DNA of 32,000 nt from Microcystis aeruginosa NIES-2549 (GTDB lineage Bacteria; Cyanobacteriota; Cyanobacteriia; Cyanobacteriales; Microcystaceae): assembly GCF_000981785.2 (NCBI RefSeq), contig NZ_CP011304.1, positions 330,001 to 362,000 on the forward strand. The letters are read 5' to 3'. Both the position numbers and the translations under genes were made by a program. How positions within the stretch are numbered: position 1 is the first letter of the stretch; the number at the start of each line of letters is the position of its first letter. The notes beneath the pieces were generated by a model. The model made no database searches, was not told the origin of the DNA, and worked only from the letters and a program-made list of their open reading frames with translations. Below, piece after piece: positions 1 to 32,000 of this stretch.

Positions 1-352
1 CAACATGAGCGCGGCCGATAATTGGTAAAATATGGTGTTCACAGGAGCTAAAAATATCGATGTCTCGGATTAAAACCATCTCGTTAGCCTCCTCATGAAA
101 AACTGCCCCATTCAGCAATTCATCGAGGGATTGCTGATAACCAGAAGTGAGAAATTTTAGGGCTTTTACTACTCGTTTAGGAGTGTCTCGTAAACCTTCG
201 CGATCGGGATCTTCTCCTAATCCTAACAGCAGTGTTCGTACCGCTTGCATCATCTCGGCTTCCGATACCGGCGATTTAGGTTCGGTAATCACTTCGGGAA
301 AGTGATTGTAGTCATCATTGTCGAAAATTGCTTTGGACTTAGCTAAGGTCAT
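1..352 (-). CDS. folE: GTP cyclohydrolase I (FolE type IA), N-terminal ~117 codons; the 3' end runs off the window start
   Basis: Hand translation of the minus strand from ATG at 352: [117 protein letters not shown]. The GLxDTPxR and SSCEHHxLP motifs are FolE hallmarks. It is absent from the ORF track because it is truncated by the window edge. Confidence 0.85.
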
Positions 353-650
353 AGATATTTTTACGGACTCCAATAGTTAATTAATCGGCCAAGTTTTCTG
401 ATTTTACCAATGTCAATAAATACCCCTTGCTAGAGTATTTATTTTTCTGGGCATCTAGACGATAACTAATGAAAGCTATCGGGTTATTACCTCGTCTTTG
501 GGGTTATCTCCGGTGCGGAAATCTGGAAAAATTGATTTTCCTAGTCACCGAAAAAGTCTTGAGTATCTCCCTAGTTAATTGAGGGCAGAGTTCCAGCACA
601 CAATTAATTTATTTTGTCAAGTAGTTCATTTGTTTGCTAAAATAGCCTAC

Positions 651-677
651 CTAGAATGATAATCGTTATCATTCTAG
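651..677. promoter_or_regulatory. Fur-family (Zur-like) operator: perfect 12-3-12 palindrome CTAGAATGATAA-TCG-TTATCATTCTAG
   Basis: The core TGATAATCGTTATCA resembles the AT-rich GATAAT/ATTATC inverted-repeat logic of Fur/Zur boxes. It overlaps TAGAAT -10-like hexamers on both strands. It lies between the stop of a Zn/Mn-type ABC permease and the start of folE, both on the minus strand. Confidence 0.5.
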
Positions 678-761
678 CAAAAAATCTAGCAAAATATACC
701 AGTTATCCTGGCCGTCGGCTTTTTTTGATCACTTGCCAAAAACCCCACCTTCTCCTGCAAA

Positions 762-1667
762 CTAACGCCGTCTCAACAAATTTTTCATCTCTACCCAGAT
801 AGAAAGTTGACCACCTAGACTAGAGGGATGAGTGAAAATTCCTTGACGGGGACTGAATAAAAAGGCCAACATAAATAGGGTAAAAGCGACAAGCACGATC
901 GCCGGTCCAGAGGGTAAATTCCAGTAATAACTTAAATACATCCCACTGATACTAGAAATAATACCCACACCCACACCTAAACCCATGACTTGATGAAGAC
1001 GGGTAACTAAAAGATAGGCAGTGGCTGCGGGGGTAATCAAAAGGGACAAAACGAGGATTACTCCCACCGCTTGGAGACTAGCAACGATTGTCAGACCAAT
1101 CAGGAGCATTAAGCCTAAATCTAATAAATTTACTGGTAAACCCGCCGCTTGCGCCCCGATTTTGTCGAAAGTGTAGAATAATAGTTCTTTATACAGGAGC
1201 AAAACGGTTAATAAAACGATAATGGCAATAATTAGGGTATCGCGAATGTCGGCAGCAGTAACACCGAGAATATTGCCGAAGAGAAAGTGATTAAGGTCAA
1301 TTTTGTTGTTTTTTTGGATGAGAGTGATCAGGGTGATGCCAAGGGCAAAAAAAGCCGAGAAAACAATACCCATGGCCGCATCTTCTTTGATTGGGGAACG
1401 ATTACGGATCAAGTTAATCAGTAGGGTACTGACCATTGAGGCTAGTAAAGCACCCAGGAGAAGATTAAAATTACCAATAAAAGCGATCGCTAGTCCGGGT
1501 AGGACCGAGTGACTGATGGCATCGCCCAAGAGGGCCAAACGTTGTACCATCAGGTAGGTTCCCACCACCGCACAGATGATCCCGACGATGATAGCTTCAA
1601 TTAGGGATCTCTGCATGAAACTATACTGCAAGGGTTCGATTAATCCTGTTAATAGATTGTTGCCCAT
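762..1667 (-). CDS. Metal (Zn/Mn) ABC transporter permease, ABC-3 family (ZnuB/MntB-like)
   Basis: 301-aa polytopic ORF. The N-terminal region EPLQYSFMQRSLIEAIIVGIICAVVGTYLMVQRLALLGDAISHSVLPGLAIAF is typical of ABC-3 permeases. Confidence 0.85.
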   Translation of the reverse strand: MGNNLLTGLIEPLQYSFMQRSLIEAIIVGIICAVVGTYLMVQRLALLGDAISHSVLPGLAIAFIGNFNLLLGALLASMVSTLLINLIRNRSPIKEDAAMGIVFSAFFALGITLITLIQKNNKIDLNHFLFGNILGVTAADIRDTLIIAIIVLLTVLLLYKELLFYTFDKIGAQAAGLPVNLLDLGLMLLIGLTIVASLQAVGVILVLSLLITPAATAYLLVTRLHQVMGLGVGVGIISSISGMYLSYYWNLPSGPAIVLVAFTLFMLAFLFSPRQGIFTHPSSLGGQLSIWVEMKNLLRRR

Positions 1668-1802
1668 GAATCTGCCTTGGGGTTAAATTTTTCTGATTCT
1701 CGATCGAGGTTTTGCTCCTAGGGTCTATCTTCTAAATCGGGGGAGAAGATAGGTTAGGATAATTAGGATTAATTGTAAGTTTTTTCGCTCCTAACCGCCG
1801 CC

Positions 1803-2321
1803 ATGGATACCCCCGTTCTTTCCTCAACTTTTTTTCTGACTCTCCTGCTCATGGTGGGATTATTCTTTTTTATTCGCGGTTCCGTCAAAGAGCGTATCGA
1901 ACAGCGTGTCTATCTTACCAGTACCAGTGACGACCAACTATTAGAACAACTGCGAAATTATTTTGACCGACGTTCCTATCAAGTCAAGGCGATCGAACCC
2001 GAACAAAATATTGTCAGATTACAGGGTTTTGTGCCGCCTAGCCCCTTTCTAGCGATATTTTTGACAATTTTGGCGGCCTTGGGTTTATTTTGCTTCTCAC
2101 TGGTGTTATCGGTGTTATTTCCCGATACTAATCCCTATATTTTTGCTCTTGTGGCTTTATCTCCCCTCGCCGGTGTTTTCTATTGGCAAAAAGTCGGCCG
2201 TTTAGAAGAAGTGGCTTTTAAAGTAGAAAGCAAATCTCAGCAAACGGAATTAACTGTCAAAGCCCATCGGGACGAGTTAAGACAACTACAAGATAGTTTA
2301 ACCTTTCTGGAAAGACAATAA
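1803..2321 (+). CDS. Conserved cyanobacterial membrane protein, probably CCB1-like (cofactor assembly of complex C subunit B, DUF3529)
   Basis: 172 aa with an N-terminal TM segment and a GLFFFIRGSVKER motif, then further central TM segments. The family assignment comes from remembered motif resemblance only. Confidence 0.55.
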   Translation: MDTPVLSSTFFLTLLLMVGLFFFIRGSVKERIEQRVYLTSTSDDQLLEQLRNYFDRRSYQVKAIEPEQNIVRLQGFVPPSPFLAIFLTILAALGLFCFSLVLSVLFPDTNPYIFALVALSPLAGVFYWQKVGRLEEVAFKVESKSQQTELTVKAHRDELRQLQDSLTFLERQ

Positions 2322-2328
2322 GCTTTTT

Positions 2329-2745
2329 ATGCCCTATGAACGCCTAATTTATCTGGCCGATACCGATGCAGCTGGTGTGGTTTACTTTGCCCATCTTCTC
2401 TCGATCTGTCATGAAGCCTACGAGTTTTCTTTAGCACAATTTGGCATCAATATCAAGGATTTTTTTAAAGATTCTCCAGTTGCCCTACCGATTACTCAAG
2501 CGGAAATCCAGTTTTTTCGGCCTCTTTTTTGTGGTGATCGCATAGAGATTGATTTCACTGCCCGATCCCTGAGCGAAAACGAGTTTGAATTGCAGTATAA
2601 AATTTATTTGGCTGAAATCATGGTGGGAAAAGCGAAAACTCGCCATGTCTGCATCGCTCCCACCGCTAGACAAAGAATCCCTTTCCCGGAATCTTTAAAA
2701 AATTGGTTAGGATATTTATCAACCCTAGAGGAGACTGGTATTTAA
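2329..2745 (+). CDS. Hotdog-fold acyl-CoA thioesterase, 4HBT family; likely 1,4-dihydroxy-2-naphthoyl-CoA thioesterase (phylloquinone pathway)
   Basis: 138 aa. The N-terminus YLADTDAAGVVYFAHLLSICHEAYEFSL matches the cyanobacterial DHNA-CoA thioesterase type (Slr0204-like). Confidence 0.7.
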   Translation: MPYERLIYLADTDAAGVVYFAHLLSICHEAYEFSLAQFGINIKDFFKDSPVALPITQAEIQFFRPLFCGDRIEIDFTARSLSENEFELQYKIYLAEIMVGKAKTRHVCIAPTARQRIPFPESLKNWLGYLSTLEETGI

Positions 2746-2748
2746 GGA

Positions 2749-3387
2749 ATGATTTTGGCAGATTTAACCATGATTTTAACTAGGGATTGGTGGCACAGTG
2801 CTTGGCAATTATTTAACCTTAGTACCGGGAGGATTGTCTGGAATTCTTTTCTGGCGTTTATCCCCTTTATCCTCAGCTTTTGGCTATTTCGGACCACCCT
2901 CGATCGTTCCCTAATCTGGTGGTTAATTCTCTTAGTTTTCCTGCTTTTTTTACCCAATGCTCCCTATATTCTCACCGATAGCATTCATTTAATCTCTTAT
3001 ATTCAGCAGGATTACGCCAAAAGTTTAATTTTTTTAGTTTTAATTCCCCAGTATAGTATCTTTATTTTTATTGGCTTTCAGCTATACGTTCTCTCCTTAC
3101 TTAATTTAAAAAGTTATTGTCAGCAAAGTCAGCTAAATTCAGCAGTTTTACCCCTAGAAATAACTCTCCATTTTTTAAGTGCGATCGGTATCTATCTAGG
3201 GCGTTTTCTTCGACTGAATAGTTGGTATCTAGTCACTCAACCGCAGCAACTATTCTGGAGTTTGCAGAATTTACTGACTAAAAAACCTTTGATATTTATC
3301 TCTGTCTGTTTTTTAATTATTTGGCTACTATACGAGATCAATAAAAGGCTTTACAATCGATTTTTTGCTTCCTACGAGAATAACTAG
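2749..3387 (+). CDS. DUF1361-like integral membrane protein
   Basis: 212 aa, polytopic. It carries WNSFLAFIPF and LPNAPYILTDSIHL motifs and sits tightly behind the preceding gene (3-nt gap). Confidence 0.55.
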   Translation: MILADLTMILTRDWWHSAWQLFNLSTGRIVWNSFLAFIPFILSFWLFRTTLDRSLIWWLILLVFLLFLPNAPYILTDSIHLISYIQQDYAKSLIFLVLIPQYSIFIFIGFQLYVLSLLNLKSYCQQSQLNSAVLPLEITLHFLSAIGIYLGRFLRLNSWYLVTQPQQLFWSLQNLLTKKPLIFISVCFLIIWLLYEINKRLYNRFFASYENN

Positions 3388-3395
3388 AATTTATA

Positions 3396-3881
3396 CTACA
3401 AAAATCTCCCTAAATCGAATTCGGTTGTGGCAGTAATTTCTCGAAAACGTTCTTGACTGATAATTAACAATAATCTTTCAGTATAATCCACCGCACCGCG
3501 CAATTCTCGTTCTAATCTTGCTAAACCGGCGTTGGCATATTCCTCGAAAATTGTCACTCGCAAAGCTTCCGAATCTACCCCGTGGGGAGAAAGAATTTTC
3601 GTGTCTTGGAATTCATTGACTGCCAATAATTTGATTAGGGTATCGTAGCCACGAGAAATAAAAATTTCCAGGTTAATAGGTGAGGGTTCCTTCGCTACAT
3701 TTTCTATCGTCACCCTCTCTTGATATCTTACCCCTAAAGCCGCCGCAAAAGCGATGACATCAGCATAGGTTTGAAAGGGTCCAATTCCCTGATTAAAATT
3801 AACTAAGGACTGGACAAATTCCCCTTTATCTCTAGCAATACGCACTCGATGAATGGACATATTTATCAAGTAAAAAGTCAA
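3396..3881 (-). CDS. Small soluble protein resembling DNA phosphorothioation (dnd)-associated protein 4 family
   Basis: 161 aa. The pattern RVRIxxxK...GPFQTYADVIAFAAALG...IFEEYANAGL matches my recollection of that family. The true start may be the internal MSIHRV. No dndA-E genes are in the window. Confidence 0.45.
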   Translation of the reverse strand: MTFYLINMSIHRVRIARDKGEFVQSLVNFNQGIGPFQTYADVIAFAAALGVRYQERVTIENVAKEPSPINLEIFISRGYDTLIKLLAVNEFQDTKILSPHGVDSEALRVTIFEEYANAGLARLERELRGAVDYTERLLLIISQERFREITATTEFDLGRFL

Positions 3882-3960
3882 AAAGGTTACAAAATTCGGG
3901 AGATAGGAATCAGGAGTATTTATGAACTAATTTTTCTATCCCCTACCCGCTATAACTGCT

Positions 3961-5553
3961 TTAAGGATAAGTTTTAATTAGTCCTTGAGCTTGGTAAACA
4001 TGAAATTGTTCAATGGCGACACCACCGCGCTTGATGGGAATGACAGCTACTTTAGTTATATCTTGGAAATAGGGACGGTAGCGATCGATTATTTCTGGTC
4101 TTTCTAGGGAACTATTTGTAGTAATTAATAAACCATTTTTACCGATCCATTCTTGAGGATTAAACCAAATTTGATAACCCCTTTGATCGTTGTTAAAACA
4201 GGTGACGGGAATAGGAACTAGGGGATAAAGGGCCATATCTAGCCATGCTGTCACATAAAAACTATGGGTAAAAACGAAGCTAGAATCTTTTAATAGTGCT
4301 AATAATTCGGGCGAATTAGCAAAGCCTTGGCGCAGTTGATCGATATCGACAATTTCCCGAGAAGGGTCTTGTTCTGGGGCAATAATTCCCCCAAAGATTG
4401 CGTATTGACTAGGTTTTTGGAAAGTACCAAAAGTAACGTGAAGCATTGCTATAGATAAAACAGTAACGATAAAAATTCCCGATCCCCATAACCATCTTTT
4501 TACCCAGATTCGAGAAGATTGCTGCCAAGTAGCGGCCTTTTCTCCTAATAAAATCGTGCAGGACCAAAACCCGGGTAAAATCCAACTAGGGGCGAGATAA
4601 TGGGAAGCACCCACATAAAGCATTCCCAGGATTAAAGGCAGAGAAACCGAGAGAATCAACCATTTTTTTAGGGATTCTTCTTCTCGATGAAAAAATCTTT
4701 TTTTCGAGAGAAAGCTAGGAATTTGTTCGCCAAAGCTTTTAAATGTCACCCACCACATCGGCAAACCAAAAGGAGGAAACATCGTGGCGATACTAATGCC
4801 AATAACCGAGAGAATACCGAGAATATTAAAGGTTTTGGGTTCTCCAGAAAAACGGTCTTCTAAATGAAAGCGGAAGGAAATCCAATCATGGTTAATATTC
4901 CAGTAGATAATCGGCAATAAAGTTATCAAAAAAAGAATAAATCCTAATCCCAACCAAGGGGATCTAAATACAGGCCAATAGCGGGGAGTAGTCAGACAAA
5001 ATAAAACTAAACCAAAACCCAAAATAAAGCCGTGATATTTACTTAAAACCGCCAATCCTACGGCAAGTCCAATATAAGCGAGACGATAGCTAGGATGATA
5101 GTTTTTTTCCCGAATTGGCCAGAATTCTTGGGCAGCTAAATAGACTGTTAATGACCAAAAAAAGATTAAAGGACTATCTGGCTGCGAGAGAATCCCGAAG
5201 ACAATCCCATAGATGGGGATGAGAGTTGCGATCGCTAAAGTCATTCTGGCGACCGGCAGACTGAACAATTTTAAAGCCGTCAGATATAGCAAGCAGAGGC
5301 TGCCAGTATAGAGAAGGAGAGTACCGAAGCGAATAGTAAATTGATTGACTAATCCCGTGATCCAAGTCCCAAAACCCGTGGAAATCGCTACTATTGGCGG
5401 ATGATCGAAATAACTCCAATCCAGATTATGGCTGTAAACGTAATAATATGCCTCATCGTACCCCGGATAAAGCCCCAGGGCGATGATGATTCTAAACAGG
5501 AGTCCACCGATGAGCAGATAAACGGCAATGCGATCGCTAAGTATTTTCGTCAA
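3961..5553 (-). CDS. GT-C fold glycosyltransferase, family 39/83 (ArnT/PMT_2-like)
   Basis: 530 aa with more than 10 TM segments, an acidic YDEAYYY motif in the first loop after TM1, and a C-terminal soluble domain. Confidence 0.8.
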   Translation of the reverse strand: MTKILSDRIAVYLLIGGLLFRIIIALGLYPGYDEAYYYVYSHNLDWSYFDHPPIVAISTGFGTWITGLVNQFTIRFGTLLLYTGSLCLLYLTALKLFSLPVARMTLAIATLIPIYGIVFGILSQPDSPLIFFWSLTVYLAAQEFWPIREKNYHPSYRLAYIGLAVGLAVLSKYHGFILGFGLVLFCLTTPRYWPVFRSPWLGLGFILFLITLLPIIYWNINHDWISFRFHLEDRFSGEPKTFNILGILSVIGISIATMFPPFGLPMWWVTFKSFGEQIPSFLSKKRFFHREEESLKKWLILSVSLPLILGMLYVGASHYLAPSWILPGFWSCTILLGEKAATWQQSSRIWVKRWLWGSGIFIVTVLSIAMLHVTFGTFQKPSQYAIFGGIIAPEQDPSREIVDIDQLRQGFANSPELLALLKDSSFVFTHSFYVTAWLDMALYPLVPIPVTCFNNDQRGYQIWFNPQEWIGKNGLLITTNSSLERPEIIDRYRPYFQDITKVAVIPIKRGGVAIEQFHVYQAQGLIKTYP

Positions 5554-5886
5554 AATTCTTACCTCATTTCATCGCTAAAACTGATGTTAGAGACGGGAGA
5601 TTTTTGGGGTTGCCAGATTCGAGATTTGTGCATCTATGGCAAGGTTAGATTTAAATGTGATCTTTAGTTACTATATCACCAACTCTGTCATCTCTTAGAC
5701 CTTGGCTATCAACCAATTCTCCCTAGGCGTTGCTGATTGGGGATATGAACGAGGATTAAGGGAAAGGGTAACTTAGATAAAAGTGATGTTAATTAAATAA
5801 CTTTTGCCACCATCAAATCAATAATAATCAGGGCGATAAATTGCGGAATTAATAATCTTAAGTGGGTAGGTGTTAAAAGTTGTCAG

Positions 5887-5976
5887 GCACCCCCCTTATC
5901 AAGGGGGGATTAAGGGGGGATCAAGGGGGGATCAAGGGGGGATTAAGGGTAGGGTTGATTCATGAATCAACCCTAC
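5887..5976 (+). repeat. Palindromic element family member: CCCCCCTTATCAAGGGGGG hairpin, 4 x 11-bp GGGGGGATYAA tandem units, and the perfect 28-nt palindrome GTAGGGTTGATTCATGAATCAACCCTAC (5949-5976)
   Basis: Read directly from the sequence. The same element (TTAATT variant, opposite orientation, without the G6 expansion) recurs at 17851-17897, 18202-18248 and 18589-18616. Confidence 0.85.
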
Positions 5977-6041
5977 AAAGCACGACGTTTTGACAAATTT
6001 TCAGATATTTATTCCGATGAGAGAATGAAACGACCCTAGGA

Positions 6042-7335
6042 GTATCGGGGGAAGTACCCAGAATCCGAGCTGCTTCCCCTATCTCGACTAATCTCTGTGC
6101 CTTAACAAAACCCAGTTAAAAACCCCCAACCTAGCTAGGTTGGACGAGATTATTTAAGCCATAAACTACTTTAGCGGTGATAATCTTATCCTGATCGGTA
6201 AGTTCTTCTAACACCTCTTTTCCCTGGACTAAATAGCCAAAAACCGAATAACGACCATCCATGAGATTAAACCCCGGAGGAGTTAATTCATTATCGAATT
6301 TAAAGAAAAAGAATTGCGAGGAACCTCCGTTAGGATTAGTATCCGGACGCGCCAAGGCCAATGCACCAAAAGCGTTAAAAGGCAAGGCGAGACTGGGTAA
6401 GTAAATCCCTAATTCTTCGAGAGTGTTGCCATAAACTGGTTCTTCTTCCCCTTTAATCAAAATTTCTAAGGGAATAGAGCGATATTGTTTAGTTTTCGGG
6501 TCAATAAACCCCTCTTCTGCACCGACGGGATCCCCAGTTTGCACAACGAAATTATCTTCGCTGCGAATAAAGGGTAAACCGTCATAAAAACCCCGTTGGA
6601 CTAAATCCACAAAGTTACCCCCATTAATCGGAGCGCTGTAACCATCCACAACGATGGTTAAATCTCCTTTGGTGGTCTGCATCTCTATGGTGGCACGTCC
6701 TCGCAATTGCGGCAAGTTAGCGTATTCCGGGGGAACGTTAAAGGGAAAACCCACCACCATTAATTCTTCTAAAGCGGTGATATTATTGAGCAATTCTCGT
6801 CTGGTTGACCAAACTGCCTCTTTATCCTTCGCTTCTACGGCCGTATCGAGGGCTGCCACTCCCGTTTTGAGTTTTTCGATTAATTCCTCTCCTTGGCTTT
6901 TACTTGCTTCGGGAACACTATCTAAGATAGCCTTGCTTTTGGTAGAAAGGGCATAATTGGCATCCTTGACATCTTTTTTAATCGGACTCCAACGCTTGGC
7001 CCGCAGATGTTTGGCAATATCTTCGATCGATTGTTGCACTTGACGAATTGGTTTATTATCTATGGGTAAGGCATTGCGTAAAATAGCGGTGGGATCCGTT
7101 ACCGCATCACCCTGAGCAAGCACAGCTAAAGCAGGGGCAGTCCCCTTAACCGTGAACAGACTTAAGATTAAAAATAGTGCTAGGGCGATACTAGCACCGC
7201 TTTTTAAGAAAAATTTGCCCCATTCCCATAATCTTGTCTTTATTTTCATATTTTGGTCGGTTCCTCAATGGCCATACCTATCCAAAATACTTGTAGGCTT
7301 TTAGGGGAACCCTTGTCAATAGCTGAGAAAACCGA
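6042..7335. repeat. Left (intact) copy of a long direct repeat: cyclophilin gene plus 3' flank and promoter region
   Basis: Segments 6042-6292, 6470-6655 and 7275-7335 reappear collinearly at 21251-21746. I counted about 13 mismatches over about 500 aligned bp by eye. Confidence 0.9.
6131..7249 (-). CDS. Cyclophilin-type peptidyl-prolyl cis-trans isomerase with N-terminal TM/signal and helical domain (thylakoid-lumen TLP40/CYP38-like)
   Basis: 372 aa. The C-terminal cyclophilin core includes GGNFVDLVQRGFYDGLPFIRSEDNFVVQTGDP, GGSSQFFF and GRYSVFGYLVQG. Confidence 0.85.
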   Translation of the reverse strand: MKIKTRLWEWGKFFLKSGASIALALFLILSLFTVKGTAPALAVLAQGDAVTDPTAILRNALPIDNKPIRQVQQSIEDIAKHLRAKRWSPIKKDVKDANYALSTKSKAILDSVPEASKSQGEELIEKLKTGVAALDTAVEAKDKEAVWSTRRELLNNITALEELMVVGFPFNVPPEYANLPQLRGRATIEMQTTKGDLTIVVDGYSAPINGGNFVDLVQRGFYDGLPFIRSEDNFVVQTGDPVGAEEGFIDPKTKQYRSIPLEILIKGEEEPVYGNTLEELGIYLPSLALPFNAFGALALARPDTNPNGGSSQFFFFKFDNELTPPGFNLMDGRYSVFGYLVQGKEVLEELTDQDKIITAKVVYGLNNLVQPS

Positions 7336-7941
7336 GTCAGGGATCGACAAGGATTATCTATCCCTAGACAGACCACCGGAGCGGTCAGAGGTGAAAATAG
7401 GTGTAAGATCAAAAAATTCTCCGATAACTGTTGCCCTATCCCCCGCGTGCCTACCTAGGGGCCTTAGAATCTTCTAGGGAAGGGATGAATCAATGGACGA
7501 TAATCCAAGGGGTAGAAATGGGCAGACCCAGCACTATACAATTAAAGTTTCAGAAAAACAACCGGGCAATTACGGAAGTTTCTGTGGGTGGTGCATCAGT
7601 TCTAGTCTGCCAAGGCAAGATGATAATTGCCGATGGGGAAACAAAAAGCGATATAAAAAGGTCATTGTGAGAGTGGTGGCCGAAGTTGGTAAAAAGGAGA
7701 TGAACAATGTTAAAACATTAAGACCTGCAAGGATCAATCTCGGTTTTGTGGGATGGATGACAATAAATTTGACAGGGTATATCGAAAAATATAAAATTTC
7801 TAGAGGGATAACCAAGAAAAAATACGGCAGTTATCTTAATGGCGAGGCAGTAAGCAAAACGAGGTTATGCTTGGTTTTTCTGAGAAAATCTGTCAGAGTC
7901 AATAGAATATCTATAGTTAGAGCCTATTAAAATTAATCATT

Positions 7942-10900
7942 ATGCTCACCTCTTATCAGGAACTACAAAAAGAACTTAGTTTGTCGTTACAAGACTTAAA
8001 TAGTTTTGCCGACAAATTCCAGGAAAGTTATGATATTATAGTGTCTGCAAACGAAATCAATGAGAATCATGGTGTCGGGGTTCTTTTAAAGAGAATTTTC
8101 CCTGATACCAGTGGGATAGTCTCCTTACGAACCACTAATCTCTACGGAGGGGAGCATCATTTTGGCGTTCAGAATTTTTGCCTAGATGTGCGCGGTTGTT
8201 CCTACGCAGAAATATTAGTAAAAATTCAAAAATTATTTGTTTATACAAAACCAAGAAGAGTTTTAGTAATCCCATATTTTACCGAGGATTTTTATGTAGG
8301 GGCGGCGATTAAATCTCTCTTTCAAGTCCCAGTTTGTACCTACTTGATGGATGATCAGAACGTCTATGTCAGGGCTGTGGCCGATGGCATTGTTAAGCAA
8401 TTAATAGATAATAGTGATCTAGTTTTAGGTATTTCTAAGCCCCTGTGCCAAGCCTATAGTAAAAAATACGAAAGGAAAATTTGGTTTGTACCGCCTCTAG
8501 TAGAAAGTCATTTAATGCCACCAGAAATTACCGCCCCCGATTCTATGGCAAGAGGGATTTTGATCGGTAATATCTGGTCTCAGACTTGGCTAGAAAATCT
8601 CAGGCAATTATGTCGAGAATCCCAGATCAAATTAGATTGGTATGGCAATCCTAATCGTCAATGGTTGCAATTCCAAGAAGCAGAGTTAGAACAAGATGGT
8701 ATCTTCTTTAAAGGTTACTGCAGCCAAGATGCTCTCATCTACTACTTACGTCAAGCACCTTTTGCAATCGTTCCCACCGCCAGTTCTGAAAACGAGCAAG
8801 ATCGTCCCGAATTCGCCTGTTTGAGTTTGCCTTCCCGTATTCCCTTTATTACCGCCGTTGCTAATACTCCGATCATTATTGTTGGTCGTGAAGATAGTGC
8901 CGCCGCTCAGTTCGTCAAAGAATTCGACCTAGGAACTGTCTGTGATTATAAAGCTCAAAGCTTATTAACAGAAATAGAGAAACTGCGAATAGAAAGCAAT
9001 CAACTGCGGCTCCGTTATTCCAGTCAAAAATTAGCCAAAAGCTTAAAAGCCGATCATTTTGATGATTGGCTCTGGAGATCGTTAGAACAGGGAAAACCCA
9101 TCGATAATCGCTTTGAACAATTCGAGAAAAATAGCCTTAAGTGCAGTGTGATCGTCACCGCTAGTGAAGTCAATCAAAGTCACGGGACAGGAGCTTTGGT
9201 CAGAAGAATCTTTCCCGATGATAGCGAGATTATTTCCATCCGTTCCGATAATCACTATGGTGGTGAACAACAATTCGGGGTCTTAAGCTTCCACCTTGAC
9301 CATAAGAAAATGTCGCGACCGGCGATATTTCAATCAATTCTCCAAACTCTCGGACACCATCAAGTCCAAAAAGTTTTTTGTGTCCCCTACTATGCCAGCG
9401 ATATTCTGACATCGATCGCTATTAAGGAATTATTTAATGTTCCCCTTGCCACCTACATCATGGACGATCAGAATATCTGCGTTCAGGAGATATCTGATGC
9501 TTTGATGGGGGAGTTTTTAAGCAAATGTTCCGTTCGTTTTGCCACCCATCCCGAACTCCGCGACGCTTACGAGAATAAGTACGGCTACAAATTTTGGCTC
9601 CTACCGGCGATCGTTCCCCACCGTCTCATTAATAGTGAAGTTGCCGAAGTTTCTCCCCAACGCTGTCAAGAAAAATGGGGAGCTTTATTAGGGAGTATTT
9701 GGAGTCCCCAATGGTTCCAATCTCTTTTAGAGAGTATTCAAGGAGCAGGAATTAAACTAGATTGGTATGGCAATTCTAACTATTATTGGCTCAAAGAATC
9801 TGCCGCAGAATTAGAAAAATGGGGACTTTATAGCCAAGGACTTTATCCCGAAGAACAACTAGGACAACAACTACAAGCATATCCCTTTGTTATTGTTCCC
9901 ACGGGGACCATGGACGAAAGAGATGATCGGACAGAATTGTCTCGCCTTAGTTTACCCGGCCGGATTATTTTTAACCTTGCCACCGCTAACACCCCGGTAA
10001 TTCTTTTAGGCAGTAATAAAACCTCGGCGGCTAACTTTATTAATCGCTTTCAAATCGGGGTGGTTTGTGATTATACACCCGAAAGTTTGGCAGCAGCCGT
10101 GGACTACGTTCTTAACCCAGAAAATCAGCAAAGAATGCGAGAAAATGCCGTTAAAGTAGCGGCAAAATTCTCCGATCAAGATATTAACAATTGGGTGTGG
10201 CAGTCCCTAGAAAAAGAACAGGCGTCCGATGACAGATTTGAAGCGATTTTACCTCGATCGCCGATAGATGCCGTGCCTTTTATTGAGCCACCTGTCCCCA
10301 AAAAGATTTATAAAGATTATGTGCCAGTTTATCAAGTGATGCGTCGTCTGCAAGGCCAGGGTTATCAACCGGATTTCGTTATTGATGTCGGTGCCTCCCA
10401 CGGCATCTGGTCTTTTACCGTTAGTCAATTATTCCCTGAAGCTCGTTATCTTCTCATCGATCCCTTGACTTCCCAATATGAGCAGTTCGCTAGAGATTAT
10501 TTTATCGGCAATATCCCCGTGGCAGAATTGTTGGAAGTGGCGGTTTCCAATGAAGAAGGACGTTTAAATTTGCAAGTTTCTGCCGATTTTTACTGTAGTT
10601 CCCTGCTTAATCCCGCCGATTTGAGAGACTATCAGCCGTTGGAAGTGGTTGTCACTACTATTGATCGGATCGCCGCAGAGCAGCAGATTTCCGGGCGTGG
10701 CATTCTCAAAATAGATGTTCAATACGCCGAACATCTTGTCTTAGAAGGAGCGCAAGCATTTCTCCCCCAAGTAGATTTGATTATCGCCGAACTATCCGTG
10801 ATCCGATACGATGAGAAATCTCTAGTTATTAGTGAAATGATTGATTGGTTAGACCGGTTGGGATTTCGCTATTATGACGAAACGGGAGAATGGCGATCGC

Positions 10901-11004
10901 CAATAGATGGAACTCTCTTGCAAAAGGAAATCGTCTTTATCCGTCAGGATCTATTAGTTCCCGAAACTAACCGAGAAATTAATCAATTTCCCTCTAAACC
11001 TTGA
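7942..11004 (+). CDS. Tri-modular protein: two duplicated ~370-aa modules (possibly GT-B-like glycosyltransferase) plus a C-terminal FkbM-family (Methyltransf_21) methyltransferase
   Basis: Module 1 starts at aa 31 (SANEINENHGVGVLLKRIFPD...LSLPSRIPFITAVANTPIIIVG). Module 2 starts at aa 402 (TASEVNQSHGTGALVRRIFPD...LSLPGRIIFNLATANTPVILLG). The FkbM motifs are IDVGASHGIWS (aa ~814) and LKIDVQYAEHLVLEGA (aa ~923). Confidence 0.8.
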   Translation: MLTSYQELQKELSLSLQDLNSFADKFQESYDIIVSANEINENHGVGVLLKRIFPDTSGIVSLRTTNLYGGEHHFGVQNFCLDVRGCSYAEILVKIQKLFVYTKPRRVLVIPYFTEDFYVGAAIKSLFQVPVCTYLMDDQNVYVRAVADGIVKQLIDNSDLVLGISKPLCQAYSKKYERKIWFVPPLVESHLMPPEITAPDSMARGILIGNIWSQTWLENLRQLCRESQIKLDWYGNPNRQWLQFQEAELEQDGIFFKGYCSQDALIYYLRQAPFAIVPTASSENEQDRPEFACLSLPSRIPFITAVANTPIIIVGREDSAAAQFVKEFDLGTVCDYKAQSLLTEIEKLRIESNQLRLRYSSQKLAKSLKADHFDDWLWRSLEQGKPIDNRFEQFEKNSLKCSVIVTASEVNQSHGTGALVRRIFPDDSEIISIRSDNHYGGEQQFGVLSFHLDHKKMSRPAIFQSILQTLGHHQVQKVFCVPYYASDILTSIAIKELFNVPLATYIMDDQNICVQEISDALMGEFLSKCSVRFATHPELRDAYENKYGYKFWLLPAIVPHRLINSEVAEVSPQRCQEKWGALLGSIWSPQWFQSLLESIQGAGIKLDWYGNSNYYWLKESAAELEKWGLYSQGLYPEEQLGQQLQAYPFVIVPTGTMDERDDRTELSRLSLPGRIIFNLATANTPVILLGSNKTSAANFINRFQIGVVCDYTPESLAAAVDYVLNPENQQRMRENAVKVAAKFSDQDINNWVWQSLEKEQASDDRFEAILPRSPIDAVPFIEPPVPKKIYKDYVPVYQVMRRLQGQGYQPDFVIDVGASHGIWSFTVSQLFPEARYLLIDPLTSQYEQFARDYFIGNIPVAELLEVAVSNEEGRLNLQVSADFYCSSLLNPADLRDYQPLEVVVTTIDRIAAEQQISGRGILKIDVQYAEHLVLEGAQAFLPQVDLIIAELSVIRYDEKSLVISEMIDWLDRLGFRYYDETGEWRSPIDGTLLQKEIVFIRQDLLVPETNREINQFPSKP

Positions 11005-11028
11005 TCCTCTATACCTAAAATATACCCC

Positions 11029-12417
11029 ATGATGAAACAATTATTAGCCAAAAATAAAATAGTTCGGCGAGTTAAAGCAGTCAAAGATTTATTTTTAGAA
11101 AAACTTGATTTACTCAGTCATGTCCAACTTGAACAAATCCAAAAACTGGAAAAACTGGAGAAACTTAATCAGCTTGATCCCTTAGATTTTAAGGTTGAGC
11201 AACTCAATAACTCCACGGAGCAAATCCGACAAGAAAATGCAGAAACCAAGCGAAAGGCTGATTTATCACTGGAAAATCAAGCCTTTTTGCTCAAGTTTTC
11301 CGTCGATATAATTAAAAATATGCAAGTATTGACGGAAAAAATCCAGACAAATCACAGCCAATCTCAAAAACAGCACGAATCAACTCTGGACACTTTCCAA
11401 AAAATAGCCAGCGATGTGCGATTAGACTCCCAAAAAATAGCCAGCGATGTGCGACAAGACTCCCAAAAACATAGTGATTTAATTCTCGATTCTTTCCAGA
11501 GAATTTATGAAGCTTACCAACAGCAAAGCGATGCTATTTTTGGAACCGTACAGAAAATACAAGAAAATCTCCATCAAATCAGCGAAGATAACCGCCAAAT
11601 CTTTGAAGATATTCACTCTCAAAAATATAAAGTCATTACCGATCAACAATATTTCCAAGATCTAGACATCGAATTAATGACTTATTTATATTCCTATCTT
11701 CCCCATCGTCTAGCATTAGATATTGGTGCTAATCGTGGCGATGTTTCTAGTCGTCTCCTACAAGCTGGTTATCAAGTTTATGCCTTTGAACCTTTTCCTC
11801 CCGTCATCGATAAGCTGAAAAATCGCCTCGGTGATCATCCTAACTTTCGGCTTTTTCCCTTTGCTCTCGGTTCCGAAAATCAAACCCAAGAACTGAATAT
11901 AGCCACGGATGAAACCGCCGACAACACCTATCAAGATGCCAGCTTTTATAGCAGTCTAACCAAGCATTCTCTTTCCGAAGGTTTAGTATTTACCGATACT
12001 ATTCCCGTCACCGTTAAAACCCTAGCCAGCCTCCACGATGGCGAGGAATTACCTAAAGATATTGGTTTAGTTAAAATTGACACAGAAGGCTTTGATTTAG
12101 AAGTAATCAAAGGTATGGGCAACTATCGTTATCCCGTGGTAGTTGCGGAATTTTGGGATAAAAATTTCCCCTTTGGTCGTTCGGGAGCGATGAATCAATT
12201 ACCAGATTTAGTCAAGGCCATGAAAGAAAGAGATTATCATTGGCATCTAGTTATCTATCGTATTTGGGGAAGTTCCGACGTTAGTTATTACTGTAATTCT
12301 GCATATTCCCTCGATAATTCTTGGGGCAATGTTTTCTTTTTCAAAGATTATCAGGTCTTCCATCAAGCCTTACTTTGGTCTGCTTCTGTTATGCCAGCTA
12401 CCTACTTTTCTGCTTAG
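11029..12417 (+). CDS. N-terminal ~200-aa coiled-coil region fused to an FkbM-family methyltransferase
   Basis: The N-terminal half is rich in Q/K/E/L and heptad-like (LEQIQKLEKLEKLNQL, QKIASDVRLDSQKIASDVRQDSQK). The C-terminal half has LDIGANRGDVSS and VKIDTEGFDLEVIKGM. Confidence 0.8.
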   Translation: MMKQLLAKNKIVRRVKAVKDLFLEKLDLLSHVQLEQIQKLEKLEKLNQLDPLDFKVEQLNNSTEQIRQENAETKRKADLSLENQAFLLKFSVDIIKNMQVLTEKIQTNHSQSQKQHESTLDTFQKIASDVRLDSQKIASDVRQDSQKHSDLILDSFQRIYEAYQQQSDAIFGTVQKIQENLHQISEDNRQIFEDIHSQKYKVITDQQYFQDLDIELMTYLYSYLPHRLALDIGANRGDVSSRLLQAGYQVYAFEPFPPVIDKLKNRLGDHPNFRLFPFALGSENQTQELNIATDETADNTYQDASFYSSLTKHSLSEGLVFTDTIPVTVKTLASLHDGEELPKDIGLVKIDTEGFDLEVIKGMGNYRYPVVVAEFWDKNFPFGRSGAMNQLPDLVKAMKERDYHWHLVIYRIWGSSDVSYYCNSAYSLDNSWGNVFFFKDYQVFHQALLWSASVMPATYFSA

Positions 12418-12465
12418 AAAATTAGAAGTCAATTATTTTTCACAGAATAACTAACTAGGTGAGTA

Positions 12466-13971
12466 ATGATTATGAAAAAAAATATATCCTTAAGCAGTGA
12501 AATTTTGATTCTCATCGGTTTGGGAATTGCTTTTTTGCTAGTAGGCATATTCTTTGGACCTAGATTACAACCCGTGTGGATAGATGAAGTAGCATTGACA
12601 GAACCAGCAGCCAATCTAGCTTTATACGACAGTTTTACCTCGGCTGCTTGGTGGCATCAAAATGCTCAAGAGTTCCATGTTGGCGTTTCTTTTCTTTATA
12701 CATTTTTGCTGGCTTTATGGATAAAAGTTTTGGGATTTAGTATTGAAAAAGTTAGGCTTTTTAATTATGTGTTAATGCTTCTTAGCATCACTGTAATCTG
12801 GTTATTCATCAAGAACTTGCCTTTAATTAAGTTTTCTTGGCTAAGAATCATCCTAGTGGTTAGTTGTCTTTTGCCAGCAGGAATTACCTTTATTTATACA
12901 TCGGGAAGGTACGACACTTCCTGCATTTTCTTATCAGCACTGGTTTTGGGAGCTTTTTTAATAAAAGATGCTAAAATCCGATGGCTTACTATGACAATTA
13001 TTGGATTTTTCTTTCCCCTTTCCGGATTGTCAGCAGTGGCCTTTGCCATAATTTTTGGCGTTATCCTACTCCTTTTCAACTTTCAGCGATTTTTTCGGGA
13101 ATTTGTCGCTCTAATTGGGGGATTTATTTTAGGAATGTTATTTCTTTATGCACTTTACTCAACCAATGGTGTTTGGGATGATTTTGTTGGTATGACTTTG
13201 GGTCAGATTGCTGACAATGCCAACCGCAACAGAAGTGTCATTGATATAATATTTTCCAAAGTGAGCAAACTTTTTGACCAGAAAGATTATGTGTGTCGTG
13301 GCTGCTCGGGAGATCTGTCTTTTCCCCCACTGTCAGTACTGCTGATGATCTTGATATTTTATGAACTATTGACCAAATCTTTCCAGTGGCGTTCTCCTTC
13401 CTTTTTTGCTTTGATCACCGTTATTACCATACCAACTACTATGTGTTTTCTGGGGAAATATCCACTTTATTATAGTTGGATGTCGATGTTTCCCTTGATA
13501 ATTTGTATTTGCTGGAGTTTTAATAACATTTTAGAAAAAAATACTGGCAAAATTCAGACGACAATTATTAGTATAGCTTTTTTGGTTTTATTGTTTTATG
13601 CCAACTTACTAGGACTACCTTACCGAGCGCAAATTACCTTACAACAATGGGAAAATAATGACTATACTAAAGTACAAAACTTTCTTGACAACAAAATCAA
13701 TCATGAGGAGCATATTTATGCTGATTTTCAAGCATTCTACGCCCTCAAGTCTCGGGGTAAACGAGTTTATTTCCCCCTTTATAATGGGCAGATGACACCA
13801 GAGGATAGGGATAATCTTTCATTAATTGTCATTGATCCTAGGGCCAGTGCTAGAGCGCCCTGGAATCCCGGATTAGCAGAAATTGTTGGCGACTCACTCC
13901 CCCAGTGGTACGATACAGGAGAACAGTTAGATACAGGCACTTATGGGATGAAATTGTACCGAAAAAGATAA
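12466..13971 (+). CDS. Polytopic membrane protein, GT-C-like glycosyltransferase / oligosaccharyl-transferase candidate
   Basis: 501 aa with about 11-13 hydrophobic segments and an acidic WIDEV motif directly after TM1, as in GT-C enzymes. The C-terminal ~110 aa are soluble. The family assignment is not secure. Confidence 0.6.
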   Translation: MIMKKNISLSSEILILIGLGIAFLLVGIFFGPRLQPVWIDEVALTEPAANLALYDSFTSAAWWHQNAQEFHVGVSFLYTFLLALWIKVLGFSIEKVRLFNYVLMLLSITVIWLFIKNLPLIKFSWLRIILVVSCLLPAGITFIYTSGRYDTSCIFLSALVLGAFLIKDAKIRWLTMTIIGFFFPLSGLSAVAFAIIFGVILLLFNFQRFFREFVALIGGFILGMLFLYALYSTNGVWDDFVGMTLGQIADNANRNRSVIDIIFSKVSKLFDQKDYVCRGCSGDLSFPPLSVLLMILIFYELLTKSFQWRSPSFFALITVITIPTTMCFLGKYPLYYSWMSMFPLIICICWSFNNILEKNTGKIQTTIISIAFLVLLFYANLLGLPYRAQITLQQWENNDYTKVQNFLDNKINHEEHIYADFQAFYALKSRGKRVYFPLYNGQMTPEDRDNLSLIVIDPRASARAPWNPGLAEIVGDSLPQWYDTGEQLDTGTYGMKLYRKR

Positions 13972-13992
13972 ACCCGAAGTAATTCCAAGGAT

Positions 13993-14739
13993 ATGAACTC
14001 TGAAAAACTGCAATTAAGGTCTGATTATCAAAAAATGCTTGATGACTTAGATCCTCAAGTCCTCCAGTTGGATCGACAGGTATTTAAACGGCTACAAAAC
14101 CTAGGTTACACCCCAAGGGTGATCTTTGATGTGGGTGCCTCTAATAGTGGCTGGTCCTACTATATCAAACAGGTGCTGCAGGAAGCTGAATTTTATCTCT
14201 TTGAACCTCTTATCGAATACAGCAGCGACTATCGGGAATTAATCTCAGAAATTCTGCGAGTCTATCCCTCCTTTCATCTGTATAAATACGCCCTAGGTGA
14301 AACCTGCGGCGAGGTGACGATGAATGTTTCCACGGACGTGGTGAGCAGTAGCCTCTTGCAAACCGGTGATGAGAGTCAGCCCACCACCCCCATCTCGGTG
14401 CAAATGTTAACAATTGATGACGCAATTGCCCGACTTGGTTTACCCCATCCCCAAGTGATCAAAATTGATACCCAAGGCTCGGAGTTGTCTATACTTAAAG
14501 GAGCCGTCAAAACCCTAGCTAAAGTCGATGTTCTCTTTCTCGAATGCTGGCTCTATCGGGGCTATGGCCAAAAAACTCCCCTCTTAACCGAAATCGCCGA
14601 TTGGTTATTATCCTTTAATTTTCGGCTTTGGGATGTGGCCGATGCCTATCGCGATCAAGGGGGAGTGCTAACCACATTAGATTGTATTTTTGTAAATACT
14701 CAAGCCAGTATTACCCCGATTTGGTACTATGAGAACTAG
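13993..14739 (+). CDS. Stand-alone FkbM-family methyltransferase
   Basis: 248 aa with FDVGASNSGWSYY and IKIDTQGSELSILKGA motifs. Confidence 0.85.
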   Translation: MNSEKLQLRSDYQKMLDDLDPQVLQLDRQVFKRLQNLGYTPRVIFDVGASNSGWSYYIKQVLQEAEFYLFEPLIEYSSDYRELISEILRVYPSFHLYKYALGETCGEVTMNVSTDVVSSSLLQTGDESQPTTPISVQMLTIDDAIARLGLPHPQVIKIDTQGSELSILKGAVKTLAKVDVLFLECWLYRGYGQKTPLLTEIADWLLSFNFRLWDVADAYRDQGGVLTTLDCIFVNTQASITPIWYYEN

Positions 14740-15014
14740 AGTGGCTTGACTTTCCTAACCCTTCTAGTCTTTGCCGTGCCAGGGAAAAGAAGAACAGTCT
14801 ATTTTCTTCCCAGATATCCGATAGACCAAGTACCAAGTTGGAGAGCAAGGGACAGGATTAAACAGTCCTTAGATCACTATCTCGGTCAGGGAAAATTAAG
14901 CCATAGTTAAGAGGGCTTTTCCTAACCCCAGTTTTTCCTGCGGGAAAAACTTAGGGTCAAGCCTCCATTCAGACTATCCAAGGAATAACTTTTTTATGTC
15001 CACCGGATTTCTAC

Positions 15015-15043
15015 TTGCCCAAACCAGAAAAATTTGTTATACT
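15015..15043 (+). promoter_or_regulatory. Putative sigma70-type promoter TTGCCC-N17-TATACT for the surface-protein gene
   Basis: The hexamers and 17-nt spacer were read directly. They lie ~80 nt upstream of ATG 15125, which is preceded by the GAGGAG Shine-Dalgarno at 15106-15111. Confidence 0.4.
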
Positions 15044-15124
15044 TTTATCCGAGTAGCCGTTAGGGTCCCCCGACCTCTGGACGGACTCAAATTATCATAA
15101 CCGTGAGGAGTTGAGATTAAAAAC

Positions 15125-17665
15125 ATGGCAATCAGTACAGAAGTATACGCTTCGTTAAATATTCTTTATGCTTCCCAAGCTCCGTCAGCCTCTGACATTA
15201 GCTTGTGGCAGACTGACCCTAGCTTGACATCCCTGACTTGGGAAGAAACGGTTCTTGTTTTCGCCAATTCGGCCGCAGCCCAACAAACCTATCCCCTCTT
15301 GGCTGCCCCCGGAGCCGCCACCGATGCCACCAGACGGCAGTACGTTCTAGAGGTTTTTAACAATGCCTACGGCCTAGAAGAAGCCGATTTAAATGTCGAC
15401 GAGATTAACTACTGGGTTGAATGGCTCAGTCTCACCAATCCCGATGGTACGCCCGCCGACAGCGATGGCAACGGCATCCCCAATATTTTAGATTTTCCCA
15501 TCGTCCTTAACCAGTACCAGCCCGCTGCCATCCAACAGGCCCTGCTCAACCGGGCAGAAGTAGCCCTCGATTTCGCTGCCCAGTTCCAACTGGAAGGTAT
15601 TTCTAACTTTACCGAGGAAGACTACAACACCTCTTGGAGCATCCTTGAAACCGTGACCGCAGAAGAGGCTAGTGTTACTGCGGCTAAGGCCGCTAACCTA
15701 GTGGCCGCCGCCGAAGCTGGTGGGGCTGGCAATAGCGAAGCCTTGACCGCTGGTCAGGACGATTTCACCGCTAACCTTTTCCTCGCCGCCCCCGTCAACA
15801 ACTTCGGGCAGGTCAACCAAACCCTGAACAGTGGTGATAAACTAACCGGTTCCGGCACTAACCCCACTTTAACCGTCCTCTGGACTGGTGGTGCTGAAAG
15901 CGTCCTACCCATCTTCACCGATGTGGAGACCCTTAACGTTACTAACACGGGTCCTGTCGGTAATCTTTTGACCATTCTGGGAGCCAGTGTCACTGGTCTC
16001 AAGAATGTCAATGTTGCTGATAGTGTTTCTAGTATTGTTGGCGGTTTTATTTTCAGTAGCGATTTCTCATTGACCAACACTCAAACCGCAGTGGAAACGG
16101 TTTCTCTGAGCCGCACTAATGCTGATACCATCATCACCATCGCCAATGCCGCTCTTGCCGGTGACGAAGATGCGGTGACACTCACCTTGAATCAAGCTGG
16201 TACCGTCGCTGATAATGCTCAACTAACTCTTAATCCAGTATCTGGCACCGATGGCTACGAGCAACTAGCGATCGCGACCGAAGGGTTGGCCAGCACCGTT
16301 GATCTGACTGCCGTCGGTATTGAGGAAGTAACCATCACTGGGGATCAAGACCTAACCCTCACCAATGCCCTGGCCAACACCGCTACCAAGCTAGATGCCT
16401 CCGAGTTTGAGGGTGATTTATCCGTGATATCTGGTACCGGAACCATTGACTTTACAGGTGGTCTCGGTGATGATACTTTCACGGTCAACGGCTTTACCAG
16501 TGCGGATATCGTCGATGGTGGTGAAGGGACTAACACCCTAGAAGTGACCGCCGCTAATGCCGAAGGGATTACGGCCGAGAATGACAATATTACCAACATC
16601 CAAACCTTAGCCTTAATCAGTCCTGGTACTGCTGGCGCTACCCTACGGGCTGACCTTATCGGTGATGAAATCACTACGGTGGAGCTAGGAGGGGGGACTT
16701 TTGGTGCTTATACTATTCGCTTCAACGCGGGCAATAACACCTTAACCACTTTAGGCAACACTGGTGCTTTAGACGTTCAAGCGGAAGGCACTGCCACTAC
16801 CGATGCCCTCACCCTGAATATCGATGGAGCAGAGGCAAACAATCTCACTTTGACCTCTTTGACGTTAAACAACGTCGATCGACCGAGCGAGCAACTTACC
16901 ATCAACTCCACCGATGCTCCCGCTGGCCACACAATTGGGGCTGTCACCCTGCCTGATACCAACGGCGTAAATAACGCGATTACCATCACTGGTAACTCCA
17001 CTTTGACTATTGGTGGTGCAGTGACGGCGGACGAAATCGACGCTTCTGGCATGACCGATGGTGCGGCACTGGTGATGAATGGCAATTCTGCCATTGCCAT
17101 CTCCATCACTGGTTCGGAAGGCGATGACCGATTAGTTGGTAGTATTTTGCGAGACAGTATTAGCGGTGGGGGTGGTAATAATAATATTACTGGTGGTCTC
17201 GGTACAGACCAACTCACCGGTGGCGGCGGTATCGACACATTTGTCCAGGGGACTGCTGACAGTGCGGCTCGATCTGCGATTAGTGGTGCGGCGGCAGATA
17301 CCTTTACTGCCAATGGAACTATTACCTTTGCACCAGTTGGTACCTCTGCTGTCCCCAACGTCGATATCATCCGAGGATTCGTGGGCGGTGCTAATGGTGA
17401 CATACTGGACTTGAATTTTGCCGCGGCAGCAGTTACGGGTATTGGCGTAGCGAATAACAATCTGGCGGCTAACACCAACTACTTCTTGTCTGGTAACTTT
17501 ACCCTTGGCACGGGCGTATTTACTATTACCTCCGATGGCGGTGGTGCCGACACCTTGATCATTCAAGGTAATGGTGGTGCTAACTTCTTTGGGGGCGCTA
17601 ACGCTTCCTCGATCGTGTTACTTGGCCTTAACAGTAACAACTTAGTGGCTGCTAACATCATCTAG
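15125..17665 (+). CDS. Secreted surface / S-layer-like protein with RTX (GGxGxD) calcium-binding repeats; probable type I secretion substrate
   Basis: 846 aa. I see no Cys and no N-terminal signal peptide, and the composition is T/A/G/N/L-rich. The N-terminal region has a DUF4214-like stretch (YVLEVFNNAYGLEEADLNVDEINYWVEWL). RTX-like runs are FTGGLGDDTFTV and GSEGDDRLVGS...SGGGGNNNITGGLGTDQLTGGGGIDTF (nt ~17111-17245). Confidence 0.8.
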   Translation: MAISTEVYASLNILYASQAPSASDISLWQTDPSLTSLTWEETVLVFANSAAAQQTYPLLAAPGAATDATRRQYVLEVFNNAYGLEEADLNVDEINYWVEWLSLTNPDGTPADSDGNGIPNILDFPIVLNQYQPAAIQQALLNRAEVALDFAAQFQLEGISNFTEEDYNTSWSILETVTAEEASVTAAKAANLVAAAEAGGAGNSEALTAGQDDFTANLFLAAPVNNFGQVNQTLNSGDKLTGSGTNPTLTVLWTGGAESVLPIFTDVETLNVTNTGPVGNLLTILGASVTGLKNVNVADSVSSIVGGFIFSSDFSLTNTQTAVETVSLSRTNADTIITIANAALAGDEDAVTLTLNQAGTVADNAQLTLNPVSGTDGYEQLAIATEGLASTVDLTAVGIEEVTITGDQDLTLTNALANTATKLDASEFEGDLSVISGTGTIDFTGGLGDDTFTVNGFTSADIVDGGEGTNTLEVTAANAEGITAENDNITNIQTLALISPGTAGATLRADLIGDEITTVELGGGTFGAYTIRFNAGNNTLTTLGNTGALDVQAEGTATTDALTLNIDGAEANNLTLTSLTLNNVDRPSEQLTINSTDAPAGHTIGAVTLPDTNGVNNAITITGNSTLTIGGAVTADEIDASGMTDGAALVMNGNSAIAISITGSEGDDRLVGSILRDSISGGGGNNNITGGLGTDQLTGGGGIDTFVQGTADSAARSAISGAAADTFTANGTITFAPVGTSAVPNVDIIRGFVGGANGDILDLNFAAAAVTGIGVANNNLAANTNYFLSGNFTLGTGVFTITSDGGGADTLIIQGNGGANFFGGANASSIVLLGLNSNNLVAANII

Positions 17666-17697
17666 GTCTGAAGTGATTGACTTTAGATCTTGAATAG

Positions 17698-17728
17698 AAC
17701 CCAATCCCTTTATCGGGATTGGGTTTTT
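17698..17728 (+). terminator. Rho-independent terminator of the surface-protein gene
   Basis: The 11-bp perfect stem AACCCAATCCC / GGGATTGGGTT has a 6-nt loop and runs into a T5 tract, 33 nt after the stop codon. Confidence 0.75.
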
Positions 17729-17901
17729 AGTTTTTTCTAGTTCCAGGGTTCTACCTTTGCGTCCTGTGGGTAACGCACAGAAAACGGGTTTCTCCGAGAA
17801 ACCCGTTTTCTACCTTTGCCCCTACTTTTTCAGCTTTTCTGGGGGAAGTAGTAGGGTTAATTCATGAATTAACCCTACCTTTGATAAGGGGGGTGATAGC
17901 T

Positions 17902-18165
17902 TCAATTTCCTCGCGACTTTTCTGGGGGAAATCGCTTTAAGAGTTGCTGCTTGGAATACTGTAGGAGTAAAGGGGTAAATTCTTCCGGGGACAATTGTAA
18001 AATCCGGCTGATAATAGCTTGCAGTGGTGGGTCTAACTCACCGAAGCGGACTCGGAGCAGGTTTTCCACCACCAGACGTTCCCCCTCTTGCAGACCCCGT
18101 TCTTCTCCTTCGGCCAGTGCCTCTTGATAGACTCTCGTTTGTTTTAAATCACTTAGTCCAAACAT
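17902..18165 (-). pseudogene. DUF4351 fragment (C-terminal domain of an Rpn-family recombination-promoting nuclease / putative transposase), copy 1
   Basis: 87 aa: MFGLSDLKQTRVYQEALAEGEERG...LLRVRFGELDPPL...LSPEEF. In frame upstream of the ATG the DNA still reads KSREEIEA, the linker typical of full-length family members. This indicates a truncated relic. Confidence 0.6.
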
Positions 18166-18252
18166 AGCTTCAATTTCCTCGCGACTTTTCTGGGGGAAGT
18201 AGTAGGGTTAATTCATGAATTAACCCTACCCTTGATAAGGGGGGTGATAGCT

Positions 18253-18552
18253 TCAATTTCCTTGCGACTTTTCTGGGGGAAATCGCTTTAAGAGTTCCTG
18301 CTTGGAACACTGTAGGAGTAAAGGAGTAAATTCTTCTGGGGACAATTGTAAAATCCGGCTGATAATAGCTTGCAGTGGTGGGTCTAACTCACCAAAGCGG
18401 ACTCGGAGCAGGTTTTCCACCACCAGACGTTCCCCCTCTTGCAGACCCCGTTCTAAACCCCGTTCTAGACCCCGTTCTAGACCCCGTTCTTCTCCTTCGG
18501 CCAGTGCCTCTTGATAGACTCTCGTTTGTTTTAAATCACTTAGTCCAAACAT
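18253..18552 (-). pseudogene. DUF4351 fragment, copy 2, with a 36-bp in-frame expansion (ERGL)x3
   Basis: 99 aa, near-identical to copy 1 apart from three extra 12-bp ACCCCGTTCTAR units (array 18445-18492). Confidence 0.6.
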
Positions 18553-18837
18553 AGCTTCAATTTCCTCGCGACTTTTCTGGGGGAAGTAGTAGGGTTAATT
18601 CATGAATTAACCCTACCGGCTCTTCTAGGTTCTGTGTGATAAGTTTAACTTACAATATGATCGATCTTTGTGTCCTCTGTGTCTGGAGTGGTTCCCTCCA
18701 CTCCCTCGCCAGCAGGACTGTATCTCAGAATACATTTTACCCACCAAATCCAAAAGAGCCAATCTAGGGGACATGGCTCTTTTCCTGTATAATCAAGTCT
18801 TAATTTTATGACTTGCCATTATATTTGAGGAAAATCT

Positions 18838-20349
18838 ATGAATTGGACAGAGGGATATGTATTGGAAGTTAACTACACTAGCGGCTTTTACGGCGAGTTA
18901 AGTCCCCTAAAATTAGGTTTAGCCACTCTGATTAAATCCATTCAACCCCCCGATTCTAGCCAAGAATTTACCTATTGTGAATTGGCCTGTGGTCAGGGTT
19001 TTACCACGAATATTTTAGCGGCAACCTATCCCCACGCCCAATTTTATGCCAATGATTTCAATCCTAGTCATATCGCCACGGCTAGAGATTTAGCGGCCAA
19101 GGCGGGGATGAAGAATATTCTTTTCTTTGATGATAGTTTTGAGGAATTTTTAGAGCGAGATTTACCTCAATTTGACTTCATCAGTCTGCACGGAATTTAT
19201 AGCTGGATTAGTGCCATAAATCGCCAAGCAATAGTTAATTTTATTCGCCGCAATCTCAAGGTGGGGGGATTAGTTTATATCTCCTATAATGCCCTTCCGG
19301 GTTGGTCAGCAGCGATGCCGATGCAGGCTTTAATGTTGCGTCATGGTCAACACAGTTCCGAACCAATTTTAACCCGCATTGAACAGGCTCTTAATTTTAC
19401 AGGAGAATTATTAGAAGCTAATGCTAGTTATTTTGCCCAAAATCCAATTTTAAAAAGTCGTTACGAGCGCCTAAAGGAACAAAATCGTTATTATTTAGCT
19501 CACGAGTATTTCAATCAGGAATGGAATTCTTTTTACTTCGATGAAGTGGCGAAAGAATTAGAGGATGCTAAACTTAAATATGTGGGTTCTGCCCATATTA
19601 ATGACCATATTGATACAGTCAATCTCTCCCCAGTTGCCCAAGAAAAATTAGCCAAAATCAGCGACCCAATCTATCGGGAAGTGGTGCGAGATTTCTTTCT
19701 TAATAGCCAATTCCGTCGTGATATTTTTAGTCGAGGCTCCTTAGGTTTAACCCTCCAAGAACAGGTTAAACAACTAGAAGAAACTCGGTTTGCCATGATT
19801 GTTAATCCCGCAATTATCAAGTTCGAGCATCAGTTTCCCGTGGGAGAAGTTAAGTTACAGGAGACAGTTTATCAGCCAATTTGTGAAGTTTTGGCGGAAT
19901 CTCCCCAAACTTTACTGCAACTAAAAAATCACCCCAAAACCTCAAATATTAACTTAAATGGTCTTTCCCAAGCTCTGATGATTTTAACTGGTATTGGCTA
20001 TATTCATCCTGCTGTGGATGAGCAAACTTGCCAACAACGGAAACCATCTACTGATGCTTTTAATAATGCAGTGAAAGCGAAAGCAGTCTATAGTGAGGAA
20101 TTAAGCTTTTTAGCTTCTCCTTTGATTGGGACTGGAGTAGTGGTCAATCGTTTAGAACAATTATTCCTCTTGGCTAAATCCTATAACCAAGATGCAGTAC
20201 AATTTGTTTGGCAAAATTTGGCAAGTCAAGGCAAAAAAGTGGTTAAAGATGGGAAACCTTTGGAAACAGAGGAGGAAAATATTACGGTTCTTCCGAACTT
20301 ACACTGTGGAAAATTCCCCAAGCTCCCTCTCTGTCCAGCAATGCTCTAA
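18838..20349 (+). CDS. Class I SAM-dependent methyltransferase with C-terminal methyltransferase regulatory domain (PF10119-like); C-terminus rewritten by a MITE insertion
   Basis: 503 aa with WTEGYVLEVNYTSGFYGELSP at the start, the SAM motif ELACGQGF, and HGIYSWIS. The last 22 codons are MITE-derived. Confidence 0.8.
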   Translation: MNWTEGYVLEVNYTSGFYGELSPLKLGLATLIKSIQPPDSSQEFTYCELACGQGFTTNILAATYPHAQFYANDFNPSHIATARDLAAKAGMKNILFFDDSFEEFLERDLPQFDFISLHGIYSWISAINRQAIVNFIRRNLKVGGLVYISYNALPGWSAAMPMQALMLRHGQHSSEPILTRIEQALNFTGELLEANASYFAQNPILKSRYERLKEQNRYYLAHEYFNQEWNSFYFDEVAKELEDAKLKYVGSAHINDHIDTVNLSPVAQEKLAKISDPIYREVVRDFFLNSQFRRDIFSRGSLGLTLQEQVKQLEETRFAMIVNPAIIKFEHQFPVGEVKLQETVYQPICEVLAESPQTLLQLKNHPKTSNINLNGLSQALMILTGIGYIHPAVDEQTCQQRKPSTDAFNNAVKAKAVYSEELSFLASPLIGTGVVVNRLEQLFLLAKSYNQDAVQFVWQNLASQGKKVVKDGKPLETEEENITVLPNLHCGKFPKLPLCPAML

Positions 20350-20448
20350 AGTTGATAAATATCAATCTAACAAAAACTCAAAGCCCTATTATACAAGCTT
20401 TACAAGTATGAGTTGTTGATAGTTTGACATGACAGGTTCGGTAGAGCC
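20286..20448. mobile_element. 163-bp MITE with imperfect 15-bp terminal inverted repeats and an 8-bp target-site duplication AATATTAC
   Basis: The left end is GGTTCTTCCGAACTT and the reverse complement of the right end is GGCTCTACCGAACCT (12/15 match). The TSD copies are at 20278-20285 and 20449-20456. Removing the element plus one TSD restores an in-frame ORF ending at TAA 20527-20529. Confidence 0.8.
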
Positions 20449-20560
20449 AATATTACTCATCTGAAAACAGTGTACGAGGAGTTTAGTCAAGGACGTTTAC
20501 TAACATTGCAAAAACTGGGTATTGAGTAAATACTAAGTAAGTAATCTCATTGTAATCGGC

Positions 20561-21160
20561 TACTTAGATAGGTGGTGCGTTACGACGGATTGTTACTTTC
20601 AAGTCAAAGCAGTAATTTTTGCCGTTACGTTTTACTACTTAGTGGTGCGTTACGACGGTTTGTTACTTTCAAGTCAAAGCAGTAATTTTTGCCGTTACGT
20701 TTTACTACTTAGTGGTGCGTTACGACGGTTTGTTACTTTCAAGTCAAAGCAGTAATTTTTGCCGTTACGTTTTACTACTTAGTGGTGCGTTACGACGGTT
20801 TGTTACTTTCAAGTCAAAGCAGTAATTTTTGCCGTTACGTTTTACTACTTAGTGGTGCGTTACGACGGTTTGTTACTTTCAAGTCAAAGCAGTAATTTTT
20901 GCCGTTACGTTTTACTACTTAGTGGTGCGTTACGACGGATTGTTACTTTCAAGTCAAAGCAGTAATTTTTGCCGTTACGTTTTACTACTTAGTGGTGCGT
21001 TACGACGGTTTGTTACTTTCAAGTCAAAGCAGTAATTTTTGCCGTCTAACTACGTTTTACTACTTAGTTGATGATAGGTGGTGCGTTACGACGGATTGTT
21101 ACTTTCAAGTCAAAGCAGTAATTTTTGCCGTCTAACGCACCCTACGTTTTGCTACTCTAA
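20561..21160 (+). repeat. 70-bp tandem array, 8 units (units 2-5 identical; unit 7 is 86 bp; unit 8 carries a complete 14-bp closing stem)
   Basis: The unit is GGTGCGTTACGACGG(T/A)TTGTTACTTTCAAGTCAAAGCAGTAATTTTTGCCGTTACGTTTTACTACTTAGT. Unit starts are 20574, 20644, 20714, 20784, 20854, 20924, 20994 and 21080. Confidence 0.95.
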
Positions 21161-21250
21161 GCTGAAAAGGTCATGGACAGAGTAACATCTACTAACTGCC
21201 TTGTCTTCACTAGCGGGGAATATTTGCCTCGACAATTGCCACTTTCTGGG

Positions 21251-21746
21251 GTATCGGGGGAAGTCCCCACAATCTGAGCTGCTTCCCCTATCTTGACTAA
21301 TCTCTGTGCCTTAACAAAACCTAGTTAAAAACCCCCACCCTAGCTAGGTTGGACGAGATTATTTAAGCCATAAACCACTTTAGCGGTGATAATCTTATCC
21401 TGATCGGTAAGTTCTTCTAACACCTCTTTTCCCTGGACTAAATAGCCAACAACCGAATAACGACCATCCATGAGATTAAACCCCGGAGGAGTTAATTCAT
21501 TGGGAATAGAGCGATATTGCTTAGTTTTCGGGTCAATAAACCCCTCTTCTGCACCGACGGGATCCCCAGTTTGCACAAAGAAATTATCTTCGCTGCGAAT
21601 GAAGGGTAAACCGTCATAAAAACCCCGTTGGACTAAATCCACAAAGTTACCCCCATTAATCGGAGCGCTGTAACCATCCACAACGATACCTATCTAAAAT
21701 ACTTGTAGGCTTTTAGGGGAACCCTTGTCAATAGGTGAGAAAACCG
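21251..21746. repeat. Right (degenerate) copy of the cyclophilin-locus direct repeat
   Basis: It is collinear with 6042-7335 but has two internal deletions, equivalent to 6293-6469 (177 bp) and 6656-7274 (619 bp). Confidence 0.9.
21340..21681 (-). pseudogene. Cyclophilin PPIase remnant lacking the N-terminal ~200 codons, the start codon and 59 internal core codons
   Basis: The 113-aa frame is identical or nearly so to the C-terminal part of the 6131-7249 product. The segment LEILIKG...GGSSQFFFFKFD is missing. The apparent start is an internal GTG (Val in the intact copy) with no Shine-Dalgarno. Confidence 0.85.
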
Positions 21747-21760
21747 ATCAAAGCCATTAT

Positions 21761-21832
21761 CAGTTATCAGTTATCAGTTATCAGTTATCAGTTATCAGAT
21801 GTGAGTTATCAGTTCACCCATTACTGTTTACT
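21761..21832. repeat. Left arm of a 72-bp inverted repeat: (CAGTTAT)x5 CAGATGTGAG... composite
   Basis: Its reverse complement is present at 27071-27142 with 3 mismatches. Confidence 0.85.
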
Positions 21833-21841
21833 GAAAAAAGG

Positions 21842-21921
21842 CTCCCCAATTCCCCAATTCCCCACTTCCCCAATTCCCCACCTCCCCACTTCCCCACCTC
21901 CCCAATTCCCCATCTCCCCAA
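21842..21921 (+). repeat. STRR-like octamer array (YTCCCCAN)x10, followed by (ATAATTT)x3 at 21925-21945
   Basis: I counted the array unit by unit. It lies 54 nt upstream of the RuBisCO-like protein start codon. Confidence 0.95.
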
Positions 21922-21974
21922 TTCATAATTTATAATTTATAATTCCCACTCCCTTTTTCACCTTTTGACTTCTT

Positions 21975-23135
21975 ATGACTATTATCGTCGATTATCGCTT
22001 TCCGCCCGCTATTAATGCCGAAAAACAGGCAAAAACGATCGCTATCGGTCAAACCGCCGGCACTTGGAGCGAGCGCCACAGTCATCGTCAAGAGCAGCTG
22101 CAACAACACCTAGCGGAAGTGGTGGGGATCAGGGAGGAAGCCGACGGTTATAAGGTGGCTAGGGTGCGTTTTCCCCAGATAAACGTTGAAAATGACATCG
22201 CCAGTCTTTTAACCATGATTTTCGGCAAATATTCCATGGCTGGAGCAGGAAAAGTGGTGGGGGTGTATCTCCCCGAAAGCTACGGCACAAAAGCCAAGCT
22301 GGGAATCACAGGAATTAGGCAACGTTTGGGGGTTTATGATCGACCTCTAGTCATGGCAATTTTTAAACCCGCTTTAGGACTATCGGCCCAAGATCACGCC
22401 GATATCCTGCGAGAAGTGGCTTTTGCTGGCTTAGACGTGATTAAAGATGATGAAATCATGGCGGATCTTCCCGTGGCTCCCACCCACGAGCGCCTAGATT
22501 GTTGTCGCCGAGTTTTGGAGGAAGTGCGGCAGCAAACCGGTAGAAATGTTCTCTATGCGGTCAATGTCACTGGAAAAGCGGACGAATTGCAGAGAAAAGC
22601 CCGTTTATTAGTGAAACATGGGGCTAATGCCCTATTATTAAACGTTCTTACCTACGGTTTTTCCGTTTTAGAAGCTTTAGCCAGTGATCCGGCGATCGAT
22701 GTTCCTATTTTCGCCCATCCTGCCTTTGCCGGAGCGATGTGTGCCGGTAGCGATACGGGATTAGCCTATTCTGTGGTTTTGGGGACGATGATGGCCCACG
22801 CAGGAGCCGATGCGGTGCTATATCCCGCCGCCTACGGTAGTTTACCCTTCGATCCGCAGGAGGAGGGCAAAATTCGCGATATTTTGCGCGATAGAAACGT
22901 TTTTCCGGTTCCCTCGGCCGGCATTCGTCCAGGTATTGTTCCCCAGGTCCTTGGGGATTACGGACGTAATGTTATCCTCAATGCGGGAACTGGAATTATG
23001 GACCACCCATCGGGACCGGCCAGTGGTGTGAGGGCTTTTTTTGAAGCTTTAGCCAGAATAGAAGCGGGTGAGTCCTTTGATCCGGCCAATTTGCCAGAAG
23101 GAGCCTTAAAACAGGCAATTCTAGAGTGGGGTTAA
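21975..23135 (+). CDS. mtnW: Form IV RuBisCO-like protein; probable 2,3-diketo-5-methylthiopentyl-1-phosphate enolase (methionine salvage)
   Basis: 386 aa. It has FKPALGLS where RuBisCO has KPKLGLS (the second Lys is replaced by Ala), it retains VIKDDE (carbamylated Lys and metal ligands), and it lacks the large-subunit N-terminal extension. An RLP of this type is documented in Microcystis. Confidence 0.8.
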   Translation: MTIIVDYRFPPAINAEKQAKTIAIGQTAGTWSERHSHRQEQLQQHLAEVVGIREEADGYKVARVRFPQINVENDIASLLTMIFGKYSMAGAGKVVGVYLPESYGTKAKLGITGIRQRLGVYDRPLVMAIFKPALGLSAQDHADILREVAFAGLDVIKDDEIMADLPVAPTHERLDCCRRVLEEVRQQTGRNVLYAVNVTGKADELQRKARLLVKHGANALLLNVLTYGFSVLEALASDPAIDVPIFAHPAFAGAMCAGSDTGLAYSVVLGTMMAHAGADAVLYPAAYGSLPFDPQEEGKIRDILRDRNVFPVPSAGIRPGIVPQVLGDYGRNVILNAGTGIMDHPSGPASGVRAFFEALARIEAGESFDPANLPEGALKQAILEWG

Positions 23136-23190
23136 GCGCAACTTTTTCAAATGCACTATAGACACATTTTGTCAAGCATTTTTAGAAAAT

Positions 23191-24474
23191 TTAACAAATA
23201 ACTTCCCGTTTTAGATAGGGTTGCAGCACTTCCGGCACTTTTACTGTCCCGTCCGGCTGTTGATAATTTTCTAGGACAGCGGCCATAGTACGACCGATCG
23301 CTAATCCCGAACCGTTGAGGGTGTGGACAAAATTAGTGCCTTTTTGTCCTTTTTCTTTAAAGCGAATATTTGCCCGTCGTGCCTGAAAGTCTCTAAAATT
23401 AGAACAACTGGAAATTTCCCGATAGGTATTAGCCGAAGGTAGCCACACTTCTAAGTCATAACATTTGGCTGCCGAAAAACCCAAGTCACCGCTACACAAT
23501 TCAATCACCCGATAGGGCAACTGTAAAGCTTGCAGGATTGCCTCCGCATTAGCGACTAAACTTTCGTGTTCCCCAGCAGAAGCGTCAGGATGGACGATTT
23601 TGACCATTTCCACCTTATTAAATTGATGCAAACGGATCAAGCCCCTCGTATCTTTGCCATAGCTGCCCGCTTCTCGACGAAAACAAGGGGTATAGGCACA
23701 GTGTTTGATCGGTAATTGCTCCGATGAGAGGATTTCATCGCGATAAAGGTTAGTTACGGGTACTTCTGCCGTTGGTGCTAACCAAAGCTCATCATCTCGA
23801 CATTTAAAGCTTTCTTCCGCAAATTTCGGCAGTTGTCCCGTCCCGCGCAGGGAGTCACTATTAATCAAAATTGGCGGTAAAACTTCTGTATAACCGGCGA
23901 CAATATGGCGATCGAGCATAAAATTAATTAAAGCTCTTTCTAGGGCTGCCCCGAGGGCGATAAGATTAACAAAACGACTCTGGGCGATCTTTACTGCCCG
24001 TTCAAAGTCTAAAATGCCCAATTTTTCCCCAATTTCCCAGTGAGGCAAAATATTCGGGTTGGTGGGTTTATATTCCTCTCCCCAGCGTCTGACTTCGACA
24101 TTTTCCCGTTCATCCTTACCGATGGGAGTGGTTTCACTGGGTAAATTGGGTAAATCTAAGATTTTTTGGTCAATGGCCGCTTTAATGGCTTTTTCCTGCG
24201 GTTCTAATTGAGCTAGTTTACTTTTAATCTCGTTTCCTTCTGTTTTCATTGCCAAAATTTCGGGACTGTTGACATCGCTGCCACTTTTCACTTTTTGTCC
24301 CACCAGTTTACCGATTTCGTTACCCCGGGCCTGTAAACTGCTGCGTTCTAACTCTAAAGCCTTTTGTTGTTGATTTAACTGGAGAATAGGGGCAATATCA
24401 TAACTACCTCCCCGACTATCTAAGCGTTTCTGCACTTCCTCTGGATTTTCTCTAATTTGCTTTAGGTCTAACAT
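23191..24474 (-). CDS. serS: Seryl-tRNA synthetase
   Basis: 427 aa with an N-terminal coiled-coil arm ([22 protein letters not shown]) and class II core motifs ([37 protein letters not shown]). Confidence 0.95.
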
Positions 24475-24655
24475 GGTACGAGTCAGTAAAAAGTAAAAAT
24501 TAAGTGGGGGAGTCGGAGAATCGGCAGCCCGAGGGGAAATGTTGTCAACCGCTAACCAAAGGTCAATAATAACTCAAAACTTAACTAAAATATCGGTTAA
24601 AAGCCGCCGGTAAAATTAGCGGTATATTTAATTGTGGTGTCTGGAGTTAAGTCTC

Positions 24656-25258
24656 ATGCTAAAGTATCTGCCTGTTAAATTACTGCGTTTTTTAGCGATT
24701 AGCTGTCTTGTAACGTTAATTTCTCTAGGATTTGACCGTTTACACCCCGTTAAAGCTAATCCCACCCTCATAGCTCAAAATGCTTGGGCCGGGGCCTCCT
24801 TCCCCGTGGAAAACTTCCAAACCTACACCTCTGGTTTCGGTTATCGTTTCTCTCCCATGGATGGCAGTCAACAATTTCATGCCGGTTTAGATATGGCCGC
24901 ACCCTTAGGCAGTTATATTCGCAATTGGTGGACCGGCAGAATCGTCGAATTATCCGATAATACAGGCTGTGGCACCATGATTAAGATGCAATCGGGTCAA
25001 TGGACGCATATTTATTGTCATCTCATGGGTTCGGTTCAATCCGATAGCCGCGGTACTTTTTTGATTGACAGGTCAGGAGGAATCGTCCTTACTCTCGGTC
25101 AGGATATACCAGCAGGGGCCCGCATGGCTAGAGTGGGAATGACCGGACGCACCACCGGACCACACCTGCACTGGGGACTGATGTACGGCAATCAATACGT
25201 TGACCCCGCTTTGGTTTTAAATGCTATGTACGGATCTAATCCTTCCGGTAATACTTAA
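24656..25258 (+). CDS. M23 family metallopeptidase (peptidoglycan endopeptidase-like) with N-terminal signal/TM
   Basis: It has HAGLDMAAPLGS and GRTTGPHLHWG motifs. I prefer ATG 24656 (MLKYLPVKLL...) over the TTG at 24632 used by the ORF track. Confidence 0.8.
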   Translation: MLKYLPVKLLRFLAISCLVTLISLGFDRLHPVKANPTLIAQNAWAGASFPVENFQTYTSGFGYRFSPMDGSQQFHAGLDMAAPLGSYIRNWWTGRIVELSDNTGCGTMIKMQSGQWTHIYCHLMGSVQSDSRGTFLIDRSGGIVLTLGQDIPAGARMARVGMTGRTTGPHLHWGLMYGNQYVDPALVLNAMYGSNPSGNT

Positions 25259-25368
25259 GAGAATCTGCGATCGCATTCTGTTGAGAAAAAACATCGCTGC
25301 CCGGATTTAGTGAATAACGAGGGACACTGCTAAAATTAAGCTGATCGATTCAGGTATATCCAGATAAA

Positions 25369-26331
25369 ATGCGAATATTAACCCTTGTACCGGGAGGAAT
25401 TAGCAATCAACTGCTGTTTTTTCCCACTCTAGAAACCCTCCGGCAAACTTACCCCCAAAGCAGCATTGATGTTTTGGTCGAACCTAGGGCAAAGGCTGCC
25501 TATCGTCTCTGTCCCCAGGTTAAGGAAGTGCTTTTATTTGACTATCGAGATCAGTACGGATTAGCGGATTATTTAAATATTTTGGGAGTAATTCGGGACC
25601 GGGAGTACGAAATCGCCATTAGTCTCACCAATCGTCCTGCTATCAATCTTTTACTCTGGTTAAATGGTGTTCCCAACCGTATAGGCTATGAAAATAATGG
25701 CAGCTGGTTCTTATCGGAACAAGTACCCCGGCCAACGGAAGGCTATCTAGCGGATAATTATCACGCACTGGTCAAAGGGTTAAAGATTGCCCCACCCTGT
25801 CCACCTTTAAAACTAACCTTGAATCGCGATGATATCGATTGGGCCGAAATGGAGCAGCAACGCCTCAACATCAAGGATAGCGGCTATATTCTCCTCTACG
25901 CCGGCGGTAGCGATCTGAGCATCAGCCAAGGACTGGAAACGCTTTATCCCCTGGAGAGTTGGCTAGAAATTATCCAAGGCATTCGCCATCAACAACCGGA
26001 TTTACCAATTGTCGCGATCCAGGGAGAATTGGATGAAGCTTGGGTTTTAGCACTCAAAGCCATGGATAATAACTTAAAAGTGTCCAGAACGGCCGATATC
26101 GGTAAAATGGCCGCTATGATCGCCGGGGCTAATTTATTGTTAGCTACCGAAAGTGTCCCTTTACAGTTAGCCGTGGCCGTGGGAACCTATACCCTATCTC
26201 TGCTGGTTCCTTCGTTGTCTAAGAGAGTTTTACCGAGCGGGGGAGAGCTGCATCGATATATTGAGGCTAATACGGGAAAAGTCGCCGATATTACTCCCGA
26301 AACTGTCCTGAAAAAGATTTGGGGCAGGTAA
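25369..26331 (+). CDS. Glycosyltransferase family 9 (heptosyltransferase-like)
   Basis: 320 aa. MRILTLVPGGISNQLLFFPTLETLRQTYP is typical of a GT9 N-terminus. The C-terminal ATESVPLQLAVAVG resembles the GT9 donor-binding region. Confidence 0.75.
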   Translation: MRILTLVPGGISNQLLFFPTLETLRQTYPQSSIDVLVEPRAKAAYRLCPQVKEVLLFDYRDQYGLADYLNILGVIRDREYEIAISLTNRPAINLLLWLNGVPNRIGYENNGSWFLSEQVPRPTEGYLADNYHALVKGLKIAPPCPPLKLTLNRDDIDWAEMEQQRLNIKDSGYILLYAGGSDLSISQGLETLYPLESWLEIIQGIRHQQPDLPIVAIQGELDEAWVLALKAMDNNLKVSRTADIGKMAAMIAGANLLLATESVPLQLAVAVGTYTLSLLVPSLSKRVLPSGGELHRYIEANTGKVADITPETVLKKIWGR

Positions 26332-26336
26332 ATAAT

Positions 26337-26372
26337 CGGGTTTCGATCGCTTTTCTTGTGGCTCGAAACCCG
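26337..26372 (-). terminator. Possible terminator hairpin between convergent GT9 and DUF177 genes
   Basis: The 10-bp stem CGGGTTTCGA / TCGAAACCCG has a 16-nt loop. There is an A7 tract on the plus side. On the minus strand the hairpin is followed only by ATTATTTA, so it is not a classic U-tract. Confidence 0.35.
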
Positions 26373-26392
26373 AAAAAAATCGGCATCAAGGC

Positions 26393-26920
26393 TCAATTTT
26401 GCGATTGAGATAACTGACTTTTCAAGGATTCTAGGGAGGCCCAACGACCATCGATGGCAGTATTTTCCGGAAGCAGAAAATCGGGTGGTTGACAATTGGC
26501 TCCGCAGAGTTGACGGGGGGGCAAAGTTAGACACAACTGCTCGTATAACCACATTTGCGGGTCAAAATCCCCGTTAGGATCGAGGGTTTCCGAGAGGTCT
26601 TCGTAGGCTATTTCTCGCTCTAGAGGATAGGAGCTATCGTAGTCTTTATTTTTGTCTAGCCAGATTAATTCGGAAGTGTTTAATTGCAGACGATGATTAT
26701 ATTGTTGTAAACAGCGATCGCAGGTTAAGGTGACGATGGTTTCTGCTTTCACCGATACTTCCAAAAAATTGCCCCCATGTCTAACCAGCAAGGTCCCCCG
26801 CACCGGTGTCAAGGTTTCTAGACCAGGGATAAAATTATCGATGATGATCACTCTTTGTCGATCAGGAGATTTGAGGAGGTGGGGGATAAAAATAGTTTCC
26901 ATAGATAACTCCTGTATCAT
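26393..26920 (-). CDS. YceD/DUF177 family protein
   Basis: 175 aa with a paired-Cys pattern, LTCDRCLQQY ... LCGANCQ, and an acidic C-terminal half. The start could be the internal METIF. Confidence 0.7.
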   Translation of the reverse strand: MIQELSMETIFIPHLLKSPDRQRVIIIDNFIPGLETLTPVRGTLLVRHGGNFLEVSVKAETIVTLTCDRCLQQYNHRLQLNTSELIWLDKNKDYDSSYPLEREIAYEDLSETLDPNGDFDPQMWLYEQLCLTLPPRQLCGANCQPPDFLLPENTAIDGRWASLESLKSQLSQSQN

Positions 26921-27070
26921 TTATCGGTTATCAACTGCGTTAGCGAGTAACGCCATCATAATTGCTCGGTGACAATCTTTCTTTTATTAGTTTATCGCAG
27001 CCCCGACCTCTAGAGACATAGACCAGTCCTAGACTGTGGGGTGTAGGGTGTATTTTCAGTGAACAGTGAA

Positions 27071-27142
27071 CAGTAAACAGTAATCAGTGAACTGAAAACT
27101 CACATCTGATAACTGATAACTGATAACTGATAACTGATAACT
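27071..27142. repeat. Right arm of the 72-bp inverted repeat (reverse complement of 21761-21832), preceded by CAGTGAA-type heptamers
   Basis: Direct comparison gives CAGTAAACAGTAATCAGTGAACTGAAAACTCACATCTG(ATAACTG)x5. Confidence 0.85.
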
Positions 27143-27206
27143 GACTCCTGGATTTGACAGGCTGTCTGTTGATCGATCGAGAAAGTTTCCTCAGAATTGG
27201 GAGTAT

Positions 27207-28160
27207 ATGCACAAAGATACTCCTATGTCAACGGTTTTGAAAAATTTTCTTCCTCGCCTCGGTGGATTGGTTATTGTTGCACTGCTCTGCTCGCTTGTGC
27301 TGGGGGGATTGCCTCGGCAGGGAAAAGCAGCTCAATCAGTACATTTATCCTACTGGTTGCGATCGGGAATTGAACAACTAGAGGCGGGTAATTATCAGCA
27401 AGCTTTGCAGGATTTCAATCAGTCGGTCGAACAGGAAAATAACTTGGCCCTAGCCTACAGTAATCGCTGTTTAACTGAGATTTATTTACAGGATTATCTG
27501 CACGCGTGGCAAGACTGCACTCGCTCTTTACAACAGCAATCCGATAATTATCTAGCCTATTTCCATCGGGGTTTAGCTTTTTATCGTTTGGGAGATTATC
27601 CACAGGCGCTGACCGATTATAACCAGACTATCCGACTAAAACCCACCTATTATCAAGCCTACTATAATCGGGGTTTAGTTCAGGCGGCCATGAAAAATTA
27701 TCCCCTTGCCCTAGCCGATTTTAATCAATCCTTGCGTCAAATTACTAACCAGCAACCCGACACTTTAGCCACTATTTATAATGATCGAGGTTTATCTCAT
27801 TTAGCCCTCCATAATTTTACCTCAGCCAAGGCGGATTTTAATCAAGCTCTCCGGTTAAATAAAAATAACGCCTCAGCCTACTATAATCTAGCTTGTACCG
27901 CTCACCAATTAGGTGAATACGACCGATCGATCGCCGATTTAAATCGGGCGATTGCCATCGATCCTTTTTATGCCGATGCCTATATTAGAAGGGGATTACT
28001 GCGGCATCAATTGGGTTATTATCAATCGGCTTTAGCGGATTTAAATCAAGGAGCAAATCACCTCTATCACCAGGGATTGCACCAAAATTATCAGCAAATC
28101 CTCGCCCTAATTGAGCAGATTCACCAACAGTTACTTTCCCTACCATCTCCCATTGTTTAA
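27207..28160 (+). CDS. Tetratricopeptide (TPR) repeat protein with N-terminal TM/signal segment
   Basis: 317 aa with repeated 34-aa units (AxxDFNQxxxLxPxxAxAYYNRG). Confidence 0.8.
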   Translation: MHKDTPMSTVLKNFLPRLGGLVIVALLCSLVLGGLPRQGKAAQSVHLSYWLRSGIEQLEAGNYQQALQDFNQSVEQENNLALAYSNRCLTEIYLQDYLHAWQDCTRSLQQQSDNYLAYFHRGLAFYRLGDYPQALTDYNQTIRLKPTYYQAYYNRGLVQAAMKNYPLALADFNQSLRQITNQQPDTLATIYNDRGLSHLALHNFTSAKADFNQALRLNKNNASAYYNLACTAHQLGEYDRSIADLNRAIAIDPFYADAYIRRGLLRHQLGYYQSALADLNQGANHLYHQGLHQNYQQILALIEQIHQQLLSLPSPIV

Positions 28161-28174
28161 AAGAGAGATCAATA

Positions 28175-31102
28175 TTATAAAGGAAAGCGCTTCATGGCTG
28201 TGACGGCGAGACGGGCATTATCTTTAAGGACTTGGGAAACCCGGGGAATTTGGGGAATTTGCCAGAGAACATCAACGGTGCGCCGCAATAATCGCACTAG
28301 ATCTCCCTCATCGAGGCTAGTATTTTCGCACAATTCTGGCCAGGATGTCCCCTGGGCCCAACGGGAGGCAATCCCCATCAGTTGGGTTTCTAACCAGACG
28401 GGAATAGTGATATCGTAGCGAGATTGAGCTTGATAGAGTAAACGGCGAACTTCTCGCAGACCGGGGGAATTTCCCTCTCCTTGTCGCAAAATATCGATAA
28501 CTTCTGGCACAGGCGGGTAATTGCACCAAGTATCGGGGCGAGGGGGTTCCGTAATCATGGCGCTGATGGCGGCGGCTAGTTGGCTAGGAGTCAATCTGTC
28601 CAAATCTCCCGACATCATCGCTAATCCTAACCAGAGTTCATTTTCCCCGCGAATAGTGGCCGCCGCTTCTCCGAGGGGGGTGGGCAAATAACCCTCTAAT
28701 GCCTGAAATTCTCGCAAAATCTCGATTAGATTCAGAAATTCTTCCCAGTAGTAGGATTTACGCGATTGTTGTTTTTGGTATTTAATCTGGGTCTTGTGTA
28801 ACTTATCGCGAGCAAGCTCTCGATCGTAGTATAATTTCATCAATCGCCCCGGATTTTTGCGTTTTTGCAGGGGATGAGCGGCAATTTGACTATTGACAAT
28901 TTCAAGTCTTTGTGCTTGGGTTTCCAGTTCCGCCACTGGTGGGATGCCCTGTACTTGTTGGGGGATTAAATCGGCGATCGCCTGAGTATTTTCCTCACCC
29001 TTGCGCCACCCCCCTAGGGAAACTGCTTCTAGGGAAGGGGGTATCAGTTCGCCTAATGCCGCAGGAGCGAGAAAACCTTGATCGATCTCGCTAATATCGG
29101 CATAGGCGGCTAAATACCAGCGATTATCACTGCCTAAACAAACAAGGGTTCGCACTTGACCGGCTCCGTGCAGGGTGTTGACAAAGATAGCGGGGACGGG
29201 GACGGGAACCTTAATATGTTTGCCCTTGAGATGGAGGATAGTTCCGACGGGAATATTCGGCAATTTTAGATGTATTTCCTGTCTTTTCTGGGCTTCTGAC
29301 TGACTAGCGATGATTTTATACAGTCTTTCTTCTTCCCGCAGTCTTTCCCGTAGCTTTTCGTAACTAAAGACCTGCTCTCGTTCGATTCCGGCTAACTCCA
29401 TATCCAACTTAGCTAATTCGGTGGTTAAGGCGGTAATCTGTTGTCGTTCGGGGCTTAACTTCAAACGAGCGAGATATTCGGCGAAACTGCGCTCTAAGAG
29501 GTCTTTTACCTCCTCTAGACTGTGTTTTTGCAGGAGATTTAAGACCATGCCGTAACTGGGCGCAAAACAGCTTTGCAGGGGTTCCGGTTGGGCGGTGGCC
29601 AGAAAAGCCGCTTCTTTTGCCCCTTCAAAGGGCGTTTGTACTGTCACCACATGGCCGACTGCGTCCATTCCCCGGCGACCGGCCCGGCCGGCAATCTGGA
29701 CAAATTCCGAGGGAGTCAGCATACTATGACCATCATCGGTGCGCTTGGAGAGGGCCGAGATAACGGTGGTGCGGGCGGGCATATTAATCCCGGCCGAGAG
29801 GGTAGCGGTGGCAAAAACCACCTTAATTAAACCGGCTTCAAAAAGTTGTTCGACTAATTCTTTCCAGAGGGGTAAAATCCCAGCATGGTGAACACCACAG
29901 CCCCGGGTGAGGGGTTCCACTTGGTCGGCGCGCACCAGTTGGGAAGCACTGGCTAGGAATTCAAACAGTTGATTTTTCGTCTCGGGGTCGGCGGTTAAGA
30001 GGCTGAGGAGTTGCTCGTCAGACTGGGGGTTATTAGCGAAAAAAGCCAGTAATTTTTGCTGTAGGGGCGGATTTTCGACGGCAAAGAAGGAAAGGGCCAG
30101 TTCTTGCAGATTGGGATTATCTTCCAGAAAGAAAATGAGTAAACGGTAGTAAATGGCTCTTGCTTCTTCTTGATTAACGAGATTGAGGTTTTTTAGCTCT
30201 CGAATCGCCTGATCGCAACCTTTACGGCTGAAAATGACGTAAATGGCTGGGAGCATATCCTTGTCCCGCAGAGTGGTGACAATCGAGGCAATGGTGGGAC
30301 AATCTTCTCGTTTTAAGCGTCGGGAGCTGCCCCGAGGGGCTTTAGGACGCAGTTTCGGGTTAACTTTGCTCTGTTTTGGGTCGAGCAGCGGGAATAATCC
30401 CTCTTTATTGACGAAATAAAAGCGCAGGGGGACGGGACGAAAATCGGAGTTAATTAGCTCGCAGCTGGAGGTCTGTTTATTGTCGCCGGATTGGGGCAGT
30501 TGCCGCACCCAGTTAATCCAGTCGGTGAGTTCTCCCGGGTTGCCGATGGTGGCGGAGAGGGCTACTAATTGGATACTAGGGGGACAGTAGATAATTGATT
30601 CTTCCCAAACGGTGCCGCGACCTCGATCACTGATATAGTGACATTCATCGAGAACCAGGGTTTCCACGTTTTCTAGGGAAGTGCCTACCTGACCAATCGG
30701 GGTTTGGTACAGCATATTGCGAAAAATTTCTGTAGTCATGACTACAATTAATGCTGAAGGATTGATCACCACATCGCCGGTAATTAATCCCACTTCCGCA
30801 AACAGCAGCGGGGAATCCTCATCGCCATCGGTGGGGGTACGACCGAATTTTTCTTGAAAATCCCGGAATTTTTGGTTAGAAAGAGCTTTCAGGGGAGTGG
30901 TGTAGAAAACCCGTTTGCCCCTTTCTAGGGCGCGATAGATAGCGTATTCTCCGATTAAAGTTTTGCCGGAACCCGTGGGAGCGCAGACAACCACTGATTT
31001 ACCGGCAGCAAGAGCAGCGATCGCCGATTGCTGGAAGTCGTCGAGTTTAAAGGGAAAAATGGTTTTGAGATCCAAAGAAGTAGGGTTTAGGGACTCTTTC
31101 AC
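28175..31102 (-). CDS. Superfamily 2 DEAD/DEAH-box helicase, Ski2/HelY-like with C-terminal DSHCT-type domain
   Basis: 975 aa with motifs CAPTGSGKT, LDECH, SAT, HHAGILP, ATATLSAGINMPA and QIAGRAGRRGMD. It has a GTG start at 31102. Confidence 0.85.
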   Translation of the reverse strand: MKESLNPTSLDLKTIFPFKLDDFQQSAIAALAAGKSVVVCAPTGSGKTLIGEYAIYRALERGKRVFYTTPLKALSNQKFRDFQEKFGRTPTDGDEDSPLLFAEVGLITGDVVINPSALIVVMTTEIFRNMLYQTPIGQVGTSLENVETLVLDECHYISDRGRGTVWEESIIYCPPSIQLVALSATIGNPGELTDWINWVRQLPQSGDNKQTSSCELINSDFRPVPLRFYFVNKEGLFPLLDPKQSKVNPKLRPKAPRGSSRRLKREDCPTIASIVTTLRDKDMLPAIYVIFSRKGCDQAIRELKNLNLVNQEEARAIYYRLLIFFLEDNPNLQELALSFFAVENPPLQQKLLAFFANNPQSDEQLLSLLTADPETKNQLFEFLASASQLVRADQVEPLTRGCGVHHAGILPLWKELVEQLFEAGLIKVVFATATLSAGINMPARTTVISALSKRTDDGHSMLTPSEFVQIAGRAGRRGMDAVGHVVTVQTPFEGAKEAAFLATAQPEPLQSCFAPSYGMVLNLLQKHSLEEVKDLLERSFAEYLARLKLSPERQQITALTTELAKLDMELAGIEREQVFSYEKLRERLREEERLYKIIASQSEAQKRQEIHLKLPNIPVGTILHLKGKHIKVPVPVPAIFVNTLHGAGQVRTLVCLGSDNRWYLAAYADISEIDQGFLAPAALGELIPPSLEAVSLGGWRKGEENTQAIADLIPQQVQGIPPVAELETQAQRLEIVNSQIAAHPLQKRKNPGRLMKLYYDRELARDKLHKTQIKYQKQQSRKSYYWEEFLNLIEILREFQALEGYLPTPLGEAAATIRGENELWLGLAMMSGDLDRLTPSQLAAAISAMITEPPRPDTWCNYPPVPEVIDILRQGEGNSPGLREVRRLLYQAQSRYDITIPVWLETQLMGIASRWAQGTSWPELCENTSLDEGDLVRLLRRTVDVLWQIPQIPRVSQVLKDNARLAVTAMKRFPL

Positions 31103-31442
31103 GTCAAGTCTAAGAGGAGAAATTTTTTTAATTGTGGCTATTCTGACTGGCTTTTTTTATTCTAGTCGAAAAAAGCAGACTTCTAGAAACTAGGGATAAG
31201 CTTAACCTTTGGGGGTGATGCCCAATCCCATCATACTTCATCTGTATAAGAAATGCTGTAAGCTAAGAGGTATTTAAACCGCTTATTCTTAGATTAGCAG
31301 GATCTCTCCCAATCCCTTTGCTGTTGACTCTTGCCTCTTGCCTCTTGCCTCGTCTCAACAAAAAATTTAAATTACGAACAGCTTATCACTAATAATTGTC
31401 TCTCTATTTTGTCCTTAGCTTGATTAATTATACTTACTGATC

Positions 31443-32000
31443 ATGATTAAGTTTCGTCCTCAAGACTGTCTAGTTTTAGTGGTTGATGATGTCAGTAAAA
31501 ATCTAGAATTGGCTGTGGAGATTCTTGATTCTGCTGGTTATGAAACTGCTTGCGCTAGTAGTTTTCAACAGGCAATAGAACGAGTAAAAACTGCTAATCC
31601 TGACCTAATTCTTCTTGACTTAATAATGCCAAAAAAGCGGGGGCTAGAACTTTGCCGAAGACTAAAAAGCGATAATTTATACGCTCATATACCGATTATT
31701 TTTGTAACAGATAGTAAAGAAAAAGAAGATATTATCAATGCTTTTAATTCTGGGGCTTTGGACTATATAACTAAACCCTTTCATAGTTGGGAACTGTTAG
31801 CCAGAGTTAAAATTCATTTAGAACTAAAAAAAACTCAAGAAGAATTAAAAAATATCAATTCTCAACTAGAAAAGCTAGTCAGAACTGATAGCCTAACTGG
31901 GGTAAATAATCGTCGAGAGATTCTCGCCTTGGGCGAGAAAGAATGGCAACGATGTCATCGTTATCATCGTTATTTTTCGGTTTTAGTCATCGATATAGAC
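31443..32000 (+). CDS. Response regulator receiver domain fused to a GGDEF diguanylate cyclase domain (partial; continues past the window end)
   Basis: Hand translation from ATG 31443: MIKFRPQDCLVLVVDDVSKNLELAVEILDSAGYE...DLILLDLIMPKKRGLELCRRLK...ALDYITKPF...RTDSLTGVNNRREIL...FSVLVIDID. The REC acidic pocket, the conserved Lys and the GGDEF-domain N-terminal motifs are all present. Confidence 0.85.
   Translation, partial: MIKFRPQDCLVLVVDDVSKNLELAVEILDSAGYETACASSFQQAIERVKTANPDLILLDLIMPKKRGLELCRRLKSDNLYAHIPIIFVTDSKEKEDIINAFNSGALDYITKPFHSWELLARVKIHLELKKTQEELKNINSQLEKLVRTDSLTGVNNRREILALGEKEWQRCHRYHRYFSVLVIDID

Follow-up and report, generated by a model that had tools for sequence, protein, structure and literature searches.

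Replacement-type flexible genomic islands are represented by the O-antigen loci of Enterobacteria and by the hypervariable surface-glycan islands of Prochlorococcus, SAR11 and Alteromonas. In another well-known arrangement, genes for S-layer proteins or surface glycoproteins lie beside glycosylation clusters, as in the slg clusters of Gram-positive bacteria; Synechocystis has an RTX-type S-layer protein, Sll1951. The flexible-island concept is cited, for example, in PMC5647855 (its reference 13, Avrani et al. 2011). In Microcystis aeruginosa, the gene cluster of the O-glycosylated CT pilus includes an O-GlcNAc transferase and an FkbM methyltransferase (PMC12397347), and the RpnA-E systems of E. 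coli combine an Rpn (recombination-promoting nuclease) toxin, a short C-terminal antitoxin and variable four-residue repeats (PMC10400941). Here we analyzed a 32,000-nt stretch of M. aeruginosa NIES-2549, a strain assigned to M. aeruginosa group G (contig NZ_CP011304.1, positions 330,001 to 362,000; hereafter the window), in which 13,912 bp (7336-21247) separate two copies of a cyclophilin gene (cyp). This 13.9-kb region is probably the strain's own allele of a genus-wide, replacement-type variable surface-glycoprotein locus, the cargo of which is swapped via conserved borders. The best reading of the locus is therefore that of an ordinary yet clearly resolved cassette-replacement hotspot, and a newly acquired island is not favoured.

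Direct comparison revealed a segmental duplication with one copy disabled (Table 1). Three collinear segments of the left unit reappear in the right copy, namely, 6039-6292 as 21248-21501 (254 nt, 9 mismatches), 6470-6655 as 21502-21687 (186 nt, 3 mismatches) and 7274-7335 as 21686-21747 (62 nt, 2 mismatches). Together they contain 14 mismatches over 502 aligned nucleotides (97.2% identity), which is far beyond chance in 32 kb. An earlier note, made from the sequence alone, had described three such direct repeats and two clean deletions in the right copy, and both the repeat search and the direct comparison confirmed this, with small corrections: its count by eye was about 13 mismatches in about 500 bp, the left repeat begins 3 nt earlier than proposed (at 6039), and the second deletion measures 620 bp (1297-500-177) instead of 619 bp. 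The first deletion, J1 (junction 21501/21502), is indeed in frame and 177 bp long, and removes 59 core residues (aa 261-319, including GGSSQFFFF). J2, with its junction at 21686-21687 in a 2-nt AT microhomology, eliminates aa 1-198, the start codon and 24 nt of the leader, and places the retained 62-nt upstream segment 5 nt from the GTG start of a residual 113-aa ORF (21340-21681). This segment (7275-7335 in the earlier note) does lie upstream of the gene; since no strong sigma-70 match was found within 7274-7335, it can be called only a putative promoter region. The intact left gene, cyp_L, has the CYP38/TLP40-type architecture, that is, an N-terminal PsbQ-like helical domain (PF21329 CYP38_PsbQ-like, 140 bits, cutoff 27) and a C-terminal cyclophilin domain (PF00160, 105 bits, cutoff 21.7), and, by extension from the literature on plant CYP38, may function in PSII assembly. 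The cluster of intact cyp proteins has 579 members across Microcystis, and the cyp_L unit recurs unchanged (100% identity) in NIES-2481 and at 99.8% identity in NIES-3807.

Table 1. The cyp-associated variable locus of NIES-2549 and its borders (positions in the window)
Feature	Position	Strand	Evidence
PMT_2-family (GT-C type) glycosyltransferase gene (PMT), conserved left neighbour	3961..5553	-	Pfam PF13231, PF02366
Flank A, one of two cyp 3'-flank forms	5806..6038		sequence comparison
Left repeat unit (cyp_L unit) of 1297 nt, comprising the intact gene with its 3' flank and 86 nt of upstream sequence	6039..7335	-	repeat search, direct comparison
Intact CYP38/TLP40-like cyclophilin gene, 372 aa	6131..7249	-	Pfam
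Native cyp-PhzF intergenic region and PhzF pseudogene	7336..7670	+	profile match, L106 alignment
1020-aa fusion: weak GT1-type glycosyltransferase region and C-terminal FkbM methyltransferase; first cargo gene	7942..11004	+	PF05050, TIGR01444, weak PF00534
FkbM-family methyltransferase, 462 aa; cargo	11029..12417	+	profile searches
Multi-pass membrane protein, 501 aa; cargo	12466..13971	+	translation
FkbM-family methyltransferase, 248 aa; cargo	13993..14739	+	profile searches
RTX-type secreted/surface protein, 846 aa, Thr/Ser/Gly/Asn-rich, C-terminal GGxGxD beta-roll	15125..17665	+	weak PF00353, PDB matches
Rpn-element relic zone	17834..18617	-	repeat and profile searches
Class I methyltransferase with PF10119 regulatory domain (MT_Reg), 503 aa; conserved right-border gene	18838..20349	+	Pfam
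70-bp minisatellite, ~8 copies; part of conserved right border	20502..21131		repeat search
Flank B, cyp 3' flank in most Microcystis genomes	21152..21247		comparison
Right repeat (cyp_R pseudogene), 500 nt	21248..21747	-	repeat search, direct comparison
cyp-mtnW spacer	21748..21974		comparison
mtnW-like RuBisCO-like protein	21975..23135	+	NCBIfam
serS	23191..24474	-	annotation

The doubly deleted remnant is found, gap-free and at 98.6-100% identity, in other loci as well (L081, L108, L191-L197), and its cluster comprises 11 protein variants, which come from no fewer than six NIES strains and from numerous metagenome contigs. Because none of the 11 variants interrupts the 113-aa ORF and J2 has left the upstream segment next to its GTG, the remnant might be suspected of being functional, either as a truncated cyclophilin-like protein or as a regulatory element of mtnW, with the retained upstream segment of cyp driving expression. 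However, such a product would have neither the native start codon nor the signal/PsbQ-like half and would lack 59 core residues of the cyclophilin fold, and over the same codons pN/pS is ~1.05 for remnants (from small counts, 8 synonymous and 30 nonsynonymous differences over 10 non-independent pairs) against 0.14 for intact alleles. Moreover, at only ~1% divergence a stop-free ORF of 113 codons is expected by chance. A function of the remnant is therefore hardly credible; judging from its substitution pattern, it is old and dead, and drifts neutrally.

Direct repeats enclosing accessory genes also bring to mind a mobile island that recently integrated at cyp and duplicated its target (in a Campbell-type or integrase-mediated event), in which case the two copies would be attL/attR-like and the island excisable as a unit. 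Empty-site alleles, as well as relics of an Rpn-family 'putative transposase' within the region, would fit such an origin. However, searches of the island ORFs of at least 60 aa against Pfam and NCBIfam yielded DUF4351 relics of an Rpn-family gene but not a single domain of an integrase, recombinase or transposase, and the window contains no tRNA/tmRNA, Rfam family or att-type feature. In bulk, the region came out native in the GC and k-mer comparison with the flanks, with a GC content of 43.0% versus 44.0% and a tetranucleotide distance that is elevated solely at the RTX gene and the satellite. Furthermore, the repeat is a 1297-nt whole-gene unit, not a short near-identical repeat made by insertion, and its copies are ~3% apart, compared with a conservation of at least 99.4% for either copy within the window's clade.

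The borders of the region argue in the same direction. What the earlier note took for the left island boundary, 7335/7336, is in fact the native intergenic region between cyp and a PhzF gene that is now a pseudogene, as revealed by alignment with L106, where the 5' end of cyp, the promoter, the same 7335/7336 junction and a full-length PhzF gene follow one another. In the window, the PhzF start codon is mutated (ATG to ATC at 7408) and a ~709-bp internal deletion at a CTAYCTA microhomology (junction ~7445-7455) has left a C-terminal relic ORF (7431-7670) matching positions 234-281 of the 281 in the PF02567 profile. Every homolog of this relic that was found is a fragment of 45-98 aa, the fuller PhzF being the one aligned from L106, and L198 has an independent PhzF deletion of ~140 bp. 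On the other side of cyp_L is the PMT gene, part of a block termed S1 (window positions 1-5800); loci of types A and C have it contiguous with cyp. Flank A, which separates the two, contains an 11-mer repeat (5898-5949) and a solo Rpn-element end consisting of the palindrome GTAGGGTTGATTCATGAATCAACCCTAC (5949-5976) and an inverted 18-nt end sequence. It is also present in L001, L009, L082-L085, L111, L120 and L129; most other genomes have flank B instead.

At the right border, sequences earlier interpreted as transposase-related relics and a MITE turned out to be tandem partial copies of an Rpn-family (DUF2887/DUF4351) element, separated by three perfect 28-nt palindromes (at 17851, 18202 and 18589). 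They include small DUF4351/Rpn C-terminal-like ORFs (17902-18165 and 18253-18552) and a GLER repeat region (18443-18490). In other strains, this zone holds an intact Rpn-family gene (TIGR01784, 82 bits versus a cutoff of 52 in L086) and a gene for a 123-aa protein that corresponds to residues 201-283 of Rpn and has an expanded GLER repeat. In the window, the zone is reduced to short ORFs of the C-terminal type. The neighbouring MT_Reg is 92-98% identical across Microcystis and adjoins cyp in type B and type C loci, and the copy number of the 70-bp minisatellite varies between strains from 0 to 8. The cyp-mtnW spacer, in which TCRAAG precedes two repeat arrays, (TTATCAG)n at 21757-21814 and (TCCCCAAT)n at 21843-21924, corresponds to the sequence usually found upstream of cyp in single-copy genomes. 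Gene annotation bears out that the right repeat adjoins the mtnW-like gene and then serS, both of which are syntenic in nearly all Microcystis loci compared. The mtnW-like ORF scores below the equivalog cutoffs (NF007095, 375 bits versus 409; TIGR03332, 322 versus 513.6), and thus, while its product is a RuBisCO-like protein, the name mtnW (2,3-diketo-5-methylthiopentyl-1-phosphate enolase) is plausible but unproven.

Comparison with other Microcystis loci supported two claims of the earlier note, namely, that the DNA between the copies is accessory-like, since its content varies between strains, and that the locus is polymorphic for presence and absence. Empty-site alleles, with PMT, a single cyp and mtnW contiguous, were found in L001, L003, L004/L128, L111, L120 and L129. 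In contrast, the suggestion that an island was acquired at the cyclophilin locus did not hold, because most sampled genomes have a homologous variable locus beside a single intact cyp located at the position of the window's remnant (L006, L008, L010, L086, L088-L090, L115-L117, L119, L122, L123 and L127). The order in this locus is cassette, RTX gene, Rpn element, MT_Reg and satellite, and at its left end the common single-copy arrangement has ychF, EF-G and the PhzF relic, as pieced together from overlapping contigs of different samples (95.3% identity over 2.5-2.9 kb). The EF-G-type border starts within a few nucleotides of the window's PhzF deletion junction (shared ACCTAGGGG), a coincidence that our best explanation leaves unexplained.

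Several other genomes carry the same bracket. Contig BJCK01000037 of NIES-3807 reads serS-mtnW-remnant-MT_Reg-Rpn-GT-RTX743-MT-MT-PhzF relic-cyp-PMT, with J1 and J2 identical to those of the window and flanks of 97.5-99% identity, and yet its ~8.5-kb cargo is unrelated, without any nucleotide similarity to that of the window. In NIES-3806 (contig BJCJ01000006), both cyp copies surround an ~18-kb island with different cargo, and in L192-L197 the remnant stands beside a cassette 92% like that of L096, which itself has the EF-G border. Thus, the carriers of one bracket (the window and NIES-2481, NIES-3807, NIES-3806 and L192-L197) do not share cargo, and at least four kinds of cassette are enclosed by the remnant, all of which encode an RTX/DUF4214 protein along with GT, FkbM or other methyltransferases. 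Since an identical remnant encloses different cargo, the bracket must be older than the cargo, which has therefore been exchanged through the conserved borders and has not moved with the repeats. Conversely, one cassette type may occur behind different border alleles: that of NIES-3807 recurs in L198 at 97% over 8.4 kb, where the PhzF in front of it has decayed in another way, and the case of L096 and L192 is similar. This re-assortment likewise indicates exchange. Both borders (the PhzF relic on one side; the Rpn zone, MT_Reg, satellite, cyp and mtnW on the other) are 92-99% conserved in more than 25 loci. Taken together with the native left junction and composition and the missing integrase, recombinase or tRNA, the differing cargos and the homologous locus beside a single intact cyp largely refute a recent mobile-island insertion, which we regard as very improbable.

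We infer instead that cargo exchange between strains would proceed by homologous recombination anchored in the conserved borders, with no excision or integration of a mobile element. The left border consists of cyp_L and the PhzF pseudogene, and the right one of the Rpn-family element, MT_Reg, the 70-bp minisatellite, flank B, cyp_R and mtnW/serS. In the scenario that we propose, the 1.3-kb cyp unit was duplicated long ago, or a second allele was brought in, so that cyp came to lie on both sides of the locus. Lineages would then each have kept one functional copy: most Microcystis the mtnW-proximal one, and the window's clade the PMT-proximal one, the other being killed by two microhomology-type deletions. 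Among the Microcystis genomes compared, none was found with two intact copies. The state of L106, in which a cyp_L truncated to 47 codons is located beside full-length PhzF, points to two copies having once been present, with reciprocal decay thereafter.

The origin of the second copy can be approached through allele divergence. In the comparison of cyp_L with the remnant, 17 of 500 sites differ (about 3%), with ~8 differences private to the remnant and ~6 derived in cyp_L; within the window's clade each copy varies by at most 0.6%. The remnant is about as far from some orthologs, for instance that of L010 (16 of 500 sites), so cyp_L is no closer to it, and no deep split of cyp alleles into two paralog clades was seen. 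On these grounds, a foreign origin of one copy would be equally compatible with the allele data. The second cyp may then have arrived horizontally, on a fragment carrying cyp and the adjacent variable locus from another Microcystis lineage, either by one-end homology (homology-facilitated illegitimate recombination) or by single-crossover integration of a circularised fragment, one copy having decayed later. The divergence between the copies is indeed that of orthologs from different genospecies (16-30/500), and the cassette exchange shows that DNA flows between lineages here. In addition, all four combinations of the 3' flank (A or B) and the 5' junction (TCGAAG or GTCRGGG) exist in the population, and thus recombination with cyp as a homology arm must be frequent. 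However, the reciprocal state of L106 suggests that the two-copy state is older than the window's clade, the copies have rare variants in common (though only about three), and no illegitimate junction is visible, both contexts looking native in other genomes. On balance, we consider horizontal arrival unlikely.

Another possibility is that large rearrangements, that is, inversion or translocation via Rpn elements, palindromes or other repeats, moved the block of PMT, cyp and the 5' part of PhzF beside a cassette locus already ending in cyp-mtnW, the duplication being incidental. Elsewhere, the left neighbour of the cassette is ychF/EF-G and not PMT/cyp; in W13-11, PMT-cyp-mtnW and EF-G-cassette are on different contigs, with the cassette elsewhere in the genome. 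A solo Rpn-element end is present 62 nt from cyp_L in every flank-A locus, the neighbours on the promoter side of cyp are different in L002, L007, L041 and L113, and the Microcystis genome is described as highly plastic (PMC2442094). Nevertheless, rearrangement alone makes no second cyp, and no inverted or direct Rpn pair of the required geometry was seen, which makes this explanation decidedly improbable as an account of the arrangement. Larger rearrangements have been involved in addition to border recombination, given that the cassette lies elsewhere in W13-11 and that the alleles of empty-site genomes carry no mosaic signature of a recent loop-out from the window's arrangement.

Such a loop-out was anticipated in the earlier note. 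The repeats, with perfect runs of 73, 86 and 39 nt, are long enough for RecA-type recombination, and recombination between the cyp copies could delete the locus; however, cyp would stay functional only if the crossover fell within the 62-nt upstream segment. In the other two of the three segments, the product would be a dead cyp only, and for this reason decay of the right copy would stabilise the locus.

The cargo transferases and the membrane protein are predicted from their domain annotation to build or attach methylated glycans. The 1020-aa fusion protein has counterparts of 80-88% amino acid identity in L096 and L097, and its gene is absent from the NIES-3806 and NIES-3807 cassettes. The 501-aa membrane protein matched nothing in Pfam or NCBIfam; an early loop with the motif 'WIDEV' suggests a possible glycosyltransferase of the GT-C-like type. 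The gene for the 846-aa protein has 52% GC, and residues 620-770 of its product match beta-rolls of the RTX type in PDB entries for alkaline protease, CyaA and serralysin. Presumably, this protein is a substrate or partner of the cargo transferases. In other strains, the same slot is occupied by RTX/DUF4214 proteins of different sequence.

Among known systems, the locus most resembles replacement-type islands: the same slot is used in many strains, the borders are 97-99% identical and the cargo is unrelated but of the same functional class, dedicated mobility genes are absent, composition is native and homologous recombination in the flanks accounts best for the exchange. It departs from them in having the border gene cyp on both sides, one copy being a conserved pseudogene, in the addition of a semi-conserved RTX-type gene and an Rpn-family element, and in that the whole locus and its neighbours are also shuffled between synteny blocks. 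With integrase-type islands and prophages, whose attL/attR repeats derive from a duplicated tRNA end or gene 3' end, it shares direct repeats of a host gene enclosing accessory DNA and the empty sites in relatives. Unlike theirs, its repeat is a 1.3-kb whole-gene unit with both flanks, 3% diverged and devoid of an integrase or att core, the cargo varies within identical brackets, and the position of the remnant is the normal gene position in most strains. The Rpn unit at the right border of other strains is akin to the E. coli system in that a TIGR01784 gene is accompanied by a small protein copying its C-terminal domain, the two differing mainly in the number of GLER tetrapeptide repeats. The Microcystis unit, a putative module of nuclease and antitoxin, differs from the latter in that the short protein comes from a separate adjacent gene and not from an internal start, and in that the unit has 28-nt palindromes on either side and is present as partial copies in tandem. 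The likeness to the CT-pilus cluster is one of gene content. Finally, as in surface-glycoprotein clusters, the gene for a secreted repeat-rich protein is co-located with glycosyltransferases and FkbM methyltransferases, and the 846-aa protein, which might have an S-layer role, is rich in Thr and Ser, as would be expected of an O-glycosylated protein.

The direct repeat that the earlier note had read around the accessory region was recovered by repeat search and base-by-base comparison as three collinear segments with an overall identity of 97.2% (see table). The left unit, of 1297 nt, holds an intact 372-aa gene (cyp_L) coding for CYP38-type PsbQ-like and cyclophilin domains. It is separated by 13,912 bp from the right unit, a remnant of 500 nt. 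Direct comparison bore out the in-frame deletion of 177 bp in the remnant, which removes aa 261-319 including GGSSQFFFF (junction J1). The second deletion (junction J2) does take away the N-terminal part (aa 1-198), the start codon and 24 nt of the leader, with an AT microhomology at the junction; its size is 620 bp rather than the 619 bp counted by eye.

Coordinates of features of the cyp locus in the window and of related elements in compared loci (L-numbers)
Feature	Coordinates (strand)	Remarks
Core-looking genes		left of cyp_L; the last codes for a PMT_2 glycosyltransferase (PMT)
161-aa ORF	3396-3881(-)	beside PMT; no match in Pfam scan; orthologs have precomputed annotation PF27807 (DNA_S_mod_dnd_assoc_4)
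11-mer tandem repeat	5898-5949	ATCAAGGGGGG, 4.7 copies
Palindrome, solo copy	5949-5976	
Repeat segment 1	6039-6292 = 21248-21501	254 nt, 9 mismatches
Repeat segment 2	6470-6655 = 21502-21687	186 nt, 3 mismatches
Repeat segment 3	7274-7335 = 21686-21747	62 nt, 2 mismatches
cyp_L	6131-7249(-)	
PhzF pseudogene	7336-7670	first feature between the copies
1020-aa GT/FkbM fusion protein		after PhzF pseudogene
462-aa FkbM methyltransferase		after 1020-aa fusion
501-aa polytopic membrane protein		after 462-aa methyltransferase; no family match
248-aa FkbM methyltransferase		after 501-aa membrane protein
846-aa Thr/Ser/Gly/Asn-rich protein	15125-17665	residues ~620-770 match RTX beta-rolls
Rpn-family (DUF2887/DUF4351) element	17834-18617	tandem partial copies
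Palindrome copies, Rpn zone	17851-17878, 18202-18229, 18589-18616	
Small ORFs, Rpn zone	17902-18165(-), 18253-18552(-)	
Tandem repeat, Rpn zone	18443-18490	
503-aa methyltransferase (MT_Reg)		after Rpn zone; PF10119 regulatory domain
70-bp minisatellite	20502-21131	between MT_Reg and cyp
cyp-mtnW spacer repeats	21757-21814, 21843-21924	
mtnW-like RuBisCO-like protein, then serS		right of remnant
Palindrome copies, other loci	L086 4161 and 5517; L089 4503 and 5859; L090 4430 and 5798	
Rpn gene and 123-aa gene	L086 4212-5087(-), 5109-5480(-)	
IS605-type OrfB/TnpB genes	L086 12888-16611; L088 13316-13798; L195 5653-6876	PF01385/PF07282

Within the clade both copies are nearly invariant: the remnant is 100% identical to that of NIES-2481 and 99.4% to that of NIES-3807, and the corresponding values for cyp_L are 100% and 99.8%. 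A comparison of cyp_L with the remnant gives 17 differences in 500 aligned sites, of which about eight are private to the remnant and about six derived in cyp_L. About three rare variants are common to both; the remnant is no nearer to cyp_L than to some orthologs, such as that of locus L010 (16 differences). Over the same codons, pN/pS is 1.05 among remnants versus 0.14 among 34 intact alleles. The remnant is a pseudogene of considerable age evolving under neutral drift. The second copy may have arisen by internal duplication or by import of a foreign allele. The comparison covered about 50 Microcystis loci, taken from species-representative genomes, NCBI assemblies and metagenomes. No genome among them has two intact copies; each has retained one intact cyp, which is under purifying selection.

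The sequence CP012375.1 is 99.5-99.7% identical to the window and has the same arrangement, with ~1 kb more in the Rpn zone. This sequence belongs to M. aeruginosa NIES-2481 (group G, Lake Kasumigaura; PMC5865083), and exact proteins of the window were found under NIES-2549 and NIES-2481 accessions. Across Microcystis, three configurations could be defined. In type A, PMT, cyp, mtnW and serS are contiguous; these are the empty sites that the earlier note had proposed to look for, a single cyp being followed by mtnW either with 3′ flank A (L001, the complete genome L003, L111, L120 and L129) or with the alternative flank B (L004/L128). The commonest configuration, type B (L006, L008, L010, L086, L088-L090, L115-L117, L119, L122, L123 and L127), runs cassette, RTX protein, Rpn element, MT_Reg, satellite, flank B, intact cyp, mtnW and serS; therefore, the sole functional cyp of these strains occupies the exact position of the remnant in the window. 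The left end of type B appears to consist of ychF, EF-G and a PhzF relic (L096-L105), as joined across samples; L097 overlaps L086 and L089 with 95.3% identity over 2.5-2.9 kb. Type C is the order of the window: PMT, flank A, cyp_L, PhzF pseudogene and cassette, ending with MT_Reg, satellite, flank B, cyp remnant and mtnW.

There are also loci in which cyp adjoins flank B and MT_Reg on one side but has other DNA on its promoter side. In L113 (1-10000), L114, L121, L124 and L002 a sugar-biosynthesis cluster (three GT2 genes, DegT aminotransferase, NAD-epimerase/dehydratase, methyltransferase and another DUF4351 gene) is joined to the promoter side after GTCRGGG, a junction resembling that of the left copy in the window. 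All four combinations of the 3′ flank (A or B) with the 5′ junction (TCGAAG-heptamers or GTCRGGG) exist, making cyp a conserved anchor with rearrangement-prone glycan-related DNA on both sides. In W13-11 the cassette lies elsewhere in the genome, adjoining EF-G. A tblastn comparison of 22 window proteins with 69 non-Microcystis cyp loci found no neighbour in common; outgroups thus give no information on which genes were ancestrally adjacent to cyp. IS605-type OrfB/TnpB genes, one with a resolvase-type partner, lie between serS and an M23 peptidase gene in L086, L088 and L195; the window is free of these insertions.

The same bracket was found around different cargos. One contig of NIES-3807 (BJCK01000037.1; L108 and L083 merged) carries both the remnant and the intact gene in the order serS, mtnW, 113-aa cyp remnant, MT_Reg, Rpn gene, GT, RTX743, two FkbM methyltransferases, PhzF relic, intact cyp and PMT. 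Its J1 and J2 junction sequences are those of the window and its flanks are 97.5-99% identical; its cargo of ~8.5 kb has no similarity to the window cargo. In NIES-3806 (BJCJ01000006.1; L191, L082) both copies flank an ~18-kb island with yet another cargo, and L084 combines the left border of the window with a cargo related to that of NIES-3806. The cluster of remnant ORFs comprises 11 variants, all of 113 aa, from NIES-2549, -2481, -3806, -3807, -3787 and -2521 and from JGI and ENA metagenomes. A single variant occurs on 13 contigs; those that were read, L192-L197, have a cassette 92% like the one in L096. All these remnants align without gaps to the 500 nt of the window at 98.6-100% identity. 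Since an identical remnant surrounds different cargos, the bracket predates the present cargo. Shared cassettes also stand behind differing borders: in L198, the PhzF pseudogene in front of a NIES-3807-type cassette (97% over 8.4 kb) has lost ~140 bp in a deletion of its own. Cargo and borders therefore re-assort. A separate ~2.3-kb insertion between cyp and PMT in NIES-3807 (L083 11686-14293) holds a 588-aa ORF without a Pfam match and a second copy of the opening 50 codons of PMT.

The left junction bears on whether the island was inserted at cyp. Of the PhzF profile, the ORF at 7431-7670 covers no more than the final 48 positions, and its homologs among 5.8 billion proteins searched are all fragments of 45-98 aa. 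Contig L106 shares the upstream region of cyp and the 7335/7336 junction with the window; a cyp 5′ end of only 47 codons precedes them there, and 120 nt beyond the junction comes a full-length, possibly intact PhzF reading frame (5401-6389). Relative to L106, the window has an ATG-to-ATC change at 7408 and a deletion of ~709 bp at a CTAYCTA microhomology (window 7445-7455). It follows that cyp_L and PhzF belong side by side in divergent orientation, and that the left junction, as read from these alignments, is native rather than an insertion scar. The decayed cyp copy in L106 is the left one, and this reciprocal decay is the main argument for an ancestral two-copy state. Cassette-adjacent PhzF has decayed independently several times, through the ~709-bp deletion in the window clade, the ~140-bp deletion in L198 (~470) and, in L096-type loci (~7655-7670), a truncation with an EF-G neighbour. 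The start of the EF-G-type border coincides within a few nt with the PhzF deletion junction of the window, with ACCTAGGGG shared around a CCTAGG site. The exact left junction, TAGCTGAGAAAACCGAGTCAGGG, had no matches in the metagenome collection scanned. A 145-aa ORF that overlaps the PhzF relic in a different frame (7493-7930) was not counted as a confident gene because its protein is less conserved (~76%) than its DNA (~85%).

The region between the copies had been considered accessory-looking, and a foreign composition was tried and rejected: its GC content is 43.0% versus 44.0% in the flanks, and tetranucleotide distance is raised only by the RTX gene and the satellite. No tRNA, tmRNA or Rfam family was found in the window, domain scans of the window found no integrase or transposase domain, and in repeat and palindrome searches the ends of the island proved free of long inverted repeats. 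Loop-out between the repeats, as the earlier note proposed, is feasible because the longest perfect matches in the three segments are 73, 86 and 39 nt. A crossover in segment 1 or 2 would leave cyp with one or both deletions, and only the 62-nt upstream segment would yield an intact gene; since all the genomes examined keep one intact cyp, decay of the right copy probably stabilises the locus. Presence/absence polymorphism does exist, but the empty-site genomes are not recent loop-out derivatives of the window arrangement: their alleles differ from cyp_L at 32-42 sites spread across the whole unit, and the mosaic pattern of recent loop-out was not seen in them. The reading as an island acquired or rearranged at the cyclophilin locus is thus partly supported: content varies between strains and empty sites occur, but the remnant marks the usual position of cyp, the left junction is native and the bracket is older than its cargo.

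Several database annotations and repeats in the locus deserve mention. The RTX-type gene is an 813-aa 'alkaline phosphatase' in GenBank (AKE62708.1) and an 846-aa 'beta strand repeat-containing protein' in RefSeq (WP_052734151.1); domain scans detected no phosphatase domain in it. Exact-protein look-ups of the 145-aa ORF, the 1020-aa protein and MT_Reg returned no record. The minisatellite is a variable-number repeat, with 8 copies in the window and NIES-2481 and 0-5 at the same position in other strains. In the cyp-mtnW spacer, heptamers TTATCAG/TCATCAG/GCCGTCA and the octamer TCCCCAAT stand in tandem; every type A and type B locus has such repeats at the equivalent position, with number and sequence varying in nearly every strain.

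The Rpn zone is marked by a 28-nt perfect palindrome, GTAGGGTTRATTCATGAATYAACCCTAC. It is Microcystis-specific: Microcystis loci totalling 0.77 Mb contain 46 copies, and 1.77 Mb of loci from other cyanobacteria contain none. In other strains the palindrome brackets a unit of ~1.36 kb, consisting of an Rpn-family (TIGR01784/DUF2887) gene and a 123-aa gene, that looks like a discrete small element; this module is a conserved part of the right border. Solo copies occur in every flank A locus 62 nt from cyp, and a solo element end likewise lies 62 nt from cyp_L. The 11-mer repeat directly beside the solo palindrome of flank A looks as if CCTTGATAAGGGGGG, the sequence of the element end, had been inverted and expanded. 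As for the 123-aa gene, it duplicates the C-terminal domain of the Rpn protein (residues 201-283) as a separate gene, the main difference being a GLER tetrapeptide expansion. In this respect the border element resembles the RpnL toxin/RpnS antitoxin pairs of E. coli, which also carry variable four-residue repeats (PMC10400941). As the window keeps two small ORFs of the C-terminal type without a full-length Rpn gene, these may be orphan antitoxin-like genes. That the element promotes rearrangements of the locus is speculative. It seems improbable that the Rpn module is the engine rather than a passenger, with breaks or RecA-independent joins driving cassette replacement, border re-assortment and cyp duplication; if so, this would be a dedicated cassette-exchange hotspot for a surface glycoprotein likely exposed to phages or grazers.

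Taken together, the comparisons suggest that the locus is flexible and of the replacement type, coding for a surface RTX protein and putative glycan- and methyl-modifying enzymes. Cargo alleles would pass from strain to strain through homologous recombination, with the conserved borders as anchors. One of these borders includes the anchor gene cyp in a second copy that is old and, in this clade, dead. Many strains co-exist in a Microcystis bloom. Prime candidates for what makes their susceptibility to phages and grazers strain-specific, and for what governs colony formation, are differences in surface glycans and surface proteins. The analysis defines a concrete variable surface locus, bordered by cyp/PhzF relic on one side and MT_Reg/70-bp satellite/cyp or remnant/mtnW on the other, with cargo swapped between strains. 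Configurations of the locus in genomes and metagenomes can be typed simply by the J1/J2 remnant junctions, by which PhzF decay variant and which 3′ flank (A or B) is present, and by the copy number of the satellite. More generally, direct repeats of a host gene around accessory DNA do not alone prove recent insertion; a tempting misreading is corrected here, in that the 'remnant' marks the usual position of the gene and the bracket is older than its contents.

No description of the locus or of the cyp duplication was found in the literature searched. According to published reports, Microcystis genomes are highly plastic, and FkbM methyltransferases and glycosyltransferases are strain-specific and bloom-expressed (PMC2442094, PMC5647855). 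The O-glycosylated CT-pilus cluster of M. aeruginosa also has an FkbM methyltransferase (PMC12397347), a likeness by analogy only. The window locus most resembles replacement-type surface-glycan islands, here with a duplicated, half-decayed anchor gene.

Follow-up and report, generated by a model that had tools for sequence, protein, structure and literature searches.

A strain-variable locus of Microcystis aeruginosa NIES-2549 that joins a probable glycan synthesis and methylation cassette to a candidate S-layer-type RTX protein

The DNA considered here (the window) is a stretch of 32,000 nucleotides of the Microcystis aeruginosa NIES-2549 genome (NZ_CP011304.1, positions 330,001 to 362,000), and all coordinates below refer to it. 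Four tightly packed plus-strand genes, g1 to g4, are followed on the same strand by a gene, g5, for an 846-aa protein, with intergenic gaps of 24, 48, 21 and 385 nt (g1/g2, g2/g3, g3/g4 and g4/g5), and so the reading frames, packing and spacer described in an earlier note, made from the letters alone, are reproduced exactly. The features are as follows.

7453–20285, plus strand: block that travels together in Microcystis, from g1 to the downstream methyltransferase (blastn against L084, L002, L003 and L004; gene maps)
7769–7797, plus: sigma-70-like promoter match upstream of g1, TTGACA-N17-TAAAAT, 11/12, the best such site there, a consensus match only
7942–11004, plus: g1, 1020 aa (ORF call), predicted trifunctional soluble enzyme comprising an N-terminal helix, a pair of GT-B modules and an FkbM methyltransferase
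8023–9129, plus: g1 GT-B module 1, aa ~28–396, part of a duplication, two Rossmann-like halves in the model, GT4-like Foldseek matches
9139–10251, plus: g1 GT-B module 2, aa ~400–770, bearing most family-invariant residues (HGxG, MDDQN, LSLPGR)
10378–10872, plus: g1 FkbM domain, aa 813–977 (PF05050 3.2e-14; TIGR01444 2.4e-23)
11029–12417, plus: g2, 462 aa, predicted helical N-terminus (aa 1 to ~200) and FkbM-type core with C-terminal extension (aa ~200–462)
11397–11474, plus: g2 tandem repeat in the helical region, in-frame, 33 nt, 2.3 copies, copy number variable among strains
12466–13971, plus: g3, 501 aa, predicted GT-C-fold membrane glycosyltransferase, family uncharacterised, conserved D40-E41 motif in a loop, C-terminal alpha/beta domain on the periplasmic side
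13993–14739, plus: g4, 248 aa, stand-alone FkbM methyltransferase
15015–15043, plus: promoter-like site in the 385-nt spacer, TTGCCC-N17-TATACT, TG preceding the −10, weak, 9/12
15125–17665, plus: g5, 846 aa, predicted RTX-type surface protein, Cys-free, signal-peptide-less, of a DUF4214-related family
15125–15609, plus: g5 N-terminal "handle", conserved in the DNA over about 160 codons and in the protein over 185 aa (82% identity)
15610–17665, plus: g5 hypervariable body, replaced in other strains by alleles of distant or no relationship
16988–17362, plus: g5 RTX beta-roll block, aa ~622–746 (phmmer against alkaline protease/serralysin, E=8e-7)
17696–17727, plus: intrinsic-terminator-like hairpin 3' of g5, 13-bp stem then a T-run
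18838–20349, plus: class I SAM methyltransferase with a MethyTransf_Reg domain, downstream of g5, a putative member of the system

The spacer site does lie where the earlier note had seen a promoter of g5's own, but it is weak evidence for one because it matches at only nine of twelve positions in a region where such matches abound (34 observed against 20 expected); the terminator described after g5 is real. Homology to other Microcystis strains starts at about 7453–7455, also in those with another upstream flank, and gene maps show EF-G and YchF replacing cyp38 and PMT_2 as upstream neighbours. Remnants of a repeated 299-aa gene lie on both sides of the locus.

Aligned over 365 aa, the paired modules of g1 share 38% identity (E=1e-98), and in the AlphaFold model (pLDDT 87.6) each consists of two Rossmann-like domains, the GT-B fold, with BshA, MshA, HepE, PimA and Gtf3 as Foldseek matches (E 1e-8 to 1e-10, TM on the target 0.6–0.74). 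Further matches include Gtf3 (3qkw, mid-ranking), the L. reuteri accessory-secretion GtfC (9htx) and the mycobacterial MMP mannosyltransferase (7qsg). The suggestion of two paralogous GT-like modules joined to an FkbM domain thus holds for the duplication, for the fold, as the structure search gives it, and for the methyltransferase. Family models see less of this, Pfam Glycos_transf_1 reaching 25.5 bits on the whole of g1 (cut-off 26.4 bits), 17.4 on module 1 alone and nothing on module 2, and Gtf3_C (PF26337) giving faint precomputed matches only, on g1 and its homologs, and none in local Pfam scans of g1 and its separate modules even at E<=10. The earlier remark that a canonical GT4 EX7E is missing from the duplicated modules agrees with the finding that no [ED]x7[ED] pair is conserved in more than 80% of 34 g1 homologs, the equivalent position of the family reading D-x-x-D-D...L-S-L-P-[SG]-R. 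With EX7E lacking and the Pfam score below its cut-off, it is the modelled fold that suggests the modules to be active glycosyltransferases. Homologous GT modules are elsewhere fused to GT2 or to other methyltransferase domains.

The FkbM domains (g1 aa 813–977, g2 aa 230–376, g4 aa 43–212), all three of them claimed before, score 53.9/83.2, 56.1/92.4 and 55.3/92.8 bits respectively with PF05050/TIGR01444, well above the curated cut-offs of 22.7/37.7 bits. They are mutually only ~30% identical and so represent distinct subfamilies. Three such domains in four genes had been thought unusual, which they are not within this gene family, since related loci hold three to five FkbM genes. The first 200 residues of g2 are almost without Pro and Gly and are rich in repeats, and so this N-terminus is clearly predicted to be helical; its length runs from ~90 to ~270 aa among taxa (472 in one) and shifts between Microcystis strains through in-frame repeats. 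Copy number and allele of g4 also vary among Microcystis strains.

The g3 protein has about 10–11 hydrophobic helices and a confident model (pLDDT 94.8, pTM 0.93) with a C-terminal alpha/beta domain at aa ~400–501, and W38-D40-E41, after TM1, together with R148/D150, are at least 90% conserved among 50 distant homologs, so the polytopic protein with an acidic motif and a soluble C-terminal domain is seen much as first described. Its Foldseek matches are PglB, STT3, ALG12, ArnT, AglB, DPY19, AftA/B/D and Emb (E 3e-6 to 1e-3), with TM scores of 0.55–0.61 to ArnT and ALG12 and of only 0.38–0.51 to PglB. Of the two folds expected, GT-C or Wzy_C, the first is therefore found and the second is not: g3 matches no Pfam or NCBIfam model, and Wzy_C gives nothing in it even at E<=10. 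An assignment as a Wzy_C O-oligosaccharyltransferase or O-antigen ligase (WsaB, PglL, PilO, WaaL) was accordingly rejected, the fold matches being of the ArnT/ALG/OST type, and with it the idea that g3 is the counterpart of WsaB; the enzymes that g3 resembles are ArnT, ALG12 and PglB. Assignment as STT3/PglB (GT66) was rejected also, there being no STT3 family match, no PDB sequence match and a length of 501 against about 700 aa. With ArnT/PMT_2-type and Aft/Emb-type enzymes g3 shares the fold and the acidic motif of the first periplasmic loop, but in contrast to them it lacks any Pfam or NCBIfam match; PMT_2/GT39/GT83 (ArnT-like) was set aside since PMT_2 has no match in g3, only 3 of 50 distant relatives match it weakly (best 3.7e-4) and BLASTP of g3 against the PMT_2 protein of the same window gives E=0.85. 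Some databases nevertheless label g3 GT39. The active site should face the periplasm. Distant g3 homologs adjoin a UbiA prenyltransferase and a GT2_TM_C synthase, which is what polyprenyl-phosphate-sugar donors would lead one to expect, and g3 may stand for a hitherto undescribed GT-C family whose role would be to ligate or decorate a methyl-capped polymer with a UbiA-derived lipid-phosphate-pentose donor. The family is large and unannotated, with 741 cluster representatives at 50% identity.

As for g5, its composition is as the earlier note had it, with no Cys, 12.8% Thr, 6.5% Ser and 0.5% Lys, rich in Thr, Ala, Gly and Asn, and with no TM or signal-like segment found. Its sequence, with a single block, looks only modestly RTX-type, because Pfam HemolysinCabind scores 19.7 bits, just under the 23-bit cut-off. 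DNA identity of ~91–92% (blastn) extends from g1 through the spacer to about codon 160 of g5 and is then lost until past the terminator, and another allele is 82% identical in its first 185 aa and unrelated beyond. Full-length homologs in Sulfitobacter (E=1e-16), also Cys-free and with DUF4214, are placed among T1SS genes, a GT4-methyltransferase fusion, further GT4s and TolC. The protein, lacking a signal peptide, looks like a type I secretion substrate and as such would bypass the periplasm; composition, the DUF4214-related N-terminus and analogy make it a candidate S-layer-type protein.

Of 76 loci, spread over at least five phyla, most have a g2-like gene directly behind the g1-like one, and this pair is an uncharacterised conserved module. 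It occurs without a g5 homolog in many cyanobacteria and in Verrucomicrobia, Acidobacteria, Myxococcota and Proteobacteria, and in Geminocystis, where g1, g2 and g3 are grouped, the surrounding 10 kb contain no RTX gene. A g5-type gene follows the cassette in all the Microcystis genomes sampled, whatever lies upstream. The proposed linkage of cassette and surface protein is therefore constant within Microcystis and never seen outside it, where the cassette without a surface-protein gene, the observation that the earlier note had named as contrary to its proposal, is what was found. Thirteen loci have a strong Wzt homolog (E<1e-55) at most 10 kb from the pair, nine of them Wzm as well and none a g5-like gene, and a Wzt-type ABC ATPase so placed points to a lipid-linked polysaccharide. 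Wzt_C matched four neighbour proteins of g1/g2 homologs and lay on Wzt itself in the one gene map checked; in Aphanocapsa Wzm and then Wzt with its Wzt_C are directly upstream of the g1/g2 homologs. GT2, sugar-nucleotide epimerases/dehydratases, sulfotransferases, ABC_tran and Wzt_C are enriched near the pair.

The interpretation offered by the earlier note is borne out in part. Overall the locus is best explained as a strain-variable cell-surface island of two coupled parts. That g1 to g4 form a glycan-synthesis and methylation cassette is very probable, and its product is probably lipid-linked and exported by an ABC transporter. Some functional coupling of the cassette to g5 is likely on balance and, given coupling and a polysaccharide product, a non-covalent form of it is mildly favoured. 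Taken whole, the preferred reading, an O-methylated, Wzm/Wzt-exported surface polysaccharide on which an S-layer-type protein docks, is put forward tentatively. [quoted passage not shown] The finished chain would be exported by a Wzm/Wzt transporter encoded elsewhere in the Microcystis genome, where Wzm/Wzt sit apart from other glycan genes (PMC4390846). On the far side g3, its D40-E41 facing the periplasm, would modify the exported glycan, probably from a polyprenyl-phosphate-sugar. The g5 protein, RTX-type and S-layer-like, would be secreted by the type I route and dock through its N-terminal ~160–185 residues non-covalently on the glycan, and its exposed body would be exchanged among strains. 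Several observations count against this reading. A scan of the window for Wzm/Wzt, an initiating transferase, a WaaL ligase, nucleotide-sugar genes and T1SS genes finds none, the earlier note having listed the exporter, nucleotide-sugar and type I secretion genes as absent. The g1 modules have neither EX7E nor a Glycos_transf_1 score above the cut-off, and g3, which one Microcystis genome (L003) and the majority of g1/g2 loci do not have, is accessory.

Escherichia coli O8/O9a (WbdA, WbdD, and Wzm/Wzt with a cap-binding domain) offers a likeness of architecture for the first part, in that a multi-GT-domain GT-B polymerase appears to go with a separate long-helix methyltransferase, in that the g1/g2 pair of other taxa adjoins Wzm and a Wzt_C-bearing Wzt, and in that methylation is a candidate chain-end signal. 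Unlike that system the methyltransferases here are FkbM-type and not of the WbdD class, there is no kinase, g1 carries a methyltransferase domain of its own and GT modules without EX7E, and a GT-C enzyme, g3, is extra. The helical region of WbdD is C-terminal, whereas that of g2 is N-terminal. For the docking part the likeness is to RsaA of Caulobacter crescentus and SapA of Campylobacter fetus, type-I-secreted S-layer proteins whose N-terminal domains bind the LPS O-antigen and which, as g5 appears to do, combine a Cys-poor composition and an RTX-type or T1SS-dependent character with the lack of a signal peptide. In C. fetus the SapA proteins share a conserved N-terminus, about 184 aa long, and vary in the body that follows, and in Caulobacter O-antigen genes adjoin the S-layer gene. 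A PDB sequence search detects neither sequence nor structural homology of g5 to RsaA or SapA, and in contrast to these, g5 varies between strains and not by cassette switching within a genome, its anchoring being a prediction.

Of the alternatives, the one that survives best, though it is rather unlikely, has the cassette making a methylated O-antigen or exopolysaccharide with g5 a mere neighbour in a recombination-prone surface-antigen island, the two never physically interacting and sharing the island because phages and grazers select for diversity in both. No g5 homolog accompanies the cassette outside Microcystis, g5 is set apart by 385 nt and an apparent promoter-like site of its own (weak as that 9/12 match is), and the 299-aa gene remnants flank the locus; Microcystis genomes are moreover mosaic, with FkbM genes typically strain-specific (PMC4390846, PMC5647855). 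Yet the order from g1 to g5 withstands upstream rearrangement in every Microcystis genome sampled, the Sulfitobacter g5 homologs are accompanied by an independent, non-homologous GT/methyltransferase set, and conservation of the g5 handle implies that what it binds is conserved too.

A second alternative, the proposal of the earlier note recast so that the topology allows it, and judged unlikely, is that g5 is itself glycosylated, the soluble g1 modules O-glycosylating its Ser and Thr residues sugar by sugar in the cytoplasm and the FkbM enzymes methylating the sugars before export. Gtf3 and GtfC glycosylate serine-rich-repeat adhesins in this manner, and Gtf3 (3qkw) and L. reuteri GtfC (9htx) are among the g1 fold matches, as Gtf3_C is among the faint family matches of g1 homologs. 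Further in its favour, g1, g2 and g4 are all soluble, g5 abounds in Thr and Ser, cassette and g5 are strictly syntenic in Microcystis, and the Sulfitobacter g5 homologs directly follow GT4/methyltransferase and T1SS genes. Glycosylation is also reported for the cyanobacterial RTX surface proteins Sll1951, SwmA and oscillin, which favours a covalent link over the docking preferred here. To set against these, g1/g2 homologs (50–58% identity) adjoin Wzm/Wzt(+Wzt_C) without g5 in other cyanobacteria, Geminocystis has g1/g2/g3 with no nearby RTX gene, the site-bearing part of g5 is not conserved among alleles, and we know of no well-established precedent for a glycosylated chain passing through a T1SS. 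Stated in its specific form, with g1, g2 and g4 as a cytoplasmic machine of sequential O-glycosylation and O-methylation for a type-I-secreted g5 and Gtf3-like modules acting on Ser/Thr, the proposal is more doubtful again.

Such covalent modification has a precedent in the genus, the CT pilus (MrpC) of Microcystis bearing O-linked 160/174-Da sugars and having a GT and an FkbM methyltransferase in its cluster (PMC12397347). With this, and with the glycosylated RTX surface proteins, the earlier remark that no cyanobacterial system linking such a cassette to an RTX S-layer-type protein was known is not supported. The likeness is one of genus, of a surface protein, there glycosylated, and of a GT+FkbM cluster, but the 12-kDa pilin is unrelated to g5, its GT is of the O-GlcNAc-transferase type and not g1-like, and there is no GT-C enzyme. 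Less likely than the stepwise route is en-bloc transfer with g3 as the oligosaccharyltransferase for g5, which PglB and STT3, among the top fold matches of g3, would suit. The active site of g3 should however lie in the periplasm, through which T1SS substrates do not pass, and g3 has no Wzy_C, unlike WsaB, PglL and PilO. In the Geobacillus stearothermophilus NRS 2004/3a system (WsaE, WsaB, Wzm/Wzt, and SgsE as S-layer protein), where glycan genes lie beside the S-layer gene, WsaE joins two GT domains to a capping O-methyltransferase and WsaB is a Wzy_C-family O-OTase acting on a Sec-exported protein (PMC2943079). WsaE is like g1 in its two GTs and methyltransferase but has the latter at its N-terminus, WsaB differs from the ArnT/ALG/PglB-like fold of g3, and SgsE is Sec-exported in a monoderm while g5 has no signal peptide and is apparently type-I-secreted in a diderm. 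A product away from the surface, be it a polymethylated polysaccharide kept inside the cell, as is the mycobacterial methylmannose polysaccharide, or a natural product that is a methylated glycoside, would suit the MMP mannosyltransferase match (7qsg), the soluble g1, g2 and g4 and a window without an exporter, but is highly improbable given the polytopic GT-C enzyme g3, the Wzm/Wzt and Wzt_C co-located in many other taxa and a hypervariability of the surface-antigen type.

Microcystis blooms rely on surface traits, among them colony formation, buoyancy and resistance to phages and grazers, and the O-antigen, S-layer and methylated-sugar genes of the genus are largely unassigned, so that the locus supplies concrete candidates: the widespread g1/g2 polymerase/methyltransferase pair, the GT-C family of g3, and in g5 a surface protein of handle and swappable body. 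Docking of the handle on the glycan, as preferred here, would give the cyanobacteria an equivalent of the anchoring of RsaA and SapA and would explain how both parts vary jointly among strains. Were g5 instead glycosylated, the missing glycosylation machinery of the cyanobacterial RTX S-layer glycoproteins would be identified, and were this to occur in the cytoplasm it would be the first defined pathway for such a glycoprotein, would mean that a T1SS is able to export a glycosylated substrate, and might be the source of methylated deoxyhexose-sized sugars on Microcystis surface proteins. Beyond g5 the MethyTransf_Reg methyltransferase is always found downstream in Microcystis, and it is 93–96% identical.

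There is a strong case that the cassette g1 to g4 builds and methylates a glycan, and this part of the earlier note stands; that the cassette also glycosylates g5, the RTX-type surface protein encoded after it, now seems the less likely reading. The five plus-strand ORFs and the spacing between them are exactly as the earlier note had placed them:

7942-11004, plus strand: g1, ORF for two GT-B modules and an FkbM methyltransferase (1020 aa)
11029-12417, plus strand: g2, ORF for a helical N-terminus and an FkbM methyltransferase (462 aa), 24 nt after g1
12466-13971, plus strand: g3, ORF for a GT-C-fold membrane protein (501 aa), 48 nt after g2
13993-14739, plus strand: g4, ORF for a stand-alone FkbM methyltransferase (248 aa), 21 nt after g3
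15125-17665, plus strand: g5, ORF for the surface protein (846 aa), 385 nt after g4

The FkbM assignments in g1, g2 and g4 pass curated thresholds (aa 813-977, 230-376 and 43-212 respectively), and the strong terminator after g5 is real (17696-17727). The promoter proposed at 15015-15043 is present, but it is a weak 9/12 match in a setting where such matches are common, and upstream of g1 there is a better one (7769-7797). No RNA elements came up in Rfam or tRNA scans of the window. A plus-strand ORF of 145 aa at 7493-7930, which overlaps the best promoter match, was rejected as a gene on account of its lack of a family match and junk-like Lys/Arg-rich composition; other strains keep this stretch of DNA within the 5' leader of the block, and it is probably non-coding.

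The g1 protein shares 97% identity with one from M. viridis and its internal duplication is evident, the two modules being 38% identical over 365 residues (E=1e-98). With 34 homologs as input a confident full-length AlphaFold model was obtained (pLDDT 87.6), and Foldseek matched the modules to GT-B/GT4-like enzymes (E 1e-8 to 1e-10, target TM 0.6-0.74) including BshA, MshA, HepE, PimA, Gtf3, a methylmannose-polysaccharide mannosyltransferase and a capsule multienzyme, a fold that fits their proposed role as glycosyltransferases. They are atypical GT-B/GT4-like members. The Pfam Glycos_transf_1 score falls slightly under threshold, Gtf3_C (PF26337) appears only as a faint precomputed match, and, as had been suspected, no canonical EX7E pair is conserved in the family, which carries HGxG, MDDQN and LSLP[SG]R motifs in its place. 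PDB sequence searches with g1 aa 1-770, g2, g3 and g4 gave nothing useful and fold searches alone were informative; a homolog search with the g3 profile added nothing to a Microcystis-dominated set.

No Pfam or NCBIfam model matched g3, which belongs to a large family (741 cluster representatives at 50% identity in an exhaustive HMMER search, 206 of them at E<=1e-30) with W38-D40-E41 after TM1 and R148/D150 at least 90% conserved. Its model is excellent (pLDDT 94.8, pTM 0.93) and matches GT-C enzymes only, namely PglB, STT3, ALG12, ArnT, AglB, DPY19, AftA/B/D, Emb and PimE, with the top TM-scores going to ALG12 and ArnT; g3 is thus a GT-C enzyme, in line with the GT-C-style motif of the earlier note. 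The further proposal of a WsaB-like oligosaccharyl:protein transferase fails, since Wzy_C is missing and the matches are of the ArnT/ALG/PglB type; a Wzy_C-type O-OTase, taking the WsaB definition from PMC2943079, is ruled out, as is membership of STT3 or PMT_2 at the sequence level. Distant g3-family genes lie beside a UbiA-family prenyltransferase on two unrelated metagenomic contigs (L082:7845-10461 and L083:1006-3471), the first of which also holds a GT2 synthase with GT2_TM_C, DUF6798, a GDSL esterase, three methyltransferases and a carbamoyltransferase. These neighbours hint at a polyprenyl-phosphate-sugar donor for g3, resembling the UbiA/decaprenyl-phosphate-pentose donor logic of the mycobacterial Aft and Emb enzymes. 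The window has a GT-C gene of its own that the earlier note did not mention, a PMT_2/PMT-family glycosyltransferase of 530 aa at 3961-5553 on the minus strand (PF13231, 2.6e-18), about 2.4 kb upstream and outside the block conserved in other strains; its comparison with g3 was not significant (E=0.85).

A genome scan found 76 loci with g1 relatives, and because a g2 homolog directly follows in most of them, in cyanobacteria as well as in Verrucomicrobia, Acidobacteria, Myxococcota and Proteobacteria, the g1-g2 pair is the conserved core. Within g2 the conserved part is the FkbM core with a C-terminal extension (aa ~200-462), the helical N-terminal region ranging from ~90 to ~270 residues across the family, and to 472 in one case; among Microcystis strains this region changes length through short in-frame repeats, such as the 33-nt tandem repeat at 11397-11474. 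Enriched around the pair are GT2 enzymes, sugar-nucleotide epimerases and dehydratases, sulfotransferases, other methyltransferases, ABC_tran and Wzt_C. At 13 loci, which span several phyla, a strong Wzt homolog is no more than 10 kb away, and nine of these have Wzm as well. The Aphanocapsa locus reads FkbM, RTX-like ORF, Wzm, Wzt with Wzt_C, g1-like, methyltransferase, g1-module, g2-like, methyltransferase, GT2 and GT4, a gene set characteristic of polysaccharide synthesis that depends on an ABC transporter, with an exporter able to recognise the cap. Its RTX-like ORF (L027:6307-7485, the same as L080:6403-7581; 392 aa, Cys-free, ten GGxGxD motifs), directly upstream of the Wzm/Wzt genes and the g1/g2 homologs, was not accepted as a second cassette/RTX linkage as its similarity to g5 is confined to generic RTX repeats; its position may be coincidence or a second such case. 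A g3 gene adjoins g1/g2 only in Microcystis, Snowella and Geminocystis, the Geminocystis locus has no RTX gene within 10 kb, and no g5 homolog was seen in any non-Microcystis g1/g2 locus examined.

The favoured product is a lipid-linked polysaccharide exported by Wzm/Wzt, because close g1/g2 homologs (50-58% identical) occur in such clusters and the system includes a GT-C enzyme predicted to face the periplasm. That the window holds no exporter is uninformative here, as according to a review (PMC4390846) Wzm and Wzt in Microcystis stand apart from the glycan clusters and the glycan genes of the genus have a mosaic distribution.

The g5 protein is as described from the sequence, having no Cys, 12.8% Thr and no signal-like hydrophobic segment, and it has one RTX block with homology to the beta-roll of serralysin/alkaline protease (E=8e-7), in keeping with an RTX-type protein. 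It is not MrpC, which is a 12.3-kDa pilin. The only annotated relatives found are two paralogous Cys-free DUF4214 proteins of about 800 aa on a Sulfitobacter faviae plasmid (NZ_CP139727.1, 64440-89825), matching near full length at E=1e-16. Gene order there is T1SS ABC/ATPase, HlyD, SAM methyltransferase, GT4::methyltransferase fusion, GT4, g5-like, HTH and the second g5-like gene, followed further on by TolC, two GT4 genes and an ABC exporter. Its glycosyltransferases are not g1 homologs (no phmmer match), being ordinary Glycos_transf_1 enzymes, one fused to a class I methyltransferase, and the locus is an independent, analogous pairing of the g5 family with GT and methyltransferase genes. 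This arrangement speaks for type I secretion of g5-family proteins, and the locus may itself be an alphaproteobacterial surface-layer and glycan locus.

Every Microcystis genome sampled has the order g1, g2, g3 (where present), one to three or more FkbM genes, a g5-type gene, remnants of a 299-aa gene and a MethyTransf_Reg methyltransferase, and the order from g1 to the last is kept even with a different upstream flank. Divergence between strains differs from gene to gene:

g1: 80-91% identical
g2: alleles of two types, at ~57-64% or ~91-95% identity
g3: 90-93% identity, missing from one genome (L003)
g4-type FkbM genes: number and sequence vary
g5: hypervariable, 46%, 29%, or the N-terminus alone alignable

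Against strain FACHB-905 the DNA is ~91-92% identical without a break over 7455-15609, taking in the 385-nt spacer and the first ~160 g5 codons, after which identity is lost until 17878. The 697-aa allele of FACHB-905, which shares 60% identity with the allele of a further strain, matches g5 at 82% over residues 1-185 and has no relation to it beyond, and so g5 consists of a conserved N-terminal handle with exchangeable bodies. The right edge of the variable segment is marked by tandem remnants of the C-terminal third of the 299-aa gene (17902-18165 and 18253-18552, both minus strand), with a 12-nt repeat in four copies at 18443-18490. Other strains have that gene whole (L084:14059-14958, minus strand), and by eye it resembles the Rpn/DUF4351-type recombination-promoting nucleases, a family abundant in cyanobacteria. 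Beyond it, at 18838-20349 on the plus strand, is a 503-aa class I SAM methyltransferase with the "methyltransferase regulatory domain" PF10119, 93-96% identical and downstream of g5 in all Microcystis sampled, which would be a candidate fourth methyltransferase gene, or fifth methyltransferase domain, of the block.

Three observations speak for a functional tie between g5 and the cassette: the strict synteny in Microcystis, the unbroken homology block that extends into the g5 handle, and the Sulfitobacter analogy. The most coherent coupling would have the conserved handle dock on the glycan while the exposed body varies, the principle by which Caulobacter RsaA and Campylobacter fetus SapA work. 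Less likely is a covalent route, in which the cassette would glycosylate g5 sequentially in the cytoplasm. The weak Gtf3-like signals in g1 are in its favour, as are reports that Sll1951, SwmA and oscillin are glycosylated (PMC3034196; bioRxiv 10.1101/414151) and that ten O-linked sugars of 160/174 Da are attached to MrpC, the CT pilin of Microcystis, whose cluster has a GT and an FkbM methyltransferase (PMC12397347). By our arithmetic these masses correspond to deoxyhexose (146) carrying one or two methyl groups; the authors propose processed O-GlcNAc instead (PMC12397347), and on arithmetic only a methylated deoxyhexose would fit the FkbM methyltransferase better. Transfer to g5 by g3 is not plausible, since type I secretion, the probable route of g5, bypasses the periplasm.

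In its architecture, as opposed to by demonstrated homology, the cassette works like WbdA/WbdD/Wzt of E. coli O8/O9a and WsaE of Geobacillus. It differs from them in methyltransferase family, domain order and the missing EX7E, and further in that g3 has no Wzy_C and g5 no Sec signal. The claim that no cyanobacterial link between such a cassette and an RTX S-layer-type protein had been described holds in the literature searched, although a cluster with a GT and an FkbM methyltransferase has been published for one glycosylated surface protein of Microcystis (PMC12397347); searches on FkbM with cyanobacterial O-antigen and on SwmA-linked glycosyltransferases found no directly relevant open-access study. 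The locus brings together a surface protein of handle and variable body with two widespread, uncharacterised enzyme families, that of the g1/g2 pair and the GT-C family of g3. It offers experiments a good way into the surface glycans and S-layer of Microcystis.

Three further features lie downstream. After the MethyTransf_Reg methyltransferase gene an intergenic, near-perfect 70-nt tandem array (20572-21131, seven to eight copies, 98% matches, also scored at period 140/210) is unlike CRISPR, as the whole unit is repeated with no variable spacers. At 21975-23135 on the plus strand a 386-aa RuBisCO-large-subunit-like protein is, given its short length, probably a form IV RuBisCO-like protein. 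Also on the plus strand, 25369-26331 encodes a weak GT9, heptosyltransferase-like protein, notable because the LPS of cyanobacteria reportedly has no heptose (PMC4390846).

Follow-up and report, generated by a model that had tools for sequence, protein, structure and literature searches.

A tandem array of palindromic 70-bp repeats in Microcystis aeruginosa NIES-2549 resembles a copy-number-variable minisatellite

Described repeat arrays of comparable form

Bacterial minisatellites, the VNTR loci used in MLVA typing, are the closest described kind to the array analyzed here, which lies in a 32,000-nt stretch of the M. aeruginosa NIES-2549 chromosome (the window). One bacterial example is reported from within a MITE of Porphyromonas gingivalis (PMC4596501). 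As in minisatellite/VNTR loci, whose units measure at least 10 bp, the array consisted of non-coding head-to-tail repeats of tens of bp, and its copy number was polymorphic among strains at one locus. The interior copies were homogenized and the edges divergent, and the surroundings were transposon-rich intergenic DNA, which is also shared with minisatellites. Unlike in usual minisatellites, the unit is a long imperfect palindrome. An 11-bp deletion marks most copies, and the full hairpin is therefore restricted to the last one. We regard the array as an ordinary bacterial minisatellite of known type.

A second candidate for comparison is the small RNA NsiR1, which is ~60 nt long and encoded in 12 tandem copies upstream of hetF. 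Each copy has a DIF1 promoter that depends on HetR, and the arrangement is conserved in at least 19 heterocystous species (PMC9045159, PMC6596454). Both arrays are cyanobacterial and comprise direct tandem repeats of ~60–70 bp with identical central and divergent peripheral copies (PMC9045159). However, this pattern is common to any array under unequal exchange. The Microcystis array differed from NsiR1 in lacking the DIF1 motif, hetF, a credible terminator and conservation beyond some Microcystis strains, and it was flanked by a methyltransferase gene and a cyclophilin remnant instead of hetF.

The REP/BIME elements of proteobacteria are the third kind. They are also intergenic hairpins on the transcribed strand at gene 3′ ends, sometimes clustered and flanked by CTAC/GTAG. 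Palindromes of this kind can act as barriers at mRNA 3′ ends. In contrast to REPs, which are dispersed in hundreds of copies and linked to RAYT genes, the element of the array was found at one locus only.

Organization of the array and its flanking genes

The features of the locus are listed below in window coordinates.

18838–20349, + strand: gene of a SAM-dependent methyltransferase with a PF10119 regulatory domain; its 3′ flank contains the array
20286–20448, no strand assigned: 163-bp MITE flanked by an 8-bp target duplication (AATATTAC), its terminal inverted repeats imperfect, inside the 3′ end of the methyltransferase gene
20530–20571, + strand: leader between the ancestral methyltransferase stop codon (TAA, 20527–20529) and unit 1; its 3′ end is the spacer motif CTACTTAG
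20572–20991, + strand: units 1–6, 70 bp each (starts at 20572, 20642, 20712, 20782, 20852 and 20922), the short form, in which the 3′ closing arm is shorter by 11 nt (CTAACGCACCC)
20992–21077, + strand: unit 7, 86 bp, with 5 nt (CTAAC) of the closing arm retained and 11 additional nt in the spacer (long variant CTTAGTTGATGATAG)
21078–21155, + strand: unit 8, full-length, with the 5′ arm GGTGCGTTACGACGG at 21080–21094 and the 3′ arm CCGTCTAACGCACC at 21128–21141, followed by CTACGTTTTGCTAC
21152–21160, no strand assigned: junction at which the array abuts sequence found ~4.2 kb further on in allele A strains
21340–21681, − strand: truncated remnant of a cyclophilin gene in convergent orientation to the methyltransferase gene; the gene of which it is a degraded duplicate lies at 6131–7249

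Eight head-to-tail units thus spanned 20572–21155: units 1–6 measured 70 bp each and unit 7 measured 86 bp, and unit 8, the terminal one, had the full closing stem of 14 bp and one bulged C. Tandem Repeats Finder placed the repeat at 20572–21068 (period 70, 7.0 copies, 98% matches, score 935), and the array reached 21131 at the double and triple periods. Two unit signatures, the 15-mer GGTGCGTTACGACGG and the 23-mer TTACTTTCAAGTCAAAGCAGTAA, occurred eight times each, in the array only, where 0.31 and 0.00 occurrences were expected by chance. The eight near-identical units named in the original prediction were therefore real, although the repeat proper begins at 20572 rather than at 20561 and ends at the junction near 21155. 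The differences it had described between the units were also all seen: units 2–5 were identical, units 1 and 6 differed from them solely at unit position 18, where A replaces T (GGATTG vs. GGTTTG), unit 7 carried the insertions, and unit 8 had the full arm. Identical interior units between differing edge units constitute a pattern of concerted evolution.

No ORF of 60 aa or longer crossed the array, and stop codons were confirmed in all six frames, as had been predicted. A CRISPR array was rejected: neighboring units directly adjoin one another and the sequence joining them is repeated too, leaving no unique spacers. The leader was considered as a degenerate partial unit and likewise rejected, its likeness being confined to the 8-mer CTACTTAG, and 106 of 1000 shuffles scored equally well.

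The position of the array in the 3′ flank of the methyltransferase gene means that any read-through transcript would carry it on the + strand. Owing to the insertion of the 163-bp MITE, the methyltransferase ORF now ends within that MITE and encodes 503 aa, compared with 506 aa elsewhere; an exact look-up of the 503-aa protein returned no identical record. On the other side of the array, comparison of 21248–21747 with 6039–7335 identified the cyclophilin remnant as a degraded direct duplicate of an intact CYP38-like cyclophilin gene. These direct repeats bracket an island of ~14 kb with glycosyltransferase and FkbM-methyltransferase genes (7336–21247), and recombination could therefore gain or lose the island. 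The array marks a recombination- and transposon-prone edge of this variable glycan-modification island.

Distribution and variation among Microcystis strains

Further strains for comparison were retrieved with the RuBisCO-like protein encoded downstream of the array as the anchor. This protein (21975–23135, 386 aa) resembles the RuBisCO large subunit, has no small subunit beside it, and did not differ among at least 19 contigs of separate Microcystis assemblies, which made it a convenient anchor for the variable region. The comparison set comprised the window and 13 further array-bearing Microcystis loci, plus two loci without the element (L015 and L016), giving 16 loci with the same flanks. 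The copy numbers of the array-bearing loci were as follows.

1 copy: L023
2 copies: L001 (81-bp units), L004, L005 and L006
3 copies: L002 and L020
4 copies: L003, L021, L022 and L024
5 copies: L018
8 copies: the window and L019 (M. aeruginosa NIES-2481)

Copy-number variation between strains, which the original prediction had suggested looking for, was thus found, with 0, 1, 2, 3, 4, 5 or 8 copies over the 16 loci. The single-copy version that it had also sought was found in L023 at the same locus, and BLAST of the unit against 262 kb of retrieved DNA gave no match outside the arrays. In every array-bearing strain the element was positioned ~45 nt past the stop codon of the methyltransferase gene with the PF10119 domain, and the last unit was full-length in all arrays. 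Since both units of L001 measured 81 bp and had a complete hairpin, the 70-bp unit corresponds to the 81-bp unit minus CTAACGCACCC. Expansion from a single hairpin element had been proposed, and the strains with one or two full 81-bp units at the same site agreed with it. The long spacer variant CTTAGTTGATGATAG of unit 7 was also present in L002, L003, L005, L018, L021 and L024.

L015 and L016 lacked the element at the same junction between the methyltransferase gene and a gene for a 410-aa protein; there the two genes were only ~40 bp apart, and the 410-aa protein was 85–87% identical to that of L001. The element was also absent from L007–L014, a group of orthologues with 59% identity, where an ordinary G+C hairpin with a T-run stood in its place. 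Therefore, the element is dispensable, lineage-restricted and confined to a single locus. An exact 36-mer of the unit was found at two loci among the species-representative genomes, both in Microcystis, and a 21-mer was found in four metagenome contigs, all at the same locus. The 21-mer was absent from viral contigs, and the unit had no match in phage or plasmid collections. In none of these exact-match genome, metagenome and viral searches, nor in the phage and plasmid collections, was the unit found in a genus other than Microcystis.

CP012375.1 is the genome of M. aeruginosa NIES-2481, which belongs to group G (PMC5865083), and its flanks were 99.5% identical to those of the window. The array itself was 100% identical over 610 bp despite this flank divergence of 0.5%, and was therefore not hypermutable on that time scale. 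Some constraint is possible on an 8-copy array that was stable in two strains.

Two alleles of the locus were distinguished. In allele A the order was methyltransferase, array, 410-aa gene, DUF4214/FkbM methyltransferase gene, GT4 glycosyltransferase gene and cyclophilin; the three genes between array and cyclophilin make up the ~4.2 kb mentioned above. In allele B the array was followed directly by cyclophilin, and the junction TTTTGCTAC|TCTAAGCTGAAAAGG was identical in the window, L018, L021, L023 and L024.

MITE-like insertions of 186 bp (L002 and L020), 232 bp (L018, L021 and L022) and 107 bp (L018) were present in or beside the arrays. Those within arrays (L018 7270–8300, L021 7610–8330 and L002 6073–6258) were mostly located at the spacer motif CTAC(TTAG). 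From these sequences, the spacer downstream of the methyltransferase gene appears prone to transposon insertion. In L018, a unit and its 107-bp insert were tandemly duplicated as a 188-bp composite (81 + 107). This indicated that amplification copies whatever lies between the repeats, a behavior that unequal recombination or slippage would produce. With 0–8 copies and the MITE-like insertions, the locus is a clean length-polymorphic marker for Microcystis genotyping.

The 52 units of the window and the other strains fell into 15 distinct 55-nt cores. The 5′ arm and loop CAAGTCAAAG were almost invariant across all 52, which may reflect recency or else function. Three substitutions were found in the outer stem (CCGT to CTGT in short units; AACGCACC to AATGCACC and GACGG to GGCGG in full units), and all three give G·U pairs on the + strand. 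The chance of three out of three is ~1 in 8, so this is a faint hint that a + strand RNA hairpin might be tolerated or preferred.

Origin of the array and alternative explanations

It is probable that the array is a copy-number-variable minisatellite derived from one palindromic spacer element, and that any transcription of it would be passive, as part of the methyltransferase mRNA. Among the possibilities raised originally, a minisatellite at an island edge had been a fallback, and it proved the best fit to the evidence. The founder was probably an 81-bp unit, made of a 62-nt imperfect palindrome, in which a 14-bp outer stem rich in G+C encloses an interior rich in A+T, and a 19-nt spacer ending in CTACTTAG. 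The element occupies one intergenic site past the methyltransferase gene, in the variable glycan-modification island of some Microcystis strains. The 70-bp form presumably arose when one copy dropped 11 nt of its 3′ arm, and the copy number may then have been shifted by unequal recombination or replication slippage between the direct copies. Such exchange would have homogenized the interior, with the edge units staying distinct and the last one always full-length.

Judging from the orientation of the array relative to the methyltransferase gene and from the 40-bp junction left empty in element-free strains, the genes of those strains may form an operon, so the array, if transcribed, is most likely carried along passively on the + strand. 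The array would accordingly form a 3′ or intercistronic part of the methyltransferase mRNA, and its units would not be independent genes. A 3′-end barrier or weak terminator could then be provided by the full hairpin of the last unit, which has a predicted energy of about −27 to −29 kcal/mol and precedes CUACGUUUU.

Unit 8 was the only clearly structured unit, with a predicted fold of −28.7 kcal/mol (z −3.0) on the + strand. The 70-nt unit folded at −16.9 kcal/mol (z −1.5) on the + strand and at −11.0 kcal/mol (z −0.4) on the − strand, a difference that adds to the faint hint of + strand pairing. The outer stem was paired in 100% of cells across the eight distinct full-unit variants. A covariation test on these eight gave no compensatory change and equal values for shuffled and observed alignments, and was uninformative because the full units are 98% identical.

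In another explanation, the units would be cotranscribed cis-acting RNA hairpins that act as a copy-number-dependent terminator, attenuator or mRNA-stabilizing barrier, in the manner of REP/BIME, and tune read-through to the downstream glycan genes in allele A. There, the methyltransferase gene and the 410-aa gene share one orientation, and the last hairpin, complete in every case, ends ~35 nt short of the ATG of the latter. The sequence after this hairpin is CUACGUUUU. Pairing of the strong outer stem is kept in all variants, its changes being G·U-compatible on the + strand. The adjoining genes are of the surface-glycan type, a class often under phase variation. However, without the closing arm each additional interior 70-bp unit contributes no more than a weak hairpin, and the largest arrays (5 and 8 units) occurred in allele B strains, in which the downstream genes are missing. 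Both observations weaken a copy-number attenuator. Related contigs do without the element, MITE-like insertions within the arrays are tolerated, and a canonical terminator was absent. Taken together, cis-acting hairpins are unlikely. An effect of the array on read-through into glycan genes would make it a rare cyanobacterial case of regulation by the number of long repeat units, but nothing found here requires one.

Very unlikely is the stronger proposal that the array is a transcribed, heritable expression dial, in which the unit number would set downstream transcription or mRNA survival, or that its + strand units are processed to abundant small hairpin RNAs. Were the dial real, it would provide copy-number-based surface-glycan variation in Microcystis populations, e.g., under phage pressure.

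The main claim of the original prediction was an NsiR1-like array of small-RNA genes. Each unit would carry a sigma70-type promoter (TTGTTA-N17-TAATTT), and the transcript would end at the inner hairpin and U5 of the next unit, so that one small RNA of ~65–70 nt would be encoded many times over. The spacing of the promoter-like motifs and the T5 run were present as described, and we take TAATTT to fit the loose cyanobacterial −10 form TAnnnT. The stability of eight copies between two strains and the identical central and divergent edge copies, likewise seen in NsiR1 arrays (PMC9045159), also count in its favor. On the other side, read from the sequence, the promoter matches the consensus at only 7 of 12 positions, whereas the threshold of the promoter scan is 9 of 12, and the scan for consensus promoters and terminators gave no promoter-like and no terminator-like site within the array. 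The inner stem-loop, the proposed terminator, was predicted at −0.8 kcal/mol, and the frame of the proposed transcript folded no better than shuffles (z −0.63). The variation between strains is also adverse. The variant AAAGCCGCAATTTTT, present in 9 of 52 units and in 5 strains, has two fewer pairs in the inner stem and reads CAATTT instead of TAATTT at the proposed −10, and the −35 takes four forms between units (TTGTTA, TTTTTA, TGGTTA and TTATTA). Related contigs lack the element, and none of the other genera searched has it.

Known RNA families gave the same answer. No Rfam family reached its gathering threshold in the window, a comparison bound to the families modeled there (Rfam 15 may not include NsiR1), and a permissive search (E ≤ 10) over 20300–21400 and the full-length units of L001 gave nothing relevant. 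The DIF1 motif TCCGGA occurred zero times in the array, and the scan for tRNA and tmRNA genes was negative. A literature search returned no usable TSS or small-RNA map of this locus in Microcystis and no earlier description of the repeat. The small-RNA array was thus contradicted on every sequence-level test available, and we consider it highly improbable. In a young repeat, phased hairpins, T-runs and promoter-like strings all go back to a single accident and do not count as eight separate lines of evidence, and the case is a caution in that strain comparison dissolves an apparent per-unit gene signal.

The permissive Rfam matches (S15 leader, snR13, MIR4387 and wcaG) were all far under their cut-offs and at noise level. 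The wcaG RNA motif (RF01761) was followed further, for the strings UGGUGCG and UCAAGUCAAAG and for the polysaccharide-gene setting. It has in common with the array UGGUGCG, the loop UC(A/C)AGUCAAAG and a neighborhood of polysaccharide genes. Its matches at 20617–20700 and 20757–20840 scored 14.3 bits against a cut-off of 42 bits (E 9.6), with the first hairpin mispaired, and the full-length units of L001 gave no match. The likeness was judged to be chance and dropped.

The array could also be what is left of a small mobile palindromic element that inserted at this site and multiplied there; a MITE, a REP-like element and a derivative of an IS200/IS605 end are the candidates. REP hairpins have an adjacent GTAG/CTAC tetranucleotide, and CTAC lies directly 3′ of the hairpin here. 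The 14-bp inverted arms, the occurrence of both filled and empty sites, at least four other MITE-like insertions in the same spacer, and IS605 OrfB genes nearby in L018 and L020 point in the same direction. However, no dispersed copies were found in the exact-match and 262-kb BLAST searches, and no second locus turned up in any collection searched. There was no clear target-site duplication around a single unit, and neither a Y1-transposase nor another linked transposase was found in the window. Such an origin is considered extremely improbable. An iteron-like array of protein-binding DNA sites, suggested by the regular 70-bp phasing, the nearly invariant 5′ arm and loop, and CGTTACG occurring twice in each short unit, is hardly credible at a chromosomal site between convergent genes, with no adjoining replication, partition or regulator gene, with 0–8 copies and with large insertions tolerated.

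Other repeats were present in the window. Short intergenic tandem arrays with periods of 7–11 nt were located at 5898–5949, 21757–21814, 21843–21924 and 27057–27144; their repeats (TTATCAG, TCCCCAAT, CAGTGAA/AACTGAT and ATCAAGGGGGG) belong to the short tandemly repeated type common in cyanobacteria. Upstream of the methyltransferase gene, two short ORFs (17902–18165 and 18253–18552) had weak DUF4351 matches, and internal repeats were seen at ~17.8–18.6 kb. Both ORFs resemble pieces of a 291-aa DUF2887-type gene, which is intact at this position in L018, L020 and L021.
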